From: a virus
Lineage: Duplodnaviria; Heunggongvirae; Uroviricota; Caudoviricetes
Length of the DNA stretch: 64,000 nt
IMG/VR virus record: IMGVR_UViG_3300005683_000050
Coordinates: 85,669 to 149,668 of that record
Direction: 5' to 3' (one strand)
Below, piece after piece: positions 1-64,000 of the stretch (within the stretch, counting starts at the first letter, position 1; every line of letters begins with the position of its first letter). The notes beneath the pieces are model-generated. The model was given only the letters and a program-made list of their open reading frames with translations, did no database searches and was not told the origin of the DNA. A program made the translations under genes and the position numbers.

Positions 1-337
1 GTGTGTTTGGTGTGGTTGTCGGAAATGTATATGTATATAACTTTGCAGAACCACCACCGCTAGCACCAGTCTGCACCGCCTTTACGCCAGCCTCCAAAAT
101 ATATGGAAGCTGTTCAAATGTAGCTGGCGTGTCGTCCATAGACAATGCGCCAAGCAACTTTGAAATATATACGCGGTCTCCACCACTGAAAAATCCAGTA
201 TCCTCTTCCACAACGGTCAGTTCGCGTTGGTCTTCGATTGTACCAACCCCACGCCAAATCGTCGTAGCAGTTGTGATTGTCCCAGCGGTAGTTTCGCGCC
301 CCAATTGTAGCTTACGAAACGCTCGAATACCTGCCAT
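1..337 (-). CDS. phage structural protein, N-terminal 112 codons (gene runs off window start); possibly major tail/tube protein
   Basis: ATG at 335-337 with AAGAGGAG SD 7 nt upstream; open to window edge so absent from ORF track; MAGIRAFRKLQLGRETTAGTITTATTIW..., Thr/Gly-rich; lies downstream of head-tail genes. Confidence 0.45.
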   Translation of the reverse strand, partial: MAGIRAFRKLQLGRETTAGTITTATTIWRGVGTIEDQRELTVVEEDTGFFSGGDRVYISKLLGALSMDDTPATFEQLPYILEAGVKAVQTGASGGGSAKLYTYTFPTTTPNT

Positions 338-340
338 AGA

Positions 341-583
341 TTACTCCTCTTTATTCTCGGATAACGGAATTTTCATTTTGTTTCCGATTGGCGGTTTCAC
401 ATATGCCTTTTCGACATGTATATCTGCCTCTTGCGGTTCTTCGTATAGACCGCACAACAAAAGCAATTCCTTCCCGAACATTAAAACTTCTTCATCTGTC
501 AAATCACGCGCTGGAATGTTTGGGATTGACCCTCCAAAACCACCGCCATTATATTTCAACATTTTCCACCTACGAAAATCCAC
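341..583 (-). CDS. hypothetical protein 80 aa (head-tail region)
   Basis: minus ORF, stop abuts next gene start; no motif recognised. Confidence 0.35.
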   Translation of the reverse strand: MDFRRWKMLKYNGGGFGGSIPNIPARDLTDEEVLMFGKELLLLCGLYEEPQEADIHVEKAYVKPPIGNKMKIPLSENKEE

Positions 584-986
584 TTTGCATTTTTACCTTA
601 ATCTCAAACCTGAATCCAATATGCACGTCATTCTGCCCACCCCACGGTAAAAATCCAAACTCGTATGTAATTTGGTCGTAAATCGTATCTACTGTTCCGT
701 TTAATGTCGGATTTCCGAGAAGTGCATTCGGAACAGATTCAGCATATGGCATTGCCATCTCAATTGCTTTGGGTAGGTTCTGCCTTGAAAAATGTATCTC
801 ACAAACAATCGTGTGTAAACCCTTTTTCCAGTCACTCATGCGTTGCCACTCGCCACGATACGCATAGCACAAAGAAAACGGAAACTGATTAATTGATTCT
901 GGCGGATTGTCTGGAGCTCCCTTAATTCCACTCAATGCCCCAACAATGGACTGCACTTCACCAATTGCATCTGAAAGAGCCATCAT
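570..986 (-). CDS. hypothetical structural-module protein 138 aa
   Basis: minus ORF tightly packed with neighbours. Confidence 0.4.
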   Translation of the reverse strand: MMALSDAIGEVQSIVGALSGIKGAPDNPPESINQFPFSLCYAYRGEWQRMSDWKKGLHTIVCEIHFSRQNLPKAIEMAMPYAESVPNALLGNPTLNGTVDTIYDQITYEFGFLPWGGQNDVHIGFRFEIKVKMQSGFS

Positions 987-1732
987 ACCGTAACCTTTTT
1001 ATAGTGCATCAGCATCAATTCTACATCTGGGTCGAGCTGTTTCACATACCTTAATTGACCCATATCGTTTACAGCTCCAGTGTCTTGAAATCCCTGTTGC
1101 CCACGCTTGAACCACCTAGACGCCTGAATAATGCAAGCTTGCTTAATATCATCTGGTACTGCTGCGCTAAATCCAAATTTTCCCACAACCCTAATCCCCT
1201 TCGGAAATGAATACCATAACTTATATGCGCCATACATCATATTTAGGTCAAGGCGCATATATGGAATTCCTTCCGATGGCGCATTGTATGGCCAACAAAA
1301 ATAATCCGCAACAGAGAGTGATGTGTAATTGTTTATGTCTCCCGTCAGTGCCATCGCCACACTTGTTGGGGATGTCGCAATCTCTCCAATCCACAGCTGG
1401 CTACTTGGAGTTCTCAATCCTCCAAGTCTATTGCTATAGTATCCCTCATAACTATTCCCAATTTGGCTAACCTGCTTCATCGGCCCATCAAAATAATACG
1501 TTGAATCGGCGTCTACGTAGTAAGCTCCAGGCTTCCTTCCAGTCCACTTGTCAACAACGCGACTAGCCCGCGATGCTAACAGGGAGAGAATTGAATCATA
1601 CGTAGTTCCCCAGTTGCCATCAGGCATCATTTCTTTAATTTCACTTGCGGTACAATAGTTATTTGGCATAAAAAAACCACACTCACGACTGACGCTCGTG
1701 AGTGTGGCGTTCCACTGAAACATATTATACAA
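983..1732 (-). CDS. hypothetical structural-module protein 249 aa
   Basis: minus ORF; position between glycosylation cassette and head-tail genes. Confidence 0.45.
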   Translation of the reverse strand: MYNMFQWNATLTSVSRECGFFMPNNYCTASEIKEMMPDGNWGTTYDSILSLLASRASRVVDKWTGRKPGAYYVDADSTYYFDGPMKQVSQIGNSYEGYYSNRLGGLRTPSSQLWIGEIATSPTSVAMALTGDINNYTSLSVADYFCWPYNAPSEGIPYMRLDLNMMYGAYKLWYSFPKGIRVVGKFGFSAAVPDDIKQACIIQASRWFKRGQQGFQDTGAVNDMGQLRYVKQLDPDVELMLMHYKKVTV

Positions 1733-1747
1733 CAGTCGGGGGCGATT

Positions 1748-2581
1748 CTAAATGAATTTAGACAATGTGACTGCTACAAAAATCAAACATCCAGCAAAAA
1801 CCCTACTTTCGGCTGCCCTTGCCATTGTCCATCCAGCAACCAATAAGGCAATTGCATACAGTCCATACACCTGAGGGTTAACGATAAAGCAAAAAATTGT
1901 CAGAAATGTAATTATCATTGCCATAACGATTTCAGATAAGAATAAAGGACTATTCTTTAGTGAAACCATTATGTCGTGCCAGTTTACATTCCACATAAAT
2001 CTGGGACAGTACAATTCCCTCTTTCCGACATACATTCTCACACCAAGCATACTAACAGCGCATAAAATAGCTCCAACAATGGATATATATATGTCGCCAG
2101 TAACCGCGAAAAATATAAGCGGTGCAAGTGGTGCTGTCTCCTTTGACAATGCCCACAGTATAGTGCCTGATATAAAGAGATATGGATTGCCACTCATTGC
2201 ACCAACAATCCCAATTGCCTCAAATGCCCAATCCCAATAATCAAAAAAGAACGTAGATGTAATTATGGCAGCAAAGATTAAAGCAGCGACAGTGCCAAAA
2301 AAATAGTTTAGTATTGCCAAAATTGCAAACAAACTAATTAATTTTAGCGGTTCATATACATGTCCAACGGGACGGAATTCTCGAATAATGGGAATCTTGC
2401 GTAATAGGACAAATACCCAGGGGACTAATACTCGGTAAGCCATTGGAGCGGCAGCGTTACGTTCATTGACATCTGTAATTGCGCCATATCCATTGTACTT
2501 TGAACTATACGAATCCTTACCAATTAAAAGCTGCGCTCTGTCCAGAATGACTGCTATTACAAACAAGAAAATGTATATCAT
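1748..2581 (-). CDS. polytopic integral membrane protein (Wzy/O-antigen-ligase-like or GT-C-like)
   Basis: 277 aa with about 9 hydrophobic segments; overlaps GT gene by 4 nt (operon). Confidence 0.5.
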   Translation of the reverse strand: MIYIFLFVIAVILDRAQLLIGKDSYSSKYNGYGAITDVNERNAAAPMAYRVLVPWVFVLLRKIPIIREFRPVGHVYEPLKLISLFAILAILNYFFGTVAALIFAAIITSTFFFDYWDWAFEAIGIVGAMSGNPYLFISGTILWALSKETAPLAPLIFFAVTGDIYISIVGAILCAVSMLGVRMYVGKRELYCPRFMWNVNWHDIMVSLKNSPLFLSEIVMAMIITFLTIFCFIVNPQVYGLYAIALLVAGWTMARAAESRVFAGCLIFVAVTLSKFI

Positions 2582-3312
2582 CCTATGTTAATTCCCATAC
2601 TCGGTATTGCAATACTATTCGACGGTGGATTTGCTTTATCGGATTCAACTGCAACCATTTCTGGGTGTGTATCCACATAGTACCTAAAATCCTTTTCGGT
2701 AATCATTCTATCTGTGATATGGGGACTGGTTGTTGTTGTATCCACCCATATCTTAATGCCCTTTTGTTTGCACTGTAAACTAAAATATATATCCTCAGAC
2801 TGAGACCCTTCTTCGGCATATCCGTAGGCGAAGTATGGTCTTTCTAGTTGGGGGAATACCTCTCTGGATATTAGAACGCATCCAAATCCAACAACGTCTG
2901 CTAAGCCAATTCCATTGTCCCACCGCAATGGAGCTGCAAGTTGTCCGTTTTCCATTTCCATATATACACACGGGTCATACGGGGCTGACCGTCTGAAATT
3001 TATTCCAGACACAATTTTCTTTTCTGGGTCATTGATAACCCATCTTGCCAGACGTTCAACCAGGTCTGGTGGATGAATGTGGTCGCTGTCCATCATTAAG
3101 ACATGTGTGAAGTCTGAATCCATGAAATCCTTTGCAATCTGATTTCTCGCCATATCCGTTCTGCCATAATTACCGCCGATATATCCATATCCCTTTTGCA
3201 AAATTGGAATTATTGACAAAAATGCTATGTCTCGGATATTGCGTTCTAGCGGAATCGCTATAGCAACATTTATCCCATTATTGAGTAGTTGTTCTCGTGT
3301 TGGTATATTCAT
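2578..3312 (-). CDS. GT-A fold glycosyltransferase (family-2-like)
   Basis: DSDH (DxD-type) motif, MMDSDHIHPPDLVERL; paralog of 4110-4793 (shared ...DTTTTSPHI...). Confidence 0.6.
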   Translation of the reverse strand: MNIPTREQLLNNGINVAIAIPLERNIRDIAFLSIIPILQKGYGYIGGNYGRTDMARNQIAKDFMDSDFTHVLMMDSDHIHPPDLVERLARWVINDPEKKIVSGINFRRSAPYDPCVYMEMENGQLAAPLRWDNGIGLADVVGFGCVLISREVFPQLERPYFAYGYAEEGSQSEDIYFSLQCKQKGIKIWVDTTTTSPHITDRMITEKDFRYYVDTHPEMVAVESDKANPPSNSIAIPSMGINIG

Positions 3313-3405
3313 TATTTATTTGTCGAAGAAACAGCTCTTGGCTATTTATATGTGGTATGTTCTGCGACATTCCTTTCTAACTGTATTATACATTATGAAA
3401 ATAAA

Positions 3406-4083
3406 CTATTTTTCAATTATTCCTATTTCTGACGGCATGGACTCCACTGTAATAATAGCGTCTCCTCCATCGGAAAATAGAGACGTAAAGTCTGCAATAG
3501 ACATTTTGAATGTGCCACTCTTTCCCCACGCATCTCCCCAGCTATTTACAAATTCCATCAATCCAGTATACTTGTCAACTCCATTTATCAAATATGCGTG
3601 TCCTCCAACAATCTCTCCCATCGGAAAGACCAGTCCATCTGCATTTGGATGATTCATTGACTCATACCAATTTGTACCAACAGATATTGGGCCAGTTGTC
3701 AAAATCCAGTTAATAATATCGGAAACTTTTTCTGAACCATTAAATAAGGCATAGTGCTTTATTCTGCCGCGCTGTTGTAGTGCCTTAGCTCCGTTACGAA
3801 TCGTAGTCCCTATTTCCTTAGCTTCTGACCCACTAATTTCAACCGCTTCATAATAAATAGAATGACCATCTGCGTCTTCATATAGAGTTTTCATTGGCAA
3901 GCATCTGCAAAAATGAGCCATTGAAAATCCAACACAATGCTGCGTGTCACCCTGATTTAGAATCTTGTCTACGCTCCAATGTCTTGATATGACGCGGGAC
4001 GAAGACAGGATTTTCTCTTTGGTCAAATACAGGGACGCATTATAGTCCCTACTATCTATCTCATTAGGAATTCTTCCAAACAT
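3406..4083 (-). CDS. papain-like cysteine peptidase (C1 family)
   Basis: QGDTQHCVGFS (Gln/Cys), GGHAYLINGV (His), NSWGDAWG (Asn-Ser-Trp) catalytic signature. Confidence 0.65.
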   Translation of the reverse strand: MFGRIPNEIDSRDYNASLYLTKEKILSSSRVISRHWSVDKILNQGDTQHCVGFSMAHFCRCLPMKTLYEDADGHSIYYEAVEISGSEAKEIGTTIRNGAKALQQRGRIKHYALFNGSEKVSDIINWILTTGPISVGTNWYESMNHPNADGLVFPMGEIVGGHAYLINGVDKYTGLMEFVNSWGDAWGKSGTFKMSIADFTSLFSDGGDAIITVESMPSEIGIIEK

Positions 4084-4109
4084 TTGAACCCCCTCCCGTC
4101 ACTAAAATA

Positions 4110-4793
4110 CTATTCGGCATATATCTCTTCTGGGTTTTCAATTGAGTGTTTTTTATAAAAAGACTGGTCAATTAGATTTACCCCAATATGCGGACTTGTT
4201 GTGGTTGTATCACACCAAATATCTATTTTGCGGTCTTCACACAACTTACTGAAAAACATATCCTCTCCAGGAAAGTTGTCTTCCCTGTCGTAAACTGTCT
4301 GAAACCAGGGGTCTGGTATTAGGTCGAATACGCTCCTTGAAAAAGAAACACATCCGAACCCAATCGCATCTACTTTGGCAAGTCCATCTCCCCAGTTCGC
4401 TACAGCATGAAGTAACCCATCACTCATCCTCAAATACGCACACGCATCATATGGATGGGCGCGCTTGAAGTTTAGTCCACCAACAACCAATCTGGACAAA
4501 TCTTCTTCTTGCCATCTTGTCAGACGTTGTACAATATCCACTGGGTGAACGTGGTCTACATCCAACATGACCAGATGGGTATAGTCGGTTTGCATCAGAA
4601 ACCTTGCCAGTCTGTTTCGATTTACATCACACCTGCCATAAGGAAGTGGAATCAAAGGAGCTCCAGAATATACTGCTATCTCCCAGAACCGAATGAACGC
4701 AATGTCTGTTACGGTTCGTTCCATCGGAATACCTATAAGCGGCTTTACTTTCTTACTTTCCATTGTTTTTTCTCGTAAATTTTGAATACACAA
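4110..4793 (-). CDS. GT-A fold glycosyltransferase, paralog
   Basis: DVDHVHPVDIVQRL DxD-type motif; homologous to 2578-3312. Confidence 0.6.
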   Translation of the reverse strand: MCIQNLREKTMESKKVKPLIGIPMERTVTDIAFIRFWEIAVYSGAPLIPLPYGRCDVNRNRLARFLMQTDYTHLVMLDVDHVHPVDIVQRLTRWQEEDLSRLVVGGLNFKRAHPYDACAYLRMSDGLLHAVANWGDGLAKVDAIGFGCVSFSRSVFDLIPDPWFQTVYDREDNFPGEDMFFSKLCEDRKIDIWCDTTTTSPHIGVNLIDQSFYKKHSIENPEEIYAE

Positions 4794-5577
4794 ATCCTAA
4801 TCGAGTCAACTCGCCACTTTCATCGAGTAGCGGCAAGTATCCATTGCTTCCACCATTTCCATCTCTATTGTTTGCCACATAGAAAGCAAAACGAGTAAGG
4901 TTTTCGGATAGGTACTTATTGTTCACCAATCGCCTTAAGTACCTTACACATTTGCCGTAATCTGGATATTCAAAGTATCCCTCGTATCCAAATTCAGACA
5001 TCCACAGTTCTTTGTCGCCAACTCCGTTTTCTGTCATCCATCGTCTTAATTTTCTGACATACTCAACCAGATACTTAACGCTCCACCTAATTTTAGGGTC
5101 ATCACTGCGCCATCTTGGGTACAGGTGACAGTGAAATCCAGTGGTCATATCTTTGTATTCTTGCGGAAAAAATTTCCACAAAGCGTCTATGAAATTATTT
5201 TGACTGTGTGGGTTGTACGGTAACTGTCCCTGCGTAGAACAGGTTACGATGAATTTTGCGTTTGCATCAAATGTCTTAATGTATTTCATTTGGGACATAA
5301 ATATGTTCGCTATTTCTGGGATTGGACGGTAATTGTCCCAGTCGGTGTGAGGCTCGCTTCCGATTAGCCAGTTCCCCTTGTAACTTTCCCATTTCGTGAA
5401 TCTGCTCCACGATTCATTTGGAGAGAATTCAAATGTCAGGGGAACAAATTCGACACCAGTTGGCAGTAAGAGCATTTCGTCAGACATGGCATTCTGAAAT
5501 ACACCATAAGCCCACTTTCCGCCTAATTTTTCGAGACTGTTATTTGCTTGTCCAGCACAGTACCCAGAAATAAACAT
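4753..5577 (-). CDS. glycoside-hydrolase-like TIM-barrel protein (clan GH-A-like)
   Basis: LIGSEPHTDW (acid/base-like xEP) and WMSEFGYEG (nucleophile-like) motifs typical of GH5/26/113-type enzymes. Confidence 0.4.
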   Translation of the reverse strand: MFISGYCAGQANNSLEKLGGKWAYGVFQNAMSDEMLLLPTGVEFVPLTFEFSPNESWSRFTKWESYKGNWLIGSEPHTDWDNYRPIPEIANIFMSQMKYIKTFDANAKFIVTCSTQGQLPYNPHSQNNFIDALWKFFPQEYKDMTTGFHCHLYPRWRSDDPKIRWSVKYLVEYVRKLRRWMTENGVGDKELWMSEFGYEGYFEYPDYGKCVRYLRRLVNNKYLSENLTRFAFYVANNRDGNGGSNGYLPLLDESGELTRLGFVYSKFTRKNNGK

Positions 5578-5638
5578 ACTTATACCTCACAATAAATAAA
5601 GACACCCTTACGAGTGTCTTTATTATATCACAAACTTG

Positions 5639-6019
5639 TTATACCTGTCGTCTTTCGACCAACAGCATAACTCCAACGTCGAAAACTGGGGATGTTCCAG
5701 CGAGTGTCGCAATTGCGCGGACATATCGCTTGTTTGTGCGGAAGTGAATCTCTTCGTTTCCAGTCGTTGTCAGCTGCGTAAATGCCGCACCAGTAATATC
5801 GGTGTACGATGCAGTACTGTCCGCTTCTTGGATTTTAACGTCCATCGTTGGGGATGTGCCGCTTACGCCCGTTGCTGAAATAAAAGCCTTCATCATGCGA
5901 CCACCAGGATTGATGTATCCCTTTAGGTCAACATCACTACCAGTTGCAGAGGCAGACTTGCGAGCTGCAACGAACAGCTCGACAATCTTCATATTGGATT
6001 GTGTAGACATATAATTCAC
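5639..6019 (-). CDS. hypothetical capsid-associated (decoration?) protein 126 aa
   Basis: immediately downstream of MCP and its terminator hairpins; Thr/Ser/Gly-rich. Confidence 0.3.
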   Translation of the reverse strand: MNYMSTQSNMKIVELFVAARKSASATGSDVDLKGYINPGGRMMKAFISATGVSGTSPTMDVKIQEADSTASYTDITGAAFTQLTTTGNEEIHFRTNKRYVRAIATLAGTSPVFDVGVMLLVERRQV

Positions 6020-6068
6020 CTTTTTTCAAGGACTCATCTAGTTTCCTAGCGTCAAGGCCTCAAAAGTT

Positions 6069-6085
6069 ACTGTCTGTATAGACAG
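6069..6085. repeat. CTGTCT-N4-AGACAG palindromic hairpin motif
   Basis: ACTGTCT-gtat-AGACAG between the MCP stop and the next gene, next to a second hairpin. Confidence 0.6.
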
Positions 6086-6092
6086 AAAATGC

Positions 6093-6120
6093 CGTAGAAC
6101 TTTTAGCAGCTCTACGGCAG
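6093..6120 (-). terminator. post-MCP hairpin (partial terminator/attenuator)
   Basis: GCCGTAGA-N11-TCTACGGC followed on the minus strand by ATTTTCT. Confidence 0.4.
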
Positions 6121-6205
6121 TCGTTTTCATCAAGAAACAATTGTCTCTTGTTTTTTTTCATTATGGGGCATGAGATACATGCCCCAATCGTTCATTGCGT
6201 TCAGG

Positions 6206-7225
6206 TTATGTAGAAACCTTCTGTACGCGTGTTCTCCAGCTTTCAACCAACTGACCACCAACGCGCTTGCGGGCGAGCAAGAGGGTCACGTTTGTTTCGG
6301 CATAGATTTCGCTCAGGCGTTGTACGCTCAAGCCTACGCGGTCACAAATCATGTAACCATTCAAGTCACCAAACAACAATGGATAGGCGTTAGCGGCAAT
6401 GTCTGGCGCGAATTCGTCAATCTGGATTGGCTTACCCTTAATGTTGTCAAACTGTGGTGTTGCCAAAGAACCATTGACTAGCGATGAAATAATGTATCGG
6501 TTCTGTGAATCCTTCAGTTTCTCAATTGCCTTTTGGGTAGCACTGTTCATGTACCACTTTGCCTTTGCTCGATACTGCGCTGGCAATCCAAAGTACAAGT
6601 CAAGAATACCGTCTGCGGTCAAAGCTGAACCGCTACCAGACACAATGCTCGCTGGGCCATCGCCATCAACCTGCGACAACAGACCCATTGGGCGAGCTGC
6701 GCCGTTACCGTTCAGGAACGCATCATCTTCGCCAAGCGCAAATGCTTCTGCAATCAAGTCAGACGAAATACCAACAACATCAAATGCAGAATCTTCAATC
6801 AAGTCATTGCTAACTGGCATTGAAGCCATCGCCGTGTGTACTGGAATAACGTACAGACCGAAAACTGGGTCAGTGACGCGGTGTGTGGTTGAAGACGCTG
6901 GTGATTCACCAGTCCATGTCAAGCGCACACCTGAGGTATACTTGTCGTCGGTTGTGTACTTTACGCGTGGCCACTTTGCAACATCACGTGAGGTTTGGAC
7001 AACGCGCGCGTTTGGACGAATCGCGGTCAAACCAGCAACCTTCTTGATTAATTCGACGTGATAATCTTCTGGAACTAAAACTACGCAGTGTTCCAAACTT
7101 TCGTTTGGGTATGGACTATATCTTAACGAGTCTTTAGCGCATTCTGCTGTTTCAACTTTTGCATTACTGCATCTCGTTTTTCGCGTGTAGTCTCTGAAGC
7201 TCCCGTTGCTTGTAATGCCCTGCAT
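6206..7225 (-). CDS. major capsid protein, HK97 fold (true start probably TTG near 7096)
   Basis: C-terminal ...TADGILDLYFGLPAQYRAKAKWYMNSATQ... typical HK97-family MCP; the first 100 nt of the track ORF overlap the upstream endonuclease gene. Confidence 0.75.
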   Translation of the reverse strand: MQGITSNGSFRDYTRKTRCSNAKVETAECAKDSLRYSPYPNESLEHCVVLVPEDYHVELIKKVAGLTAIRPNARVVQTSRDVAKWPRVKYTTDDKYTSGVRLTWTGESPASSTTHRVTDPVFGLYVIPVHTAMASMPVSNDLIEDSAFDVVGISSDLIAEAFALGEDDAFLNGNGAARPMGLLSQVDGDGPASIVSGSGSALTADGILDLYFGLPAQYRAKAKWYMNSATQKAIEKLKDSQNRYIISSLVNGSLATPQFDNIKGKPIQIDEFAPDIAANAYPLLFGDLNGYMICDRVGLSVQRLSEIYAETNVTLLLARKRVGGQLVESWRTRVQKVST

Positions 7226-7719
7226 TGCTCGACTATATCTAACTCCCTTTTAGTGTATGGGTGTATTTTTCTCTGCCCCATCCCACCGTAATTCGGATTT
7301 TCAAGACCTTCGTTTTTCTTTCTGAGGTCTATAAATTCCATCATTAGTCTAGCTCTCTGCTTTTTATTACCAACCAGATACGGTTCTATCTTTGGAAGTA
7401 TCTTTAATAGATTGGTCATATTTTTGGTAGCGCATTCGTGAACTGGTCGGTTGATTCCCTTTTGGAGTCTAGTCCGCATATACGGGTTGATTCCCATTTT
7501 TCTGAATATATCTTCCGATTTGGCGATTATTTCTGGGTCTGTATTCACTATGCGTAGTTCGCATTTTACCTGCGTGCCGTTTGCTCGGCGCGGGTCTGTG
7601 AAAACAGTAAACCCTAACCATCCTTCGCCATCTACAATTCCCGCTACCCATCCAAGCTCATACTCGGTTGCCTGCTGATTGTCCATTTTACTATCCTTTC
7701 GTTTGTTGCCTAGAAGCAC
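7123..7719 (-). CDS. free-standing LAGLIDADG homing endonuclease
   Basis: LGWVAGIVDGEGWLGF motif; inserted between scaffold and MCP genes. Confidence 0.55.
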   Translation of the reverse strand: MLLGNKRKDSKMDNQQATEYELGWVAGIVDGEGWLGFTVFTDPRRANGTQVKCELRIVNTDPEIIAKSEDIFRKMGINPYMRTRLQKGINRPVHECATKNMTNLLKILPKIEPYLVGNKKQRARLMMEFIDLRKKNEGLENPNYGGMGQRKIHPYTKRELDIVEQCRALQATGASETTREKRDAVMQKLKQQNALKTR

Positions 7720-7817
7720 GATTGGCTCTTAGGAGTTTCCAGCATTTAGCGAAATTTAAGGTGAACTTTTGTTCCCTTAGATTATCATATTTAATTTTTA
7801 AGTCTTACTTTACTTAC

Positions 7818-8303
7818 TTATGCCCAACCTGCATATTGGGTTAATCCACCAGCCGTATCAACGCCTTCGCTCAAGGCCTTGCGGTCATTCGGGCCTAGTT
7901 TTTCTTTGCCATTGCGGATGTACGCTTCAAAAGCAACATCGTATCCCTTTTGCTGAACAGCCAGTGGAATGTGATAGCGCAATTCCTTTTCGCCGTTTGC
8001 AGTCATAACCTTCATAGAACGCCATGACTTTGCGTCAATCGGGAAGTTTCCTTCGTCTGCGGCAGACTGTCTCCATGAGACCTGCGAAACCGATGGCTCG
8101 CTAGCTCCCAAGAATTCATCGCCACTTTCGATACGCTGTGCAAGATTTGCCTTAGCAATCAACGTATCGTACTCGCCCAGTAGTCTTTGGACGTTACCTT
8201 CTTGTTCTGCGGTAATGGCATCACCCGCCTCGAACATAATCTTTTTTGCTTCGGCGTGCTTTGACGTAGCTTCCGCCATCAGCTCTCTTCGTGTCTTAGC
8301 CAT
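7818..8303 (-). CDS. putative scaffolding protein (162 aa from ATG 8303)
   Basis: ATG 8301-8303 with AGGAG SD; charged helix-rich N-terminus; the track start at 8417 overlaps the protease gene. Confidence 0.4.
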   Translation of the reverse strand: MAKTRRELMAEATSKHAEAKKIMFEAGDAITAEQEGNVQRLLGEYDTLIAKANLAQRIESGDEFLGASEPSVSQVSWRQSAADEGNFPIDAKSWRSMKVMTANGEKELRYHIPLAVQQKGYDVAFEAYIRNGKEKLGPNDRKALSEGVDTAGGLTQYAGWA

Positions 8304-8313
8304 AAATCTTCTC

Positions 8314-9474
8314 CTAAATATGTAATGCTCGTTCGCGTATTGCGATTTCGAGTGCCAAACGACGAGAAGAAGTGAGTGCGTTTGCGATAGTATCGAGAGA
8401 GTAGGTCTCAACGACATTTTCTGTCATATCATCCTCATCTGGTTCTACCTCTATCTGCGGCTCGGCTTCTAGCAAAACATCTGTAAGCACAGAAATTGCG
8501 TCTTTCAATCTTGCCAAGTTGCGTTCCGACAAAACCCTGCCTACCTTAAATTCTTCAATTGTCAACAGGCTAGTTAGGTTGGCAAACTCAACAACGTGCC
8601 AAGATGGAGACTCTTTACCGAACTGACTGAAATGTTTTGCAAGGTGATTGTATACACCCTGCTTGTCACTATCTGTCAAAGACTTACCAGAGTCCTTCAT
8701 CAATGCGGTCATAGCTGCATTTACTCCGTCCCATATGGCAAGTCCAATGCCAGACTTTGATGGAATGTGGTGTGGGAATTGCAAATCCTCAAACGCGGAC
8801 GGTATCTCTTTTCCAGACCATCCGTAGTGTTCTGAGATTCTAATCTTTTCACCGTCATCTAAGTCTGACCATTCTTTTTCTGTAAAATCGCTCAACACTG
8901 GAGGATTCATTTTTACTGTAGTATCTGGTTCAAATCCAGTGTCTTTGAAATCAATTGCGGCTGACTTTATCAAAACCCTTGCGGCATCGTTCATCCCCCA
9001 GTTCACTGGAGAAATATCCCATAGTCGGCACTCTCTGATATTTCTGATATTAACTGTTTTTCCGTCAATACTATGTGGGGCATAGTCGTATTTGATTGCC
9101 TCAAACCCAATAGAGTTTTCGGTAATTGCGCCTTCTTTGATGCCAGTCAATACTTCATTGCCGCGCGGTGTGTTTATGTACTTTACAACACCGAGTAATC
9201 CACCCATTGCATCTGGGAATTGACCCAGATAACTATCTGGTAGCTGCTCTCTCGATATTTCCCGCAGCTCCACTGGGACTCCAATTGGAGGAGACATGGT
9301 ATCGTGTTGCCACAAAACCTTTACCCTATCCGCGCGTTCCAAAAGCGTCTTAGTAAACGCTCCGAGCAACATACGGTCTAGCGCATTATCAATATGTCCA
9401 GCAACAGAATACAGAGACGTTACTTCTCTATCTTCCGATGCAATGACTTTACTTTGAAAGTTTTTATACTCCAT
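8314..9474 (-). CDS. prohead protease (HK97/S78-like) with long C-terminal extension
   Basis: N-terminal ...RVKVLWQHD... protease-family motif; position between portal region and scaffold/MCP. Confidence 0.55.
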   Translation of the reverse strand: MEYKNFQSKVIASEDREVTSLYSVAGHIDNALDRMLLGAFTKTLLERADRVKVLWQHDTMSPPIGVPVELREISREQLPDSYLGQFPDAMGGLLGVVKYINTPRGNEVLTGIKEGAITENSIGFEAIKYDYAPHSIDGKTVNIRNIRECRLWDISPVNWGMNDAARVLIKSAAIDFKDTGFEPDTTVKMNPPVLSDFTEKEWSDLDDGEKIRISEHYGWSGKEIPSAFEDLQFPHHIPSKSGIGLAIWDGVNAAMTALMKDSGKSLTDSDKQGVYNHLAKHFSQFGKESPSWHVVEFANLTSLLTIEEFKVGRVLSERNLARLKDAISVLTDVLLEAEPQIEVEPDEDDMTENVVETYSLDTIANALTSSRRLALEIAIRERALHI

Positions 9475-9482
9475 TGATTGTC

Positions 9483-9524
9483 CTTATAAAAAAACGCCAA
9501 TGAGTGCTAATGCTCAATGGCGTT
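9483..9524 (-). terminator. long hairpin + T7 (terminator/attenuator upstream of the protease gene)
   Basis: AAACGCCA...TGGCGTTT outer stem with inner TGAG/CTCA pairing, followed on the minus strand by TTTTTTT. Confidence 0.45.
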
Positions 9525-9791
9525 TGTTCCTTTACTCGATATTGCAGGCATCGGTGTTATATACTTTACTATACTGCCACACCGATTACACTTGATTTCG
9601 ATACGTATTATACCAAAAATACTGTTAACATGGAATAATTTTTTATTGCATTCTGGACATCTTACGTCCTTGTCCGATATATATGTCATCGCATCAGTCT
9701 CCTTAGCGCATTTTGATATATATCCAGAACTCCACTGGTTGACTTGCGGAGGACTTGTTGTATCGTATACCACCTTCCGCGATGTATCCAC
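9507..9791 (-). CDS. zinc-ribbon protein 94 aa
   Basis: CPECNKK...CNRCGS paired Cys motifs. Confidence 0.35.
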   Translation of the reverse strand: MDTSRKVVYDTTSPPQVNQWSSGYISKCAKETDAMTYISDKDVRCPECNKKLFHVNSIFGIIRIEIKCNRCGSIVKYITPMPAISSKGTNAIEH

Positions 9792-10093
9792 GTTTGAGGC
9801 CCAAGACCACCGACACGACTATCACTAATAACCCACGGAGCGTATGACGTTGGGTTGCTCAGCGAGACTGCATACCCATTGGAAACTGGAGTCACGCTCC
9901 CCTTAAAGTTTTTCTCTAACTTTTGGGTGCGAACATAGTTTTCTGTTGGTGGAGGCGGCGGCGGAACTTGTGACTTCAGGTAACGCGCCGTGTCCGCGGA
10001 CGCGCCTTTCAATGCTGTTTTAGTTCCGCTAGACATACCGTTCAGGCGATTCATTACGCCCGTTAACCCCTTGACCTGATAACTGATTTGCAC
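9686..10093 (-). CDS. hypothetical protein 135 aa (Pro-rich)
   Basis: minus ORF; overlaps 9507-9791 in another frame, so its extent is uncertain. Confidence 0.3.
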   Translation of the reverse strand: MQISYQVKGLTGVMNRLNGMSSGTKTALKGASADTARYLKSQVPPPPPPTENYVRTQKLEKNFKGSVTPVSNGYAVSLSNPTSYAPWVISDSRVGGLGPQTWIHRGRWYTIQQVLRKSTSGVLDIYQNALRRLMR

Positions 10094-10374
10094 TAACTGG
10101 TCTTCTTCCTCTTAACGCCGACCACGAGTTCTGCGTCTGGGTCTGCTTTCAAAATTGCAATCAGTTGAATTAAAGCCTCTTCGATGTTGTCAAGTCTGAC
10201 CTTAATCTCACTCATCGTTTTTGCTTCGTTTGCACGCTGTAATTTTACTTCATTCAGTCCATTCTCGAAATTCATAAGGATTCTCCATAGTAGGAATGAG
10301 GAAACGACGGTCAGAAAAAATACGCCGACCAGTGAGAAGTACTGCGATGCTTGAATTACTGTGTAATTATTCAC
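10093..10374 (-). CDS. small membrane/coiled-coil protein 93 aa
   Basis: N-terminal TM helix then charged helix. Confidence 0.35.
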   Translation of the reverse strand: MNNYTVIQASQYFSLVGVFFLTVVSSFLLWRILMNFENGLNEVKLQRANEAKTMSEIKVRLDNIEEALIQLIAILKADPDAELVVGVKRKKTS

Positions 10375-10429
10375 GACCTGTCTCCATTGCTTTTATTTTA
10401 ACACAAAAATACAATACTCTATCTATTTA

Positions 10430-12160
10430 TTACACCTTTACTATCTCTATACCGTATTCTACATGTTGCTTCAGTGGCAGTCCTAGACCCCTTACCTCAC
10501 AATCGCCTACTCGAATTGAATACGGCCCAACCTGACCGCGTTGCGGGTCAAAACTCGAATCTCCAGACATGTCGAAATCAACCATTCCGTTCCGAGTGTG
10601 GTGAATTGCCTTGTCGTCAGGCCAAACCTGAGTCACTGGGACTTTCCATAGTAACTTTCCATTTCCATCTGAAACGGAAACCATAATCTTAACTCCGCCC
10701 TGAGACTCTGGATAGTCTACTGGCTTATTATCATAAAAGTGAACAGCCGAGACCTTATACCCACTTCCCTGTGTAACGCTGACCCACGTTAGACGCTTGT
10801 CTACTTCAACCATCCACTCTTCAGACTTAACAGTGACTTGCCCCTTTACAATTTCACCGAAGAAACTTCCGCTATAGTCTCTCAATTGACCTTCAAAACG
10901 ATACACACCGTCTCGGAATGGAGCTGAAATCATTAAATTAAATCGGTATGACTCATTTGGTTTCACTTCCGAGTTGGAAGGGACTGCCTGCCATGATATT
11001 TCATTGTTGGATGTCGGACTTAGAGCGACATTGCCCCATGCAACATTACCAGTATTGGTCATAGATACCATACTAGCAACGGTTTCCCCTGTCCACACAG
11101 TTGACGGTACGCCGTATAACTCTAGCTCTGCATCATACTCAACTCCAGACGGTGGAGGCGGAACGTCGCTGTCTTCCCAACCAAACTGCCTAATATAAGG
11201 CAAGTCCATTTCCATCTTCTGAATAAGGTCTGATTTGAAAACGTTTGGATTTGAATGTTCGTCGGCATGAGCTGGGTCAGAGTGTAAACCATCAACCCAT
11301 GAATCAGAATACCAGTTTCCAGCCCACAAAAGCCACGGACACACAGCAAATAAATAGTCTGGTAATCTCTCTCCATTACTTAATTTGCCGACCCTAAACC
11401 ACTCATACATTTCGTAATGCCAGTCAATCCACTTCTCAATTGATACCTCTGGCATACTGGTATCGTCGTGATTCTTGAATAACCAGCCACCCTCTCCTCC
11501 AATCATGGGCGGAATAATTCCGAGATGCTTTTCGCACCATCCAGCTATGGCTATAAACCTCAAAACAGCTGTGTCGTCTTCATACACATTGCTTGATGGG
11601 TATGGATAAATTGGCGGATGATTTGCCCCGTAGTTGTGCAAAGAGAAGTACATTTTGTTTTTGACTTCTTTAGATACACCACTGACAGACGCCAAAAGCT
11701 CTTCCGACAATACTTGTAGTCCAGGAAATCCACCTCCACGTACAACGGCTTCTGCACGTTGACCCCATAGTGAAGCAAAATGTTCTGGACTATCGAATCC
11801 CTCTCTGCCATCCTCTGGTTCATTGAAGATTTGAATGTATGGCGGCACTCCGTTCTTTACAGATAGCTGCGCGAATTTTTCCCAAAAGTCTGGGGTCTTT
11901 GGTCGTTCTCCACTGGCATACACTCGCATATTAGAGAATATGCCAAAATTGTCTTTAAGATATTTTGCAACCCGTATACATTGTGCCTCATCCCCGCCAT
12001 ATACTGTAGCCCATTTTATTTTCATGCGCTTAAGATACGGTGCATAATGTTCCACAAACGGCTGGCGAGAATCTAGCACGAAATGAATCCCTCGTCCGTT
12101 ATCTCCCTCTGGACGCGGAAAGCTAGCCAAGTGACTATCTAGTGGTGATAATTGTGTCAT
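10430..12160 (-). CDS. GH5-like glycoside hydrolase with C-terminal beta-sandwich/carbohydrate-binding-like region
   Basis: IQIFNEPE (NEP acid/base) and MIGGEGGW (nucleophile-like) motifs in N-terminal ~330 aa; 576 aa. Confidence 0.5.
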   Translation of the reverse strand: MTQLSPLDSHLASFPRPEGDNGRGIHFVLDSRQPFVEHYAPYLKRMKIKWATVYGGDEAQCIRVAKYLKDNFGIFSNMRVYASGERPKTPDFWEKFAQLSVKNGVPPYIQIFNEPEDGREGFDSPEHFASLWGQRAEAVVRGGGFPGLQVLSEELLASVSGVSKEVKNKMYFSLHNYGANHPPIYPYPSSNVYEDDTAVLRFIAIAGWCEKHLGIIPPMIGGEGGWLFKNHDDTSMPEVSIEKWIDWHYEMYEWFRVGKLSNGERLPDYLFAVCPWLLWAGNWYSDSWVDGLHSDPAHADEHSNPNVFKSDLIQKMEMDLPYIRQFGWEDSDVPPPPSGVEYDAELELYGVPSTVWTGETVASMVSMTNTGNVAWGNVALSPTSNNEISWQAVPSNSEVKPNESYRFNLMISAPFRDGVYRFEGQLRDYSGSFFGEIVKGQVTVKSEEWMVEVDKRLTWVSVTQGSGYKVSAVHFYDNKPVDYPESQGGVKIMVSVSDGNGKLLWKVPVTQVWPDDKAIHHTRNGMVDFDMSGDSSFDPQRGQVGPYSIRVGDCEVRGLGLPLKQHVEYGIEIVKV

Positions 12161-13140
12161 ACTTTTAATTCCTTTGTTGTTAGAAACACATTTGCTCCGT
12201 CAGTGTATGCAATTGCGGCAATCTTATCTGAGCTGGCAATACTGGGAGACTGATTATTTAGTGAGTTATTTGAAATCAGTTTGGCGTTACTCCACTTCCC
12301 ATTCTTAAGGGAGATGGTGTATATTTTCCAGTTGTCGGTTGACACAGATTTTGCCTGAAAAGATACTTGTACAGCCCCTTCAAAAAATGCAACTCTAGGC
12401 CACATACTGTAAAGAAATGACGGGATAGTGCTACGCGAATCTGTAAATACCATTGTCTTGAAATCAGAGTATCTAGTCACCGCAAAAAACGGATTTCCAT
12501 ACTCGGTGTGGAATACATCTGGCGTCTGTTCCTTATGCCCGTCAGAAATCACAGACTCAACACCCCAAGTATTATTGACCGTATCGAATCTTATACTAAG
12601 AACTCCATATGGACTATTCTCGCTCCACACTATGTCAAGAAAGTTGTCTCGATATGAGATTCTTGGCATACTCCCGTCTCCAAACTTTACGGGAACATCC
12701 CAAGTTGCCCCGTTGTCTCTACTGGAAACCATATACACACCAGACGCTTGTCCTACTGGTCTAGATTGAAACACAACATATATGTTAGGCCCATCTGAAA
12801 CAATTTGCGGACACTCTGCATATGGCAAGCTGCCAGAAATCTTTTTTAGACTCCTACTTGGGGATAAGTATACAACAACATATCCCAGTGTGTCATGCTT
12901 GGATTCCCATACGATATGACGACTTCCGTTATGTGTTATGTCTGGGTAGTATCCGTGTCCAATAGATTCTCGTGTATTGTTTCCCTTACGGGACTCACAC
13001 TGCATTATATTGTCACCATCGTTCCACACAGAGAAAACCCTTCTGCCCCTTACACAGATAGAGATTTTACTATAGTGTCCTTCCCCAAGACTAACTGGCG
13101 AGTTCCATACCTTAAGCGCGTCAGATATTGCTCTTATCAT
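12157..13140 (-). CDS. BNR/Asp-box repeat beta-propeller protein (sialidase-like)
   Basis: SRDNGATWDV Asp-box (SxDxGxTW) plus repeated beta-strand-rich segments. Confidence 0.45.
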   Translation of the reverse strand: MIRAISDALKVWNSPVSLGEGHYSKISICVRGRRVFSVWNDGDNIMQCESRKGNNTRESIGHGYYPDITHNGSRHIVWESKHDTLGYVVVYLSPSRSLKKISGSLPYAECPQIVSDGPNIYVVFQSRPVGQASGVYMVSSRDNGATWDVPVKFGDGSMPRISYRDNFLDIVWSENSPYGVLSIRFDTVNNTWGVESVISDGHKEQTPDVFHTEYGNPFFAVTRYSDFKTMVFTDSRSTIPSFLYSMWPRVAFFEGAVQVSFQAKSVSTDNWKIYTISLKNGKWSNAKLISNNSLNNQSPSIASSDKIAAIAYTDGANVFLTTKELKV

Positions 13141-14443
13141 TTTGACTCTCCTCTTCCCCGCTTTGAGAATCTGATGAATTAGATTCTGGATTAACCTCTG
13201 GGCGTTGATTATCCATTGATACCTCTATGGTTCTCACGTTTCTAACATATACATCTCCGTCTGGTGTCTTTTCGAGACCCACTTCTTCGGCAAATTGATT
13301 TACTGTAATCGCTCCCTTTTCAAACGCGTTTGAAGCCCGCGCCCATCGCTTATCAATATCGTCCTGAAGTGCTGGAACTTTTGAGAAATCCCATTCCATG
13401 ATAACATTTAAGTCTTCATTCAGGTCGTTATTTATTTTATCAGAGATTCTCTTGTATTGTGGAGATAAGGTGTCCTGCCAAAACGCTTTTCTAGCAGCTT
13501 CATAATTGCTATAGGTTGACGCCTTTAACCCTATGCTTGCTCCGACCAAGATGGGAGGTGTTCTTAAACAGCTGCAAATTCTTGCCTCAGAACGAGCGTC
13601 CAGAAACTCAAATCCCATTTCTTCAAATGTCAAACCGATTTTCTGAAATTGTGCATCCGAGTCCAAAACTACTGGGTCTAGCCAATTTTCAAATCCACCG
13701 TATCGTTCCCTCCATCGAGAACGAATTTCCTCTACCTGAGACTCAATAAGCTTTTGCTTGGTTGTCAACATTCCTGGTGGAGTTCCACCCTTTTCAAAGA
13801 ACAGCTTTACAAAGTCAGTACTGGCATTGTCAACATCTCCCATCCGAGCTGCGACCTGAACGGGAGGAAGTCCATTATACATATTTGATGGGTCGAATAG
13901 CTTAAATTCAAGAATGCTGTCGGTTGGCATAACTATCGCTTGTAATCCAGGTGGGGCATAGCGGTATCCATCAATAAATGTTCCAGACGAACGTATCGGT
14001 GAAACCCAGTCTGGTCTCATAGGCCAAAGTTCTACTACTTTTCCAGACCTGTTTTTTACCTTTTCCCAGTAAGAGACTCCAGCTAAGTCCAAGTACATCA
14101 GTGTGGCACTGAAGAAGTCGAACTCTGTCATATATTTATTTGGTCGTTCTATCAACATACGAGTCGGATGGTTTTCTATAATGGCGCGTGAACGCCTGTC
14201 GCGCGCAACCAAACGTGGAATTGCTGCCGAATCCGCTTTTAAGGAAATACAGGCGAAAATTAGTTCGTTCTTTTTGAACCCATGCTGTACCGCATTCTCA
14301 AAATTCCATTTTTGGTACGATGGGGTCTGATTTGTCCATGAATTCAACATCGTAGATATTGCGTTCTGTTGCGTTGCCGCAGAACGCTTAAACGAAGAAC
14401 TGAATCCGCTTGCGAATCTGTCAAATATACTCATTAAAACCAA
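13121..14443 (-). CDS. portal protein (HK97-family-like)
   Basis: 440 aa, immediately downstream of TerL; acidic C-terminus; Phage_portal-like core. Confidence 0.7.
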   Translation of the reverse strand: MVLMSIFDRFASGFSSSFKRSAATQQNAISTMLNSWTNQTPSYQKWNFENAVQHGFKKNELIFACISLKADSAAIPRLVARDRRSRAIIENHPTRMLIERPNKYMTEFDFFSATLMYLDLAGVSYWEKVKNRSGKVVELWPMRPDWVSPIRSSGTFIDGYRYAPPGLQAIVMPTDSILEFKLFDPSNMYNGLPPVQVAARMGDVDNASTDFVKLFFEKGGTPPGMLTTKQKLIESQVEEIRSRWRERYGGFENWLDPVVLDSDAQFQKIGLTFEEMGFEFLDARSEARICSCLRTPPILVGASIGLKASTYSNYEAARKAFWQDTLSPQYKRISDKINNDLNEDLNVIMEWDFSKVPALQDDIDKRWARASNAFEKGAITVNQFAEEVGLEKTPDGDVYVRNVRTIEVSMDNQRPEVNPESNSSDSQSGEEESQNDKSNI

Positions 14444-16824
14444 ATCCCTCCCAAAGAACTATTTCCAGCAAGCTTCATATAAGCCCCACTACTTGCGTCT
14501 ACCATATCGTCGTGTACCCTCTTGTTTGGAAACAATTCGAGCTCTTGCAAATAATTTCGATTCCATCCAGCTTTAGCCAGATAAACATGTCGAGCCTCGC
14601 ACATCCCGCTAAACGGCTTTGCTCGGTGAACCTTTTGTCCAGTCATGCGAAAACCATCAAATATAAAATCTGGAAGAACATTTCTGCGATAGTGGTCAAT
14701 TACTGTCTTGCCACTTGCGCCAGGTTCTTGCTCGATATATATCTCTGTTTCATATCCATCTGCAACCGCGCATCTTTTAACCAGCTCTTCAACTTGGGAG
14801 GGAGTGCCTCGAAATTGCTGTACGTCCAGAATGTAAAATTCGTTTTGAGAAGATATTCCCATTAGCACTCCAGCTGTATAGTCGGGGTCGTTATTTCCAT
14901 AATCGGCAACTGTAGCAGCCAAGTCCCAATATCGAACTTTTCTAATAAGCGGAGGAAAGTTTTCAATTGGCGCGGTGTTCTGTCCGTCAAACCATTCCCT
15001 CTTAAACATCTCGCCTTGTTCTTCAATATCCCAGTCTCCAAACAAAAGCCTCGCTCTGGTTACTGGGTCTAACTCGGCAAGAAAACCAGCATATTCTTCT
15101 GCATTGATAGCTGGGTTGTCGTTGATAGTCGCTGGTATAAAGATGCGACCATTTGCGCGTCCCTCATCAATAAATCTCTTCTTGACCCAAACGTGACCTG
15201 GGCCACCAGGATTAGTAGCTGCCCGCATACGAAGCGGAACTTCAACGCCCTTAACGCGACGAATACGAGAAAACAGATATAAATACTGACTTTCTGTAAA
15301 CTGAGTCAATTCATCAAATCCGCAAAATTGTATTTCCGCACCCTGATAGCGCAGCTTATCTCTTTCACTCTCTAAGTATCCGAATGTTAGTGTTGCGCCA
15401 GAGGGAAAGGTGAACTGGTGCTTTTCCGAATCCCACCTTGCATCTGTTCCAGAAAGCCATTCAATCGCGCGAGACATAAGTGCTTGTGGCAACGAAAGGT
15501 CTCTGTAGGTTCTACGTAGTAAAAGAGCTGCGTATCCTGGTACGTCAACATATTGCAGGGCAGACATGAGAAGTGCGGAGCTGTTGTGCGTAACGATAAA
15601 GTCGTTTGTAAGATACATTCCGTTCGGATGGGAGACGGTTATACATCTTCCCCGCACAGTTCCGCCCTTTTCCACCCTAACAACCGCGCGGTATAGATTG
15701 TCGTCAACCTTACATCTTTCTGCCTTTCGCTTAATCCTAAACAGGGACGGCTCATTTCTATGTCTTATATATATCGTATAGGATAACCTTCCAAAGACCT
15801 TTTCTCCACTGGCGTCTCTATAGAATGGGTACTTTTCCGAAACAGTCGCAACCCCGCCCAGTGAGCGAACAATAAAACACACATCTTTGCACATTTGTTC
15901 GCTAGTTGTTGTGTAGTACACCTGCCCTCTTGCATCGGCAGTCCCATCAGTGTCTAGCAATCCTTGTAGTACGCTAAGTCTCGTTTTTACGCTTCCCATC
16001 AAAAACTCTCTGGGAACAAATTTTGTGTCCGATTTAGTTCCCATTAGTCCAAGTTTTTCTAGTTGAGACCTAACGGTTGACAAAGACTGTCCTTTGAGAA
16101 AGTACGAAAACTTACCGTCGTAGCGAAAGTCCATTCCCCTCAAAACGTTATCTCGAATGTGTTCGTGGTCATTCCCACTAATACTGACGGATTGACCAGA
16201 AATACATCCATCTCCCAGAATGTACCCCAACAGATACGGGTCTAGGTTGGATGGATTTCTGTTTGTTACGTTAAAAACTTGCTCGTGACACACTGGAATT
16301 AGAGGTCTTCTTGAAGAGCCATCGCGTTCGGAGCGAATCAGACTTTCGTCAGACCATTTCTTTAAGGTGAATGTATCTATTACCTGCGCGCTCTCCTCTC
16401 CAAACACTCTCTTGCCCTTTATCTTTTTCCCCTTACGCGCTCTCCAGCATACCCACAAATGCTCTCCGTTAACCTCTATTGAAGTTCCATCGTGAAAAAG
16501 TACCTTAAACTTTTCAAGTTCAAACACTGGATGGAGCTGTATTATCTTCGCAACCGTACCGTCTGGGTTATTTACAGCATCTCCAACGCGAAGGTCTTTT
16601 ATTTGCTTAAACCCAAACGGTGTCAGAACAAAGTCGTCAAGTTTTTGGCCTTTCCCGCCGCTTGCTGCGCCGCCAAATAGTACTTCCTTGTTTTGGGTCA
16701 ACAGAAACGCGGTTTGTTTGGGACTTGGTTTCTGAATGATGTACTTATTTAGTTTTGGAAAAAATTTGGTTACATCTATTTTGTCCCAATTGTCTCTAAT
16801 CGTTTCTGGGGTTATTATATTCAC
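14434..16824 (-). CDS. terL: terminase large subunit interrupted by an intein
   Basis: N-extein ends in FGGAASGGK (Walker A, completed by SS after the intein); C-terminal nuclease domain; 796 aa, of which about 355 are intein. Confidence 0.8.
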   Translation of the reverse strand: MNIITPETIRDNWDKIDVTKFFPKLNKYIIQKPSPKQTAFLLTQNKEVLFGGAASGGKGQKLDDFVLTPFGFKQIKDLRVGDAVNNPDGTVAKIIQLHPVFELEKFKVLFHDGTSIEVNGEHLWVCWRARKGKKIKGKRVFGEESAQVIDTFTLKKWSDESLIRSERDGSSRRPLIPVCHEQVFNVTNRNPSNLDPYLLGYILGDGCISGQSVSISGNDHEHIRDNVLRGMDFRYDGKFSYFLKGQSLSTVRSQLEKLGLMGTKSDTKFVPREFLMGSVKTRLSVLQGLLDTDGTADARGQVYYTTTSEQMCKDVCFIVRSLGGVATVSEKYPFYRDASGEKVFGRLSYTIYIRHRNEPSLFRIKRKAERCKVDDNLYRAVVRVEKGGTVRGRCITVSHPNGMYLTNDFIVTHNSSALLMSALQYVDVPGYAALLLRRTYRDLSLPQALMSRAIEWLSGTDARWDSEKHQFTFPSGATLTFGYLESERDKLRYQGAEIQFCGFDELTQFTESQYLYLFSRIRRVKGVEVPLRMRAATNPGGPGHVWVKKRFIDEGRANGRIFIPATINDNPAINAEEYAGFLAELDPVTRARLLFGDWDIEEQGEMFKREWFDGQNTAPIENFPPLIRKVRYWDLAATVADYGNNDPDYTAGVLMGISSQNEFYILDVQQFRGTPSQVEELVKRCAVADGYETEIYIEQEPGASGKTVIDHYRRNVLPDFIFDGFRMTGQKVHRAKPFSGMCEARHVYLAKAGWNRNYLQELELFPNKRVHDDMVDASSGAYMKLAGNSSLGGIWF
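15583..16650 (-). mobile_element. intein with LAGLIDADG homing-endonuclease domain inside the terL P-loop
   Basis: Hint block A-like KLDDFVLTPFGFKQIKDLRVGD; LAGLIDADG blocks LLGYILGDGCI and LQGLLDTDGT; C-terminal IVTHN followed by +1 Ser; the exact N-terminal junction is uncertain (no Cys/Ser at residue 1). Confidence 0.6.
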
Positions 16825-17341
16825 TAACCACTCCTGCTTGCACTAAAGTGTTAATTACCTCAGACAGTTCTTCTGGTGTAGGGATTGTTGAGACCACCAC
16901 ATCAACCGCTCCACCGTTCGCCCCAGTAATTTCCTGTTTTACAGAGTCTGTATTTACGCCGCGAGATAGTCTTTCTATTTTCACGGCAGTATCTATCCAT
17001 GCAGATATTTCTCTCGGACTTAATTCCATTGGGTCTAGTTCTTTGAGACGCTGAATGACCTTCTCTTGTAAACGCATTGCAATCTTGGCGTGTCGGTCTG
17101 CCATTTCAGCAACAGATTTGAGGTGAGCATCCCTGCGGATACGGTCTTGCTCCATATCCCACGCGCGACATCTCGCTACCCAGCTGTATTCAGAGCTCCA
17201 TCTGCGAATAAGGGACATGTTCTTTTCGGTTTGTTGAGATACTGCCTCAAGACTGCGCCCACTCCCAGAATCTCTATACAGAACAAACGCGGCAAAAGCT
17301 CGCGCTCCCTCTTCTTCTAATTGCTCATAGATTAACGACAT
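16796..17341 (-). CDS. putative terminase small subunit
   Basis: 181 aa ORF immediately upstream of terL, overlapping its start. Confidence 0.35.
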   Translation of the reverse strand: MSLIYEQLEEEGARAFAAFVLYRDSGSGRSLEAVSQQTEKNMSLIRRWSSEYSWVARCRAWDMEQDRIRRDAHLKSVAEMADRHAKIAMRLQEKVIQRLKELDPMELSPREISAWIDTAVKIERLSRGVNTDSVKQEITGANGGAVDVVVSTIPTPEELSEVINTLVQAGVVSEYNNPRND

Positions 17342-17955
17342 ACATATCCCTCATTACGAAGCTGATTAAGCAAAGATTCTTTTTGCTCGTCAGACTCACA
17401 CTCTACAGTTATTCTGTACACTGGAACGTCTCCATCCGTAGAGTTGTCCTCAGCTACACCCTTGTCTTCCTCAACGGCATTAATTATCCGACTGAGCAAA
17501 TCTACATCCTCCGAATCAGACGAAACTGGAAGGGTGTTATCTTCGTTTAGTGCCGTAAGGATTTCGGTGTAAACATTTTCGTCCCACAACTTTGCCATGT
17601 CGAGAGCAGTGAACTCTGCTCCCATTAATCCAATGTTGTTTGAATCTATTAAATAAGCCATTGCCTCGTTATCATCTCTGAACGAGACTCCGCGATGGAT
17701 TTGAGTTTGCCATCTACCATCTACAACTCTTACGCCATTAGGCACATTAGATGGATTGTGTGCAAACATACTCTGCAAGGTCTGAATCCGATTATGTCCA
17801 GCGACAAGTTTCTGTGTTTTTTCATTCAAGACTGGTTTCTCAACAAGACCATAACGCATAATTGATTCAAACATTGCGCCAACATCATGCTTCTTCGGGT
17901 TAACGTCAGCGAATTGAACTTCGTCAATAAACATCCACTCTAAGTGTTCTTCCAT
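17332..17955 (-). CDS. ParB-like nuclease domain protein
   Basis: KLVAGHNRIQTL resembles the ParB/Srx GxxR box; common partner of terminase genes. Confidence 0.4.
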   Translation of the reverse strand: MEEHLEWMFIDEVQFADVNPKKHDVGAMFESIMRYGLVEKPVLNEKTQKLVAGHNRIQTLQSMFAHNPSNVPNGVRVVDGRWQTQIHRGVSFRDDNEAMAYLIDSNNIGLMGAEFTALDMAKLWDENVYTEILTALNEDNTLPVSSDSEDVDLLSRIINAVEEDKGVAEDNSTDGDVPVYRITVECESDEQKESLLNQLRNEGYVCR

Positions 17956-17965
17956 AAAAAAATAA

Positions 17966-17998
17966 CCCCCATGAATTTATGGGGGTTAGAACCTCTCT
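17966..17998 (-). terminator. rho-independent terminator
   Basis: AACCCCC-N10-GGGGGTT hairpin followed on the minus strand by T7. Confidence 0.6.
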
Positions 17999-18003
17999 GT
18001 GCA

Positions 18004-18450
18004 TTATTTTAACACAAATCGGCGTTTTGTCTTAAGTTTTTGTTTAGACCTTAAAACATTTAGTCTACTTTTGGTTGCTGACTTTTTTCTGGATATAATT
18101 GACTCATACTTTGGGGCAAGGATTTCTTCTTTTCCGAAAGTAAGACCGTGACATTGCGCGCACAATGTTATCCCGTTATCGGTGACAAATCTCAGTTTTG
18201 GATACCTAGCCCACATCCGAATATGATGTGGATGTATTTCAACTCCGCGTTTGCCGCACTGCTGGCACGTATACTTATCCCTAAGAAATACGCGCTTTCT
18301 CCATGCGACAAACTTTGGACTATGGCGAGCTCGCTCATCTGCGTTCTCGAAGATAGGAAATACTTTTGATACCTTAATCCGAATCAAGTTTGCCTTGCGC
18401 CTGCATGACCATTTCCCTGTATTCCCTCGCTGGGACTGGTGATTTGGCAT
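18004..18450 (-). CDS. HNH endonuclease
   Basis: CQQCG...HPHHIRMW...CAQCH HNH/zinc motif. Confidence 0.65.
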   Translation of the reverse strand: MPNHQSQRGNTGKWSCRRKANLIRIKVSKVFPIFENADERARHSPKFVAWRKRVFLRDKYTCQQCGKRGVEIHPHHIRMWARYPKLRFVTDNGITLCAQCHGLTFGKEEILAPKYESIISRKKSATKSRLNVLRSKQKLKTKRRFVLK

Positions 18451-19066
18451 TTTGTCTCATGTTTAGCAAAGGCAGATTTCCCTGCGGAACTCCCGTCTTT
18501 GGTTTTTGTGGAGCCTGGTTGTTGTTGCTACTCTTATTGGCAGTTTGAGAACTTTGGGAAGTATTACCGTGTCTGCCCTGATAGTTTCTAACTGGTCGAA
18601 AGAAAGACTCTAGTAATCCCCCGAAAGAACCGAGCAAACTGCCCATGTGTATCTTTGTAATAAAAAGGCGAAGCAATCGTTCTGGAAGAACAGACAGAAA
18701 AACTCCGAGACCGACTGCAATGAGAAAGACTGGCATAGAACTCAGCACTTGCCCCCAGTTTCCTTGCTGGATATATGTCAACATCGGCATCTTAAATACA
18801 ATGAGCCACCCACCGATATTGCTAATAATGTCATATCCATATGACATAAGCGCAGCTCTAACAATCCACGGGTCTAGACTATTGCCGTCCCGAATGTAAA
18901 TCCACTGCAAAAACGTGATGCTTACAATAATAATATACCCTATCCACTGGTATCCAGTTTCAACAGATAAAAACAAGTTACTGAAAAACCAACTAATTAT
19001 CACCAATGCAACTGCGAATATAATTCCTAGATGGTCTAGGATGTTGTCTAGTGTTTTTTCGCTCAT
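18374..19066 (-). CDS. membrane protein 230 aa
   Basis: multiple TM helices, basic Gln/Asn-rich C-terminus; overlaps the HNH gene by 77 nt, so its start is uncertain. Confidence 0.35.
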   Translation of the reverse strand: MSEKTLDNILDHLGIIFAVALVIISWFFSNLFLSVETGYQWIGYIIIVSITFLQWIYIRDGNSLDPWIVRAALMSYGYDIISNIGGWLIVFKMPMLTYIQQGNWGQVLSSMPVFLIAVGLGVFLSVLPERLLRLFITKIHMGSLLGSFGGLLESFFRPVRNYQGRHGNTSQSSQTANKSSNNNQAPQKPKTGVPQGNLPLLNMRQNAKSPVPAREYREMVMQAQGKLDSD

Positions 19067-19320
19067 AGTTTTCTTCCCACCAATGTTTCAATCATGCAGA
19101 GTACCTCTGCTCCGCACAAATCTAATATAATTTTCCCATCTGAAGTTTCATCAGAAAAGTCTTCTGCTAAACCAGTATTCCAAACCATTGCCAAAAAAGA
19201 TTCGATGTCAAACCCTTCGTCCTCGTCTATATATAACGACAAAGGTTCACCGAAAGAATCCTCGAAGAAAGATGCGTATTTGAGTTGTAAGTTAAAAATG
19301 GAGAGTGTATTCTGGTTCAT
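19063..19320 (-). CDS. hypothetical acidic protein 85 aa
   Basis: minus ORF. Confidence 0.3.
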   Translation of the reverse strand: MNQNTLSIFNLQLKYASFFEDSFGEPLSLYIDEDEGFDIESFLAMVWNTGLAEDFSDETSDGKIILDLCGAEVLCMIETLVGRKL

Positions 19321-19349
19321 TTCTGTATGCTGTGGGGATGTAACGTATA

Positions 19350-19826
19350 TTATACATCTTTATTGTTGTGACATATATATTTATCGTCCAAGATTTCACC
19401 CATTATAGAAACAACGGTTTTCAAGTCCAATCCGCCCATTCCTGCCCCAAACGGCACAACGTGAACATTTCCATCTATATTTTGACAAATTTTTAATAAC
19501 TCAATTGTGGAGTTTTTCACAATCTCGTAGGATGAATTAAATCTCCAGTCGTACTTCGTGACCACAAATAGCATTTTGTATCCATCGTCTCGATAGACCA
19601 ATTTTTGCGGGTCTGATTTAATCCACGCCCCTACCACAGACTCAATCTCTGGAAATCTAATCCTTGCTTGCTTGGCAATTCCAGCTCCCATAACAGCAAA
19701 GCCGTTGCTACGAAGGCAACGGTTTATTGTCACAGTTATATATTCTCCCTCGTTGTGAAACTCCCAGATATTACCGCTTGCGAATTTCATCGTTTTTACT
19801 TGCAGCGAATGAAATGAGCTCAACAT
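19350..19826 (-). CDS. macro domain protein (ADP-ribose binding/processing)
   Basis: FAVMGAGIAKQ and VVPFGAGMGGL glycine-rich macro-domain motifs. Confidence 0.5.
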   Translation of the reverse strand: MLSSFHSLQVKTMKFASGNIWEFHNEGEYITVTINRCLRSNGFAVMGAGIAKQARIRFPEIESVVGAWIKSDPQKLVYRDDGYKMLFVVTKYDWRFNSSYEIVKNSTIELLKICQNIDGNVHVVPFGAGMGGLDLKTVVSIMGEILDDKYICHNNKDV

Positions 19827-20688
19827 TGTTCATTCCAACGTCATCCACATAGAATAGTGAATCTTTGCGTTTTACGTCTATGCCAATTCCTTTTAGAAAG
19901 GAAATAGAACCCTTTGGAGTTCTGGGTAGTTCTGTTCCCCAACATAAGTCCCAAAAACGACAAAATGTACATGGATACTTATCTGGAGATTTCTGCTTAT
20001 TTGGTATTTGCTTATTATTCCAAGCGTACTCCAGGTCATCCATTCTACTCAAGAGCTCGTTCCTGTAATCTTCCAACGACACTGGACTAATTCTAACATT
20101 ACCATCTTTGGCAATATAGAATATAATCCCAAATGGAACTACTGGTATTTTTTCTCCAGAAGGCAAAGCGTATCCACCATTTTTCTGGGATAGATACATA
20201 AACTGACAAATTTGTAGTGCGTGGTGAGGATACTCAGTCCATTTCCCGCCCTTACGTTCTCTGAATTCAACTGCATCCCCAGAGATGCTTTTTATTTCGA
20301 TTGGCATTGCGAATTCAGATGTAACCCACAGACCGTCCGTGTGGGCATAGTGGTAATTGTCCTTTGACTCAGCCTGGGGGTCAATATATCCCATCCCGTT
20401 TTGTGAGACATATTCGCTTACAACGTCCATAAACCAAGATTCAATTTGATGTCCAATATCGAATACTACCATCGTCTCTGCGCTGAAGTGGTTCGTTATC
20501 GGAAACTCACTACGGGACATATAGCTGGCGCGCAAGCATCCACCAACCATACTTGCACCAAATAGGTTTTCAGAGTGGAGGTTTTCCCACTCCTCTTGCC
20601 TAGACTCTCTTGCGCTACCTACTGCCGCATTGAATATATCAATAAACTCACTGACTATCTTTGTGTTGTTCACGCACATCCTCCGCAA
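19771..20688 (-). CDS. Cas4/RecB-like PD-(D/E)xK exonuclease with C-terminal Cys cluster
   Basis: C-terminal YPCTFCRFWDLCWG Fe-S-type cysteine cluster; nuclease-fold core. Confidence 0.5.
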   Translation of the reverse strand: MRRMCVNNTKIVSEFIDIFNAAVGSARESRQEEWENLHSENLFGASMVGGCLRASYMSRSEFPITNHFSAETMVVFDIGHQIESWFMDVVSEYVSQNGMGYIDPQAESKDNYHYAHTDGLWVTSEFAMPIEIKSISGDAVEFRERKGGKWTEYPHHALQICQFMYLSQKNGGYALPSGEKIPVVPFGIIFYIAKDGNVRISPVSLEDYRNELLSRMDDLEYAWNNKQIPNKQKSPDKYPCTFCRFWDLCWGTELPRTPKGSISFLKGIGIDVKRKDSLFYVDDVGMNNVELISFAASKNDEIRKR

Positions 20689-20986
20689 TTTTTATCCAGT
20701 TATCTCTGGATGTCAGACCTAGTTCTTCAGCCATATTTGCACCCCACGTAAATACATCATTTGATAGTTCTTCTCTACTTTCCTTTATCCACTTTTCAAA
20801 CTCTCTTTTTCTGGCAACCGTAGAACGTCGAGTGGGTCGTCCTCGTCTATGACGTAATGGACGACCAGCTCGATTATATCTCATATCCCGTATACGATTG
20901 CTATCTAATTCCCAAACAGCCGCGTAATCAAGAAAAAGACTAAGAAGTATGGCGACAGCTAAATTCTCAATCGGCTCTCGGTTCAT
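20648..20986 (-). CDS. hypothetical protein 112 aa (Arg-rich)
   Basis: minus ORF. Confidence 0.3.
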   Translation of the reverse strand: MNREPIENLAVAILLSLFLDYAAVWELDSNRIRDMRYNRAGRPLRHRRGRPTRRSTVARKREFEKWIKESREELSNDVFTWGANMAEELGLTSRDNWIKIAEDVREQHKDSQ

Positions 20987-22022
20987 TGTCTGTCACGGGA
21001 ACTATCGAACCATCAGAAAAGTTGATTCGACACTTCCATGTTTTTCCAGACGGTAAACGACCACGCTGCTTAGCTATCTTCATAAATATGCAGTCCTCTT
21101 CGACCAGAAATTTGTACCCATTATGCTCTATAACAGAGCCAACGGTATGTGTCCGTTTTGGCATCCACTGCGTCACAATCCTATCGAACCATTGTGCAAT
21201 CGCAGCTGTTTCCATTCCGTCATAATCTCCTGGCAGTAGCATGTTCGGCCCAGGAGCTCCGTCCAGCTTTTGTTTTGCTTGGACTCCTACCACTGAGGGC
21301 GCACGATAGCGTTGAGACCCTCTACGAATCTCTCGAATGTCGGCAGCTACCTGTAACCTACGCAGCTGTTCCTTTGCTACGACCTGTTTTATTTCTGGGT
21401 CATACGGAAATGCTTGCAGGTAGTCCCAGAAAATAGCTCCAACCGTTAGCTCCTTGCCAAGCAAACTATTTTTCGCGCCGTCAACACCAATGAGATAATC
21501 CAAGCATCTCATTACATTTGTCATATATAACTCTGGAAGTGCTTGGGAACTTCTTGCTAAAGACTCACCAACGCGATAAATAGGTACTGTACCGACATAC
21601 GTAGCCGCTTCATTGAGCCTTCCCCAATCAATAACATTTCCACTGGCTATGTCTCCTGAGTCTAGACCAGAGCGCATAGCCATTGCATTAATTACCTGCT
21701 CTTCAATTGTGTCTTCCACCTTCACGACAATTACAACCTCGTCTTGTCTCCCTTCCTCCATCAGTTGTGCCGCAGCCTTTTCAGCCCACCAGTCAATTAG
21801 GCCACTTTTGTTGTGAGACGTTTGCGCGATTATCGCGCAAATCTGACCAGGTAGTAAGTCCCTGAAATACGTATTAATCTTTGGTATCGGAAACCTCAAA
21901 GCGCGATGTCTTTGCTCTTCCAACTGCCTTACTTCTTGCATGGCAAAGGCAGTCGCCTCCGATGGAGTATATACGAATTGACCAACTAAATCCTTGAAAT
22001 TAGAAGAATAATCCATTGCCAT
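20967..22022 (-). CDS. DnaB-family/RecA-fold replication protein, Walker A degenerate
   Basis: GQICAIIAQTSHNKSG in the Walker-A position; 351 aa next to the primase. Confidence 0.4.
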   Translation of the reverse strand: MAMDYSSNFKDLVGQFVYTPSEATAFAMQEVRQLEEQRHRALRFPIPKINTYFRDLLPGQICAIIAQTSHNKSGLIDWWAEKAAAQLMEEGRQDEVVIVVKVEDTIEEQVINAMAMRSGLDSGDIASGNVIDWGRLNEAATYVGTVPIYRVGESLARSSQALPELYMTNVMRCLDYLIGVDGAKNSLLGKELTVGAIFWDYLQAFPYDPEIKQVVAKEQLRRLQVAADIREIRRGSQRYRAPSVVGVQAKQKLDGAPGPNMLLPGDYDGMETAAIAQWFDRIVTQWMPKRTHTVGSVIEHNGYKFLVEEDCIFMKIAKQRGRLPSGKTWKCRINFSDGSIVPVTDNEPRAD

Positions 22023-22653
22023 CTCCGTCAGTCTTAACAGCGACTTCTACCACATCGTTATTAAGTTTTTCAGCATATTGCTGTATGGTGTCTCTAATTG
22101 CAGACTCATTTGGAGGCTGTGGGTTTGCCGACTTCAATACACGCCAGTCTTCTTTCCAGTAAATTCCACCGTCTCCGTAAATTTTCAATATCTGCTCAGA
22201 CGTGTACCCACTACTCAGAAGTTGAGACGCCAATTTCCCAAAACGAGAAGCATTCATCCTAACGTCTCTCTTTGTAACTTTAGCTAATGCACCAACCATG
22301 AGCTGCTGTTCAGTTGGAACTTTTTTAGCAGGCATTTGCTTTATCAGAACTGGCTGTAATGGCTGTTCTGGTTCTTTTTCGCCTTCCAGATTGAGAAAAT
22401 ACTCAAACCCACTACCGACCCTTTCTCGGAGCAATATGCCGCGCTCCATACATTCCAGAACTCCCTGTATCACACCATTAGCACTCAGTCTACACAATTT
22501 AGACAGACTTTCATTGGTGTGCCTAACCTTTCCAACGCCAATAGAGAACGTATCGCGCCAAATAGCAATCGCGACGCGAACGCCAGATTTGTCCATTTCC
22601 ATCAGTGCATCAGACATCTCGTCTGGCATCAATTTGCAATTTGGTCTTTGCAT
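22000..22653 (-). CDS. hypothetical replication-module protein 217 aa (possible winged-helix)
   Basis: minus ORF adjacent to the primase. Confidence 0.3.
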   Translation of the reverse strand: MQRPNCKLMPDEMSDALMEMDKSGVRVAIAIWRDTFSIGVGKVRHTNESLSKLCRLSANGVIQGVLECMERGILLRERVGSGFEYFLNLEGEKEPEQPLQPVLIKQMPAKKVPTEQQLMVGALAKVTKRDVRMNASRFGKLASQLLSSGYTSEQILKIYGDGGIYWKEDWRVLKSANPQPPNESAIRDTIQQYAEKLNNDVVEVAVKTDGDGNGLFF

Positions 22654-22654
22654 C

Positions 22655-23575
22655 TCAGCTCATTTTCCTCGCATTGTCTAACATGAAATTGAATTGCCTT
22701 AGTGAAACTGCCCCGCTAATAATTAAATCGTCTGGCTTTTCAAATAAAGAAACTAAATACAGGTTTTCTAAAAGTGAGGAAAATCTTTTTACTGCCCTGC
22801 CAAATAAATCCCTATCTTTTGATGGAAAGGGGTCTGGTATCAATATGACCTTTTTGAACTTTGACAAGGTGCGAATCACCTCGTCATGTGGAGATATTCC
22901 TGGAATACCGACAACCTGAGTTGTTTTTCCAAGAAACTCGAATACAACAACAGCCTTTTTCCACCCTTCAACTACAACCAATACGTCTCCTTCTGTGGCA
23001 CTAGACATGTAGGCTGGTGCAGCTGGTATATTCGACACCTGTCTGTATTTGCCGACACCAGCAGGCGGGTCAATGAGACGATATTGAATGTTTATGACTT
23101 TGTTTGTTTCGTTTGAAATAATTGGAATTGTATACGACGCGATAGGTTTCTGAATTCCACCAACAAACTTTTGGGTGTATCCGACACAATAAGAATCAAG
23201 CACTGCATCTGGTATCCCAGCGACGTTCCACTCGTCGCGCATCTTTGGGGTTAATTGACTGTGCCATTTTTGAATCTGGCTAAAGTCGAAAGTTGCTTGC
23301 CATTCTTTTAGGGACATTTCTCTCTCTGCCCTAATTTTCCTATCGCGTTCCTCGCGAATTGCGCCGAGCTCTTCTCTTGTAAGACCAATACTTTCATGGC
23401 TAGACAGAAAACCCTTTGAACCACACTTGCGACAATAATAGTTTCCTATATCTTCCCATGCCATAAAGCGGTCTTTCCCGCTTTTGCAGAAAGGGCAAGC
23501 TCCGTGCCACTCTAATCGCCCAGTGCGCTTGAGCGTTATACCGAATTGTTGAAAAGCGAGAGAAGCGACATCCAT
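22655..23575 (-). CDS. DnaG-type DNA primase (zinc finger + Toprim)
   Basis: CPFCKSGKDRF...YYCRKCGSKG zinc ribbon; VLVVVEGWKKAVV and ILIPDPFPSKD Toprim acidic motifs. Confidence 0.65.
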   Translation of the reverse strand: MDVASLAFQQFGITLKRTGRLEWHGACPFCKSGKDRFMAWEDIGNYYCRKCGSKGFLSSHESIGLTREELGAIREERDRKIRAEREMSLKEWQATFDFSQIQKWHSQLTPKMRDEWNVAGIPDAVLDSYCVGYTQKFVGGIQKPIASYTIPIISNETNKVINIQYRLIDPPAGVGKYRQVSNIPAAPAYMSSATEGDVLVVVEGWKKAVVVFEFLGKTTQVVGIPGISPHDEVIRTLSKFKKVILIPDPFPSKDRDLFGRAVKRFSSLLENLYLVSLFEKPDDLIISGAVSLRQFNFMLDNARKMS

Positions 23576-23581
23576 ACATAC

Positions 23582-23610
23582 AGTATATCACGTAAATGTG
23601 TTTTTGTCAA
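23582..23610 (-). promoter_or_regulatory. sigma70-type promoter TTGACA-17-TATACT
   Basis: read on minus strand; directly upstream of the primase. Confidence 0.55.
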
Positions 23611-23621
23611 ACACATTAAAA

Positions 23622-23648
23622 ATAGGGGGTGTGTCCCCCTATTTTTTA
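23622..23648. terminator. bidirectional hairpin terminator
   Basis: AGGGGG-tgtg-TCCCCCT with flanking A/T runs on both sides. Confidence 0.5.
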
Positions 23649-23930
23649 CTCTTCAGACTTTTTTGTTTTATTCAAGATTGCCTGCGCCCCAGTTCGAGTT
23701 TTGGCTAAGACAATCAATATGGTCGGCTCGATGTATTGCATTTTCACGTCTACAACCTCACCGTCCAGACCGTTTAGCCACTCCGCAATTGGAATGTTTA
23801 CAACACCGTAGTCCATAGAGAAATTAAATATCTTTTGATTCCACATTCGATTCGTTCTCCACAACGAAAAAGTAGTGACCAGACGGAACTGTTTTAAGAT
23901 TATAGACAGATATTCCAATATCTTCCACAA
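23646..23930 (-). CDS. hypothetical protein 94 aa
   Basis: minus ORF. Confidence 0.3.
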   Translation of the reverse strand: MWKILEYLSIILKQFRLVTTFSLWRTNRMWNQKIFNFSMDYGVVNIPIAEWLNGLDGEVVDVKMQYIEPTILIVLAKTRTGAQAILNKTKKSEE

Positions 23931-24072
23931 CCGTATTCAACGATACGTGAAGCCCATCTGGTTTATACCCATATTTTTTAACAAAATAATGAAGACCGTC
24001 TTTTGCTATTTCGGCTGGAGGTTTCTTTTTACTATCCATCTCCTGCCACAGCATAGCCCATGCCCAGTTCAT
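23824..24072 (-). CDS. hypothetical protein 82 aa
   Basis: minus ORF. Confidence 0.3.
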   Translation of the reverse strand: MNWAWAMLWQEMDSKKKPPAEIAKDGLHYFVKKYGYKPDGLHVSLNTVVEDIGISVYNLKTVPSGHYFFVVENESNVESKDI

Positions 24073-24083
24073 GTCACCTCCGA

Positions 24084-24494
24084 TTACAACATCTTCATTC
24101 TTTTTTCTGTTTTTTCAAAAATCCTATCGTAATTTTCGTGTTCTATTTCAACTTGACCGTCTGGATTTGTTCTTTTCCACCAAGTCTCACCATTGTTGTC
24201 TGTGTATAATCTTTCCATCACAGTCCCTGATGATTGTTTTGTCATTTTTTCAGATTCGTCGGATAACGGGTTACGTAACCACTCTAGAGGGTTTTGTGGT
24301 TTTGGGGAAGGCTCTCGCCTAACAAAAGCATAAACAGAAACAATGACGAGCAACAGAATAGCTCCGACTAAAACTGCAATGGGATTGGTTTGAATCAAAG
24401 ATTCTACCAAGAAATATATCACCATTGAAAACAAAGATACACAAATCGCAAATAAAATAAACCACTTCATTTCAGACCATGCTCCCCGTTTCAC
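24084..24494 (-). CDS. membrane protein 136 aa
   Basis: two TM helices then acidic tail. Confidence 0.3.
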   Translation of the reverse strand: MKRGAWSEMKWFILFAICVSLFSMVIYFLVESLIQTNPIAVLVGAILLLVIVSVYAFVRREPSPKPQNPLEWLRNPLSDESEKMTKQSSGTVMERLYTDNNGETWWKRTNPDGQVEIEHENYDRIFEKTEKRMKML

Positions 24495-24535
24495 TATTTT
24501 TTGTATGTGAGGTTATTCATCAGATGATTATAACA

Positions 24536-24606
24536 AGCCCAAACTGAGAATCGAACTCAGGTTTTGTCCTTACCAAGAACGCGTCCTGCCACTAAACGAT
24601 TCGGGC
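24536..24606 (-). tRNA. tRNA-Thr(GGT), short D-loop
   Basis: acceptor GCCCGAA/TTTGGGC, T arm CTGAG-TTCGATT-CTCAG, anticodon loop TTGGTAA on a 4-bp stem with a 27-43 mismatch. Confidence 0.5.
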
Positions 24607-24612
24607 ATACAG

Positions 24613-24698
24613 AGGACGGGAAGAGAATCGAACTCTCAGAGCTTTTACACCCGCACGTTTAGCAAACGTGGTAGCACTACCAATATGCCAGCCCGTCC
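24613..24698 (-). tRNA. tRNA-Ser(GCT), type II
   Basis: acceptor GGACGGG/CCCGTCC, anticodon arm CACGT-TTGCTAA-ACGTG, long variable arm. Confidence 0.7.
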
Positions 24699-24854
24699 TT
24701 ATTGTTTACTTGCCTTTTCCAGTACTTGACGCTCAGACGCAGACGCCCTGCGCGTTTCTTCTCCATCCACAATGTACCATTCCTTGCCAATCTTGTACGC
24801 TTCGCCATTCTCAATCATTTCTTCGGCGCGTTTGTTTGATAAAGTCCTAGCCAT
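24699..24854 (-). CDS. small protein 51 aa
   Basis: ATG with GGAAGG SD; below ORF-track cutoff; stop abuts the tRNA-Ser 5' end. Confidence 0.3.
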   Translation of the reverse strand: MARTLSNKRAEEMIENGEAYKIGKEWYIVDGEETRRASASERQVLEKASKQ

Positions 24855-24951
24855 GCTTACCTTCCATAAAACTAGATATAAATTGTGTACTTCCGATAGT
24901 TAGTGCAATTGAATCTTGTCTGAGTTACCGATTTGAATAACGTATGTCATA

Positions 24952-25022
24952 CAGGGACAGAGGGACTTGAACCCCCAACAATTGTTTTGGAGACAAACAT
25001 TTTACCATTAAACTATATCCCT
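24952..25022 (-). tRNA. tRNA-Trp(CCA)
   Basis: anticodon loop CTCCAAA; acceptor AGGGATA/TGTCCCT; T loop TTCAAGT. Confidence 0.65.
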
Positions 25023-25059
25023 ATTTAGAGGCAGTCTTTGCCCTGCCTCACTCAAAGTA

Positions 25060-25088
25060 ATTATACCACACATCCATCCGCTTGTCAA
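25060..25088 (-). promoter_or_regulatory. sigma70-type promoter TTGACA-17-TATAAT
   Basis: upstream of tRNA-Trp; TGTGG precedes the -10. Confidence 0.6.
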
Positions 25089-25090
25089 GA

Positions 25091-25741
25091 TTACAACGGA
25101 TACGGATATTTTGTTTTCTTAATGTTGCGTACATTCAACGGACGCGGCTCGTCATCACCAGAAACAAGTCTCAAATAAATGGTTGTTTCATTTTCTGTGT
25201 CAACCTCAAATCTGGGAACAGAACTGAATACTTGACCGCTTTGACCACTTTGCCCGATTATGCCAGCAGACTTTGCCGTTGAAGACGATTGCGAAGAGGC
25301 ATATGTCGTATTATAAACAAAGTTCCCAGTTGACTGACTACGAAAATTTTCAATTACTGGCAATGGCATCGGATTGTAAACCTCTGGGGTGAATACGGCT
25401 TCAATCAATCCCCAATCTGACTTCGCCATGTATGCTTGCCCAGCGGCATACGCATCCTCAGTATACGATGTGTAGTACGTAAATCTTCCATTGCTATGTG
25501 CTGGACGCTCAATGCGTCCAGTCGTAAGCGCGTTAAGAGAAAACTCTCCAACAAGAAATCCATTCATCTTTAACCGCAAGGACGCTCGTCTGTTGTTTGA
25601 ATTCATTACGGTTACAGAGAATTTCTCGCCGTTTCTCATTACCACATACCCATCAGCATCATGCGTTTTTCCGCTTACGAGTAGCGTGTATCCATTAAGT
25701 TCCATTCTTGTTCCTTTCAACTGTTCTGTGGCAATTCGCAC
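25091..25741 (-). CDS. hypothetical protein 216 aa
   Basis: minus ORF. Confidence 0.35.
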   Translation of the reverse strand: MRIATEQLKGTRMELNGYTLLVSGKTHDADGYVVMRNGEKFSVTVMNSNNRRASLRLKMNGFLVGEFSLNALTTGRIERPAHSNGRFTYYTSYTEDAYAAGQAYMAKSDWGLIEAVFTPEVYNPMPLPVIENFRSQSTGNFVYNTTYASSQSSSTAKSAGIIGQSGQSGQVFSSVPRFEVDTENETTIYLRLVSGDDEPRPLNVRNIKKTKYPYPL

Positions 25742-26027
25742 ACAGAATTATGCACTTCCTTATTTCGTCAAAAATCAACTCTAGAGGCAATCCATTACCA
25801 ACCATCTCGGATACATTGCCTACTTTTTCCGATGGATTAAGGTGGTGAAAATCCAGCGACTCGGCAGCATCCCTAAATCCACAGCGCATACATCCGTACC
25901 TAATCTTGTATGTGTCAACGAATCTTTTTGACTCGATTCGCCTGTGATTTACCTTCGTTCTGATTTGAGACGGAGGGTCTGACAAACGCTCTCCAATCTC
26001 GAATAACTCTAAATCCCATCCATGCAA
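25695..26027 (-). CDS. HNH endonuclease
   Basis: CMRCGF...HHLNP...CANCH motif. Confidence 0.6.
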   Translation of the reverse strand: MHGWDLELFEIGERLSDPPSQIRTKVNHRRIESKRFVDTYKIRYGCMRCGFRDAAESLDFHHLNPSEKVGNVSEMVGNGLPLELIFDEIRKCIILCANCHRTVERNKNGT

Positions 26028-26386
26028 TAGGAAACCGCCTCAAAGACGAGAGACAATTCACCACCTGAATGGCGTCTCGCTGCTAACCCACCAGACGCTA
26101 TACTATCATACCCATTGGTAAATAAGTCTTCAAGCAGCTGTCTGGCAGTCTCTTTAATAGATTCTACCGATGGCGATTCATCTCCTAGCCATGTCCATCC
26201 GAAAGTTCGCATGAAAAAGTATACCTTTTGAAAATCAAAGTGAACCATAATCTCTTCTATGGCTTCTTCTTGTTTTTCAGTTATTTTGCCCATTATGCCC
26301 TCCATTTGGGTACTGCAAAAAGTGCGATGATTTATAACGGTTTGCGTTAGCGACTGGGCGTGACATTCACGCCACACTGCCAGCAA
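26009..26386 (-). CDS. hypothetical protein 125 aa
   Basis: minus ORF. Confidence 0.3.
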   Translation of the reverse strand: MLAVWRECHAQSLTQTVINHRTFCSTQMEGIMGKITEKQEEAIEEIMVHFDFQKVYFFMRTFGWTWLGDESPSVESIKETARQLLEDLFTNGYDSIASGGLAARRHSGGELSLVFEAVSYCMDGI

Positions 26387-26634
26387 TATAACTCGCCCTC
26401 AATTTCTCTTTTTTCGGGGTGCATACAAGCCCCCTGCACGCGTTGTTCGGCGGCAGCAAAGTCTTTCCAACCTACTCGCCAATCAGCGATTGCAAATATA
26501 TTTGTGCAACGGCAATCGGTTATCGGTTTACCTGCGGCTGCCGCTTTTATTCCAGATTTGTACGCTCTGGAAAATGTGTTTGTTGGAAGTTGGCCTAATG
26601 TTTGCATGGTAGCCGCCGAACGGTCATGCTTCAC
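26347..26634 (-). CDS. Cys-rich small protein 95 aa
   Basis: CRC...CMHPE...CWQCG cysteine pairs. Confidence 0.3.
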   Translation of the reverse strand: MKHDRSAATMQTLGQLPTNTFSRAYKSGIKAAAAGKPITDCRCTNIFAIADWRVGWKDFAAAEQRVQGACMHPEKREIEGELYCWQCGVNVTPSR

Positions 26635-26664
26635 TGGCGCGGCGATGCGGGCTCGCGGTTATAT

Positions 26665-26937
26665 TTATTCCGCCTCACGATTTACAAAAGCGCCTGGATG
26701 TGGATTGTCCTTCATCCACTGCTCATTATATTTACGAGCGGCTTCATAGCAATTTGGGCATACGCTTGTGCCAGTATTCCATGATGTCATAATAGAATTG
26801 TTTGACACCCCAGTTCTCCGTTCGTGACCGCCAAACTCTTGCCCGCAAAGTGGACACGAGAGCCAAAAATAGCCAGCGAAGTTTGCCCATAATTTATGTA
26901 ACCATCTTGGAATTTTCATGTTTACCTTTCTCGCCAC
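26665..26937 (-). CDS. zinc-ribbon protein 90 aa
   Basis: CPLCGQ...CPNCY. Confidence 0.3.
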   Translation of the reverse strand: MARKVNMKIPRWLHKLWANFAGYFWLSCPLCGQEFGGHERRTGVSNNSIMTSWNTGTSVCPNCYEAARKYNEQWMKDNPHPGAFVNREAE

Positions 26938-26967
26938 GTTTGCAAGGCGGCGGCATAACGGTTGGAT

Positions 26968-27399
26968 TCACTGGCGCGGCGATGCTGGCACAGTGATTTG
27001 GATAGAATTACCACAATGCGAGCAAGTCGCGCCCGCTGGCTCAGGCGTAGCCGCGTCCATGTGCAAGCGGTGCTGGGCGCGTTCTGCCCACCCTGAAACA
27101 TCATTACCACGCTCACACAAATAAACGGAGTAACTGGGAATTGAGCCATAGGCATATCGCCTTTCAAATTCGCTCACGGAACAAATGCCAACCTTGCCAT
27201 CTTTCGGAACTTCGCAGGGCGGGTTGCACTCCATGAAAGTAACTCGGTTGCCTTCTCGCCCTATGACATAGACATAAAAGGAAAACATTTCCGTAAACCT
27301 ATCGCCTGGCTGCGGGTCGTTCATTGCCTCAGCTGTTTCTGCCTGTGTTTTTTTGGTATCGAACATAAGACCTTTCACGGACGCGGAATAAGCGTCCAA
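26968..27399 (-). CDS. hypothetical Cys-containing protein 143 aa
   Basis: minus ORF; CEVPKDGKVGIC...CSHCGN. Confidence 0.3.
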   Translation of the reverse strand: MDAYSASVKGLMFDTKKTQAETAEAMNDPQPGDRFTEMFSFYVYVIGREGNRVTFMECNPPCEVPKDGKVGICSVSEFERRYAYGSIPSYSVYLCERGNDVSGWAERAQHRLHMDAATPEPAGATCSHCGNSIQITVPASPRQ

Positions 27400-27474
27400 C
27401 TGTCCGTATCAAGTATTTGATTGTCCATTTTAATCTCCCCGATTATGTTTTTATTACCACTCCCTGTAGTAATT

Positions 27475-27708
27475 CTAAATGTGGTCGCCAAGAGCGCCAT
27501 GTGAACTTATAAACACATCGAAGTCTTCAACCACCTCGCGCGTTATAAGGTCAAGAACTCTCACCTGACTCGTATTTAATTTCGAGTAATAAAATTCACG
27601 TACCGAAAAAAGAATCTGAATGTCTTCCTCGCTCATTGCGCGCAAGATTCTGTGAAGTTCCGCGCTTCCGCCGTGAAATATATAATTGTACGGATTGTTT
27701 ACGCTCAT
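27475..27708 (-). CDS. hypothetical protein 77 aa
   Basis: minus ORF. Confidence 0.3.
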   Translation of the reverse strand: MSVNNPYNYIFHGGSAELHRILRAMSEEDIQILFSVREFYYSKLNTSQVRVLDLITREVVEDFDVFISSHGALGDHI

Positions 27709-28698
27709 TTATTCAACCATTGAACGAATTATCTCCGCATGGTCTTCAAAGAAGTGACGCTCTAATCTTTCAACCTGAAATAATGGCATCCAAAAGGCGT
27801 CATCTCCACCGCGAATCTCTGGCAACTCCCGATTGTTTCCCATGTTAATGTAGTAGCACATTGTAAATGTCCTACCGCGCAAGCTCCTATATGGATAGTC
27901 GAACATTCTTTCCGAGCGTATCGAAGAAATCAGGTCTGCTTTTGAAATTCTAATCGCAGTTTCTTCTTTAAGCTCTCTAATTGCGGCGTCTCGCAAAGAC
28001 TCATCCGACTTTACAAATCCACCTGGCAGAGCGTACAGTCCCTTTCCAGGAAACCCTCCACGCTTTGTTATTAGAACGTGATTAGACGCGACTACAACAC
28101 AGTCTACCGTTACAAATGTCGGCGCATATGGAACAGACTTCCACAGCTCAGTGTATTTGTCAGCAAACAATTGTTCTTTGACCAATTCATTGTACTGCGC
28201 TGTTCTACAGAATCTTTCCATGAACATACAAGTCTGCTCTGGGACATAATCAATCCAATCCCTTTTTCCCCTGAAGTAATGTTCCCTAATAGTCGTTGCG
28301 TGTTTGGGAAAAATTTGACTGAAGTTTGGAGAGTCCACTTCCCACTGAGGAAAATAATCAAGGTAAGCAGAAGTTGAGTCAGACCTTGTTCCGACCAAAC
28401 AAACGTCTTCGTCGGAGAACCTGTCGTATACCGACCTAGATACCTCGTTAACCCATTTCGCATCGGAATACCAATAATCTCTCATGGGGAATGTGCGTAT
28501 ATTTGCATTTATAGCATGATTACTCATAATCATGCTCTCGCGAGACGAGAAATCCCAGGGGTTCTTGATGGTGGATGCGACATTGACACTGCCAATGCCA
28601 ATTGCTACTGTGTGGTAGCGGCTGAGGGCGTAATCAACAATTGCTTTGTGAGCAAGATGATACGGCTGAAACCTACCTAAGACTAATCCTATTTTCAT
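27709..28698 (-). CDS. bifunctional NMN adenylyltransferase / Nudix hydrolase (NatV/NadM-Nudix-like)
   Basis: N-terminal GRFQPYHLAHKAIV nucleotidyltransferase (H/T)xGH-type motif; C-terminal GGFVKSDESLRDAAIRELKEETAI Nudix box. Confidence 0.7.
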   Translation of the reverse strand: MKIGLVLGRFQPYHLAHKAIVDYALSRYHTVAIGIGSVNVASTIKNPWDFSSRESMIMSNHAINANIRTFPMRDYWYSDAKWVNEVSRSVYDRFSDEDVCLVGTRSDSTSAYLDYFPQWEVDSPNFSQIFPKHATTIREHYFRGKRDWIDYVPEQTCMFMERFCRTAQYNELVKEQLFADKYTELWKSVPYAPTFVTVDCVVVASNHVLITKRGGFPGKGLYALPGGFVKSDESLRDAAIRELKEETAIRISKADLISSIRSERMFDYPYRSLRGRTFTMCYYINMGNNRELPEIRGGDDAFWMPLFQVERLERHFFEDHAEIIRSMVE

Positions 28699-28728
28699 AT
28701 TTTCTCCCCGAAAATATATTTACAACAA

Positions 28729-28801
28729 TGGGCCCAGCAGGACTTGAACCCGCGACGCGCAGCTTATGAGACTGCCGTTCTAACCACTGAACTATAGGCC
28801 C
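28729..28801 (-). tRNA. tRNA-Met(CAT) (Met, fMet or Ile2)
   Basis: anticodon loop CTCATAA; acceptor GGGCCTA/TGGGCCC; D arm GTTC-AGTGGTTA-GAAC. Confidence 0.7.
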
Positions 28802-28889
28802 GACTTTATATGCCAGACAAAATAAAAATCTTTAACCGCCGAAAAACGAGTGGTGAAAAAGAATCGTCCCAACTGAATCCGTGAAAGCA

Positions 28890-28918
28890 TTATAACATAA
28901 AGTTATCAGTTTGTCAAC
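28890..28918 (-). promoter_or_regulatory. sigma70-type promoter TTGACA-17-TATAAT
   Basis: upstream of tRNA-Met and the NMNAT-Nudix gene. Confidence 0.6.
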
Positions 28919-29259
28919 ATGTTTGATTCTATAACCAATATAATCGCAACACACACATTTTTGTGAATAGCAGATTTTGTAAACATATCCGCTCTCCACA
29001 TACCATCAGTTCTTGGTGTTAGCGAAACACCGAAATACATTGCCAGACGCAAGGCGTCTGATATGGACTGGTCGAATTGAACGGGCATCCATTCTTGGAT
29101 GTCGTCATGCTCGTACAGGTGAGCGACATACCAATTTCCACCTTCTGAAAATATCGGGCTACCACCCATGTACGCAGAAAAGGTTGTAATCCACTCATCG
29201 GGAAACTCTAAAGGCTTAGGTTCTCCCATTATTGCAGCCAGAGAATCATTACTTAACAT
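28906..29259 (-). CDS. hypothetical protein 117 aa
   Basis: minus ORF. Confidence 0.3.
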   Translation of the reverse strand: MLSNDSLAAIMGEPKPLEFPDEWITTFSAYMGGSPIFSEGGNWYVAHLYEHDDIQEWMPVQFDQSISDALRLAMYFGVSLTPRTDGMWRADMFTKSAIHKNVCVAIILVIESNMLTN

Positions 29260-29872
29260 TTGCAGCCCCTATTCCAGCTAGTCTATCGCACTCTTCATTC
29301 ATTGGATTTCCATTATGCCCACGCACCCATACTGGAATGATTGTTTTCCCCCGCATTGCAAAATCCATAGATTGCAACTCTTTGGCGTTCACAATTGGCT
29401 TTCCCTTTTTCGCCCACCTCATACGTTTGTACTCAGACATATTAAGAATTGCCGAGACACAATACATCGAGTCTGTGAATAAGTACGCCTTGCCCCATTC
29501 TGGAACTAGTCCGATTGCGGCAATGCAGGACGCAATTTCCATCTTGTTGTTAGTTGTATCTAAAGCTCCGCCGTTTACAGATATAAATGAATCACCAAAG
29601 ATAGATATAGCGGCGTATCCACCTCGACCGTCCGCATAATTCCCAGACCCGTCCGCGAACAATACCCTCTCCCCGCTATTTACTAAGGATGTATAGTCAA
29701 CATCGCTATCTGAAAGAAATTGTCCCGTATTCATATACGCCATCGCTTCGTCTTTTGAGATAAACGATTTGAACATAGCACTTGGGAATCCGTAAACTTG
29801 GTGCTTGGCTTCTTCCCAACTATCGTAAATGCCTGGAACTTTCCCGTTCTTAACTGCGTATACCTTTCCCAT
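29249..29872 (-). CDS. RNase H (type I) with N-terminal extension
   Basis: FADGSGNYADGRGGYAAI and VWVRGHNGNPMNEECDRLAG catalytic motifs. Confidence 0.7.
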   Translation of the reverse strand: MGKVYAVKNGKVPGIYDSWEEAKHQVYGFPSAMFKSFISKDEAMAYMNTGQFLSDSDVDYTSLVNSGERVLFADGSGNYADGRGGYAAISIFGDSFISVNGGALDTTNNKMEIASCIAAIGLVPEWGKAYLFTDSMYCVSAILNMSEYKRMRWAKKGKPIVNAKELQSMDFAMRGKTIIPVWVRGHNGNPMNEECDRLAGIGAANVK

Positions 29873-30371
29873 CTATCTTCATCCTGTGACGGACATCTCC
29901 TGGCTTAATCATTGTCAGCTTGTCGTCCCGACCATTTCTTGTATACACGTTGTACAATGCATGGTAAGGACTTTTCACATAACTCATTTTATTTTTAATA
30001 GAATTTATGAATCTGATAATCTCAGAGCGTTCGACCACGACGAATTCACCGTCTGCGCTTTCAAATGCGATGAAATCGGCATGTCCACCAAACAACCACC
30101 CACGAGTATTGTTTACTCCACGCAACTCTATCCAAAGATTGTTTGTGTACGCTCCGCCGCGCGCAACCCGCTTGCGAGCCTTGACATCTACGGAAAATGT
30201 TTGTCCATCTTTAGATATAAAACAGTCTATGTGTTTTTTGTAGTCCTCTTCACGTGTGGAGTTACGCACCTCCCACCCACAGACCGACGCCATATTTTTG
30301 AATCTAACAAATGCGTCTTGTCCCATCTTGCTAGAGTTATTAGAATCGTATGGGCTAATGTACCCGTTCAT
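29850..30371 (-). CDS. hypothetical protein 173 aa (possible PD-(D/E)xK fold)
   Basis: IDCFISKDGQTFSVDVKARKR resembles a D...D/ExK core. Confidence 0.3.
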   Translation of the reverse strand: MNGYISPYDSNNSSKMGQDAFVRFKNMASVCGWEVRNSTREEDYKKHIDCFISKDGQTFSVDVKARKRVARGGAYTNNLWIELRGVNNTRGWLFGGHADFIAFESADGEFVVVERSEIIRFINSIKNKMSYVKSPYHALYNVYTRNGRDDKLTMIKPGDVRHRMKIDGKGIRS

Positions 30372-30799
30372 ATTTTTGAGTACTGAGACACTGCGTCTTC
30401 ACAGGCAGTATGAATCGCCATCGGAAGATGTGTGTGTGTGGACGTTACGTTAATTGGAATTTCCTGTGTAATGTCAATCGGGAATGGAGTTCCGTTTGCC
30501 ATAATTGACACCGACCACTGTCCATCATAAAATTCAATCCGAATATCAGAAAATCTTCCGAGAATTCTCATTGTTGAAAGCAAATTTCGGTATGCAGTAG
30601 GCATATCGGAATCACTGTTCATCGGAAACAGGGCAGCTCTCTGATTTCTTATGTCATTACCAACAACATCTCGGAGTGACTGAAATAACCCAGACACGTC
30701 ATCTGGTGTTAATTCATTCCAATTGAGGTGTTCCTGATTTCTCATAACGCCAATTACAGCAGATACAATACTATCAATGTTTATCATAATTATCTCCAT
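30368..30799 (-). CDS. hypothetical protein 143 aa
   Basis: minus ORF. Confidence 0.3.
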   Translation of the reverse strand: MEIIMINIDSIVSAVIGVMRNQEHLNWNELTPDDVSGLFQSLRDVVGNDIRNQRAALFPMNSDSDMPTAYRNLLSTMRILGRFSDIRIEFYDGQWSVSIMANGTPFPIDITQEIPINVTSTHTHLPMAIHTACEDAVSQYSKI

Positions 30800-30986
30800 C
30801 CAGTAGCGATAACCAGCCTTTTGTCGAGTACACGCATCTATCTAATCCCCTACCCGCATCTCGTAACGCATTGCTCACCTGCTGGACGCTGTTTGGGTTT
30901 CACCCTCTGAGGTGCAAACGATTTCATCTCCCCCATTAGAGCAAAGGTGGGCTGAGTTTCCTCCATATAAATATGGCGCGTATATA

Positions 30987-31322
30987 CTACTGGACTAGCC
31001 ATCCAAAGTTATATCCGTATATACTGACCCCACTGATACGACTGAAGTGCATTCGCCTCATAGTGTCTACTCTAAAATCGCAAACAATAATTCTGTCGTT
31101 CAGTTCGACCACAACACCTTCATGCGCCCTATAAGACCCGCGCATCGTTGAGTCAATAATCGGCATTTGTCTCGCAACAACATCTCCGACCACGAGACTT
31201 TCGAGCCATGCGGTTCGAGATAAATCTGTTTTGGCGGGAATTGCTGGATTAGCGATTTCGCATTGTTTCATCTTTGCATTCAGAACAACATTCCTGTCCG
31301 CACAAAACAGGAATGTTGTCAA
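30987..31322 (-). CDS. hypothetical protein 111 aa
   Basis: minus ORF. Confidence 0.3.
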   Translation of the reverse strand: MTTFLFCADRNVVLNAKMKQCEIANPAIPAKTDLSRTAWLESLVVGDVVARQMPIIDSTMRGSYRAHEGVVVELNDRIIVCDFRVDTMRRMHFSRISGVSIYGYNFGWLVQ

Positions 31323-32533
31323 TCCTTGTAAGGGTCGTACTCGTTTCCAGCCATGAGGACAATGCGCGGATAAAGTGTTATTTCATTCTTCACGTACGTT
31401 GAGTGTGAATCCAAAACGTCTTGCAACTTTTGGTACACAAAAGGACTTTCGTCCGTTCCCCCTCCGAGCAGATAAACACCGTATTCGTTTAGCGCATCAT
31501 ACATCATGTTCCTTGAAATCTTTCCGCCAGAACGTTCTCTTGTCTTATAGTTAAGCTTCCCAGCTGCTTCTGTGCGAGACATGACACGCCCAGCACCATG
31601 CATCGCAGAGCGAAATGAATACAAGTAATCTTCCGTACTAACGCCGCGAATTACAGCAGACATGTCAGCCATGCTTCCTCCGACAACAGAACAAGATTCC
31701 GTATCGAGAGGCGTAGCTCCCTTGCGGATAACGATAACGTCATCTCCGAAATGCGATTCGCGCCACGCGAAGTTGTGGTGATTATGTACCGTAAACGTAA
31801 CGTTGCTCCCCAATTCATTTGCAATCGTATCCACTACCCAATTACGTCCAGCGTATGCATATTCGCCAGCTAAACTCATCGCATCCCAATACAGACTACC
31901 TAGTTCTGTGTTCGTTCGGTATGCCACTGGATAAATGCCCTCTTTTTCTCCAGACACTTTGTCGCTGAACCGCTTGCCCTCTCCCAAATTCAGAAATCCA
32001 CTTGCTACCGCATGTCCGAACCCACGCGAACCAAAGTGAGCCATAATCCAAAGGTATCCATCTTCGTCGGATAGAAAATCAACAAAGTGATTACCAGAGC
32101 CTACAGTTCCCAATTGCACCATTGCCTTTTGTTTCAATGGCGCAAAGAACTCATGTTTCCACAGCTCGTTATCGAATAGCGGAGACCACACTTCGGTATT
32201 GTTTTTCCTGCCAATACCGAATGAAACCACATTATCGTAAATATGTGCCGCAAATTTTGCGAGAAATCCATCTGGCAATTTATCTAATTGAACATCTGTG
32301 CGGCTTGCTCGAATACCACAGGCAATATCGTATCCAACCCAAGCGGGAACAACCATGTCTGGCTCTACCACAATAACACTACCGACTGGCGCGCTATATC
32401 CCTTGTGGTTGTCTGCCATCAAAGCAGCTCCGATTACGCCATTAACCTGAACGCAATTCTGAATCTGCTCGAAAGCACCGCTATCAACCCTACCAAACGT
32501 TGTTATCCCGTTAATTATTTTCATTGTTTTCAC
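31319..32533 (-). CDS. rtcB: RtcB RNA 3'-phosphate/2',3'-cyclic-phosphate ligase
   Basis: GSGNHF, HNHHNF and HGAGR metal/GTP-binding signatures; 404 aa. Confidence 0.85.
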   Translation of the reverse strand: MKTMKIINGITTFGRVDSGAFEQIQNCVQVNGVIGAALMADNHKGYSAPVGSVIVVEPDMVVPAWVGYDIACGIRASRTDVQLDKLPDGFLAKFAAHIYDNVVSFGIGRKNNTEVWSPLFDNELWKHEFFAPLKQKAMVQLGTVGSGNHFVDFLSDEDGYLWIMAHFGSRGFGHAVASGFLNLGEGKRFSDKVSGEKEGIYPVAYRTNTELGSLYWDAMSLAGEYAYAGRNWVVDTIANELGSNVTFTVHNHHNFAWRESHFGDDVIVIRKGATPLDTESCSVVGGSMADMSAVIRGVSTEDYLYSFRSAMHGAGRVMSRTEAAGKLNYKTRERSGGKISRNMMYDALNEYGVYLLGGGTDESPFVYQKLQDVLDSHSTYVKNEITLYPRIVLMAGNEYDPYKD

Positions 32534-32542
32534 TTGTTGCGA

Positions 32543-32570
32543 TTATATCATCAAATGGTCTATTTGTCAA
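32543..32570 (-). promoter_or_regulatory. sigma70-type promoter TTGACA-17-TATAAT
   Basis: directly upstream of rtcB. Confidence 0.6.
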
Positions 32571-32772
32571 TACCGCTATTTCGCTTTGGGAGTCTGTCTA
32601 CAATGCCATAATATACCCTAAGCAATGGGTTAGACATAACGACCCCAAATTTTTCAAGTCCATATACCGCGATGTATGTAATTCCTACAAGTAGCAATAA
32701 AACCAACGCTACGACTCCAGCAGCAATAACGACTCCAGCGAGACACTTCAATATAGCTAATAAGAAATACAT
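32560..32772 (-). CDS. small membrane protein 70 aa
   Basis: two TM helices. Confidence 0.3.
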   Translation of the reverse strand: MYFLLAILKCLAGVVIAAGVVALVLLLLVGITYIAVYGLEKFGVVMSNPLLRVYYGIVDRLPKRNSGIDK

Positions 32773-32816
32773 TCTAAAGATACTGAGGGGAGTATTTCAT
32801 CCCCTCAGTCCCCTTT

Positions 32817-33728
32817 CTATTTTTGCACTGGAACAATGCCGTTGTTATTCCCCAAGAACAAATTCAGGAGCTGGTCTGGTTGCAGAAAATACATCGTTGA
32901 CTTGTCTCCGAGAATGCCCTTGAGTAATTCCATCCTACGCAAATCGTATGCCGCCCGATTGGTCTGGTAAACATCGTATTGCGCCGCAATCTTTTTACCC
33001 TCACGGGACGCAATCTCAAGTTCTACGTTTGTTTTGGCTTGTTCGGCAAGCAACTGTTGCTTGGACACCTCTGCCGCTTGTTCTTGCTCAAGCTTCTGAT
33101 TGGAAGCTTGTTGCCGAATCAACGCCTGCCGTTGCAATTCAGCAGACGTTTTAGCTGTGTAGTCTGCTTTGTCTTGAAGAATTTTTAGGTAAGAATCGGA
33201 CGGAGAAACATCATTAACGACCACCGCTACAATATCCACTGGAAACGCTACATTTTCATTAAGCGTCTGCTCGATTGTAGACGCCATCTTGTTGCGGTCA
33301 TTCAGCAACTCTTCCATAGTGAACGTGCGCGCTCCGACTTTAATTCCCTGCGCCGCAACAGCTGATACAACCTTTGACAGCTCTTCGTTATTTGAAGCGA
33401 TAGTAACCCAGCTTGTCAAAAGCTGTTTGACTGAATCTGAATCACATTTTCGTTTGACCTGGATTGTAGCCTTAATGCCAACAACTTGTGTTTCTTTGGT
33501 CGCTACTGAAGGGTCGCTCACATCAACCGTTAATGTGTCACACGAGACCTGACGCAATTCGGCAAACATTCCCCAATCCGATTGAACGCCTGGCCCTACA
33601 ATGTTAGTAATGCGCCCACCGTCCATTTGTGCGGCGACTTCGTTACTTGCCACTGGCTCGTTAATATAACATGCTGTCATACTGAGAGCTGCAATAACTA
33701 CCAAAACAACAGCTAAAAACTTAAACAC
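32817..33728 (-). CDS. lipoprotein with SPFH/band-7-like core and C-terminal coiled coil
   Basis: signal peptide with lipobox ...ALSMTAC; Gln/Ala-rich coiled coil at the C-terminus. Confidence 0.4.
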   Translation of the reverse strand: MFKFLAVVLVVIAALSMTACYINEPVASNEVAAQMDGGRITNIVGPGVQSDWGMFAELRQVSCDTLTVDVSDPSVATKETQVVGIKATIQVKRKCDSDSVKQLLTSWVTIASNNEELSKVVSAVAAQGIKVGARTFTMEELLNDRNKMASTIEQTLNENVAFPVDIVAVVVNDVSPSDSYLKILQDKADYTAKTSAELQRQALIRQQASNQKLEQEQAAEVSKQQLLAEQAKTNVELEIASREGKKIAAQYDVYQTNRAAYDLRRMELLKGILGDKSTMYFLQPDQLLNLFLGNNNGIVPVQK

Positions 33729-33769
33729 TTGTCCCTCCTATGGGAATCATAATTTAATAACAGTATACA

Positions 33770-34537
33770 TCAACCCACTCTGTTTGTCAAGTGGGATACG
33801 CCAATCTTAGTTGAGTAACTATGTGGGGCGTTACATTTAGAGCAGTGGTATCCATTATGCCCCTTTTGACAAGCCCCAGTCCCGCGATAGTTTTTATAAT
33901 CTCCGTTTTGTGGACTTACGCCTACTGGCGCAACCATATTGTAACACTCTGGGCAAATGCACTTTGCCGATACATAGGTCTGTGCCTGCCTAATCTGTTT
34001 GCGAATTCTGGCAGTCCAATTCTTGTCACAAATAATTGAAATGAAAATATAGAATCCACTCGATATGATTTCTAAACTGTTTTGGGAGTAGTGTCTAAGT
34101 ATTTCACCAAATGCAGACAGAACCAATCTCAATGCGTCCTGATTATACGGCAAATTTTTTGTGTTCCACCATGTATCAGATTCTACGTCATATCCAACCG
34201 AGTCAACAATGTCAGTGATAATTTTACAGGCGGACATACATATAGAGCGTTCCCTATCCGACATTTTACTGGGGGGTACAGTCTGCCATATGGTTGCCAG
34301 ACTGTACCACAGAGAACTCTTGGACATCATTATCAGTTCCGCTATTTGATAAGGAGAAATGCCAGAGTAATTCTTTCCACTACTTATCATCATTTCCATG
34401 AACATTGCCTCACTCATCATTATCTGATGGTGGTCAACCCCACTCGGAACGGGTAATCCCTGCGAACGACACGCCAAACGCAATGCAGACAACTGCTGTG
34501 CGCTTGGAGTTTTCCATGTAAAATCTATTTCTTCCAT
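33770..34537 (-). CDS. hypothetical protein 255 aa with C-terminal Cys-rich region
   Basis: CICPECYN...CQKGHNGYHCSKCN. Confidence 0.35.
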   Translation of the reverse strand: MEEIDFTWKTPSAQQLSALRLACRSQGLPVPSGVDHHQIMMSEAMFMEMMISSGKNYSGISPYQIAELIMMSKSSLWYSLATIWQTVPPSKMSDRERSICMSACKIITDIVDSVGYDVESDTWWNTKNLPYNQDALRLVLSAFGEILRHYSQNSLEIISSGFYIFISIICDKNWTARIRKQIRQAQTYVSAKCICPECYNMVAPVGVSPQNGDYKNYRGTGACQKGHNGYHCSKCNAPHSYSTKIGVSHLTNRVG

Positions 34538-35553
34538 ATAAATAATGGCTCTTCCTTGTGACTTATGCTAGACTTATTTCCCCTGCCAAGCATCTTGCTA
34601 AGTCGCATATGATACACAGACGGCTCTCCGAACAATGCAGTGGCAATTTTCTTCGTGTCGTCAATAATCGGATTTCCCACATTAAGGGCGAAAAATCCGC
34701 CTTGCTTTAGGGCGAAATATGATTTTTCAATAAGCGGTCTTAGGAATCCATTCACCCACATCTCGTAGGTTTTGTATCTGACCCACGACTGAGTACTATC
34801 GTCAGCATATTTCTCTATATTGAAATATGGAGGCGATGTAAAAACCAAATCATAGTTGCATCCAACCGAAGAGTCTTCAAACGGAATCGCATCGAGTACT
34901 ACGCCAGTGTTCGCTCCAAGTCTGGTCATATACTCTGCCATCTCGCCATTATTTTCTTGAGTTTTTCTGTTTGCGTCTATGCCGTGATACGTGAGCAACT
35001 TATCGGTAGAAAGAGCTCCAAGCAGTCTTCCCCCGTAACCAGCGCAAGGGTCTAACACATTTCCATTTCTTGGAGCGAATGTGCTATAAACCCATTTCGC
35101 AACTGTTGGCCTAAAGTTTGAAACAGACTGTACCCCAAATGCCTTGAGAGACTTTCGCACGTTGTATGCAACCAACTTTGTGTCAGAGTATTTCACCCTT
35201 TTGCGAAGAGCTGTTCTAAAAAGGTCTCTGTCACTAAAGACCTCGTATGGTGTCTTTGCGTTATTGCAACGCACATGCCACATCTCAGGATGAAAACTGT
35301 TGGCAGTATTTAGCCCCAACATGAATTGTTGTAGAATGTTTCCGCCAATCAAAATCCTACTTGTGTCAAACTTTAGTAAAGACTCGAACTCTCGCTCTGC
35401 CTTTGAGTGGTCATAATAGGGGAATCCGTTTTGGTAGTAATAGTCTATAACTGTATCAATTGCGGAGCGAATAACTTCTTCTGGATATTCCCTTAGCGTT
35501 TTGCATGGGACTTTGATAACATCGTCATAGGAAAAATTATATGGCAAGTGCAT
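34525..35553 (-). CDS. DNA methyltransferase (N6-adenine/N4-cytosine class)
   Basis: DLVFTSPPYFNIEKY motif IV (SPPY). Confidence 0.65.
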   Translation of the reverse strand: MHLPYNFSYDDVIKVPCKTLREYPEEVIRSAIDTVIDYYYQNGFPYYDHSKAEREFESLLKFDTSRILIGGNILQQFMLGLNTANSFHPEMWHVRCNNAKTPYEVFSDRDLFRTALRKRVKYSDTKLVAYNVRKSLKAFGVQSVSNFRPTVAKWVYSTFAPRNGNVLDPCAGYGGRLLGALSTDKLLTYHGIDANRKTQENNGEMAEYMTRLGANTGVVLDAIPFEDSSVGCNYDLVFTSPPYFNIEKYADDSTQSWVRYKTYEMWVNGFLRPLIEKSYFALKQGGFFALNVGNPIIDDTKKIATALFGEPSVYHMRLSKMLGRGNKSSISHKEEPLFIWKK

Positions 35554-35740
35554 TTATGGCAGTCCTTACAGCGTAAATGTGGTACATTCCGCGAGAAAAT
35601 TGGTATCCCTTTGCTCCGTCTCGCGTAAGAATTATTCCACGAGACCTAAAATGCTCTAATAGCAACTCGGTGTCCGTATATACACCCAAAACAACAACCT
35701 TACCGTAATCATCCTCACAGACCACCCAAACGTATTCCAT
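35537..35740 (-). CDS. hypothetical protein 67 aa
   Basis: minus ORF. Confidence 0.25.
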   Translation of the reverse strand: MEYVWVVCEDDYGKVVVLGVYTDTELLLEHFRSRGIILTRDGAKGYQFSRGMYHIYAVRTAINALAI

Positions 35741-36086
35741 GTTTCACCATATCCCTCTTGATTGCGAGAGAGTCCCTGCGGCGACTCTTTGCGTTAAGTC
35801 CAAATCTGTCCCACAGCTCAGTGTATGTTGAAGATTCTCTGGCGTACTTCCGCAAAAGGTATCCGTTATACTTAATGCCATACATATTTTCAGTTCCGAC
35901 AATATGTATATTATCTCTTAGGATAAACAGAGAGTACTCAAGGCATTCGCCGTGCGAAAAATAAAAAGAGTGTTCATTCCTAGCCACGCAGAATATGCGA
36001 GTCCCCATGAACACCCTATGGTCACAACCTACACATCTCATTTTGGTTTTATGGTAATCCCATTCAAACTTAAATACACAGGGCAT
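35715..36086 (-). CDS. hypothetical Cys/His-containing protein 123 aa
   Basis: minus ORF. Confidence 0.3.
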   Translation of the reverse strand: MPCVFKFEWDYHKTKMRCVGCDHRVFMGTRIFCVARNEHSFYFSHGECLEYSLFILRDNIHIVGTENMYGIKYNGYLLRKYARESSTYTELWDRFGLNAKSRRRDSLAIKRDMVKHGIRLGGL

Positions 36087-36238
36087 TTCGCATATTTATC
36101 TAAAATAGAACCATCCGCGTTGTAATACCCCTTGTTGCTACGACTAATTTCGTATGAACCAAGAACTTTAACCCACGAGTGAACGCGATATATGCGTTTA
36201 TTATAGATTGCCAAATACCATTTGTTTGTATGATACAT
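36038..36238 (-). CDS. hypothetical protein 66 aa
   Basis: minus ORF. Confidence 0.25.
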   Translation of the reverse strand: MYHTNKWYLAIYNKRIYRVHSWVKVLGSYEISRSNKGYYNADGSILDKYAKCPVYLSLNGITIKPK

Positions 36239-36250
36239 AGTTTCACCCAG

Positions 36251-36322
36251 TACCGCGCAGGAGAATCGAACTCCCGTATCCAGATTGAAAGTCTAGTATG
36301 CTAACCACTGCATCAGCGCGGC
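36251..36322 (-). tRNA. tRNA-Glu(TTC)
   Basis: anticodon arm CTAGA-CTTTCAA-TCTGG; acceptor GCCGCGC/GCGCGGT. Confidence 0.7.
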
Positions 36323-36528
36323 GTTTCACGCAACCACGTTCACTGTCAATTCGACCCTGACGTACTCATTATTACCTACCATCACAAATCCTATGATGAT
36401 AAAGTAATTTGTCATAAACAACACGGTGGTGTTGTGTATGGTAGCAATGTTGTATATTTTTATTGAGTCGCCATTACTGATTATACCAACTCTTTTATCA
36501 GTGAATAGGTCGTTTACTTTTTTAGAGG

Positions 36529-36601
36529 TGGACACAACGAGACTCGAACTCGTAACTGCTCTGTGCGATAGAGCGATTTTCCCAATTAGAACTATGCGCC
36601 C
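36529..36601 (-). tRNA. tRNA-Ala(CGC)
   Basis: anticodon arm GCTCT-ATCGCAC-AGAGC; G3:U70 pair in acceptor GGGCGCA/TGTGTCC. Confidence 0.55.
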
Positions 36602-36943
36602 GCGCTCATTGTTTCGACAGTCTTATCTGTCATTAACCCAGCGATAAATGCTGCTAACAAAAGAATACCCCACCATCCAGTGTATAGGTATAATATCAAT
36701 AATGACCACTAGAATGTATGGAATCAATTCATTCAGCAGATTTTTTATACGATATTCATAAGGACTCATTGAATATCTCAGTGGAGTGTGCAAGCATTGA
36801 ACTTGTATCTTTGCCGTGCAAGGGCAATGTTCTCCCATTAAACTAACACCCCGATAAATTGCCTTTAATTCAGATTAATCAAATTATGCGTTAAAACAAA
36901 AATTACCATAAGTAGCAGGAACAAAATATAAAAAGCAATGGTG

Positions 36944-36972
36944 GGCATATTATTTTCGGTTTAACCAACCAC
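36944..36972. terminator. hairpin TTTTCGG-N12-CCGAAAA (candidate terminator)
   Basis: 7-bp stem embedded in A/T runs. Confidence 0.3.
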
Positions 36973-37056
36973 CGAAAAGGATTGTATTTCGCAGATTACT
37001 TGTGGGAATCTGACATAACCAACGCCTTTAATTTGAAACGATAGCGTTACGTTTAG

Positions 37057-37134
37057 TGGAGACTACGAGATTTGAACTCGCCTGAACATTCTCATTGCAA
37101 GTGAGACTACCACCCCTAGCAGTACCAGTCCCCA
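37057..37134 (-). tRNA. tRNA-Ala(TGC)
   Basis: anticodon arm TCTCA-CTTGCAA-TGAGA; G3:U70; T loop TTCAAAT. Confidence 0.6.
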
Positions 37135-37270
37135 TTCAATTTTAAGCAGATTTGAAACTGCCCGTTTATTTAGAGACGATTACGGTAACGTCCCGATGTG
37201 TACAGGCTAGGTCAGCTAATAGCGCAATGTATGAGCAGCCTTCGCCTGCCACATTTTAACTTCAAATCAG

Positions 37271-37343
37271 TATCCCCAATCGGACTCGAACCGATATATA
37301 CAACTTAGGAGGTTGTCGCTCTGTCCACTTGAGCTATGAGGAC
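37271..37343 (-). tRNA. tRNA-Arg(CCT)
   Basis: D arm GCTC-AAGTGGACA-GAGC; anticodon arm ACAAC-CTCCTAA-GTTGT. Confidence 0.65.
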
Positions 37344-37348
37344 AAGAT

Positions 37349-37368
37349 GACTGTCTGAATAGACAGTC
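37349..37368. repeat. CTGTCT-N4-AGACAG palindromic hairpin motif
   Basis: GACTGTCT-gaat-AGACAGTC, 5 nt 5' of tRNA-Arg. Confidence 0.6.
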
Positions 37369-37438
37369 GGGGCATGTGTTTGTATCGCGCCATACCCCAA
37401 TATCTGGATTCTGAGACATTGACATTTTGTTCTACTGT

Positions 37439-37467
37439 ATAGTATCACAAATTCAAAACTTTGTCAA
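37439..37467 (-). promoter_or_regulatory. sigma70-type promoter TTGACA-17-TACTAT
   Basis: TTGTGA precedes the -10; upstream of tRNA-Arg/Ala. Confidence 0.55.
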
Positions 37468-37804
37468 GTATAACTATTGACGACCCTCGTTGCGCTTAAA
37501 AACTGCGTAGGCAGACATGAAAACTTTATCTTTGCTTTTTTCTGGGTCTTCGATATTCTTCAAATACCAGTCCCCATTTGGAAACCGAGAGTTATATCTG
37601 TGGTGACTATAGTAAGACGTAAATCCAGCGTCGTGTTCGTAGAATTGAACTCCGCTACTTCGATGTCGCAAGAGCAAACTTCCGTCAGAATCTATCGCGT
37701 AGATTGTAATGTCCCCCTTGAACTCTCCACCGCCATTTTCGTACCAGACATAAATTGTGTTCACGTTTATTCTATCACACTCACATTTATTATTTATCGA
37801 GATA

Positions 37805-37945
37805 AAAAAACAGCTTTCGGTGGGCGAGTAATATCTAAGTATTACTTCTAAGGCAAGGCTGTTATAAGTGGGTTTATTACGTAATCATTTACCACTCCCC
37901 CTACACGCTACGGTGAGACTACTCACACCCCGAAAGCTGTTTTTA
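37805..37945. repeat. long-range inverted repeat (AAAAACAGCTTTCGG-GTG-GCGAGTA ... TACTCAC-ACC-CCGAAAGCTGTTTTT)
   Basis: imperfect 25-nt arms enclosing about 90 nt just 3' of tRNA-Gly. Confidence 0.35.
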
Positions 37946-37946
37946 G

Positions 37947-38019
37947 AGCATCAGACGAGACTTGAACTCGCGTTATTCTACTTGGCAAGCAGACGCTTTT
38001 CCAACTAAGCTACTGACGC
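37947..38019 (-). tRNA. tRNA-Gly(GCC)
   Basis: anticodon arm TCTGC-TTGCCAA-GTAGA; acceptor GCGTCAG/CTGATGC. Confidence 0.65.
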
Positions 38020-38026
38020 GAAATGG

Positions 38027-39037
38027 GTTGCAGACTACACCCAACAGTGTCCCCACAATCACTCAGTCCTGCTCTTCACAGTGTCCGAGTATGTCCACCC
38101 ACGAGTTACCACGTAGGTTTGAAGACTGTCGTCGTATTCCGAAACATACGCTAGTGCTTTGCGTATTGCATCGGTTTGTTTTTAAGGCGCATACCACGCC
38201 TAAACGTGCAGAGTATTTTCCGCATCCGTATTACCGAATATCCTGCGTTAGCTAGACGTAGAATAATCTGCAATCGTGACACGTAACGTCTGTTTGGGCA
38301 GAACGTTTCCCACTTAAGGGTGAGACGACTCTTTCTACTTTACACGCGCTGGGCATTTTCCATTTGCTGTTATAAACTAACATGCTTCATATGCTTGTGT
38401 TTATTTACCCTATCTCGATGTAGCCCAGCTAGTTTGGACACGACTTGTCGCCGCCCCTTAACTACACCGAATTGTTGTTGCTTAGTTCCGCAAAGAACCT
38501 CACAATTACGTAACTGCATCCCATTCTCTTTCGAGCTGCAAGGATTGTTACTTTCAAAACCGCCCGCTCCGCTAAGAGCTGACTTTGTTTCCCGTATGCA
38601 ATTTTATTGTGCTTGCGACACTCAGCATTTCTGCCTACATCACCTGTCGTCTTCAGCGTTGCCCCATACAGACTATTGACATAGAAAGCATACATTTGGA
38701 TAGTTGAACGTTTCCGTCGGACTCTTGGGTATAAGTCCTTTATGTCCCTTTCGGGACTTTATCTTTGTGACTATCGGCTACAATCTCCCCAGCTTTTCCA
38801 CTCGCACTTTCACCTTGCGGATTCAATGCGGTGTCGGTTTGCACTTACCCGAAACTGGCTCGACATTTGGAATGTGCGGAATCGAACCGCTTTACCATTC
38901 ATCCCACATTCATTTTTTAAGGTTGAGCGTAGGTTGTCAACGCCATTACGCATCCTTACGGATAGCTCCACTGCATACCTTTCGGTAGTTTCTTAGAGCC
39001 GTTGTCATCAGCCCCTTTCTCGTCGCTCAGTAAATAC
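38027..39037 (-). ncRNA. uncharacterised ~1 kb non-coding region transcribed from the promoter at 39038-39066
   Basis: no minus-strand ORF of at least 60 aa; plus-strand ORFs are Cys/Leu-rich artefacts; a strong consensus promoter points into it; contains a tRNA-like minihelix. Confidence 0.3.
38868..38912 (-). other. tRNA-like minihelix (acceptor stem + T arm only)
   Basis: GAATGT-GGGATGAATGGTAAA-GCGG-TTCGATT-CCGC-ACATTC-CA; canonical T loop but no D or anticodon arm. Confidence 0.3.
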
Positions 39038-39066
39038 ATTGTATCACAAATTTATTTATTTGTCAA
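39038..39066 (-). promoter_or_regulatory. sigma70-type promoter TTGACA-17-TACAAT
   Basis: TTGTGA extended -10. Confidence 0.6.
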
Positions 39067-39075
39067 TACGGTTTG

Positions 39076-39158
39076 TGCGCTAAGAGGGATTTGAACCCCC
39101 ACGTCCTTACGAACAACTGCTTTTGAGACAATCGCGGCTACCGTTACGCCATTAGCGC
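39076..39158 (-). tRNA. tRNA-Leu(CAA), type II
   Basis: anticodon loop CTCAAAA; long variable arm; acceptor GCGCTAA/TTAGCGC. Confidence 0.7.
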
Positions 39159-39177
39159 GCTTACTATTCCTTTTTTG

Positions 39178-39486
39178 TTAAACGTTATCTTGACAACAAT
39201 CTGGCAACAACGTTTCTGTTTCGTTAGGCGGATTCAAACTATCATGCACAACATAGATAGGGATTTCAGATAAGTATCCAGAACGTTTCATGTCTGAACC
39301 CCAAGAGAATCCAATATACTTATTATTAGTTGCTACTCTCATTCGAGTATCCCATCCGCCTATGTCAGTAACATAGAATGCCTTATCGAACGGAATTGAA
39401 ATTTTCTCTCCGCTACCAGTGCATACAACAACAATACGGCAATCAAAACAAACTTCAACCCACTTTGCATCCGCTGGAACTGACAC
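39178..39486 (-). CDS. hypothetical protein 102 aa
   Basis: minus ORF. Confidence 0.3.
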   Translation of the reverse strand: MSVPADAKWVEVCFDCRIVVVCTGSGEKISIPFDKAFYVTDIGGWDTRMRVATNNKYIGFSWGSDMKRSGYLSEIPIYVVHDSLNPPNETETLLPDCCQDNV

Positions 39487-39651
39487 TTTTCATCCCAAAT
39501 TAGTTGATGCGTTTGCGTTTTTACGCCCAGTGCAATCTTGCCCGAACATCCGCCAGGAATATCTATTTTTACAAGATTACGTATCGGAACGATTCGCATA
39601 CGGGAATTATTGCAGTTTTCATATTACTGCCCTACGCATCAACTTGATGTA

Positions 39652-39680
39652 AGTATACCACCTTACTGTAATTTTGTCAA
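39652..39680 (-). promoter_or_regulatory. sigma70-type promoter TTGACA-17-TATACT
   Basis: upstream of the 39178-39486 gene. Confidence 0.55.
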
Positions 39681-39681
39681 G

Positions 39682-39764
39682 TGCGCTCGGAGGGAGTCGA
39701 ACCCTCAGCGCCATAGGCAATTGATTTTAAGTCAATCGTGTCTACCTGGTTTCACCACAAGCGC
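39682..39764 (-). tRNA. tRNA-Leu(TAA), type II
   Basis: anticodon arm ATTGA-CTTAAAA-TCAAT; long variable arm. Confidence 0.7.
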
Positions 39765-39997
39765 GGTTTTGTAAGTTTCCACACATTATTTTTATCGTCC
39801 CACACTGGTAAGTATCCAGTATGTAAGTGAAATATATTTCGGAGAGATTCCAGACATACTGAGGCGTATGCGTACCTTCTCTCATATTCACCCTCGACAA
39901 AAAATTCACCAGAGTTTCCTTCTTCTGCAACTGACGCCTCAGCATTGGCGTACTCTACAATAGAGTTCCAAAATTTCCTAGCGGTTCTGTAATCCAT
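39752..39997 (-). CDS. hypothetical protein 81 aa
   Basis: minus ORF; 3' end overlaps the tRNA-Leu 5' end by about 12 nt. Confidence 0.3.
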   Translation of the reverse strand: MDYRTARKFWNSIVEYANAEASVAEEGNSGEFFVEGEYERRYAYASVCLESLRNIFHLHTGYLPVWDDKNNVWKLTKPRLW

Positions 39998-40378
39998 TTT
40001 TATTCCCGTAAGTGAGTCCTGCCCTCACTATTCTCTTTTGACAGCAACGCGTTGGACGCTATAGCGACCCAATCCCGATTGTCCAGAGTCCAAGCTGTCT
40101 ACATTCGCTCGGTCACGACAGAGTAATCATGCACCGCTTCGACATCTTGCCAGCCAAGTCATACAACGAAGCGTTGTTTGGTACTTCACAGTTCCTGTGA
40201 AGATTCCTTTAGTGTGTCATATCGCCACACCGTTACGGGAATGAATGGATACATAGAATTACACCATACCGACTCTAGTTCAAGAAACCCATTGTTTTCA
40301 ATCAACCATACACGAAACGTTTTCGGTATCATTTTCCATGTCAACGAGAACTAAATAGTTCATTTTATTAATCCTTTA

Positions 40379-40454
40379 TACCGACTGAGGGAGTCGAACC
40401 CCCATTATTGCTATCGTGTAGGGATAGTGCAATGCCTTTATGCTATAAGTCGGT
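40379..40454 (-). tRNA. tRNA-Val(TAC)
   Basis: anticodon arm CTATC-CCTACAC-GATAG (C at position 33); acceptor ACCGACT/AGTCGGT. Confidence 0.55.
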
Positions 40455-40466
40455 GTTTATTCCTAG

Positions 40467-40541
40467 CGGGCTGTACGGGATTTGAACCCGCGTTCTTTAC
40501 ATTGACAGTGTAATGGGGACTCCAGACTCCCCCAACAGCCC
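40467..40541 (-). tRNA. tRNA-Asp(GTC)
   Basis: anticodon arm TTACA-CTGTCAA-TGTAA. Confidence 0.7.
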
Positions 40542-40547
40542 AAATTT

Positions 40548-40563
40548 CTGTCTACACAGACAG
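40548..40563. repeat. CTGTCT-N4-AGACAG palindromic hairpin motif
   Basis: CTGTCT-acac-AGACAG overlapping the -10 and start of the promoter at 40562-40590, 7 nt 5' of tRNA-Asp. Confidence 0.6.
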
Positions 40564-40590
40564 TCTATCACATCTTTTATTTTTTGTCAA
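40562..40590 (-). promoter_or_regulatory. sigma70-type promoter TTGACA-17-TAGACT
   Basis: upstream of tRNA-Asp/Val. Confidence 0.5.
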
Positions 40591-40611
40591 GTTCGACCAC
40601 GATGTACTCAG

Positions 40612-40684
40612 TGGAGACAATGGGACTCGAACCCACACTCTTTACAATGCCATTGTAACGCGTTCCCAATTACGCTATGTCCCC
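40612..40684 (-). tRNA. tRNA-Ala(GGC)
   Basis: anticodon arm TTACA-ATGGCAT-TGTAA; G3:U70. Confidence 0.65.
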
Positions 40685-40690
40685 TCTTTT

Positions 40691-40963
40691 TCAAAAGATA
40701 CTTCCAAAAGACCCAAGACGCGCTTCGTCCTTCAAATAATCAATCCTATTCTGCATATACATTGATACAATTTCACATGCAGATAGCCCCTTTAGGTTTC
40801 CCAAAAATCTGTTTTTCACAACAGTCGCAGAACCATCGTCGTGAATTACAATAATAAGCTCTGCGACCTGAACCGTATTAACTCCATACGTTCGATACAT
40901 ATATTCTAAATACGATTCATTGTTCAACTTTTTTACAGATTGGTCAAGAATTGCAATTAACAT
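40691..40963 (-). CDS. hypothetical protein 90 aa
   Basis: minus ORF. Confidence 0.3.
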   Translation of the reverse strand: MLIAILDQSVKKLNNESYLEYMYRTYGVNTVQVAELIIVIHDDGSATVVKNRFLGNLKGLSACEIVSMYMQNRIDYLKDEARLGSFGSIF

Positions 40964-40994
40964 CTCACCCTCCAGAATCTGTTTGGATTTTCCA

Positions 40995-41068
40995 GTACTC
41001 CCTACAGGACTCGAACCTGTGGTCTTTTCTGTGTCATAGAAACGATTTAGCCGCTAATCTAAGAGAGC
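40995..41068 (-). tRNA. tRNA-Val(GAC)
   Basis: anticodon arm TTTCT-ATGACAC-AGAAA; D arm GATT/AATC. Confidence 0.65.
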
Positions 41069-41073
41069 GTCAG

Positions 41074-41146
41074 TGCGGGCGACAGGACTCGAACCTGCAC
41101 ATGAAATTTGGAAGACTTCCATGCTAGCCATTAACATCACACCCGC
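41074..41146 (-). tRNA. tRNA-Gly(TCC)
   Basis: anticodon loop CTTCCAA; acceptor GCGGGTG/CGCCCGC. Confidence 0.6.
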
Positions 41147-41153
41147 ATAAAGG

Positions 41154-41225
41154 TCGCGGGAGCGAGACTCGAACTCGCGATAACTCGTATCCGAAACGAG
41201 CATGTTGCCACTACATTACCCCGCG
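41154..41225 (-). tRNA. tRNA-Pro(CGG)
   Basis: C1:G72 acceptor CGCGGGG/TCCCGCG; anticodon arm CTCGT-TTCGGAT-ACGAG. Confidence 0.7.
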
Positions 41226-41710
41226 ATGTGGGGAATTATACGCACTCTCCCCATGAAACGTCAGGACTTTCCCTGCTGCCATACATTTCCTACGGGCAGA
41301 TTTCATCTAGAATTTTTCTGCGTGTCGCCGCATGTAGGACGGATTCGTATTCCCTATGTGCTATTACGCCAAAGGCGAGAGTTAACATTGCAATTACCTC
41401 TCACGCGTGTTGCGCGCTGTCCTTAGTATACGTCTCCTTTACGGATTGTTGCACCCACAATGGAGGTTTCGCATTATTCCGTATCGCTCTTACATCGTAT
41501 ACCATACGCCACTCTTTAGAGGATTGATGCTTTTAATCAAACCTTTAGGGAATAGAATTTGAGATTATCGTATCTCACTGCGGTTTGAGTCAATGCCCCG
41601 TTTCACGGGCGCTCCCGCACGACTATCTGTGTTTCGCCCCACTCGAATGGAGACGTATCTTGTGAGGTTACTCAGAATCGTTCTGTACAATGTCTCCGCC
41701 TTAGTCTCAG
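41226..41710 (-). other. ~480-nt non-coding spacer inside the tRNA array (candidate structured RNA)
   Basis: no ORF above 35 aa on the minus strand; several local hairpins (GGAGAC...GTCTCC, GCCCGTGAAACGGGGC); no tRNA fold found. Confidence 0.25.
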
Positions 41711-41781
41711 TGACCCGCTAGGGACTTGAACCCTATTCTCAAGCTTAAGAGGCTAGTGCATCGCCATCAATGCTTGCAGGT
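41711..41781 (-). tRNA. tRNA-Lys(CTT)
   Basis: anticodon loop CTCTTAA; D arm GCAT/ATGC; one stem mismatch. Confidence 0.55.
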
Positions 41782-41879
41782 CATGTGTCTTCTATCAGAC
41801 TGTCACGGTGTTTTTTGTGTTAACCCGACTCCCGCATTACGGGTGTCTTGCACGAGCCATCACCGTTTGGTTCGGTTAG

Positions 41880-41953
41880 TGCCTTCGGAGGGACTTGAAC
41901 CCACAACTCATCACTTAAAGGGCGAATACGCTACCAAATTGCGTCACGAAGGC
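41880..41953 (-). tRNA. tRNA-Lys(TTT)
   Basis: anticodon loop CCTTTAA; acceptor GCCTTCG/CGAAGGC. Confidence 0.55.
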
Positions 41954-41957
41954 ATAG

Positions 41958-42030
41958 TACCGACGAAGGGTCTCGAACCCCCATAATTCACGTTATGAGC
42001 ATGAAATGTCACCAATTGCATCACGTCGGC
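41958..42030 (-). tRNA. tRNA-Met(CAT) second copy (Met, fMet or Ile2)
   Basis: anticodon arm TCATG-CTCATAA-CGTGA. Confidence 0.65.
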
Positions 42031-42031
42031 A

Positions 42032-42250
42032 TTACAAAATTCTATCTAATGGTTTATGCCATGTCCAAGACAGGGCAGATGGATGCCCGATAAACAGTAT
42101 GACCACAACAAGATTTCCGATATATGATTCTCCACATATCGCCATTGCTCCACATTTGGGGCAGTCAATTGTCGCTCCGACCATTTTTGCAACAAATGGT
42201 AGTTTTGTTTCACAGAAAGCACACTTTATTGTTCTTTTCATTTTCTGCAA
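42032..42250 (-). CDS. zinc-ribbon protein 72 aa
   Basis: CAFCETK...CPKCGAM. Confidence 0.35.
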   Translation of the reverse strand: MQKMKRTIKCAFCETKLPFVAKMVGATIDCPKCGAMAICGESYIGNLVVVILFIGHPSALSWTWHKPLDRIL

Positions 42251-42302
42251 AATGTGGCATAGTCACAATGACGACGATTCAATTTCTGCAATCTACGAAT
42301 AA

Positions 42303-42331
42303 ATCATATCACAGAATCTGATTTTTGTCAA
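42303..42331 (-). promoter_or_regulatory. sigma70-type promoter TTGACA-17-TATGAT
   Basis: TCTGTGA extended -10. Confidence 0.55.
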
Positions 42332-42623
42332 GCAATATACCGCGCGCTACTGCGCGGTCAAACCAGTCGAAACTTTCCTGAACGATGTGGTCTCCAACTA
42401 TTGCCTCTTGACCATCAATCATAAACGAAAAAAAATCTGCCTGCAAGATTCCTTCAGAAATAGATGTAAAAACCATAGATATAAGGTTTGAGCTTGACGT
42501 ATTGTACTGAATGTTTTGAGAGACAGTTATCGCTCCAACAATTTCGTAAAAAATCTTTGTCAACTCAAAGTCCGAGAACGCTTTTCCAGTTCTAGTATAG
42601 TTTATAACAATCATTAATGCCAC
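42309..42623 (-). CDS. hypothetical protein 104 aa
   Basis: minus ORF. Confidence 0.3.
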   Translation of the reverse strand: MALMIVINYTRTGKAFSDFELTKIFYEIVGAITVSQNIQYNTSSSNLISMVFTSISEGILQADFFSFMIDGQEAIVGDHIVQESFDWFDRAVARGILLDKNQIL

Positions 42624-42627
42624 TCCA

Positions 42628-42700
42628 TACTGGGTGTCGGACTCGAACCGACTTCTATCGCGAGCGCGATTATGTTCTCCATACTAGCACCAATCCCAGT
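42628..42700 (-). pseudogene. tRNA-like element without anticodon arm (decayed tRNA or tRNA-mimic)
   Basis: good acceptor ACTGGG/CCCAGT and T arm GTCGG-TTCGAGT-CCGAC; the expected anticodon position holds a 5-bp hairpin with 4-nt loop (ATCGC-GCTC-GCGAT). Confidence 0.3.
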
Positions 42701-42816
42701 CCACTGTGACCCCTACATTCTTTCCTAACAGGGAAAGCGTCGTATCCTCAGTGGTATCGTCTTTCCGATTGTCGCCCCTTACTCTGCACTTTTGCAGGGT
42801 CGTGCAGCTGTTACAT

Positions 42817-42834
42817 ATGTCTGTGCGGAGACAA
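42817..42834. repeat. TGTCT-N6-AGACA hairpin (variant of the CTGTCT/AGACAG motif)
   Basis: ATGTCT-gtgcgg-AGACAA, 18 nt 3' of tRNA-Lys. Confidence 0.4.
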
Positions 42835-42851
42835 CCGCTATGTAACTGTAG

Positions 42852-42926
42852 TGCGCCCAGAGGGATTTGAACCCCCGACCTTATACTTAAAAGGTATCTG
42901 CTCTAACCAGACTGAGCTATGAGCGC
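42852..42926 (-). tRNA. tRNA-Lys(TTT) second copy
   Basis: anticodon loop CTTTTAA; D arm GCTC/GAGC. Confidence 0.55.
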
Positions 42927-42934
42927 GCAAACTA

Positions 42935-43111
42935 TCAAAACATATAGGAGAAAGCCGCCGCTACCGCGATTCCAACAGCCAGAATCATACAAATTGCCAG
43001 CAGTAAAAATGCCACGAACCGTAGCCATCCACGACTGTGCTTGTTAGCATATAATGCTACCGTCGCGTTTGCAATCAATGCAACCTCAAGTAAAAATGTT
43101 TGTGTGTCCAT
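42935..43111 (-). CDS. small membrane protein 58 aa (paralog family)
   Basis: MDTQTFLLEVALIANATVAL...; its own promoter upstream; below ORF-track cutoff. Confidence 0.3.
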   Translation of the reverse strand: MDTQTFLLEVALIANATVALYANKHSRGWLRFVAFLLLAICMILAVGIAVAAAFSYMF

Positions 43112-43117
43112 GACGCT

Positions 43118-43146
43118 ATGATACCACGAATTAAAAGTTTTGTCAA
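43118..43146 (-). promoter_or_regulatory. sigma70-type promoter TTGACA-17-TATCAT
   Basis: TCGTGG before the -10. Confidence 0.55.
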
Positions 43147-43156
43147 TAGCGAGATG

Positions 43157-43390
43157 TCAACGATACGCTAAATATAAATTGTAAAACAGAGCTCCAACAA
43201 AAACAACTGTGGAAGTAGCCGCGAAAAGCAAATACAAAGCCCCTAGCATTTCCAAGAATCTTTCAACGTGTCGCATTTGCTCCGCCTTGACCTTTCGGGT
43301 AAGGCTTGCGACCAATACACACATCATAGAAAGAGCTCCGAACAAAATTACAGTTTGGATTATTGGAAGTAATTCTATCACTGAAACCAC
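43157..43390 (-). CDS. small membrane protein 77 aa
   Basis: two TM helices. Confidence 0.35.
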   Translation of the reverse strand: MVSVIELLPIIQTVILFGALSMMCVLVASLTRKVKAEQMRHVERFLEMLGALYLLFAATSTVVFVGALFYNLYLAYR

Positions 43391-43557
43391 GCAATCATAC
43401 TGGAAACAGCTACAGAGAACGCCATCCCGACAGAAGCTATCATCAGGATAAGAGTGCCAATTTTAATGAACGATACGCTGGTGTGCATGTTCAAATACAT
43501 AGAAAAAGCACCAACAATCATAAATGACGCAAAAAGTATAAATGTATTTATGTCCAT
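43378..43557 (-). CDS. small membrane protein 59 aa (paralog family)
   Basis: MDINTFILFASFMIVGAFSM...; its own promoter upstream. Confidence 0.3.
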   Translation of the reverse strand: MDINTFILFASFMIVGAFSMYLNMHTSVSFIKIGTLILMIASVGMAFSVAVSSMIAWFQ

Positions 43558-43563
43558 GACTAC

Positions 43564-43592
43564 ATCATATCACAAAACGTAAAACTTGTCAA
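43564..43592 (-). promoter_or_regulatory. sigma70-type promoter TTGACA-17-TATGAT
   Basis: TTGTGA extended -10. Confidence 0.55.
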
Positions 43593-43750
43593 GTACCGAA
43601 ATAAAAATGCCTGTGGTCACATCACAGGCAATCACAAGGGAGGCGAATCGGCTGGTTGTGTGACTCAACCCAATCTCCACCTGCAAGAATCGAGCTTGCA
43701 CGTTTATGTTAACAGCATAACATACTACCGTTATATGAAGGTGGAATAAA

Positions 43751-43770
43751 GTGGGGACATGTGTCCCCAC
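43751..43770. terminator. hairpin terminator GTGGGGACA-TG-TGTCCCCAC
   Basis: perfect 9-bp palindrome right after the SSB stop, followed by a T-rich tract on the minus strand. Confidence 0.5.
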
Positions 43771-43784
43771 ACAAAACTACTCAA

Positions 43785-44192
43785 CTAAAAAGGCAATTGT
43801 TGCGGCTCTGAACCCTCTTCCCCCTCAGTATCCTTCTTCGGGTTGGAGAACTGGATACTATCGGCGGTAACTTCAAATGCCGCACCATATGTTCCGTCTT
43901 TGCGCTGAAAAACACGCGGACAGCCAGTTTCAAGGTCAAAGTCTAAACGCGCTGTCACAGCAACTTGCGCCCCTTTGGTGACATATTGGTTTACAATTTC
44001 AGCCCTCTTTCCAAGAACTGTAACGTTCAACCAAAGTGGATAATCCCTGCCACTTTCGTCATTCTTGCCCTTTGCCCACTGGTTAACCGCGACACCAAGC
44101 CTGGTAATCGCAGTTCCTTTTTCAGAATAACGCATCTCTGGGTCACGAGTGACATTGCCAACAAACGTAACGTTCAGAAAACTAAGCCCCAT
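43785..44192 (-). CDS. ssb: single-stranded DNA-binding protein
   Basis: OB-fold-like N-terminus (MGLSFLNVTFVGNVTRDPEMRY...) and acidic C-terminal tail ...EEGSEPQQLPF. Confidence 0.7.
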   Translation of the reverse strand: MGLSFLNVTFVGNVTRDPEMRYSEKGTAITRLGVAVNQWAKGKNDESGRDYPLWLNVTVLGKRAEIVNQYVTKGAQVAVTARLDFDLETGCPRVFQRKDGTYGAAFEVTADSIQFSNPKKDTEGEEGSEPQQLPF

Positions 44193-44301
44193 ATTGTTAA
44201 ATCCTTTTCACGATACGAGAAAATCTTTTTGTTTTTGTTTTTTAATTCGTGTAATCGTATCGTCTTTTTTGATGCGGTCATAATAATAATGACCGACTCA
44301 G

Positions 44302-44382
44302 TGTCCTTAGAGGGACTCGAACCCCCACGCCTATTGGCACGACGTTCTAAGCATCGCATGTCTACCGTTTCACCATAAGGAC
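44302..44382 (-). tRNA. tRNA-Leu(TAG), type II
   Basis: anticodon arm CGATG-CTTAGAA-CGTCG; 13-nt variable arm. Confidence 0.7.
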
Positions 44383-44542
44383 ATTATTTCGCGCTGACTG
44401 GTTTCGATTTGCAAATCTCACAGTCCATTTGTTACGATACGCCAGAGCAGAAGAGTATGTACACTATTCTTTCTATATATGACACTCGCTTCACTCTACA
44501 TACCATACTTGACTCTTGGAAATATCCCCCTACCGCAAAACC

Positions 44543-44571
44543 ATTATATCACAAGTTTATTGCTTTGTCAA
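44543..44571 (-). promoter_or_regulatory. sigma70-type promoter TTGACA-17-TATAAT
   Basis: TTGTGA extended -10; upstream of tRNA-Leu(TAG). Confidence 0.6.
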
Positions 44572-44699
44572 GCTGTTTATACTCCAGCTACGAGTCCAAT
44601 TGGAATGCGTTGTAATGTGATTCTTGCGGACACATCTTCCGTTATCCCTCAGAATGACGGAGAGACGAAAATCATCGCGGGTCAACAAGGTGTCCATAT

Positions 44700-44990
44700 T
44701 TAACACGCCTCAAGTGAAGTAATCAGAAATGCCGCGTCCTCAAGTGTTGCGATATGTATAATGTAAGTGTCCACATGTCCGTATGCGCCAAAAACATCAT
44801 AATTCTTAATAAGGAACGGATAGTCTTTTGGGGGATTATCGCCAGACAATCTATTCTGGTCTATTTCCTGTTCTTTGTAGAACTTATTTAAGTCTTCAAT
44901 AGACGAGATTAAAGTCCATCCGTTATATTCTGTCATTTTATTTATCTCCAGTAAAAATGAAAAGTTAACACAACACTGGGCATGTGTCAA
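44700..44990 (-). CDS. hypothetical protein 96 aa
   Basis: minus ORF. Confidence 0.3.
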   Translation of the reverse strand: MTHAQCCVNFSFLLEINKMTEYNGWTLISSIEDLNKFYKEQEIDQNRLSGDNPPKDYPFLIKNYDVFGAYGHVDTYIIHIATLEDAAFLITSLEAC

Positions 44991-45033
44991 ATCATTCTTT
45001 CTTCAGCGCATTAATCACCATCGGTTAAGATTA

Positions 45034-45116
45034 AGGAGAGGAAGGGATTTGAACCCTCAAGACTTTCGTTCGCTCGCTTTCAAGGCGAGTTCCGTCACCA
45101 ATCGGATTGCCTCTCC
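45034..45116 (-). tRNA. tRNA-Ser(TGA), type II
   Basis: anticodon arm CTCGC-CTTGAAA-GCGAG; acceptor GGAGAGG/CCTCTCC. Confidence 0.7.
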
Positions 45117-45316
45117 GTACCGCTAAAAATTGGGTCTGCAATTATATATCTACACAACACGAGAATGGTTGTTTTCGATACAACAGTTTCAGAGTGACTA
45201 ATTCCAAAACTTTGAGCCCAAACCTTTCGCCATGCCAGTCTAGCATTAGCTGGGTTTGGTTTGTGCTTTCCACTACGGGAAAGGTGTTTGCCAATTTCAT
45301 CACACTCTCGCGTTGC

Positions 45317-45649
45317 TTAAAAATTCTCACCCATCTGCTTAATCATATTACAGTTAGCGCAGAGGGTTTGGTATCCTTCTGGAAGTCCAGACTTAATCAG
45401 GTATTCGTAGAAATTCCATCCAGCGAAATGTTTTCCACCGTTCGCCCGACGCTCAGAACTGCCGTTGTTATGGATATGGTCAATCTGTAGGGCGCGTATA
45501 TCAGAGAATCCGCACCGACAACACACATTGCCATACCTATCCAGAACTATCATCTTTACTCTTCTGCGTCGTTCACGAGAATAACTTCTCGTCTTTTCTG
45601 GATACTTTGCTCGGTATCTTGCATTCGCAGATTTTCTGTCTGATTTCAT
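45317..45649 (-). CDS. HNH endonuclease
   Basis: CCRCGF...IDHIHNNG...CANCN. Confidence 0.6.
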   Translation of the reverse strand: MKSDRKSANARYRAKYPEKTRSYSRERRRRVKMIVLDRYGNVCCRCGFSDIRALQIDHIHNNGSSERRANGGKHFAGWNFYEYLIKSGLPEGYQTLCANCNMIKQMGENF

Positions 45650-45705
45650 TCTACACTAATCTACAAAAACTACATTCAACATCACACAGACAAGAATTTG
45701 TCAAG

Positions 45706-45780
45706 CTGCCCCACAAGGACTTGAACCTTGAGCCTTCATGTTAACAGCATGTTGCTCTGCCAATTGAGCTATAGGGCAAT
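45706..45780 (-). tRNA. tRNA-Asn(GTT)
   Basis: anticodon loop CTGTTAA; D arm GCTC/GAGC. Confidence 0.6.
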
Positions 45781-46161
45781 GATATGAGCATAGTCGGATT
45801 CCCCACCCGACGCCTCTTGCTTTACATCGCAAACGGTACGAAACTCCGTAACATTTTCGATACGTCTGCTCATCTCAGCAAGAATCTTACATTCTCTATC
45901 GGCATCTACCCTCAGACGACATGCGCTTTGTTGTCGCCCTGCGACAGAAATTCTGTGACTTGGTAGTGTTTGACGGATTGCAGTCCGCAAGCCGAACCGC
46001 TCTGGTTACGCAGAGTTATGCTCATACTGATTTAATACGCCAGGTGTCACCCAATATCGGTTGCGACTCTTGCTCCACCTCAATCGCATATTTTTATTTA
46101 TGAAGCTTACGATACTGACGATTTTTGCGGTTTGACTGCCGCATCATAGTCTGACGTATTA

Positions 46162-46233
46162 CAGGGACGCTAGGGATTGAACCTAGAAATTTTGCTTCAA
46201 AGGCAAATGTCTTGCCAATTAAACGACATCCCT
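46162..46233 (-). tRNA. tRNA-Gln(TTG)
   Basis: anticodon arm TTTGC-CTTTGAA-GCAAA; A1:U72 acceptor. Confidence 0.65.
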
Positions 46234-46451
46234 ATCTGGTGGGGATTGAGAGAATCAAACTCACCCTAACGCCGCCGCGCCGTTACTCAATACACTATCT
46301 CCCCATAAGCCGTTCTTTTCACGGCTGTCATTCCGTATCTCTAACAATTCTCACGGAAACGGAGATAAGAGTAGTTTTTACGTCTACCACTCAGACGTAT
46401 CGTTATGTTGGTGATAAGCCATCTGCGCCTTGTACTATAGTTAGCGCATAG

Positions 46452-46532
46452 TGCCGTTGGGCGGATTTGAACCACCACATCCGAAGAGACTCTTTTACAG
46501 AGAGCTGACCTCACCAAATGGACAGCAACGGC
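46452..46532 (-). tRNA. tRNA-Tyr(GTA), type II
   Basis: anticodon arm GCTCT-CTGTAAA-AGAGT; long variable arm. Confidence 0.7.
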
Positions 46533-46574
46533 ATTAACCATAATAGTACTTATCCTCAATGACCTCACACTCTT

Positions 46575-46603
46575 ATACTATCACAAATTGTCAGATTTGT
46601 CAA
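46575..46603 (-). promoter_or_regulatory. sigma70-type promoter TTGACA-17-TAGTAT
   Basis: TTGTGA extended -10; upstream of tRNA-Tyr/Gln/Asn. Confidence 0.55.
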
Positions 46604-46808
46604 GTTTCTTCCTATTGTATATCTTTCGAGTTTTTCTTTTCATGTTGGTGTACATTTTCGCTTCGATATACAGATTTGAACGCTTGTCGTTGAATAACGG
46701 AACACCATGACCGCGTTCAAATTCAATTGTAAGGTGATTCAGTAGACCGACATTGACTTTCGGTTTACCGCCCATGTTCTTTAGTTTAAGAACGCATTTA
46801 TAGCACAT
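46581..46808 (-). CDS. small basic protein 75 aa
   Basis: minus ORF between tRNAs; its 3' end contains a promoter, so it is uncertain. Confidence 0.25.
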   Translation of the reverse strand: MCYKCVLKLKNMGGKPKVNVGLLNHLTIEFERGHGVPLFNDKRSNLYIEAKMYTNMKRKTRKIYNRKKLDKSDNL

Positions 46809-46809
46809 A

Positions 46810-46880
46810 CAGGGACACGTGGACTTGAACCAAGAACTCTTGTGTCAGAAACAAGTGTTTTCCCATTAAACCATATCCCT
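46810..46880 (-). tRNA. tRNA-Gln(CTG)
   Basis: anticodon arm CTTGT-TTCTGAC-ACAAG. Confidence 0.65.
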
Positions 46881-47225
46881 ATCTTCTAATTTTTTCTCTA
46901 ACTCTGCCAACAGCCATAATGCAGCTAAGTATATATTTCCAGCCGCGTTGTTTTCTGGTTTCTTCTCCAACTCAAGCATCTCCAAAGCCGCTAAAGTGCC
47001 TGATACTTGTCCTTGACGGACAAGTTTAACGTGATTTATCACGATTTGCGATATACTCGTACTCATCGTAGAAATTATCTATCCTTAAAGGCAGGAACGG
47101 AAACACAAAGCCAACTTTACTCTCCGTTCTTTTACCTCTATGCCGACAAGCGTAGCACCGAATTTTGCGATAAAATAACTATCCAGTATTGTACGATGTC
47201 TTGCCTGTCAAGAGTTATAGATGCA

Positions 47226-47296
47226 AGCCCCCAATCAGACTTGAACTGATATTAACGCTTTACGAAAGCATCGTTCTGCCATTAAACTATAAGGGC
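47226..47296 (-). tRNA. tRNA-Thr(CGT)
   Basis: anticodon arm ATGCT-TTCGTAA-AGCGT. Confidence 0.65.
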
Positions 47297-47460
47297 GAAA
47301 TATCTCCATTAGATACATACGTAGAATCTTTTGTCGGCACAGCAGCTTTATACCACTCGTTACCATCAAAGTTGTAGTATCCATCACCTTGCAATCGAAT
47401 TGGACTACCCTTAAACTTCATCGCCTTACTTTCTCGAATCACTAAGATTATTTTTACACA

Positions 47461-47531
47461 AGCCCTGTCTGAGAATCGAACTCAGGTCTAATGATTACAA
47501 GTCAATCATAATGCCACTATACGAACAGGGC
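47461..47531 (-). tRNA. tRNA-Thr(TGT), short D-loop
   Basis: anticodon loop CTTGTAA on a 4-bp stem with one mismatch; acceptor GCCCTGT/ACAGGGC. Confidence 0.5.
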
Positions 47532-47815
47532 AGATTCTAATTTTTACCCCTTAACGATTCAATGATTCCTTGAATGCCCCAAGAAATAGCAAAAATCAAC
47601 ACCAGAGCAATAGCCCAGTTTTCAGACAGCCAGTTGAGAATTTCCATTATTGCCTCGCAATCATTATTGCACCGCAAATTAGCGATGCCAATAGAATAAA
47701 AAGCAGCACCGCAAAGGGATGCTTTATCAACAACCACCCGAACCAACCTTGTTGCTTGATTTGATTGAGAGCTTCTTCCCTAGATTCAACATCTGTATTG
47801 CGTTCTATTGACATA

Positions 47816-47887
47816 TTCCGACGACAGGGGTCGAACCTGTATGACATGTTCTTCAGACATGCGTATTACCACATCTACCACATCGGA
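47816..47887 (-). tRNA. tRNA-Phe(GAA)
   Basis: anticodon arm CATGT-CTGAAGA-ACATG. Confidence 0.7.
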
Positions 47888-47953
47888 GTAATGCGACCAT
47901 TTCGTATCTCAGACTACTCTGGTCGCTATAGGCGGTTCTCTGCCGTCAAAAAC

Positions 47954-47982
47954 ATTATACAACAACACTCAGGATTTGTCAA
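47954..47982 (-). promoter_or_regulatory. sigma70-type promoter TTGACA-17-TATAAT
   Basis: upstream of tRNA-Phe. Confidence 0.6.
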
Positions 47983-48367
47983 GTCTATAAATCATCCTGT
48001 CTCCATTGCCCATCGCCACAGGACGAAATCCGTATTTTTCGTATACCTCTATTGCTTTTTTGTTCCCCATACGAACCGTGAGGTAAACAGGATTATCTAC
48101 CTCAGACAAGAACATTCCTAAAAGTTCCGAGCCTCGCCCGATTCTACAGCTTGCCATGTAGTTTATGTAATACGAGCCTTTTGGTATCCTGTATCCATTG
48201 ATAGATACCGAGCGTTTATACACACTAAACAACAATACCGCACCATGATGGAATCTGTATTGATTCGCCGTGATATGCGGTATTATGTGTGAGCGTCTTA
48301 CGTGAGACAGCTCAGACTTAGAGTGGATAATGTAATAAAGATAATCTAATACTCTACTGTCTGACAC
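47969..48367 (-). CDS. GNAT-family N-acetyltransferase
   Basis: RIGRGSELLGMF (acetyl-CoA motif A) and AIEVYEKYGFR. Confidence 0.55.
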   Translation of the reverse strand: MSDSRVLDYLYYIIHSKSELSHVRRSHIIPHITANQYRFHHGAVLLFSVYKRSVSINGYRIPKGSYYINYMASCRIGRGSELLGMFLSEVDNPVYLTVRMGNKKAIEVYEKYGFRPVAMGNGDRMIYRLDKS

Positions 48368-48593
48368 ACGAAATGCTCTCCACTTTCATAAATACCGAGA
48401 CAACGTAACACCTATTGCCATTATCTTCAAACCACGAATATGACTCAGCCCCAATAGGATTTTCAACAACCAGGCGATAGATTCGAGTGGTTGGTATTAG
48501 CTTTGCCTCTGCCTCTTTAAGCGGGTAGACGCTAAAATATATTGTGGCGACAAAGGCGAGCATTACAATAAGTGTGACAATTAATTTTTTCAT
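48354..48593 (-). CDS. secreted/membrane-anchored small protein 79 aa
   Basis: N-terminal signal/TM segment. Confidence 0.3.
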   Translation of the reverse strand: MKKLIVTLIVMLAFVATIYFSVYPLKEAEAKLIPTTRIYRLVVENPIGAESYSWFEDNGNRCYVVSVFMKVESISCVRQ

Positions 48594-48596
48594 AAG

Positions 48597-48668
48597 TGTC
48601 AGTGACGGGAATCGAACCCGCGTTAACAGATTGAGGGTCTGTTGTGCTTTCCGTTACACTACACCGAC
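48597..48668 (-). tRNA. tRNA-Glu(CTC)
   Basis: anticodon arm ACAGA-CCCTCAA-TCTGT. Confidence 0.6.
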
Positions 48669-49156
48669 AATATACCAAGTCCGTATGTTGTGTTAACTAC
48701 ATACATACTTAGGTCTAGCTCTTTTACTGCCTGAGATACTTTTCCGTCGTGCGCGTCATGCAAAACCATCATTCCGCCTTGTTTTAAGTGAGACATTGAA
48801 AACTCTATATCTCTTTTTACGGATGGGGTTCTGTGGTCTCCGTCTATAAAAATAAGGTCGAACTTTACACTCGGAGCAATCAGACCGACATCGGACAGAC
48901 GGATAACTCTTGTTGGCAGATTGATATTTTTGTGAACCCAAATATCTGTGTCAACCGTTGTAATGGACTTTGCTTTCATTTCCATGTACCTTGTGGAAAT
49001 GCCAAGACCAGTTCCTATCTCAAGAACATCTTTATCAATAGCTAGTATCGAAAGAACCTCTCCCTCTCTCGGAGCGATAGAGATTCTAGGCAGTCCAGTT
49101 GAATGTTCTCCGCTATCGCCAGGATGCGTAAACGAACCATTTGGCAAACTAATCAT
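48659..49156 (-). CDS. class I SAM-dependent methyltransferase
   Basis: VLEIGTGLGISTRYM glycine-rich SAM motif I; DLIFIDGDH. Confidence 0.55.
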   Translation of the reverse strand: MISLPNGSFTHPGDSGEHSTGLPRISIAPREGEVLSILAIDKDVLEIGTGLGISTRYMEMKAKSITTVDTDIWVHKNINLPTRVIRLSDVGLIAPSVKFDLIFIDGDHRTPSVKRDIEFSMSHLKQGGMMVLHDAHDGKVSQAVKELDLSMYVVNTTYGLGILSV

Positions 49157-49220
49157 ACAGTAACAAATTCTCGAAACACTATGTTTCCTTAAAAGGAATC
49201 ACGGCGTTTCGATTCGTGAG

Positions 49221-49308
49221 TAGGGTAGGGGAGGCTCGAACTCCCATAAATCCAATTATGCACTAACTGTTTAGAAGACAGTGCCAGTACTACCCCCAGT
49301 ACTACCCC
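49221..49308 (-). pseudogene. aberrant tRNA-like element (Arg-TCT-like hairpin, no D arm, 12-nt tandem duplication)
   Basis: acceptor GGGGTAG/CTACCCT and T arm GGGAG-TTCGAGC-CTCCC; hairpin ACTGT-CTTCTAA-ACAGT, also a degenerate copy of the AGACAGT motif; CAGTACTACCCC is duplicated at the 5' end. Confidence 0.3.
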
Positions 49309-49398
49309 ATAAGGATAAATATGAATAAGTGTAAAAACTGCAACAAAGAAACAAATAGCGCATCTAAAATTCCACCATCGGAGAATAACCTGAAACAG

Positions 49399-49481
49399 TG
49401 CGGACGACAGGATTTGAACCTGCAATGTCTTGTGACACAACACTCTGAATGTTGCGCGTCTGCCAATTTCGCCACGTCCGC
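49399..49481 (-). tRNA. tRNA-Leu(CAG), type II
   Basis: anticodon arm CAACA-TTCAGAG-TGTTG; paralog of 49623-49705. Confidence 0.7.
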
Positions 49482-49602
49482 GTTGTTGCAGGACTGACTG
49501 GATTTTAACCATCAAGGTTATCAACCACGATACTCGTTGCAGAGCCGCTATACCTGATAAGGGAATCGTTGCATCTTCTTTTTCGCCACAGTCCTACAGT
49601 TT

Positions 49603-49620
49603 ACTGTCTATTCAGACAGT
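49603..49620. repeat. CTGTCT-N4-AGACAG palindromic hairpin motif
   Basis: ACTGTCT-attc-AGACAGT, 2 nt 3' of tRNA-Leu(GAG). Confidence 0.6.
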
Positions 49621-49622
49621 AG

Positions 49623-49705
49623 TGCGGACGACAGGATTTGAACCTGCAATGTCTTTCGACACAACGTTCTCACCGTTGCACGTCTACCAATTTCGCCACG
49701 TCCGC
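49623..49705 (-). tRNA. tRNA-Leu(GAG), type II
   Basis: anticodon arm CAACG-GTGAGAA-CGTTG. Confidence 0.7.
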
Positions 49706-49857
49706 GTTTATTTTTAATCTTTGGCTTATGTTTCTTTTTCTTTTTCAACCTTTTATTTTCTGTTGATACGTGTTTATTTTTACCGCCGATAGTGGTATGT
49801 GGATACTCGCTATGGTTTGGTTGCCAATTCCACGGAAACTTAAGTTTTTCCATCATA

Positions 49858-49929
49858 TAGCGGAGAGGGTAATCGAAACCCTGACCTCGACGTTATGAGC
49901 GTCGCGAGCTGCCACTGCTCTACTCCGCA
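49858..49929 (-). tRNA. tRNA-Met(CAT) third copy (1:72 mismatch; initiator- or Ile2-like)
   Basis: anticodon arm CGACG-CTCATAA-CGTCG; D arm GAGC/GCTC; U1-U72 mismatch at the acceptor end. Confidence 0.6.
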
Positions 49930-49930
49930 G

Positions 49931-50004
49931 TACCCCTGAAGAGAATCGAACTCCCACAAACGCAGTTCCGAAGACTGCTGCTCTATCCATTGAGCTACAA
50001 GGGC
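49931..50004 (-). tRNA. tRNA-Arg(TCG)
   Basis: anticodon arm GCAGT-CTTCGGA-ACTGC. Confidence 0.6.
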
Positions 50005-50083
50005 ATACTTACATTACTTGAACAACTTGAATCGCTTAACCCGAAATCCCCAAACTTTCTTGCGACGAATTTTAGGTCTTCGC

Positions 50084-50356
50084 TTACGCAGTGTGACTGC
50101 CATCTTTTTCATCTCCATTCATATACGTTATGACACTACTGGATATATGTATTGCATTGAATACTTGATTACAAAGCAAAGACAATCCAAAACAAGCCAA
50201 AACTGCATATAAATTACTTAGTTCGGGGAACAGACTACCGTACTTGTAAAGAACCGAGAATAGAATAAAAACTGCGGCAATCCCGAACTTTGACTTAAGT
50301 GCGACAAGTACCGATGCCGCAATATAGAAAAACAAAAATCGTAAAACATTTTTCAT
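50084..50356 (-). CDS. membrane protein 90 aa
   Basis: three hydrophobic helices. Confidence 0.3.
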   Translation of the reverse strand: MKNVLRFLFFYIAASVLVALKSKFGIAAVFILFSVLYKYGSLFPELSNLYAVLACFGLSLLCNQVFNAIHISSSVITYMNGDEKDGSHTA

Positions 50357-50373
50357 GTCTTGTTATCCTTGAG

Positions 50374-50447
50374 TGGTCGCCGCAGGAATCGAACCTGCCT
50401 AAAACTGCTTATCAGACAGCCGCCTTCGACCAGACAGCCAGACGACC
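50374..50447 (-). tRNA. tRNA-Ile(GAT)
   Basis: anticodon loop CTGATAA; T arm GCAGG-TTCGATT-CCTGC. Confidence 0.65.
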
Positions 50448-50451
50448 AGAA

Positions 50452-50775
50452 TTACTTCACCAACCTTACTACATCAATCAAAAGGTCAATCACAACAAAA
50501 ACAACAAAAACGGTTCGGTAGATTTCCAAAAAGTCAGAGTTCCACCCCAAAAGCATCTCGAAAGTCCATATAATAAGAGAAACCACTCCGCCGACTATCA
50601 AGACTGAAATAGCAAGCTTAACCAGATACAGGAACACATAAAACAACACAACCAACAAAGAACCAATCAACCTGAAAAGTGCAGAAAACATATCGCCAAT
50701 CAAACCGATTAACGAGTCCGTTGATTCGGACAAAAAACTAATCAGAGAGTCAATTCCAGATTTAATCTGCACCAC
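50452..50775 (-). CDS. membrane protein 107 aa
   Basis: TM-rich. Confidence 0.3.
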   Translation of the reverse strand: MVQIKSGIDSLISFLSESTDSLIGLIGDMFSALFRLIGSLLVVLFYVFLYLVKLAISVLIVGGVVSLIIWTFEMLLGWNSDFLEIYRTVFVVFVVIDLLIDVVRLVK

Positions 50776-50809
50776 AATAATCCCCCGAATGAATGCTCGC
50801 TACGAAATC

Positions 50810-50838
50810 AATATACCACACTTATTTCTTTTTGTCAA
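50810..50838 (-). promoter_or_regulatory. sigma70-type promoter TTGACA-17-TATATT
   Basis: TGTGG before the -10. Confidence 0.5.
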
Positions 50839-51058
50839 GTATTTCCAGATAAGTCCAGAACAGAACTTCCTCTGTTTCATATCCCATATCTGTATACGAA
50901 AACCATACTTCGTCAAATTCCGAATAAAACCCAACGAAATATGAGCTGTCTTTTGTGCAAATCAACAAGGCATTGCTATACTTGTTTCCAGCATTCTCAT
51001 AGCACAACGGCATATCCAATGGTGGATAAAACAATTCAAGCGTTATAGTTTTTTTCAT
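50822..51058 (-). CDS. hypothetical protein 78 aa
   Basis: minus ORF. Confidence 0.3.
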   Translation of the reverse strand: MKKTITLELFYPPLDMPLCYENAGNKYSNALLICTKDSSYFVGFYSEFDEVWFSYTDMGYETEEVLFWTYLEILDKKK

Positions 51059-51061
51059 AAG

Positions 51062-51163
51062 TGGACGCAGTGGGATTCAAACCCACTCACCGTTGCAACG
51101 GTATAATCAAAATTCGCTCGGTTTCAACCGAAACGCCGAGTCAAACGGCACACGTTCGCGCCC
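51062..51163 (-). tRNA. atypical 102-nt tRNA-like gene (unusual TTTGAAT T-loop; body does not fold canonically)
   Basis: acceptor GGGCGCG/TGCGTCC, T arm GTGGG-TTTGAAT-CCCAC, variable-arm-like hairpin ACCGTTG-CAACGGT; no 5-bp/7-nt anticodon arm found. Confidence 0.3.
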
Positions 51164-51168
51164 AAAAG

Positions 51169-51253
51169 AGGGGAGTATGGGATTTGAACCCATGTGCCTT
51201 TTACAGCCACTCGTTTTCGAGACGAAGCCAATTAACCTCTCTGGCAACTCCCC
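51169..51253 (-). tRNA. tRNA-Ser(CGA), type II
   Basis: anticodon loop CTCGAAA; long variable arm; acceptor GGGGAGT/ACTCCCC. Confidence 0.65.
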
Positions 51254-51639
51254 TAATGACCATCCCACGCTTTCAGCGAGTCCGAAACCGACTTTGCGAT
51301 TACGTCTCTCTCCTGAAATAAAATTGCGGAATAACTTCCGATAAAACAAATAGCTACGATTAAAAACGAGTCCTGAAATTCAATTGAACCCAAGATAAAT
51401 GTCGCGGTCATGCAGACAATGACAGACGCCATCATAGTCCCAGCGATGATTGACACACAATCCACAACAAGAATCATCAGAACAGACATCACAAACAGAA
51501 AAACTGCAACAAGTATCTTCATTTTCTTATCCTGTGAGAAAATCTTTCCATTAGTGTCATAACGGCAAATGCCATAACGATACACAGGAATACAACAATC
51601 ATTGCAATAACAAATTGGGTCAATAACCCAGACGCCCAA
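51253..51639 (-). CDS. membrane protein 128 aa
   Basis: TM-rich. Confidence 0.3.
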   Translation of the reverse strand: MGVWVIDPICYCNDCCIPVYRYGICRYDTNGKIFSQDKKMKILVAVFLFVMSVLMILVVDCVSIIAGTMMASVIVCMTATFILGSIEFQDSFLIVAICFIGSYSAILFQERDVIAKSVSDSLKAWDGH

Positions 51640-51944
51640 AACAACGCCCCAACAAGAATACTTTTGCGTTATTCATTTTGTCTAATCCATTTTCGCGACA
51701 GTGCTTATTGGATGAGCAACAAAGATAACATTTCCACCAATAAGGTCTCCGTTAATTCTAACATATCCGCCAGATATGTTTATCCCTGAACCGACTTCCT
51801 CTTTCACATAAAACGGGTTTGTTAGTTCAGTGCCACAACTTACGCAAGTTATGGTTGGATTGTCCTTAGTAAACCCACTAAGAGTAAGAGTTCCAGAGCA
51901 TTGCGTACACCGTAACGCGGTTGGTTTGTTTCATCCATGACTTG

Positions 51945-51973
51945 AGTATACCATAGAACACAATCTTTGTCAA
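51945..51973 (-). promoter_or_regulatory. sigma70-type promoter TTGACA-17-TATACT
   Basis: downstream of the MTase gene, pointing toward a small unannotated Cys-containing ORF and the membrane-protein genes. Confidence 0.5.
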
Positions 51974-51978
51974 GAGAC

Positions 51979-52998
51979 CTATATTTCTATTATTTTGTCC
52001 AAGTCCATACCAATTCTGTCAGCTGCCAAGCAAGCAAATTCTGGGTTAATTTCAAACCCAACATAGTTACGCTTTTTTCTTTTCGCAGAAAGCAAAGTTG
52101 TTCCAGACCCAGCAAACGGGTCTAATACAATGTCGTCCTCGTCAGTCAAAAGTTCGATGAAAAAGTCTGGAATCCCAAGAGGGTAAATGGAGTGATGCGG
52201 TATATTTCTATTATCACCAGTTGCCACAGACAATACGTCTCGCAACATAGTCCCCCCTTTGAATTCAACAATAACAAATCCGTTCTTTTGAATCTCTTTG
52301 ACTCTTCCTCCATCGAACCCCCCAAACGGCAATGTGTGTTCTCCAAGAATCTTCATACGGAAATCTGTTATCTCGCCGCGATGAAGTTTATCCATTACAT
52401 CCTCTAGTGCCTTCAGTGCATTATCCTTTTGGATTAAAGTCAAAGAACTGCGTTCTATGATTTTATAATAACGCAGTCCTTTGCCCTTTCCGAATTTCGG
52501 AGGCTCTTTGCTAGGAGACGTAAAACGCTCATAATGATACTTGTAGTCTTTAGTCAATGCAAAGTGGTAGATAGGCTCAAATGAAGAAACCATCCTACGC
52601 TTATTTGGCTGAGGCGAGTTGTTTTTCTTTGCCCATACCACTTCGTTTACCATCCTAATTCCCAAGTTATCTACGACGCCAATTGCAAACCGATGAGGCA
52701 CAAGCAACATTCCTTCCCTGTGTTTATCCCCAAGATTAACAACAATACTGCCAGTAGGTTTAACTTTAGGAATGACGACCCTCATAAATTCCCACAAGGA
52801 ATTCAGATAAGCGTCCATTTCTTTTATCATCCCAACCCCAATCGTTCCCCTTTTTAGAAAATAGGGAGGGGATGTCATTACAAGGTCAACAGAACTGTCT
52901 GGCACGTTAGACATGCCAGACAGACTATCACCTAAATATATTCTGTTATAAAGGAACTGGGACATATTCAATCTCACAAACACCACTGACGCACGCAA
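51979..52998 (-). CDS. DNA methyltransferase (amino-MTase, N4-C/N6-A)
   Basis: DLVMTSPPYF motif IV and VLDPFAGSGTT motif I. Confidence 0.7.
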   Translation of the reverse strand: MRASVVFVRLNMSQFLYNRIYLGDSLSGMSNVPDSSVDLVMTSPPYFLKRGTIGVGMIKEMDAYLNSLWEFMRVVIPKVKPTGSIVVNLGDKHREGMLLVPHRFAIGVVDNLGIRMVNEVVWAKKNNSPQPNKRRMVSSFEPIYHFALTKDYKYHYERFTSPSKEPPKFGKGKGLRYYKIIERSSLTLIQKDNALKALEDVMDKLHRGEITDFRMKILGEHTLPFGGFDGGRVKEIQKNGFVIVEFKGGTMLRDVLSVATGDNRNIPHHSIYPLGIPDFFIELLTDEDDIVLDPFAGSGTTLLSAKRKKRNYVGFEINPEFACLAADRIGMDLDKIIEI

Positions 52999-54952
52999 CC
53001 TCTTGTGCGGCAGTGGTCAAATCCTCAGACTCGTAATTATATAAAAGACTAAAACTGATTGGCGGAAATAATTCTCTCAGTTCGTAGTATTCTTCTTCTG
53101 ATATTTCTTGATACGGCATTTGCTCATACTTCGCGTCAGAGAACGGCAAGAACGATATTCCGTTGACATACGCTAGGTGTTCCCACACCCATTTCATCAA
53201 GTCAATCACTTCACTATCTCGGTATGAGATAGTTACACTCGGATTATGCTCTGTCCAATTTTGCTTTACGCTCATCCAGTAATCGCATTGCTCAATCGCG
53301 GAAAAGTTTTTTCTCAGAAATGCCCCATCTGGTGACGCGACTGGAAAATGGACAACCCACGTAACTGCATTCTCGACAGTTTGACCATTTTCTGGACTCA
53401 TCGGCACACCACAGTCCCGCAATACCTTAAATATAGAGGAGTGCGCTCCAACCCTTATATTTCTAATGTAATAGCGAGACCATCTTGGGTGAATCCCAGA
53501 AGAACAATTAAGTAATTGCGCCGAGTTTCCAGACGGCTTCACGCAGGTCACAGCAACGGATTGGTTAATACCCAATAGCTCGGCATATTTCTTGTTTGTT
53601 TCCAGGGCAACCTTCTTCAAATACGCCTGAACCTCTGGGTCTCTGGAAACCTCGGAATCCATCTGTCCAGTAATGTCCACTCCCAGTAATCGTTCTTCTA
53701 TTGCATTGTCAACCCACTCTTTACGCAGACCTGGAAAATACGTTGCCATAGATTGAATCGTTCCGATAATAGTCGCTACGCGAACTTTATCTGCAAGCGA
53801 AACAATAGTGTCGTCTGCGCGCGCAACCGCAATAGACAAGTTGCAAAGACCATGTGGGCGAAGGTTTATTTCCCCGCACGGGTTCGTGCCAAAATCAGCG
53901 ACCTTACGTCTCGATGGTTTCATTCTAATAGCGACATCCCGACTAAATATACCTGGTTCTCCGCGTCCAGACCTAACAACATCAGAGAAGAATTCAACAA
54001 ATTCAGTTTGCGAAATGTCTTTTGGTATTACGGCGGAATTGTTCGCGTTCCACCGTTGATTATTTTCTACCTCAAAGTCTCCGCTTTTGCAGTTTCGCAT
54101 CTCTATGTCATTATAGTCAAATAAGGAAATCATTGCAGTTCGACGCGTACCTCCCATAACCGCCGCATTACCGACCATGCACATAATATCGTGTGCGTCA
54201 AGTGGGCGCAGAAATCCACCTTGCCGAGATATGATACGCTTTCTTGCAAATTCCAACATATTCCGCAGTGGTTCTGGGCCTGAAGCTTGACCACCTTTAA
54301 CTCGCAGTGGACTTCCAGCAGGACGAATCATGTCATAGTAGAAAACAACATCGTCTCCATTAAACCAGGCATTTATTCCAAACCGAACCGCATCTGCCCA
54401 TCCCTCTGTGGTGTCCTCTATAACATATGTTGACCATTCCCCAGTACGCAGTTTAACTTTTGGCAAATTAGAGACATACTTGCTCTCTACAGAAAAACCA
54501 ACTCCACATCCAGACATGGAAATAATGAGTGCCTCTGGAAATGCGTCAATCGAATCTATCGGCAAGTAACTACAATTGTACAGCGATAGGTTCTGTCTAC
54601 GCGCCGCGTCGCCCGCCATCGCCAAAAGGCGCATCGAAGGCATAGCCTTCATATTAAGGATATAGTCTCGTATTGTATTGTAATCTGATTCTGGAAGCAA
54701 GTTGTTTGATAATTCTCTTAGAAAAGAAACCGAGCGCTCAACTGTTTCAACCCATGTTTCGCGTCTTCCCAGTTCATAATTGAATCGAGAGTATTTATCG
54801 TAGAACTGAAATTTTTGTATATCTGTCGGAAAGTAGGTGTCCGACATATCGAATGCGTCTGCAACGGACTGTGGGATATTCATATATGCCTCAGATGGAA
54901 AAAAATTTCCCGACAGACAACTTGCGTCTGCCGAGATAAATAGATTATACAC
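52946..54952 (-). CDS. nrdJ: ribonucleotide reductase, class II (adenosylcobalamin-dependent, NrdJ-like)
   Basis: 668 aa with NPCGEI active-site motif; no separate beta-subunit gene nearby. Confidence 0.8.
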   Translation of the reverse strand: MYNLFISADASCLSGNFFPSEAYMNIPQSVADAFDMSDTYFPTDIQKFQFYDKYSRFNYELGRRETWVETVERSVSFLRELSNNLLPESDYNTIRDYILNMKAMPSMRLLAMAGDAARRQNLSLYNCSYLPIDSIDAFPEALIISMSGCGVGFSVESKYVSNLPKVKLRTGEWSTYVIEDTTEGWADAVRFGINAWFNGDDVVFYYDMIRPAGSPLRVKGGQASGPEPLRNMLEFARKRIISRQGGFLRPLDAHDIMCMVGNAAVMGGTRRTAMISLFDYNDIEMRNCKSGDFEVENNQRWNANNSAVIPKDISQTEFVEFFSDVVRSGRGEPGIFSRDVAIRMKPSRRKVADFGTNPCGEINLRPHGLCNLSIAVARADDTIVSLADKVRVATIIGTIQSMATYFPGLRKEWVDNAIEERLLGVDITGQMDSEVSRDPEVQAYLKKVALETNKKYAELLGINQSVAVTCVKPSGNSAQLLNCSSGIHPRWSRYYIRNIRVGAHSSIFKVLRDCGVPMSPENGQTVENAVTWVVHFPVASPDGAFLRKNFSAIEQCDYWMSVKQNWTEHNPSVTISYRDSEVIDLMKWVWEHLAYVNGISFLPFSDAKYEQMPYQEISEEEYYELRELFPPISFSLLYNYESEDLTTAAQEVACVSGVCEIEYVPVPL

Positions 54953-55598
54953 CTGATTTCAATTCTATAAATCTATTCAATCCCCATCCCTCTAATGCCG
55001 CATTGAATACGTTCGTATCCTTTACCTGATGCAACATGTCCAAGCACAATTCCCTGACCTCTAGTTGGGCGTGTTCATCAGCTCGTAAATTCGCAAAGTG
55101 AGCAAATGAGTGGAAATTCATAGACACTTCGTAATGTATCATTGTGGAATACGGCAAGAAGTATCGCGCTGTTTCTTTTGCTCTCTTTCTAGGCATTCCC
55201 TTTGCTGTCAGAGTAGAAATCATATTGTGATACATATTGAAACACAACGTCTGAAAATCCAAAAGTTTCGCAATAGATTCATCGTCCCAATCTGAAGGCG
55301 TGTATCCGTATACATCCTGCTCTTTCCATCGAAATGACTGACTGCTCACACTAACACCTATCCTGTGTTTTAGAAAATGAATGTGTGTGGCAATATCTGT
55401 GTGCAGCATAAAGCGCAGATATGTATGTTCAAATGGAACAGTATGCTTTTCTTTTGCCAAAGAAACTACAAAGGAATGGACGCGAGCCTCTCGCTCTGGA
55501 GTCATTTCTGACACAGTAGATGTCCACGCAGCAAGCGCAATATCTCTATCACTACCAAAGTGCGACACAAGTTTGACTGTATTTATCATATCAAACAA
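54945..55598 (-). CDS. thyX: flavin-dependent thymidylate synthase ThyX
   Basis: HFLKHRIGVSVSSQSFRW matches the ThyX RHRx7SxR motif. Confidence 0.65.
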   Translation of the reverse strand: MFDMINTVKLVSHFGSDRDIALAAWTSTVSEMTPEREARVHSFVVSLAKEKHTVPFEHTYLRFMLHTDIATHIHFLKHRIGVSVSSQSFRWKEQDVYGYTPSDWDDESIAKLLDFQTLCFNMYHNMISTLTAKGMPRKRAKETARYFLPYSTMIHYEVSMNFHSFAHFANLRADEHAQLEVRELCLDMLHQVKDTNVFNAALEGWGLNRFIELKSGV

Positions 55599-55974
55599 TC
55601 TTCCCGTGTTTATATGGACGAGTCTTGTTATATCTGGCTTTTTCTACAATAGCATTCGCTACGCCGATTTTCATTTCATAATCCAAGTCCATGATACGAA
55701 TAACCGTATCTGCCAATTCTACCGCCAACGAAGGCAATCCAATCTTTTCATCCATAGGATTACCAGAGCGAAACGCCTGTACTGCCTCTGCGGTCTCCAC
55801 TGCAATTAGTCCAAGTTTTGAGACCATGTGGAACGGATAATTTGGGTCTCCCTCTGGAACATCCGTATCGTGCCAACCCTTTTCTACGGCGGTTTCATAA
55901 ACACCCGACGCGAATCTGTTCCACGCCAAATAGAATCCTTTCGACTCTGTTTGGTCTTTCAATCCCATATCCAT
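55591..55974 (-). CDS. MazG-like nucleoside triphosphate pyrophosphohydrolase
   Basis: AVETAEAVQAF ... LAVELADTVIRIMDL (paired ExxE/ExxD metal-binding helices). Confidence 0.55.
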   Translation of the reverse strand: MDMGLKDQTESKGFYLAWNRFASGVYETAVEKGWHDTDVPEGDPNYPFHMVSKLGLIAVETAEAVQAFRSGNPMDEKIGLPSLAVELADTVIRIMDLDYEMKIGVANAIVEKARYNKTRPYKHGKIV

Positions 55975-56432
55975 AAATCCTCCATAAACATTGCTACCTC
56001 AGATTCTCTGAGCGCGCGACTTCCAGCTACATTGACCACTCTAGGTCTTTCCAACTTATGCAAAAAAGAAACAATCTCAAACAATGCCCATTCATCATTC
56101 ATCGGACAAACACAGAATGTTTTACCGAAACGCAAGCAGTCGTTCATTGTCGCAATTGAGCCTCTTGTATCAAGAACAATCTTATCTGAAACAATAAGCG
56201 TCAGGTCGGAATTAATAACATTCCACATTCTACGCTCCACCAATCCTGCAACACCAGACCTTTCCGTAACAACATTGACTTTTACTTTGTCGAACGTAGC
56301 ACTCTTAAAAATTGGACTAAAATCACGACACGTATTTATAGCTGTCGAAATTCCCATATTGAGAGCAAATAGGTTTCCACCTAAATCTGCCCCCGACTGC
56401 CCTCCACTAATAACCAAAATGTCACTGTTCAC
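55959..56432 (-). CDS. Rossmann-fold nucleotide-binding protein of the LOG/DprA/MoCo-carrier (SLOG) superfamily
   Basis: N-terminal VISGGQSGADLGG glycine-rich motif. Confidence 0.35.
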   Translation of the reverse strand: MNSDILVISGGQSGADLGGNLFALNMGISTAINTCRDFSPIFKSATFDKVKVNVVTERSGVAGLVERRMWNVINSDLTLIVSDKIVLDTRGSIATMNDCLRFGKTFCVCPMNDEWALFEIVSFLHKLERPRVVNVAGSRALRESEVAMFMEDLWIWD

Positions 56433-56790
56433 TGAATAACTCCATGATTCTAACCAACTCTAATGGACGGTAATCGGTTTGCTCAACACCCTTTGTCGTA
56501 TTGCATTTCTGGCACAACGGCTGAATGTTGCATGGCGAGTCATCGCCGCCGCGTGTCGTTGCAATAATGTGGTCTGGGGTAATTCCGTTATCCTTGCTCA
56601 GGCAACGGCAACACGCTCCGTCCATATACGAAATCATCACCTTCCACCATAGTTGTTTTTTGATTCGTCGGTTTCGACCAATTATCTTATTTTGACACGA
56701 CTTGCATTTTCCAGTCGGCTTACCGCGCCATTTGTTAAATTTTTCGCGCGGCTTTTCCTGCTTACACTCCTGGCAACGTTTCAACCCCAT
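56422..56790 (-). CDS. HNH endonuclease
   Basis: CRCLSKDNG...DHIIATTRGGDDSPCNIQPLCQKCN. Confidence 0.6.
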   Translation of the reverse strand: MGLKRCQECKQEKPREKFNKWRGKPTGKCKSCQNKIIGRNRRIKKQLWWKVMISYMDGACCRCLSKDNGITPDHIIATTRGGDDSPCNIQPLCQKCNTTKGVEQTDYRPLELVRIMELFSEQ

Positions 56791-57223
56791 CCTGATTCAC
56801 ATCCTCTGGATTGACATACCAACGACCCACTACGTAGTCTGCATAGTCAACCGTCCGCAACTGATAATATATCTTCGACTGCGGATAACCGCGCGCACAC
56901 ATCCAGCGATACTTCATATTTGGTCTAAGGTCGCGCGCGAACTTTGGAAAAAGCGAGTCCTCTATCACCGAGCAAAGCTCAAGATATGCTCCATAGTCAC
57001 CAACGACTACGCGACTGCCTATTTCCGCTATCTTTGTTTTTCCTATATAAAATGGGGATTGTAAATCGAGTTTTGGAACGTGGTCTGCGTAGTATCTCCT
57101 TATGACCCAGCTCTCATGGGGAGGTAACGGCTTGTAGAAAAACTTATTGCCCTTTAATGTCCTGTCTCGAATTTTTGACAATAAATACTCGACATCTGGG
57201 TTAAAAAGAGAAGATTGGGACAT
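56762..57223 (-). CDS. hypothetical protein (ATG start at 57223; the track's upstream GTG lies inside a terminator)
   Basis: minus ORF. Confidence 0.3.
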   Translation of the reverse strand: MSQSSLFNPDVEYLLSKIRDRTLKGNKFFYKPLPPHESWVIRRYYADHVPKLDLQSPFYIGKTKIAEIGSRVVVGDYGAYLELCSVIEDSLFPKFARDLRPNMKYRWMCARGYPQSKIYYQLRTVDYADYVVGRWYVNPEDVNQDGVETLPGV

Positions 57224-57249
57224 AAAAAATCTCGCCACTAAAGGCGAGA
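57223..57249 (-). terminator. rho-independent terminator
   Basis: ATCTCGCC-actaa-GGCGAGAT followed by T6 on the minus strand, 5 nt after the tRNA-His 3' end. Confidence 0.6.
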
Positions 57250-57254
57250 TAAGG

Positions 57255-57327
57255 GGTGAAAGACGGGTATCGAACCCGCTATCTCATAGTTCACAGCTAT
57301 GCGGCTCGCCTTCTGCCTCCTATCACC
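57255..57327 (-). tRNA. tRNA-His(GTG) with genome-encoded G-1
   Basis: 5' GGTGATAG (G-1 opposite discriminator C73); anticodon arm CATAG-CTGTGAA-CTATG. Confidence 0.75.
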
Positions 57328-57461
57328 ATGTTGAATTATCATGCTCGCTCGGTATTTTATGTCTGTAAGGGTACGTATCATCGCCCAAAGATACTGCTTG
57401 TCAGAGATACGCATTCTGGAACGAGCTGCGGCTGTAATAGTATTCACCATGATAATTCAGT

Positions 57462-57534
57462 CGGGATGGAAGGATTTGAACCTTCAACTTCTTGTATCCA
57501 AAACAAGTACTCTGCCGAATTGAGTCACACCCCG
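57462..57534 (-). tRNA. tRNA-Pro(TGG)
   Basis: C1:G72; anticodon arm CTTGT-TTTGGAT-ACAAG. Confidence 0.7.
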
Positions 57535-57544
57535 ATTACAAAAA

Positions 57545-57573
57545 CATTATACCACAAAACTATTCCCTTGTCA
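57545..57573 (-). promoter_or_regulatory. sigma70-type promoter TTGACA-17-TATAAT
   Basis: TTGTGG before the -10; upstream of tRNA-Pro/His. Confidence 0.6.
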
Positions 57574-57852
57574 AGGTATACGAGATAGAGATTTCAGTGC
57601 CAGAATTCTAACCTGCAAATCTTCTTTTTCTGCTTTAGACGCTGTTTTTATTTGTTCACACAACTCTGCCAGCCTATCCACAAACATCTCTTTTGACTTT
57701 TTTCGAGCTACCCTATTCCCCTGCTCAAGATTTTCTTCTTGCCACATCCTGAAAGCTGTGTTAACCGACTCGTCACTTTCTGTATCTATACGAATCTTTA
57801 TCGTCTTTCCCCACGGAAAAACAAGACCATCCTTCTGCATGTCCCTATCCAT
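57571..57852 (-). CDS. hypothetical protein 93 aa
   Basis: minus ORF. Confidence 0.3.
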   Translation of the reverse strand: MDRDMQKDGLVFPWGKTIKIRIDTESDESVNTAFRMWQEENLEQGNRVARKKSKEMFVDRLAELCEQIKTASKAEKEDLQVRILALKSLSRIP

Positions 57853-58198
57853 CAGTCCAAGTTTTTTGTCTTTGTGACCACTGCCACATCAACATCAACA
57901 ATGTCTTTTTTAATCCTTGCCAAATAACACCTTCAGTAATAATGGAATTCCGTGCCATATCAGAGCAGATGCAATTGCAAATAAAATTACCGCGAAAAAA
58001 CCAGCGAAAAATCCCCAAAAGAACTTTTCGCTAACAAAGTACATCGCCAGCGGCACTACAGTTACAATCAATAACAGAGAAGCTGCGTATACCTTTTCGT
58101 TAAACACTAACCGCCTTGCATTCAAAATCACCGACTTAATATACATTGAATCTCCAAGATTCATAATATGTACTTTATATACAGTATGCCACAAATAG

Positions 58199-58272
58199 TC
58201 AGGGCGACTGGATTTGAACCAGCGACCTCTTGTATCCCGAACAAGCACGCTACCGAACTGCGCCACGCCCTG
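58199..58272 (-). tRNA. tRNA-Pro(GGG)
   Basis: C1:G72 acceptor CAGGGCG/CGCCCTG; anticodon loop TCGGGAT. Confidence 0.65.
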
Positions 58273-58361
58273 TCACATTAACCGCAATGAAAGATATGCG
58301 GAAATAAGAATCAATGCCGTTGCGGTTAATGATTCCAATAAAAAAAGAATGTTTTTTAGCA

Positions 58362-58568
58362 TTACTTTTTATACAAGTCGCCAAGCGGCATTACTGTTTC
58401 AGACCTGCTAATGCAGTATTCTTTTCCGTCAAGTCCAACTTTCCACAATGAATACCCAAGTTCCTTACAGGTAGACTCGACAGCAAACATTCTGACGACA
58501 AAAACAATCAAAAAGAGCGACAGTATAACTGCCAGTGTCCATAGCACATATATTTTTGTTTTATACAT
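58362..58568 (-). CDS. small membrane protein 68 aa
   Basis: N-terminal TM helix. Confidence 0.25.
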   Translation of the reverse strand: MYKTKIYVLWTLAVILSLFLIVFVVRMFAVESTCKELGYSLWKVGLDGKEYCISRSETVMPLGDLYKK

Positions 58569-58569
58569 A

Positions 58570-58643
58570 CGTCCCAGAGCGGACTTGAACCGCTAACCTT
58601 TTCCTCCGCAGGGAAAAACTCTATCCAATTGAGCTACTAGGAC
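58570..58643 (-). tRNA. tRNA-Arg(GCG)
   Basis: anticodon arm TTTCC-CTGCGGA-GGAAA; D arm GCTC/GAGT. Confidence 0.6.
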
Positions 58644-58787
58644 AAAATGCCTCGCAATTTTAGCCGCATGAGGCGATGGCGTACCACGTCCTACGACTTA
58701 GTACCTCGTTACATAGACGAGACTTTCGCTCTGGTCTTTCACTGGACGTAGATTAATTACTTGACCAAGTATGTACTCAACGTCATC

Positions 58788-58816
58788 ATTGTATCACAAA
58801 ATCATGGATTTGTCAA
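58788..58816 (-). promoter_or_regulatory. sigma70-type promoter TTGACA-17-TACAAT
   Basis: TTGTGA extended -10; about 145-nt leader to tRNA-Arg(GCG). Confidence 0.6.
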
Positions 58817-59301
58817 CCAGACAACATCTCTTGAATCTCAAGCAATGCGGCGGTGTTTCCACCAGCGCGACTTAGTAGGTTCACAATGTCCAGCAGCTCT
58901 TTCTCGGACGTGCGTTGTTCTTCTAAGTACGGCTTCATAAAGTTGAATGCGTCAATGTCGCCAACGTCCCAACACAGCTTTGTCAAAGACACTATACGTT
59001 GTGTGTTTGCTTTTTCTAGATTGAGAGCGTTTTGAAATGCAGCCAACGGTTCTTTTACGATGTATCCGACAGCCGTATCCAGAGCATTCAATTCTGGAAT
59101 CTGATTTCTAGCAATCAAAAAGTTAGCAAACCCACATGCGTGTTCAGTTTCTTCTTCGGAAGATTTTTTCAGAAACTTGGCAAACCCGTCCCACGGAGCC
59201 ATCTCCATCGCATACGACATTTGAAGATAAGCTCTTGAATTTGCGTGTTCCGCGCAGAATTGTTCTACAAAAGCTTGGCGCAGTAATTCGTCTAATAGCA
59301 T
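58813..59301 (-). CDS. ferritin-like diiron protein
   Basis: paired ExxH motifs (CAEHANS..., EEETEHACGF) in a four-helix-bundle-like sequence. Confidence 0.45.
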   Translation of the reverse strand: MLLDELLRQAFVEQFCAEHANSRAYLQMSYAMEMAPWDGFAKFLKKSSEEETEHACGFANFLIARNQIPELNALDTAVGYIVKEPLAAFQNALNLEKANTQRIVSLTKLCWDVGDIDAFNFMKPYLEEQRTSEKELLDIVNLLSRAGGNTAALLEIQEMLSG

Positions 59302-59355
59302 AATTTACCACCTTTCGGTAAAAATTATACCACAAACGAATTACTGCGCCGACAG

Positions 59356-60354
59356 TTATTCGTCCTCGTTCTCGTCAACCGTCTTGTCTTTCAGTAGGTA
59401 CGAGTCTGAAATGTACTTTAGAATTACCCTACCAATCTTTGGGTCTCTACGCTCTTGAACGGGTCGGATAACAACACCCTCTCGGATATTGTCTCCTATT
59501 GTGCTTTTTCCATTTGCCAGACTCTTGACCTCTTCAATGGAAAACGGCATTACTCGCAAAACTGGAACAAGCTGAGCGTCATGTCTGTGCGCCAGAACAA
59601 TCATCTCCGTAAAATCAAGGTAATTCCCATCAACCATAATGTCGAATATCCTGAATCCGACACCATCTCTAACGTCGTAGGAAAATCCCTTTTGTACCTT
59701 CGCGCCGTAAATCTCTCCAAACAAAATAACGTGTTTGTGGGATTCCGAGAGAGAACCCAAAAGACTCTGTACCCAGTCTAGTTCAAATGGCATCCAGTAG
59801 ACATTGTTGCCTTCTTTGCGTCTGAGATTGTGGCTGCCAGCCATCCTCTCGCCGTCTATGTATGCCACGCGAGCATTTGTTCCGTGAATTTTCTCGGTAA
59901 CACAAACGCTCTCGCCCTCTGAAATAACTTGCGGGAAATTTCTTAGATTCTCAATGTCAGTGTATTTCAGGAATCGCGCGTCGTCAGTTTCGGTATCCCC
60001 ACCACTTAGGCGTAACGGAGATATATACTTGGTGCATCCGTAAAGGTCTGCCAGATTGTCTCCAACCTGAGAACCTGAAGGAGCAATTTGTACAAATCCA
60101 AACGAAGGCTCTCCGCGCAATGCTACAGCACGGACGCGTTGTTTGCTCAGGTATGGCGTAACTCCCATCTCATCAGAAACGCTTTGCGGCAAAACCGTAT
60201 CTGGCGGAAAATACACAACCTTATCTCCGACATTCAAAGTTCCCTTTTTGACAACAACCTGCCATCCAAGAATGTTTATAATTTCCAATCTGTCCGCGCT
60301 GGGATGAACCATTATTTCCGAGACTTCGACAACTGGAACTATTAGTGTTGACAT
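59356..60354 (-). CDS. ATP-dependent RNA ligase (Rnl family)
   Basis: nucleotidyltransferase motif I VTEKIHGTNARV (KxHGxN, typical of RNA rather than DNA ligases); 332 aa. Confidence 0.65.
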   Translation of the reverse strand: MSTLIVPVVEVSEIMVHPSADRLEIINILGWQVVVKKGTLNVGDKVVYFPPDTVLPQSVSDEMGVTPYLSKQRVRAVALRGEPSFGFVQIAPSGSQVGDNLADLYGCTKYISPLRLSGGDTETDDARFLKYTDIENLRNFPQVISEGESVCVTEKIHGTNARVAYIDGERMAGSHNLRRKEGNNVYWMPFELDWVQSLLGSLSESHKHVILFGEIYGAKVQKGFSYDVRDGVGFRIFDIMVDGNYLDFTEMIVLAHRHDAQLVPVLRVMPFSIEEVKSLANGKSTIGDNIREGVVIRPVQERRDPKIGRVILKYISDSYLLKDKTVDENEDE

Positions 60355-60785
60355 TATAATGACAATGGCGTTTGCACAACAACGTTAGTCTCTCCGAACG
60401 ATTCCCAATTCGTCCTCGGTGATACCGTCGTTACAATCGCCCCTTTCTCTACGCTACTTGTCGGAATACCCTTGATTGCATCCTTTGGTTTCCCTCTATT
60501 GAAAACCTCTGTGCGGTAGTAGTAACCAATGAATTCAATTCCAGATTCTAATCGGTCATAAACGACCAAATAATCTGCCTCTGAATACGCAGAAATATCC
60601 ATCAATGGGATTTTAACAGAACCCTCAAAGAACGAAAACCTTGCTTCCCCAGAAACAAATGGGATAATCCGAGATTCAGAGATTTTTCCAATACGCCTCG
60701 CGGTTCTCCATAAACATTTCTGAAAAATAACAGCCACAAGATTCGTGGCTGTGTCGGACTCAACTTTTGTTACGTTCCCGAACAT
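60354..60785 (-). CDS. hypothetical protein 143 aa
   Basis: minus ORF. Confidence 0.3.
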   Translation of the reverse strand: MFGNVTKVESDTATNLVAVIFQKCLWRTARRIGKISESRIIPFVSGEARFSFFEGSVKIPLMDISAYSEADYLVVYDRLESGIEFIGYYYRTEVFNRGKPKDAIKGIPTSSVEKGAIVTTVSPRTNWESFGETNVVVQTPLSL

Positions 60786-60928
60786 GGAGAGCTCCCTTGA
60801 TATTTACAACATTGAATCCAGCTTGCGCCAGCTCTTTATGTAGGGCTTTAATGTCTGTGTCGGCATCGCCACGCACAACCAAATACCCACCAGATATCTC
60901 AAGCGCGTCCACAATTTTTTGCGCGTCA

Positions 60929-61291
60929 CTACTCAATGATAATTCGTTCGCCATTTTGTTTATTCACAACCTGAATGAGTTTTTTCGTAACCCGAATATC
61001 CATACATTCCGCCAAGTGAACACCACTTTCTGCAAAGTGTTTTCTAAGACGACCAATCGCATGGTTCTCTATTTGGTCACATCGCTGACGAGAAAGACCA
61101 GTAGCCACGCTTACCTGAGACAACGACATCGGACGAGACCCAATGTCAAGTCCTACACGATAACCAAAAACCCTGAAATCATTGTCGGAAAGAGACTCGA
61201 TTGCTCGGATAATGTCTGATTTATCAGTTGTATCTGGAGTCCCAATCACCGCATTAAATAAATTAAAAGTTGTATTGTTCATTATCTCCAT
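60929..61291 (-). CDS. small sigma-70 region-4 (HTH) protein; transcription regulator or minimal sigma-like factor
   Basis: MSLSQVSVATGLSRQRCDQIENHAIGRLRKH matches the sigma70 region 4.2 HTH pattern; only 120 aa. Confidence 0.45.
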   Translation of the reverse strand: MEIMNNTTFNLFNAVIGTPDTTDKSDIIRAIESLSDNDFRVFGYRVGLDIGSRPMSLSQVSVATGLSRQRCDQIENHAIGRLRKHFAESGVHLAECMDIRVTKKLIQVVNKQNGERIIIE

Positions 61292-61299
61292 CCCTTGTT

Positions 61300-61328
61300 A
61301 TTTTACCATAAAAGACAACTATTGTCAA
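61300..61328 (-). promoter_or_regulatory. sigma70-type promoter TTGACA-17-TAAAAT
   Basis: drives the sigma-r4 gene; embedded in the palindrome TGTCAAGTTGACA. Confidence 0.5.
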
Positions 61329-61344
61329 GTTGACAAAATACGAT

Positions 61345-61560
61345 TCACAATAGATTCTCAAAATCATTTATGATGGAAGCTAGTTGCTCTGGCGGAAGAC
61401 CGACCATCTCGGAAATTTTCTGCATGGTTTGGATGTCTGGTTTCTCCACATACCTGAGAACGCCATATATTCCGAAAAGAATCATGGTTGCCTCTGGATG
61501 TTTTACATGTTCTATTTTTTCTAATAACTCAAATAAATTTTCCATATTTTTTACCTCCAC
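61345..61560 (-). CDS. hypothetical protein 71 aa
   Basis: minus ORF. Confidence 0.25.
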   Translation of the reverse strand: MEVKNMENLFELLEKIEHVKHPEATMILFGIYGVLRYVEKPDIQTMQKISEMVGLPPEQLASIINDFENLL

Positions 61561-61666
61561 TGGGAACGGGGTACTCGAAACCCAAGCAGATTATCAATCC
61601 GCTCCAACCGATTTCCAGTCGGTGACTGCTCGCCTGTCAGTTTCATTCCCAAAGAATTTACTGCCA

Positions 61667-61936
61667 TCAAATAAACGGATGGTAGTAAATTAATGCGGCA
61701 ACTAGCATAATGACAACAGATAAAATACCCATCCGTTTCATCATCTTCACAACGCGCTTCGCAAATGAATTGTCTAGTGACTTATGTCCCTTTGTGGACA
61801 CATAAACGCCCCCCTTAGCATTTGACACAGTGAAGCTTTCTGCGTCGTGCTGTACAAAACTCGCAATCCCATTACTTTCTGCTTGTTCCGCTATTTCTCT
61901 TAATTCTTTGAACGTCTTTGGGTTTTGCTTTGGCAT
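61667..61936 (-). CDS. small protein with C-terminal TM helix 89 aa
   Basis: minus ORF. Confidence 0.3.
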   Translation of the reverse strand: MPKQNPKTFKELREIAEQAESNGIASFVQHDAESFTVSNAKGGVYVSTKGHKSLDNSFAKRVVKMMKRMGILSVVIMLVAALIYYHPFI

Positions 61937-62090
61937 TCTTTTTTACCTCTTGGGTATCTTCTGTCCAACTTGCATCCGTAACTGTCGAATTTCCACCCTC
62001 TTCAATCAAGACAATAATCTGTAACATCAATCGAGACATAGCCTCTTCGTCCATATTGCTTTTTACGTGAAAATCAAACACTGCGTTCAT
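61872..62090 (-). CDS. hypothetical protein 72 aa
   Basis: minus ORF overlapping its neighbour. Confidence 0.25.
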   Translation of the reverse strand: MNAVFDFHVKSNMDEEAMSRLMLQIIVLIEEGGNSTVTDASWTEDTQEVKKNAKAKPKDVQRIKRNSGTSRK

Positions 62091-62818
62091 TCAATCTCTC
62101 CGAGAGATAGTCTGTCGGAATAGAGAGCCTTTTGACATTGCACATAAGACCGTCTCACAACTATTCCGCCATCGCTACCAGATATTTCTCTTGTAACTGG
62201 CTTAAAGTAAATTCCGCGCTTAGAATGCGCTGAACATTCGTCCCAATGTATGCCCCTTTCCAAAAGCGCATCAACTACTGCGCTCGAACATTTCCCTTGC
62301 ATTTCTCTTTGGGTAAACACAGACCTTCCGAGCATTGAAACAGAATTGCGTATTGCGTCCAATTCTCGCCACACCATATAATTACGCACTTCGTTCTCGT
62401 TTGGCAGAGAGAATATCCTACCATCAAAACATGGATATTGGTTTTTTGGAACTTTGTTTTCCAAAATCTTTTTTTCATCTCGGCTAAATATAGCTGTAGC
62501 CAGAGATGCCAATGAGGTAATAATCTTTGACGCCCTACCCCCAAAGTACTGTACTGTTGAATCCGAGAACCACGCAAGAGAAATCTCATCACTCTGAGTA
62601 TATGCAATGTCAGCTCTCGATTCTACACATAAAGCGAGAGTAATATCCAGCATCATGGACTGCATTCTTTTGTCAAATGGCTTGTCCATATTTCTCGTGA
62701 ATCTGCTGAAATTCCTACCATCCAAACGAACAACAGTTGCAGTATACGGAGAAGCGGAGTATCCAATTCCTTCGTATATGCTCATTCGTTCAGGCAGGGA
62801 AACATTCATTTTTTGCAT
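62087..62818 (-). CDS. Thg1-like protein (tRNA-His guanylyltransferase / 3'-5' RNA polymerase family)
   Basis: VVRLDGRNFSRF, AYTQSDEISLAWF and CFDGRIFSLP match the Thg1 catalytic motifs (RxDGxxF, SDEIS, FDGR). Confidence 0.8.
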   Translation of the reverse strand: MQKMNVSLPERMSIYEGIGYSASPYTATVVRLDGRNFSRFTRNMDKPFDKRMQSMMLDITLALCVESRADIAYTQSDEISLAWFSDSTVQYFGGRASKIITSLASLATAIFSRDEKKILENKVPKNQYPCFDGRIFSLPNENEVRNYMVWRELDAIRNSVSMLGRSVFTQREMQGKCSSAVVDALLERGIHWDECSAHSKRGIYFKPVTREISGSDGGIVVRRSYVQCQKALYSDRLSLGEIE

Positions 62819-63054
62819 TCTTCTCCGTATAGAAATCCAGAATAAAAAACAATTTCGCCCTCTGATGGTCTAACCAGGTCAACCGCAAATTGACCTAAAG
62901 ACAACCTGACAAGGTTTCCAGATTTATACAACTTAAACGTAGACATAACCGTTTTCATTGTACTGTCGCTATAAGTATGAAATTCAAAGTCCGTACTTCC
63001 CTTTCCGAGAGCGATTCTTAGAGAAGCCATGAGCGATTTAGGCAGATAAATCAT
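62806..63054 (-). CDS. hypothetical protein 82 aa
   Basis: minus ORF. Confidence 0.25.
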   Translation of the reverse strand: MIYLPKSLMASLRIALGKGSTDFEFHTYSDSTMKTVMSTFKLYKSGNLVRLSLGQFAVDLVRPSEGEIVFYSGFLYGEECKK

Positions 63055-63274
63055 AGCGCAGCTTTGTTGGCTCAGTCGTGTTTCTGTTTAAGTACCCATC
63101 TGCCGAAACAATCCCATCTGATACTTGGATATTAGTGAATATATTTACGTATCCATCTATTACTAGGTCTTGCAGACTCCAAATAATAAATGCTTTCTGC
63201 TCGATACTCATATCTGCCCAAGTAATCACCCTTTGGGTCTTGCGTGGTCTGCCACGCTTTCTTTTTTGAATCAT
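63038..63274 (-). CDS. small DNA-binding protein with AT-hook-like N-terminus
   Basis: MIQKRKRGRPRKTQ. Confidence 0.3.
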   Translation of the reverse strand: MIQKRKRGRPRKTQRVITWADMSIEQKAFIIWSLQDLVIDGYVNIFTNIQVSDGIVSADGYLNRNTTEPTKLRYDLSA

Positions 63275-63277
63275 AAT

Positions 63278-63577
63278 CTAAGTCCCTATAAATTTTTCTA
63301 TCCAAGCAGCCAGCTCTTCTGGACTTTGGAACGTTCCAATAAAAACACAATTCCCGTTTTTTACCCTAACAACGCTAAATGATTTGCCATCAGACACAAT
63401 CCCGAATAAAGAGTCACCATTATGCTCTGCGTATTCAGAGCGGTTTGAAACAGTAGCCATCTCAGAGACGATGGGCGCACTTGTAAAAACCCTGACATAT
63501 TCTTCTCTGGCAACTTCCTCTCTTGAAATATCTATACCAAGACTACTCATCTTCTTTTTATATTTAGATTGAACCAT
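63278..63577 (-). CDS. hypothetical protein 99 aa
   Basis: minus ORF. Confidence 0.3.
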   Translation of the reverse strand: MVQSKYKKKMSSLGIDISREEVAREEYVRVFTSAPIVSEMATVSNRSEYAEHNGDSLFGIVSDGKSFSVVRVKNGNCVFIGTFQSPEELAAWIEKFIGT

Positions 63578-63872
63578 ACAACTCCTCGATAATACGAATA
63601 GGATTGTCGCAAGATATTTTCGTCCCTCTTTGAGTTTTACTTACAAATGAACCGCCGAGCAATTGAATTTGGCGCATTTTGGACTGTGGATTATGTTGGA
63701 AAAATACTATATAATCTTCTCCAGTTTCTGCAATATCAACATACTCGTCGTCTGGATATAGAAAAGACTCACCGTACATTTTATTCGCCCATTTTACAAG
63801 GTATTTTCCTAAATACGTTTCCGAAATAATCCCTACCTCTTTTGGGTGACGCCGCAACTGAATCACTCTCAT
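63564..63872 (-). CDS. hypothetical protein 102 aa
   Basis: minus ORF with a promoter directly upstream. Confidence 0.3.
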   Translation of the reverse strand: MRVIQLRRHPKEVGIISETYLGKYLVKWANKMYGESFLYPDDEYVDIAETGEDYIVFFQHNPQSKMRQIQLLGGSFVSKTQRGTKISCDNPIRIIEELYGSI

Positions 63873-63878
63873 GCTCTA

Positions 63879-63908
63879 AATATATCACAAAAAAGATAAT
63901 TTGTCAAG
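63879..63908 (-). promoter_or_regulatory. sigma70-type promoter TTGACA-18-TATATT
   Basis: TTGTGA before the -10. Confidence 0.5.
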
Positions 63909-63913
63909 TCTTT

Positions 63914-63929
63914 ACTGTCTATATAGACA
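63914..63929. repeat. CTGTCT-N4-AGACA hairpin motif copy
   Basis: ACTGTCT-atat-AGACA, 5 nt upstream of the -35 of the 63879-63908 promoter. Confidence 0.5.
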
Positions 63930-63934
63930 ATAAT

Positions 63935-64000
63935 TCATTTGTACGAATAAACCAATAACGCGAAGTTCGCGTTAACGCGATTAACGCGTTAACGCGAACT
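63935..64000. repeat. cluster of TTAACGCG / CGCGTTAA palindromic repeats
   Basis: cgcgaagttcgcg ... gttaacgcg-a-ttaacgcg-ttaacgcg; at least four copies in alternating orientation at the window edge. Confidence 0.45.

What the first reader, a model, noticed from the sequence alone, without database searches (positions are those of the whole stretch)
1748..5577. Glycosylation cassette embedded in the head/head-tail structural module
A five-gene cassette sits directly downstream of the capsid and decoration genes and upstream of head-tail genes. It comprises two paralogous GT-A glycosyltransferases (DSDH/DVDH), a papain-like C1 peptidase, a GH-A-clan hydrolase-like protein and a 9-TM membrane protein. 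Its placement and co-transcription with virion genes suggest virion protein glycosylation, as reported for some actinophage capsids. Alternatively it could modify host surface polysaccharide during release or superinfection exclusion. A C1 peptidase in this context is unusual.
Basis: partly seen in the sequence, partly recalled or inferred. Interest (0 to 1): 0.7.

Follow-up and report, generated by a model that had tools for sequence, protein, structure and literature searches.

The report
Capsid-decoration-linked GT-A/GT-C phage glycosylation module
An uncultured ~150-kb phage carries, right after its capsid and capsid-decoration genes, a sugar-transferase cassette whose conserved core (decoration protein, soluble transferase and a tiny membrane transferase of a previously undescribed family) recurs in many unrelated phages and most likely sugar-coats the virus particle.

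Summary
Five minus-strand genes fill 1748-5577:
- a GH128/Glyco_hydro_cc-like hydrolase
- GT-A #2
- a papain-type C1 peptidase with Q/C/H/N intact
- GT-A #1, 40% identical to #2, with a DxDH motif
- a polytopic membrane protein

In 20 distinct loci this GT-C nearly always has a GT-A of the same family beside it, often translationally coupled. In 14 of the 20, a BPP-1-type capsid cement/decoration protein lies directly upstream, across two unrelated capsid lineages. The closest relative has only Dec-GT-A-GT-C. The hydrolase, the peptidase and the second GT-A are therefore add-ons.

Best reading: glycosylation of the virion, with Dec as the likely acceptor.

A puzzle remains, because classical GT-C enzymes act outside the cytoplasm. 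Here 178 of 180 family members carry almost all their K/R on the conserved face, while a cellular homolog shows the opposite bias. This suggests an inverted, cytoplasm-facing GT-C.

Host-envelope modification is the main rival. All of this is inference from sequence; nothing was tested experimentally.

The parts
5639..6010 (-). Capsid cement/decoration protein (Dec, 123 aa). It is the first gene of the conserved Dec-GT-A-GT-C triad and the proposed glycan acceptor.
   Evidence: A family profile hits the BPP-1 cementing protein 3J4U_H (E=2e-5) and the capsid decoration protein 8CJZ_B (E=3e-3). It matches phrog_5707. Family members lie directly upstream of GT-A in 14 of 20 GT-C loci. RBS AGGTG precedes the ATG at 6010.
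5591..5629 (-). Terminator-like hairpin between Dec and the first cassette gene. An extended -10-like TGATATAAT overlaps its 5' side.
   Evidence: RNA fold -17.5 kcal/mol, z=-5.3, 0 of 200 shuffles as stable. Promoter-like match at 5651-5622.
4753..5577 (-). GH128/Glyco_hydro_cc-like clan GH-A glycoside hydrolase (274 aa). An accessory gene, not part of the conserved triad.
   Evidence: Homologs occur in other phages without the GTs. Absent from the closest relative L020.
4110..4763 (-). GT-A glycosyltransferase #2 (217 aa from the ATG at 4763; motif MLDVDH), a paralog of #1.
   Evidence: 40% identity to #1. Hit by the GT-A family profile at 2.5e-94. Start position as called on the source contig.
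3406..4083 (-). Papain-family (C1) cysteine peptidase, mature-domain only (225 aa). An accessory gene.
   Evidence: Pfam PF00112 above its cut-off; phrog_16701 at 1e-35. Cathepsin B hits in PDB. Catalytic Q, C, H and N conserved. Homologs in actinophages, for example in the Mufasa8 lysis cassette.
2578..3312 (-). GT-A glycosyltransferase #1 (244 aa; motif MMDSDH). Its stop overlaps the GT-C start (ATGA).
1748..2581 (-). Minimal GT-C-fold membrane glycosyltransferase (277 aa, about 10 helices), from a family with no Pfam model.
1676..1708 (-). Strong intrinsic-terminator-like hairpin (13-bp stem plus T7) directly after the GT-C gene, before the probable start of the adaptor gene.
   Evidence: -24.7 kcal/mol, z=-5.0.
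6090..6119 (-). Terminator-like hairpin after the major capsid gene (context).
   Evidence: -21.6 kcal/mol, z=-5.7.

Best explanation
The region is a composite cassette. Its conserved core is a three-gene module: a capsid cement/decoration protein (Dec), a soluble DxDH GT-A glycosyltransferase, and a minimal GT-C-fold membrane glycosyltransferase translationally coupled to it.

The module most likely glycosylates the outside of the virion. Dec is the prime acceptor; in some relatives the tail tube may also be one.

Proposed course, all inferred:
1. Newly made Dec monomers meet the GT-A/GT-C pair at the inner face of the cytoplasmic membrane.
2. GT-A uses a nucleotide sugar.
3. GT-C uses a polyprenyl-phosphate-linked sugar taken before it is flipped.
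4. The second GT-A paralog extends or diversifies the glycan.
5. Glycosylated Dec then binds the expanded capsid.

The GH128-like hydrolase and the C1 peptidase are later insertions. They probably act on the host envelope, or trim glycans, and are not part of the core mechanism.

Shown by computation: the folds, the catalytic motifs, the gene linkage and the charge bias. Inferred: the acceptor, the donors, the membrane orientation and the timing.
For: 1. Linkage
- GT-C loci carry a GT-A of the same family in 16 of the 17 loci clustered, and again in L033, L035 and L036.
- Start and stop codons of the pair overlap in the window and in several other loci.
- Dec lies directly upstream in 14 of 20 distinct loci, although these use two unrelated capsid families and range from 43% GC in the window to 62% GC in L036.
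- Searching from the Dec side, 5 of 5 IMG/VR loci carry the pair.

2. Closest relative
- L020 (capsid 58% identical) has exactly Dec-GT-A-GT-C-adaptor.

3. The GT-A looks like a protein or glycan glycosyltransferase
- It resembles viral and protein- or glycan-directed GT-As: A197, R699, Mnn9 and collagen GalT. It does not resemble polyprenyl-phosphate sugar synthases.
- The family also sits in structural-module cassettes that contain only cytoplasmic enzymes: Methyltransf_24, MptE/Maf-like, NTP_transf_3 and GT2.

4. Cytoplasmic partners
- Genes found beside or between the pair encode cofactor-dependent cytoplasmic tailoring enzymes: SAM methyltransferases in L002 and L003, and a sulfotransferase in L024.
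- In L023 and L025 the intervening genes encode soluble 153-aa proteins that resemble tail tube proteins by eye only; Pfam gave no hit.
- No GtrA-type flippase was found in these loci. The one small multi-TM ORF (L002) has no Pfam match.

5. Charge bias
- All invariant polar residues lie on one face of the GT-C. That face holds a mean of 14.5 K/R, against 1.1 on the other face, in 178 of 180 members.
- A cellular homolog, P0259, next to a T2SSF gene, has the reverse bias.

6. Precedent
- Mycobacteriophage GT and O-methyltransferase cassettes glycosylate capsid and tail tube proteins (Freeman et al. 2023, as summarised in PMC11600133).
Against: - Every characterised GT-C enzyme acts on the extracytoplasmic face, whereas virions assemble in the cytoplasm.
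- The inverted orientation rests only on the positive-inside rule.
- No acceptor site is demonstrated.
- Six of the 20 loci lack a detectable Dec.
- The site between head and neck genes is a common place for mobile genes to insert.
- Hairpins on both sides of the cassette could make it a separately regulated moron.
- The canonical acidic residue of GT-C loop EL1 is not conserved.
Confidence: 0.5

Rival explanations
1. Host-envelope modification, Gtr-like logic. The GT-C sits in the classical orientation and transfers a sugar from a host (or GT-A-made) polyprenyl-phosphate donor onto a cell-surface polymer or surface protein. This would mask the receptor late in infection, giving superinfection exclusion or preventing progeny from adsorbing to debris. 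On this view the GH128-like and C1 enzymes also act on the envelope, and the position next to Dec is just a permissive insertion site.
For: - The GT-C fold; all characterised members work outside the cytoplasm (established knowledge).
- Phage GtrABC modules are a known precedent, for example CPS-53 yfdGHI.
- The cassette is bracketed by terminator-like hairpins, like a moron.
- The GH128-like and C1 genes occur in or beside lysis-type gene regions in other phages.
Against: - The module sits in head, neck or tail-tube gene clusters and never next to the integrase/att region in the loci examined. In L004 an integrase lies about 9 kb away, at the far end of the tail/lysis region.
- Linkage to Dec is tight across two unrelated capsid types.
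- The K/R bias predicts that the conserved face is cytoplasmic.
- The family is essentially absent from bacterial genomes: 1 MAG contig among 185,579 species genomes. It is therefore not a typical lysogenic-conversion gene.
Confidence: 0.28
2. There is no joint function. The interval is a pile-up of independent mobile genes at a hot spot between head and neck genes: a GT pair of one function, plus a glycanase and a cysteine peptidase that serve lysis or depolymerisation.
For: - The closest relative lacks GH, C1 and the second GT-A.
- GH128-like homologs occur alone at tail-module ends or next to an M23/SH3 lysin.
- The C1 homolog in Mufasa8 lies within the lysis cassette.
- The window's homing-endonuclease-bearing insertions in the capsid and terminase genes show active gene mobility in this region.
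Against: - This accounts for the accessory genes only. It does not explain the conserved Dec-GT-A-GT-C linkage.
- It is compatible with the best explanation rather than an alternative to its core.
Confidence: 0.12
3. DNA hypermodification: the GT-A enzymes glycosylate hydroxymethylated bases in phage DNA.
For: Phage GT-A and GT-B enzymes that glycosylate 5hmC are widespread (bioRxiv 10.1101/2023.12.21.572611).
Against: - No thymidylate-synthase-like hydroxymethylase or 5mYOX was seen among the window proteins scanned.
- A membrane GT-C cannot reach DNA.
- The linkage is to capsid genes, not to nucleotide-metabolism genes.
Confidence: 0.02

Closest known systems
Mycobacteriophage virion glycosylation cassettes (Che8, Corndog and cluster O; Freeman et al. 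2023, cited through PMC11600133)
   Same: Phage-encoded tandem glycosyltransferases modify exposed virion proteins (capsid and tail tube). Relatives of the present module also carry a methyltransferase next to the GTs.
   Different: - No membrane GT-C partner is mentioned in the summaries of those cassettes that I could read (the primary paper was not held).
- No sequence relationship was found: the GT-A family is absent from actinophage records.
- In Corndog the GT genes are not among the features annotated between 20 and 50 kb, which span the capsid, tail and lysis genes.
- The acceptor proposed here is a separate cement protein.
STIV A197 (PDB 2C0N) and other viral GT-A enzymes (mimivirus R699; PBCV-1 A064R, PDB 2P6W)
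   Different: 17% identity. A197's acceptor is itself unproven. Those are archaeal and eukaryotic viruses. No GT-C partner is described for them, to my knowledge.
GtrABC / three-component seroconversion systems (e.g. E. coli CPS-53 yfdG-yfdH-yfdI; Shigella and Salmonella phages)
   Same: Phage-borne, and they combine a GT-A-fold enzyme with a GT-C-fold membrane transferase.
   Different: - No GtrA flippase.
- The GT-A is soluble and not GtrB-like.
- The GT-C is 277 aa, against 443 aa for YfdI, and lacks large loops.
- The module lies in head, neck or tail-tube gene clusters, not beside the integrase.
- The charge bias is opposite.
GT-C superfamily (AglB/PglB oligosaccharyltransferases, PMTs, ArnT, PimE, ALG and PIG mannosyltransferases)
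   Different: - No detectable sequence similarity to any solved GT-C and no Pfam model.
- The EL1 catalytic Asp is not conserved.
- Predicted to face the cytoplasm.
Bordetella phage BPP-1 cementing protein (3J4U chain H) and related capsid decoration proteins (8CJZ_B)
   Same: The Dec family profile matches both (E=2e-5 and 3e-3), with similar length and the same gene position right after the capsid gene.
   Different: Low identity. Whether BPP-1 carries a GT pair was not examined directly; the GT-C family has no match in any cultured-phage record. The Dec family here has Ser/Thr-rich loops and one invariant Thr.

Membership tests
GT-A fold glycosyltransferases (GT2-like) | Rossmann-like GT-A fold | tested here: met
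GT-A fold glycosyltransferases (GT2-like) | DxD metal- and nucleotide-sugar-binding motif | tested here: met
   D75-x-D77-H78 is invariant in 40 homologs. The window copies read DSDH and DVDH.
GT-A fold glycosyltransferases (GT2-like) | Pfam GT2-type model above its gathering score | tested here: not met
   18.6-20.5 bits against cut-offs of 23.3-27 for copy #1; no hit for copy #2. The proteins are GT-A by fold but not members of a curated GT2 Pfam family.
GT-C fold glycosyltransferases | Polytopic core with the GT-C helix arrangement | tested here: met
GT-C fold glycosyltransferases | Conserved catalytic Asp/Glu in the first extramembrane loop | tested here: inconclusive
   No invariant acidic residue lies in loop 21-70. 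The invariant or near-invariant acidic residues are D114, E121, E148 and E258, in other loops on the same face.
GT-C fold glycosyltransferases | Active face on the extracytoplasmic side | tested here: not met
   Positive-inside analysis: the conserved face holds 14.5 K/R against 1.1 on the opposite face, in 178 of 180 members. The cellular homolog P0259 is reversed. This is a prediction only, from secondary-structure boundaries.
GT-C fold glycosyltransferases | Polyprenyl-phosphate-linked sugar donor | not testable with these tools
   Needs biochemistry.
Peptidase family C1 (papain) | Catalytic Cys and His, with the oxyanion Gln and orienting Asn | tested here: met
   Q44, C50, H162 and N180 (plus W182) align with papain and are invariant in three phage homologs.
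Peptidase family C1 (papain) | Pfam PF00112 above its gathering score | tested here: met
   26.8 bits against 20.7.
Peptidase family C1 (papain) | Inhibitory propeptide or secretion signal | tested here: not met
   The protein starts at the mature-domain motif (IPNEIDSRDY). The phage homologs likewise have no N-terminal extension.
GH128 / Glyco_hydro_cc (clan GH-A) | Family profile match | tested here: met
   The window protein alone is sub-threshold (17.7 against 21 bits). Five of nine homologs carry PF11790, and the family profile hits Glyco_hydro_cc structures 6UAV and 6UAW at about 2e-7 and 8J3X at 3e-10.
GH128 / Glyco_hydro_cc (clan GH-A) | Two catalytic glutamates (the NEP acid/base and the nucleophile after strand 7) | tested here: met
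   E75 (in G-S/N-E-P) and E195 (in W-x-S-E-F-G) are invariant in 11 sequences. Assigning them to catalytic roles is by analogy.
GtrABC seroconversion module | GtrA flippase, GtrB-type membrane-anchored Und-P glycosyltransferase, and a location beside the integrase/att site | tested here: not met
   No GtrA-type flippase was detected in any of the 20 loci; the single small multi-TM ORF (L002) has no Pfam match. The GT-A is soluble and not DPMS/GtrB-like. The module lies in structural gene clusters.
BPP-1-type capsid cement/decoration proteins | Sequence-profile relationship and a gene position directly after the major capsid gene | tested here: met
   3J4U_H at E=2e-5 and 8CJZ_B at E=3e-3. Position shown.
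Phage virion glycosylation systems (mycobacteriophage type) | Glycan demonstrably attached to virion proteins | not testable with these tools
   Needs virions or heterologous co-expression plus mass spectrometry.

The most novel reading that the evidence does not exclude
The 277-aa protein represents a family of inverted GT-C glycosyltransferases whose catalytic face looks into the cytoplasm. It would take polyprenyl-phosphate sugars before they are flipped and, together with its coupled GT-A, glycosylate a capsid cement protein at the inner membrane surface. That would be the first cytoplasm-facing GT-C, and the first membrane-dependent route to a glycosylated phage capsid.
Probability: 0.35. 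Interest if true: 0.9.

Novelty: new variant of a known kind. Interest (0 to 1): 0.72.

Why it matters
Phage virion glycosylation is known from a few mycobacteriophages, where it is reported to weaken the neutralising-antibody response. This analysis shows a different module (Dec, GT-A and GT-C) that is widespread among uncultured phages of several morphotypes. That suggests sugar-coated capsids are more common than cultured collections imply.

Tried and rejected
- Megablast of 12 kb against cultured phages: no match.
- IMG/VR scan with the C1 peptidase: nothing.
- NCBIfam on eight proteins: nothing useful.
- GT-C profile against PDB sequences: only a spurious 22-residue fibrillarin match.
- Pfam on 40 distant GT-C members: isolated weak EpsG and GT87 hits only.
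- BFVD fold search: one weak hit, to an uncultured-phage protein.
- The afdb50 library was unavailable.
- tblastn of the GT-C against 50,697 phage records: no match.
- GTDB genome scan: one MAG contig only.
The role of the GH128-like and C1 genes in lysis therefore stays open.
- The GH128-like protein and the 576-aa protein at 10430-12160 are not paralogs.
- The hydropathy-only topology control on E. coli ArnT and YfdI missed helices, so only its first loops are informative: cytoplasmic short loops are K/R-rich and the short periplasmic loop has none.
- The Corndog 20-50 kb region contains no annotated GT genes, so there is no positional parallel.
- The Freeman et al. paper is not held, so it is cited only through papers that summarise it.
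- DNA glycosylation was rejected.
- A GtrA-like flippase between the GT genes was looked for and not found.
- The promoter scan gave no more sites than the shuffled controls.


Full report
**Observation**

The window is part of a 149,834-bp metagenomic contig (ENA ERZ761584 NODE_4). It comes from a long-tailed phage with about 43% GC, and all genes lie on the minus strand.

In transcription order the region reads:
- large terminase, 14434-16824
- portal, 13121-14443
- two unassigned proteins
- S78 prohead protease, 8314-9474
- major capsid gene, whose two parts are separated by an endonuclease-bearing insert
- a 123-aa protein, 5639-6010
- the five genes of the finding
- a head-tail adaptor, from about 1669/1723 down to 983

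Downstream on the contig follow a probable tail tube gene and a 1493-aa tape measure gene.

**The five genes**

- GH-like (4753-5577). Alone it gives a sub-threshold Glyco_hydro_cc hit. Its homologs, 50-59% identical, carry PF11790. A profile of the family hits Glyco_hydro_cc structures (6UAV and 6UAW at about 2e-7; 8J3X at 3e-10). Both clan GH-A glutamates are invariant: E75 in the NEP-like motif and E195 in SEFG.
- C1 peptidase (3406-4083). It passes the Pfam cut-off and keeps Gln, Cys, His, Asn and Trp at the papain catalytic positions. It has neither a propeptide nor a signal peptide.
- The GT-C family. An exhaustive profile search found 305 cluster representatives, nearly all 260-300 aa. 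None is recognised by Pfam. None occurs in 50,697 cultured-phage records. Only one MAG contig among 185,579 species genomes has it.

**What is conserved around it**

I examined 20 distinct loci that carry the GT-C.
- A GT-A of the same family is present in 16 of the 17 loci clustered, and also in L033, L035 and L036. It usually lies directly upstream with overlapping stop and start codons. In the window the overlap is ATGA at 2578-2581.
- Neighbour proteins were then clustered. The small protein that follows the capsid gene forms one family, and it sits immediately upstream of the GT-A in 14 of the 20 loci.
- These 14 loci use two unrelated capsid families: the window's PF05065 type, and a GP7-like type in podovirus-like contigs with an SU10-type adaptor.
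- They also differ widely in base composition, from 43% GC in the window to 62% GC in L036.
- A profile of this small protein matches the cementing protein of Bordetella phage BPP-1 (3J4U_H, E=2e-5) and a capsid decoration protein (8CJZ_B, E=3e-3).
- Searching IMG/VR from the Dec side (podovirus-like subgroup) returned five loci. All five carry GT-A and GT-C.
- The closest relative of the window phage is L020 (protease 55%, capsid 58%, Dec 44%, adaptor 46% identical). It has exactly Dec-GT-A-GT-C-adaptor. The GH128-like gene, the C1 peptidase and the second GT-A are therefore accretions in this phage.

Consistent with that, the two hydrolases occur independently elsewhere:
- GH128-like homologs lie at the end of a tail module (L016) and next to a large sugar-biosynthesis cluster (L017). 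A more distant Glyco_hydro_cc protein sits beside an M23/SH3 lysin (L004).
- C1 homologs lie in the Mufasa8 lysis cassette and after the terminase gene of Wakanda.

**Other partners**

- Genes found beside or between the pair encode cytoplasmic, cofactor-dependent tailoring enzymes: Methyltransf_24 in L002 and L003, and a sulfotransferase in L024.
- In L023 and L025 the intervening genes encode soluble 153-aa proteins that look like tail tube proteins, followed by chaperone-like ORFs. This is by eye only; Pfam gave no hit.
- The GT-A family also occurs without the GT-C, in structural-module cassettes made only of cytoplasmic enzymes: methyltransferase, MptE/Maf-like, nucleotidyltransferase and GT2 (L009 and L011). 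In L009 it lies next to a weak Dec match.
- No GtrA-type flippase was found in any of the 20 loci. The one small multi-TM ORF (L002) has no Pfam match.

**Topology puzzle**

Classical GT-C enzymes use lipid-linked sugars on the outer face of the membrane, whereas capsids assemble in the cytoplasm.

- I took helix boundaries from the model's secondary structure. On that basis every invariant polar residue (R50, D114, E121, E148, T149, Y191, N200, E258, R260) falls on one face.
- In 178 of 180 full-length members that face carries a mean of 14.5 Lys+Arg, against 1.1 on the other face. This holds even where the loops of the other face are 7-12 residues long.
- By the positive-inside rule the conserved face should be cytoplasmic.
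- The clearest exception is P0259 (356 aa). It has a K/R-rich N-terminus and K/R-rich loops on the opposite face (15 against 8), and it is encoded in a cellular context beside a T2SSF gene. Its orientation looks classical.
- In E. coli ArnT the first loops behave classically: the N-terminus and the first cytoplasmic loop are K/R-rich, and the short periplasmic loop has none.

This is a prediction, not a measurement. I had no coordinates, several helices are short, and GT-C loops can bind phosphates through basic residues.

**Transcription**

Three stable terminator-like hairpins were found, each with no shuffle of 200 folding as well:
- after the capsid gene, 6090-6119
- after Dec, 5591-5629, overlapped by an extended -10-like TGATATAAT
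- after the GT-C gene, 1676-1708, a 13-bp stem plus T7

The cassette may be read through from the head operon or may be a separate unit. Co-transcription is not shown.

**Interpretation**

The best-supported reading (confidence 0.5) is virion glycosylation, with Dec as the main acceptor. The coupled GT-A/GT-C pair would carry it out at the inner membrane face. The second GT-A would diversify the glycan, and the two hydrolases are accessory genes.

The main rival (0.28) is late receptor masking or envelope modification by a classically oriented GT-C. It is weakened by five points:
- the absence of a flippase
- the GT-A not being GtrB-like
- the placement in structural gene clusters
- the linkage to Dec
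- the charge bias

A 'pile of unrelated morons' reading (0.12) explains only the accessory genes. DNA glycosylation (0.02) has no support.

**Comparison with known systems**

- Mycobacteriophage cassettes of tandem GTs plus an O-methyltransferase modify capsid and tail tube proteins (Freeman et al. 2023, as summarised in PMC11600133). The present module works like that but is unrelated in sequence. It adds a membrane GT-C and is tied to a cement protein.
- It is not a Gtr module (see the membership table).
- The GT-C fits the superfamily by fold only.

I rate it a new variant of a known kind. If the inverted orientation is confirmed, the enzyme itself would be categorically new.

Noticed in passing
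window 24536-61651 (- strand): 45 tRNA genes, all on the minus strand and covering nearly all amino acids, interspersed with small ORFs. The same region holds RtcB (31319-32533) and an RNA ligase (59356-60354), which suggests tRNA repair or replacement as a counter-defence.
   Followed up: partly
window ~7079-7841 (- strand): The major capsid gene is interrupted. The N-part ORF is 7818-8417 and the C-part is 6206-7096; between them lies a LAGLIDADG-type endonuclease ORF (7123-7719). The relative L020 has the two parts contiguous. Rfam gives two sub-threshold group I intron matches inside the insert (E=5e-4 and 1.5e-3). The ORFs are not in one frame, so this is an intron rather than an intein.
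   Followed up: partly
window 14434-16824 (- strand): The large terminase is 796 aa. It has LAGLIDADG_3 and Hom_end domains at residues about 270-355, upstream of the Terminase_6N match. This is probably an intein.
   Followed up: no
Dec alignment A5 (L004, L006, L007, L021, L022, L028; window 5639-6010): In the podovirus-like Dec subgroup the invariant Thr lies in an invariant G-A-N-D-T motif, an N-x-T sequon. The top structural match of the GT-C is the archaeal oligosaccharyltransferase AglB. The window Dec has T-S-P-T at that position, so only the Thr is universal.
   Followed up: no
L031 2226-3296 (P0259): A 356-aa cellular homolog of the phage GT-C, next to a T2SSF gene, has the opposite Lys/Arg bias to 178 of 180 family members. 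This may be a pair of oppositely oriented subfamilies.
   Followed up: partly
L024 7252-7947: A sulfotransferase gene (Sulfotransfer_3, E=1e-7) lies between GT-A and GT-C, and its end overlaps the GT-C start. The glycan in that phage may be sulfated.
   Followed up: no
L017 1-10000: A 61-kb phage contig carries a large sugar-biosynthesis cluster directly upstream of its GH128-like gene: a DegT aminotransferase, an epimerase/dehydratase, a formyltransferase, a radical SAM enzyme, and GT1 and GT4 enzymes.
   Followed up: no
window 10430-12160 (- strand): A 576-aa protein of unknown family lies between the portal and protease genes, with a weak Ig-like match at residues 358-444. Its N-terminal half has NEP-like motifs by eye, but it is not a paralog of the GH128-like gene.
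   Followed up: partly
window 27709-28698 and 52946-54952 (- strand): A cytidylyltransferase-like/NUDIX fusion (NadR-like) and a class II (B12-dependent) ribonucleotide reductase, plus two DNA methylases (34525-35553 and 51979-52998).
   Followed up: no
L004 1-6985 and L007 1-7065: The podovirus-like contigs that carry the triad encode giant proteins (4062 and 5244 aa) just upstream of the scaffold and capsid genes. The L007 protein has ParB, DEAD/ResIII and helicase domains.
   Followed up: no

What the first reader, a model, noticed from the sequence alone, without database searches (positions are those of the whole stretch)
6069..63929. Recurrent palindromic hairpin ACTGTCT-N4-AGACAGT at tRNA flanks, a promoter start site and after the capsid gene
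There are five near-identical copies at 6069, 37349, 40548, 49603 and 63914. Degenerate variants lie at 42817 (TGTCT-N6-AGACA) and inside the aberrant tRNA-like element at about 49245. Copies lie 2-18 nt from tRNA ends. One overlaps the -10/+1 of a promoter. One lies immediately upstream of a -35. One follows the capsid gene stop. An 18-bp perfect inverted repeat with a fixed 4-nt spacer fits either a dimeric DNA-binding regulator operator or an RNA processing/stability hairpin (RNase III/E site) that liberates tRNAs.
Basis: seen in the sequence. Interest (0 to 1): 0.65.

Follow-up and report, generated by a model that had tools for sequence, protein, structure and literature searches.

The report
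Phage-specific 20-bp palindromic protein-binding site
A short DNA palindrome repeated at least six times in a new 150-kb, tRNA-rich phage is real and under selection, and it most likely marks where a still unidentified paired DNA-binding protein sits to control transcription, which is an ordinary kind of phage regulatory site.

Summary
CTGTCT-N4-AGACAG occurs four times perfectly and once with one outer mismatch at the stated coordinates. No shuffle of the window reaches these counts. A sixth copy lies in a tail gene about 7 kb outside the window. Half-sites alone are not enriched; only the palindrome is.

The full consensus is TACTGTCTR-NN-YAGACAGTA. Several results favour double-stranded DNA read by a dimeric protein:
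- The arms are invariant while the centre varies.
- All 18 half-sites carry a purine after TGTCT.
- Two relatives keep the arms unchanged with no covariation, while a neighbouring RNA stem covaries.
- One copy is centred on the start site of a strong promoter.
- One copy lies in an apparently untranscribed spacer at -50 of the first early promoter.
- Two copies lie inside genes.

The RNA-hairpin reading is weaker but not excluded. All three copies in the tRNA cluster abut a tRNA end (p about 2e-4).

The site resembles a gamma-proteobacterial LexA box, differing at positions 7 and 14, but the host is unknown and the promoters look Gram-positive-like. No binding protein was identified. The suggested 60929-61291 product is a sigma region-4 look-alike.

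Verdict: a new member of a known kind, of modest interest.

The parts
6069..6086 (.). Copy 1. On the - strand it reads tCTGTCTatacAGACAGt. It lies 120 nt after the capsid stop, directly after the terminator T-tract, and 50 nt before a structured 5' UTR.
   Evidence: Relatives keep it at the same place with unchanged arms.
37350..37367 (.). Copy 2, a perfect 7+4+7 repeat (8 bp with the G-C flank). It ends 6 nt before the 5' end of tRNA-Arg(CCU) and lies about 75 nt downstream of the promoter at 37467.
40547..40564 (.). Copy 3, 6+4+6, with its centre at about +1 of the promoter at 40590. Its left arm supplies the last bases of the -10 hexamer TAGACT. It ends 6 nt before tRNA-Asp.
49603..49620 (.). 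Copy 4, a perfect 7+4+7 repeat (8 bp with T-A) and the full 20-mer TACTGTCTgaatAGACAGTA. It starts 1-2 nt after tRNA-Leu(GAG) and ends 8 nt before a tRNA-like element.
63914..63931 (.). Copy 5. On the - strand it reads aTTGTCTatatAGACAGt, with one C-to-T change in the outer base. Its centre is at about -50.5 of the first early promoter. It lies between that promoter and a 20-bp-stem hairpin, in the divergent control region.
40562..40590 (-). Sigma-70-type promoter TTGACA-17-TAGACT with a TG extension, driving tRNA-Asp and tRNA-Val. Its -10 is the weakest of the strong set, because copy 3 overlaps it.
63879..63907 (-). Sigma-70-type promoter TTGACA-17-TATATT with a TG extension. It is the first promoter of the long - strand early gene array.
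6090..6119 (-). Intrinsic terminator of the capsid gene: 12-bp stem followed by TTTTCTGTCT. Its T-tract runs into the left arm of copy 1.
6007..6062 (-). Structured 5' UTR (GNRA-capped stem-loop) of the gene after the capsid gene. It serves as an internal control, because its stem shows compensatory changes in relatives.
   Evidence: 8 pairs keep pairing after changes on both sides.
60929..61291 (-). It is a 120-aa stand-alone look-alike of primary sigma factor region 4.
   Evidence: Pfam Sigma70_r4 at 21.6 bits, below the cut-off. PDB SigA region 4 at E = 1e-4. NCBIfam RpoD/SigB C-terminal hits. Nearly an orphan.
61345..61545 (-). Weak second candidate: a 66-aa four-helix protein with a helix-turn-helix-like C-terminal half.
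   Evidence: AlphaFold2 single-sequence model with pLDDT 72. The best fold matches are the NtrC4 DNA-binding domain and homeodomains, at E about 1 and TM 0.5-0.6, which is not significant. No family hit.

Best explanation
The repeat is a two-fold symmetric, roughly 20-bp site on double-stranded DNA, TACTGTCTR-NN-YAGACAGTA. I propose that it is bound by a dimer of a sequence-specific DNA-binding protein and acts on transcription. The protein is not identified. It is most likely phage-encoded, and less likely a host factor of LexA-like specificity.

Proposed roles by position:
- At 40548 the bound protein would cover the -10/+1 of the tRNA-Asp/Val promoter and shut it off.
- At 63915 it would sit at -50 of the first early promoter, where the UP element and the RNA polymerase alpha subunit normally act.
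- At the remaining sites it would act as a roadblock or boundary to transcription coming from upstream. These sites lie after the capsid terminator, before tRNA-Arg(CCU), between the two tRNA-Leu genes, and inside a tail gene.

Shown:
- The site is real and enriched only as a palindrome.
- It is constrained symmetrically.
- It is conserved in sequence without covariation.
- Its positions relative to promoters, a terminator and tRNAs are as stated.

Inferred:
- That a protein binds it.
- That binding is to duplex DNA.
- That the effect is on transcription.
- Which protein it is.
For: 1. Only the palindromic arrangement is enriched, not the half-sites.
2. The arms are the same sequence in six dispersed copies whose flanks are unrelated, while the central 4 nt vary.
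3. The centre is R-N-N-Y in all 9 distinct sites seen: six in the phage, plus L034, L038 and L035:1739. Every one of the 18 half-sites therefore reads TGTCT-R, with p about 4e-6, or about 6e-5 when orthologous sites are counted once. That is a symmetric constraint expected for a dimer on duplex DNA, not for a tetraloop. The half-site centres are about one helical turn apart.
4. In relatives whose capsid is 92% and 89% identical, the post-capsid copy keeps both arms unchanged (loops AAAC and ATGT against ATAC). The terminator beside it has been replaced. A third relative (87%) has lost the site altogether.
5. fold_alignment finds no compensatory change in the palindrome but 8 compensated pairs in the RNA stem 20 nt downstream.
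6. Copy 3 is centred on +1 and forces a poor -10 (TAGACT) on an otherwise consensus promoter. A transcript started there lacks the 5' arm.
7. Copy 5 lies between a 20-bp-stem hairpin followed by a T-rich tail and the -35. Both predicted divergent promoters point away from it, so no predicted transcript crosses it.
8. Copy 1 begins within the terminator T-tract.
9. Copy 6 and the L035 site lie inside coding sequence.
10. Sites of exactly this form are used as operators in nature. TACTGTCTAAATAGACAGTA sits 14 nt upstream of an integron integrase gene in a Halieaceae genome. From my own knowledge, that is a class of LexA-controlled promoter.
Against: - No binding protein was found. About 70 ORFs over 84 kb were scanned and none has a recognisable classical repressor domain. 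About 66 kb of the genome could not be read.
- Only 2 of about 22 strong promoters carry the site.
- Copies 2 and 4 are not at recognisable promoters.
- All three copies in the tRNA cluster lie within 10 nt of a tRNA end. The chance of that is about 2e-4 under uniform placement in non-tRNA sequence, and by my estimate about 3e-3 if only non-coding sequence is allowed. A pure operator model does not predict this.
- Two of the three arm deviations are C-to-T changes in the 5' arm, which would keep U-G pairing in sense RNA.
- Copy 2 extends its stem with a G-C pair where the others have T-A.
- Every copy can fold, at -4.9 to -11.7 kcal/mol.
Confidence: 0.5

Rival explanations
1. The element works as an RNA hairpin in the sense transcripts. 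It would be a processing, stability or attenuation signal in the polycistronic tRNA and late transcripts. Examples would be a stop for exonucleases, or a structural guide for the endonucleases that trim the neighbouring tRNA. It would resemble the stem-loops of the PeSL cassettes of T4-type phages.
For: - All copies lie on the transcribed strand and fold at -4.9 to -11.7 kcal/mol.
- The three copies of the tRNA cluster are 1-8 nt from a tRNA or tRNA-like end.
- Copies 1, 2 and 4 directly follow another stable RNA structure: a terminator, a GGGG...CCCC hairpin and a tRNA acceptor stem.
- Two imperfect copies keep U-G pairing.
- The phage invests heavily in tRNA and RNA repair genes: RtcB, an RNA ligase, a Thg1-like protein and an RlaP-like protein.
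Against: - There is no covariation, although a neighbouring stem covaries.
- The stem sequence is conserved and the loops are variable. That is the reverse of what RNA-binding proteins usually read (my own knowledge).
- The symmetric R-N-N-Y centre has no RNA rationale.
- Only copy 1 has a T-rich tail.
- The stems are too short for RNase III.
- Copy 5 is not crossed by any predicted transcript. Copy 3 is cut in two by its own start site. Copy 1 starts in the terminator tail.
- Only 3 of 45 tRNAs have a copy.
- There is no Rfam match.
Confidence: 0.22
2. The sites are SOS boxes. Host LexA, of the Gamma/Betaproteobacteria type that reads CTGT-N8-ACAG, would bind them and tie part of phage transcription to the host's DNA-damage state. 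This is a special case of the DNA-operator reading with a named protein.
For: - The consensus TACTGTCTatatAGACAGTA differs from the E. coli box TACTGTATATATATACAGTA only at positions 7 and 14 (my own knowledge of the box).
- CTGT-N8-ACAG occurs 5 times against 0.76 expected.
- I rebuilt a heterology-index matrix from 25 E. coli operators recalled from memory. With it, copies 4, 5 and 1 score 6.4, 7.6 and 8.1, inside the range of the training operators (1.2-9.1). They are the three best 20-mers of the whole window.
- The identical 20-mer type precedes an integron integrase gene in a Halieaceae genome.
Against: - C at position 7 and G at position 14 are invariant in all sites.
- Copies 2, 3 and 6 score 10.8-13.1, outside the range of the training operators.
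- Scanning 596 Gb of bacterial genomes for the 20-mer gave only 42 hits in scattered taxa and no lineage that uses it as a regulon consensus.
- Nearly all phage promoters carry a TRTG motif before the -10. From my own knowledge (Voskuil and Chambliss 1998), that is typical of Gram-positive hosts, whose LexA reads GAAC-N4-GTTC.
- The host is unknown, and the matrix rests on memory.
Confidence: 0.12
3. The palindromes are DNA sites for recombination, nicking or mobility rather than for transcription. They could be linker sequences at which tRNA and ORF cassettes are exchanged, or targets of one of the phage's HNH endonucleases.
For: - The copies sit at module borders: capsid to next gene, between the duplicated tRNA-Leu genes, and at the start of the early array.
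- Sites are gained and lost between close relatives.
- At least four HNH-type genes are present.
- PeSL elements were proposed to mediate this kind of shuffling (PMC2839356).
Against: - There is no homology flanking the copies.
- The element is far shorter than the roughly 100-bp PeSL cassettes.
- Homing-endonuclease targets are normally long, asymmetric and single-copy (my own knowledge).
- No rearrangement break point was seen at a copy. The post-capsid copy is kept while the DNA beside it is replaced.
Confidence: 0.08

Closest known systems
LexA operator (SOS box) of Gamma- and Betaproteobacteria, TACTGT(AT)4ACAGTA
   Same: Both are 20-bp two-fold symmetric sites with the CTGT-N8-ACAG core and TA flanks. 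One copy overlaps a -10/+1, as many SOS boxes do. Three copies score like real E. coli operators with an approximate matrix.
   Different: Positions 7 and 14 are invariably C and G here, where SOS boxes have A/T. Most copies are not at promoters. The host and its LexA are unknown. The promoters look Gram-positive-like. No bacterial lineage was found that uses this exact consensus.
Operators of dimeric helix-turn-helix phage and bacterial regulators, such as lambdoid CI/Cro operators of 14-18 bp and lux-box type 20-bp palindromes with CTG-N10-CAG
   Same: The arms are conserved and the centre is free. The half-sites are one helical turn apart. Sites are placed over a -10/+1 or next to a -35.
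   Different: No cognate regulator gene is identified next to a site or anywhere in the 84 kb read. The sites are scattered over at least 70 kb rather than clustered in one control region. Several lie beside tRNA genes or inside genes.
PeSL (promoter-early stem-loop) cassettes of T4-type phages (PMC2839356)
   Same: A large virulent-type phage has many near-consensus sigma-70 promoters in a plastic region of small ORFs. A recurring stem-loop can lie upstream of the -35 or overlap the -10.
   Different: PeSL stem-loops are G/C-rich (GGGG...CCCC), act as terminators, and are part of a composite of about 100 bp that accompanies most early promoters. Here the palindrome is 18-20 bp and lacks a U-tract. 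It accompanies only 2 of about 22 promoters and also occurs far from promoters.
Roadblock operators inside transcription units, such as CcpA or CodY sites within operons of Bacillus (my own knowledge)
   Same: These are operator-like palindromes downstream of promoters or inside genes. They would fit copies 2, 4 and 6.
   Different: This is purely an analogy. No transcript data and no binding protein are available here.

Membership tests
LexA / SOS box (Gamma-/Betaproteobacteria type) | 16-bp core CTGT-N8-ACAG | tested here: met
   Four of the six phage copies match exactly and two have one mismatch in the outer C.
LexA / SOS box (Gamma-/Betaproteobacteria type) | AT-rich interior with A/T at positions 7 and 14 of the 20-mer | tested here: not met
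   All copies have C at 7 and G at 14. Of the 25 E. coli operators recalled, none has C at 7 and one has G at 14.
LexA / SOS box (Gamma-/Betaproteobacteria type) | Heterology index within the range of operators that bind LexA | tested here: inconclusive
   Three copies score 6.4-8.1 and three score 10.8-13.1, against 1.2-9.1 for the training set. The matrix was rebuilt from memory.
LexA / SOS box (Gamma-/Betaproteobacteria type) | The host encodes a LexA of this specificity | not testable with these tools
   The host is unknown and there is no close cultured relative. The TRTG -16 motif in most promoters points rather to a Gram-positive-like host (plus my own knowledge).
Dimeric DNA-binding-protein operator (generic) | Two-fold sequence symmetry with conserved half-sites about one helical turn apart and a free centre | tested here: met
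   The half-site is TACTGTCTR, and 18 of 18 half-sites have a purine at position 9.
Dimeric DNA-binding-protein operator (generic) | Overlap with core promoter elements of regulated genes | tested here: inconclusive
   Two of six copies do: one centred at +1 and one at -50.5. Four do not.
Dimeric DNA-binding-protein operator (generic) | A cognate binding protein | tested here: inconclusive
   No classical repressor domain was found in about 70 ORFs. There are two weak candidates, at 60929-61291 and 61345-61545. About 66 kb of the genome was not read.
Conserved structured RNA element | Base pairs maintained by compensatory changes among relatives | tested here: not met
   The 7 pairs are invariant in 3 sequences and broken in the fourth. 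The neighbouring 5' UTR stem has 8 compensated pairs. Only four sequences were available.
Intrinsic (Rho-independent) terminator | G+C-rich stem followed by a U-tract | tested here: not met
   Only copy 1 has a T-rich tail. Copies 2-4 are not listed by the scan. Copy 5 was read directly and has no T-rich tail. The stems have 3 G-C pairs.
RNase III processing site | About two helical turns (roughly 20 bp) of double-stranded RNA | tested here: not met
   The stems are 6-9 bp.
PeSL cassette (PMC2839356) | A composite of a strong sigma-70-like promoter and a terminator-type stem-loop, conserved over about 100 bp and accompanying early promoters in general | tested here: not met
   Only 2 of about 22 strong promoters have the palindrome. 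The flanks are not conserved. There is no terminator tail.
Any Rfam family | Reaches the family's gathering score | tested here: not met
   Only tRNA matches were found in the window.

The most novel reading that the evidence does not exclude
The palindrome may have two linked roles. As DNA it would be an operator. Transcribed next to tRNAs, it would give a hairpin whose stem (ACUGU/ACAGU followed by CU) copies the anticodon arm of the phage's own tRNA-Arg(UCU). It could then be a recognition or decoy element tied to the phage's unusual tRNA and RNA-repair programme (45 tRNAs, RtcB, an RNA ligase, a Thg1-like enzyme). Alternatively, host LexA could gate expression of selected tRNAs and the first early promoter in a virulent-type phage.
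Probability: 0.1. Interest if true: 0.6.

Novelty: new member of a known kind. Interest (0 to 1): 0.3.

Why it matters
If the site is an operator, it gives a direct handle on the regulatory circuit of an uncultured 150-kb phage lineage with one of the largest known tRNA sets. It identifies which promoter and which tRNAs are switched, and it provides a bait sequence for fishing out the regulator. If the LexA-like resemblance is real, it would also point to the host group and link tRNA supply to the host's stress state. As it stands, this is an ordinary kind of element, a phage-specific regulatory palindrome, in an interesting genome.

Tried and rejected
- **Sequencing or adapter artefact.** CTGTCT/AGACAG are the tips of the Tn5 mosaic end, a lead that came up. 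Rejected, because only 6 bp match and the copies are present in an independent ENA assembly, whose overlap with the JGI-derived window is identical, and in related contigs.
- **Close relatives in cultured phages.** None found.
- **IMG/VR capsid relatives.** At up to 66% identity they lack the motif and are a different, G+C-rich lineage.
- **IMG/VR scan for ACTGTCTRNNYAGACAGT.** It gave 14 single hits and no other phage with several copies.
- **Bacterial genome scan for the 20-mer.** It gave 42 scattered hits and no enriched taxon.
- **Exact look-ups.** The portal protein and P0001 were not on record.
- **Relatives of the tRNA-adjacent copies.** The neighbouring proteins have no close homologues other than the phage itself, so conservation of copies 2-5 could not be tested.
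- **Late-promoter idea for the conserved GAGNCCTTGA repeats after copy 1.** Rejected. The repeats are local and form a covarying RNA stem.
- **NrdR box, cre, FNR/CRP and resolvase half-site resemblances.** I considered these from memory and dropped them because spacing or key bases do not fit.
- **Literature search for the motif.** It returned only transposon-end and primer hits. A search for the run accession found nothing.
- **Structure of the 66-aa candidate.** The fold matches were not significant.

Full report
**What the window is**

All long ORFs and all 45 tRNA genes lie on the - strand. The window holds a structural module of a tailed phage: major capsid 6206-7225, protease 8314-9474, portal 13121-14443 and large terminase 14434-16824. 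This is followed by about 40 kb of small ORFs and tRNA genes driven by about 22 near-consensus promoters of the form TTGACAa-N17-TATAAT. Most of these promoters have TRTG just before the -10.

The window also encodes RtcB, an RNA ligase, a Thg1-like enzyme, a class II ribonucleotide reductase, ThyX, SSB and RNase H. There is no nucleotide match and only distant protein matches to cultured phages.

The same phage exists as a JGI contig of 149,668 bp and as an independent ENA contig of 149,834 bp. Through the ENA contig I could read 10 kb beyond each end of the window (L042, L044). About 66 kb stayed out of reach.

**The observation**

- Four are perfect CTGTCT-N4-AGACAG. Two of those are 7+4+7.
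- The fifth has a C-to-T change in the outermost base.
- No shuffle of the window reaches these counts.
- Among the 22 perfect 6+4+6 hairpins in the window, this arm is the only one that recurs.
- The half-sites by themselves occur at about the expected frequency, so selection acts on the palindrome as a unit.
- A sixth copy, ATGTCTACATAGACAGTA, lies in a tail gene outside the window (L044:17773).
- The 10 kb on the other side holds no further copy.

The two 'degenerate variants' are not members. One has a 6-nt spacer and is the tip of another, longer hairpin. The other is the anticodon arm of tRNA-Arg(UCU).

**Anatomy**

Aligned in the sense orientation, the sites give TACTGTCT-RNNY-AGACAGTA.
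- The central four bases vary: ATAC, ATTC, GTGT, GAAT, ATAT and ACAT, plus AAAC, ATGT and ATTC in relatives.
- They always start with a purine and end with a pyrimidine. On either strand, every one of the 18 half-sites therefore reads TGTCT-R.
- That is a two-fold symmetric constraint on the so-called loop.
- The flanks beyond 20 bp are unrelated.

**Context**
- *Copy 3.* Its centre falls on the predicted start site of the promoter at 40590. The palindrome supplies the last bases of the -10, which as a result is the poorest -10 of the strong set (TAGACT).
- *Copy 5.* It ends 6 nt before the -35 of the first promoter of the early array, so its centre is at about -50.5. On its other side is a hairpin with a 20-bp stem followed by a T-rich tail. 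The two predicted divergent promoters lie further left and point away. No predicted transcript crosses copy 5.
- *Copy 1.* It starts inside the T-tract of a 12-bp-stem terminator after the capsid gene.
- *Copies 2 and 3.* They end 6 nt before the 5' ends of tRNA-Arg(CCU) and tRNA-Asp.
- *Copy 4.* It starts 1-2 nt after tRNA-Leu(GAG) and ends 8 nt before a tRNA-like element.

Random placement of three sites in the non-tRNA sequence of that region puts all three within 10 nt of a tRNA end with p of about 2e-4.

**Relatives**

Only the capsid region has close relatives in the databases.
- In contigs whose capsid is 92% identical (L034-L037) and 89% identical (L038), the palindrome sits at the same place with both arms unchanged and a different centre.
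- The adjoining terminator hairpin has been replaced and the rest of the spacer has diverged.
- In a third lineage (87%, L039/L040) the site is gone.
- L035 has an extra site, TTGTCTATTCAGACAGT, in the end of a gene where the window has none.
- RNAalifold on the four spacers finds no compensatory change in the palindrome. It does find eight compensated pairs in a GNRA-capped stem-loop 20 nt downstream.

A true RNA structure in the same spacer thus evolves by covariation, while the palindrome is either kept letter for letter or lost. More distant capsid relatives, IMG/VR as a whole and 596 Gb of bacterial genomes show no other genome that uses the motif repeatedly.

**Interpretation**

Five features are what a dimeric protein reading duplex DNA produces:
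- identical arms;
- a free but symmetrically constrained centre;
- half-sites one helical turn apart;
- absence of covariation;
- presence inside genes.

Three copies are placed where the main predicted transcript cannot contain the whole hairpin. RNA-binding proteins usually read loops and bulges rather than Watson-Crick stems (my own knowledge). I therefore commit to an operator-type DNA site that acts on transcription:
- occlusion of the -10/+1 at the tRNA-Asp/Val promoter;
- interference or contact at -50 of the first early promoter;
- roadblock or boundary functions elsewhere.

My confidence is about 0.5. No binder is known, only 2 of about 22 promoters carry the site, and the closeness to tRNA ends is better explained by an RNA-level role. 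I keep that RNA reading as the main rival (0.22).

**Who binds**

Pfam, PHROGs and NCBIfam scans of about 70 ORFs found no classical repressor.
Such a domain reads TTGACA as a monomer. Each half-site, YAGACA, does resemble a -35 hexamer, so a test is still worthwhile.
- *61345-61545 product.* This 66-aa protein has a helix-turn-helix-like model, but its fold matches are not significant.
- *Host LexA.* The consensus differs from the E. coli SOS box only at positions 7 and 14. With a heterology-index matrix rebuilt from memory, three copies score like genuine operators and are the best three 20-mers in the window. The same 20-mer type precedes an integron integrase gene in a Halieaceae genome. 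Against this, C7/G14 are invariant here and atypical for LexA, no bacterial lineage uses this consensus, and the TRTG motif of the phage promoters suggests a Gram-positive-like host whose LexA reads another box. I give the LexA reading 0.12.

**Comparison and verdict**

The element works like a phage or host operator. It also resembles in placement, though not in sequence, size or generality, the stem-loops of the PeSL cassettes of T4-type phages (PMC2839356). It fails the defining features of terminators, RNase III sites, Rfam families and PeSLs, and one defining feature of SOS boxes. It is a new member of a known kind.

The interest is modest. It lies mainly in the genome that carries the element and in the unexplained tie to tRNA ends.

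Noticed in passing
window 63945-63995 (L042:9862-9908): A perfect long inverted repeat, GCGAAGTTCGCGTTAACGCG-TTAAT-CGCGTTAACGCGAACTTCGC (stem up to 20 bp), followed by a T-rich tail. It lies in the divergent intergenic region just upstream of copy 5, next to an (AT)n tract. It could be a strong bidirectional terminator or insulator, an origin, or another operator.
   Followed up: partly
window 60929-61291 (-): A 120-aa protein that is essentially region 4 of a primary sigma factor on its own, with changed recognition-helix residues (SRQRCDQIEN against TRERIRQIEN). It is nearly an orphan in 1.8 billion representative proteins. It could be a decoy or competitor for the -35 element or the beta flap.
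   Followed up: partly
window 24536-61651 (-), plus 31319-32533, 59356-60354, 62087-62818, and L042:7593-8372: 45 tRNA genes, almost none with an encoded CCA, occur together with RtcB, an RNA ligase, a Thg1-like guanylyltransferase and an RlaP-like nucleotidyltransferase. This amounts to a full tRNA supply and repair kit in one phage.
   Followed up: no
window 49220-49308 (-): tRNA-Arg(UCU) is 89 nt long because its 5' end carries a 12-nt tandem duplication (GGGGTAGTACTG twice). Its anticodon arm, ACTGT-CTTCTAA-ACAGT, shares the outer five stem pairs and the following CT with the palindrome.
   Followed up: partly
window 49482-49594 (-): A tRNA-like element of about 110 nt lies between the two near-duplicate tRNA-Leu genes. 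It has a GGACTG...CAGTCC acceptor-like stem and a GGTTAAAATCC T-loop-like segment. Neither ARAGORN nor Rfam calls it. It may be a decayed or intron-containing tRNA.
   Followed up: no
window 6007-6062 (-): The 5' UTR of the gene after the capsid gene forms a GNRA-capped stem-loop flanked by GAGNCCTTGA repeats. In three related lineages 8 base pairs are kept through compensatory changes. It is a likely translational or stability element.
   Followed up: partly
window 6165-6189 and 37369-37398 (-): Two hairpins have the same arms, GGGG(C/T)ATG...CATGCCCC. One lies after the capsid stop codon and one directly abuts copy 2. They recall the GGGG...CCCC stem-loops of PeSL cassettes.
   Followed up: no
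window 23600-63907 (-): About 22 near-consensus promoters TTGACAa-N17-TATAAT are present. About 19 have TG at -15/-14 and about 14 have the full TRTG motif. This architecture is typical of Gram-positive hosts and is the only host clue found.
   Followed up: partly
window 6206-7719 (-): The closest relatives have a 444-aa capsid protein with a 154-aa N-terminal extension. This phage has a 296-aa capsid protein, preceded by an unrelated 198-aa ORF. The N-terminal (scaffold-like) domain has therefore been exchanged for a separate gene.
   Followed up: partly
window 63866-63879 (-): The predicted start site of the first early promoter falls on or next to the ATG at 63872 of the first early gene, so this mRNA may be leaderless.
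   Followed up: no
L079:6679-6698 (Halieaceae MAG JAZBOY010000092.1): TACTGTCTAAATAGACAGTA lies 14 nt upstream of an integron integrase gene (TIGR02249, 414 bits). It is probably a real SOS box with C at position 7 and G at position 14.
   Followed up: partly
L042:1-515 and L042:1569-2381: Just outside the window there is a DNA N6/N4 methyltransferase that seems to carry a LAGLIDADG-type insertion (faint hit). There is also an ORF with an IS110-family transposase domain (24.7 bits).
   Followed up: no
window 25695-26027, 45317-45649, 56422-56790 (-), and L042:9030-9677: At least four HNH or Endonuclease VII-type nuclease genes are scattered through the early and tRNA region.
   Followed up: no
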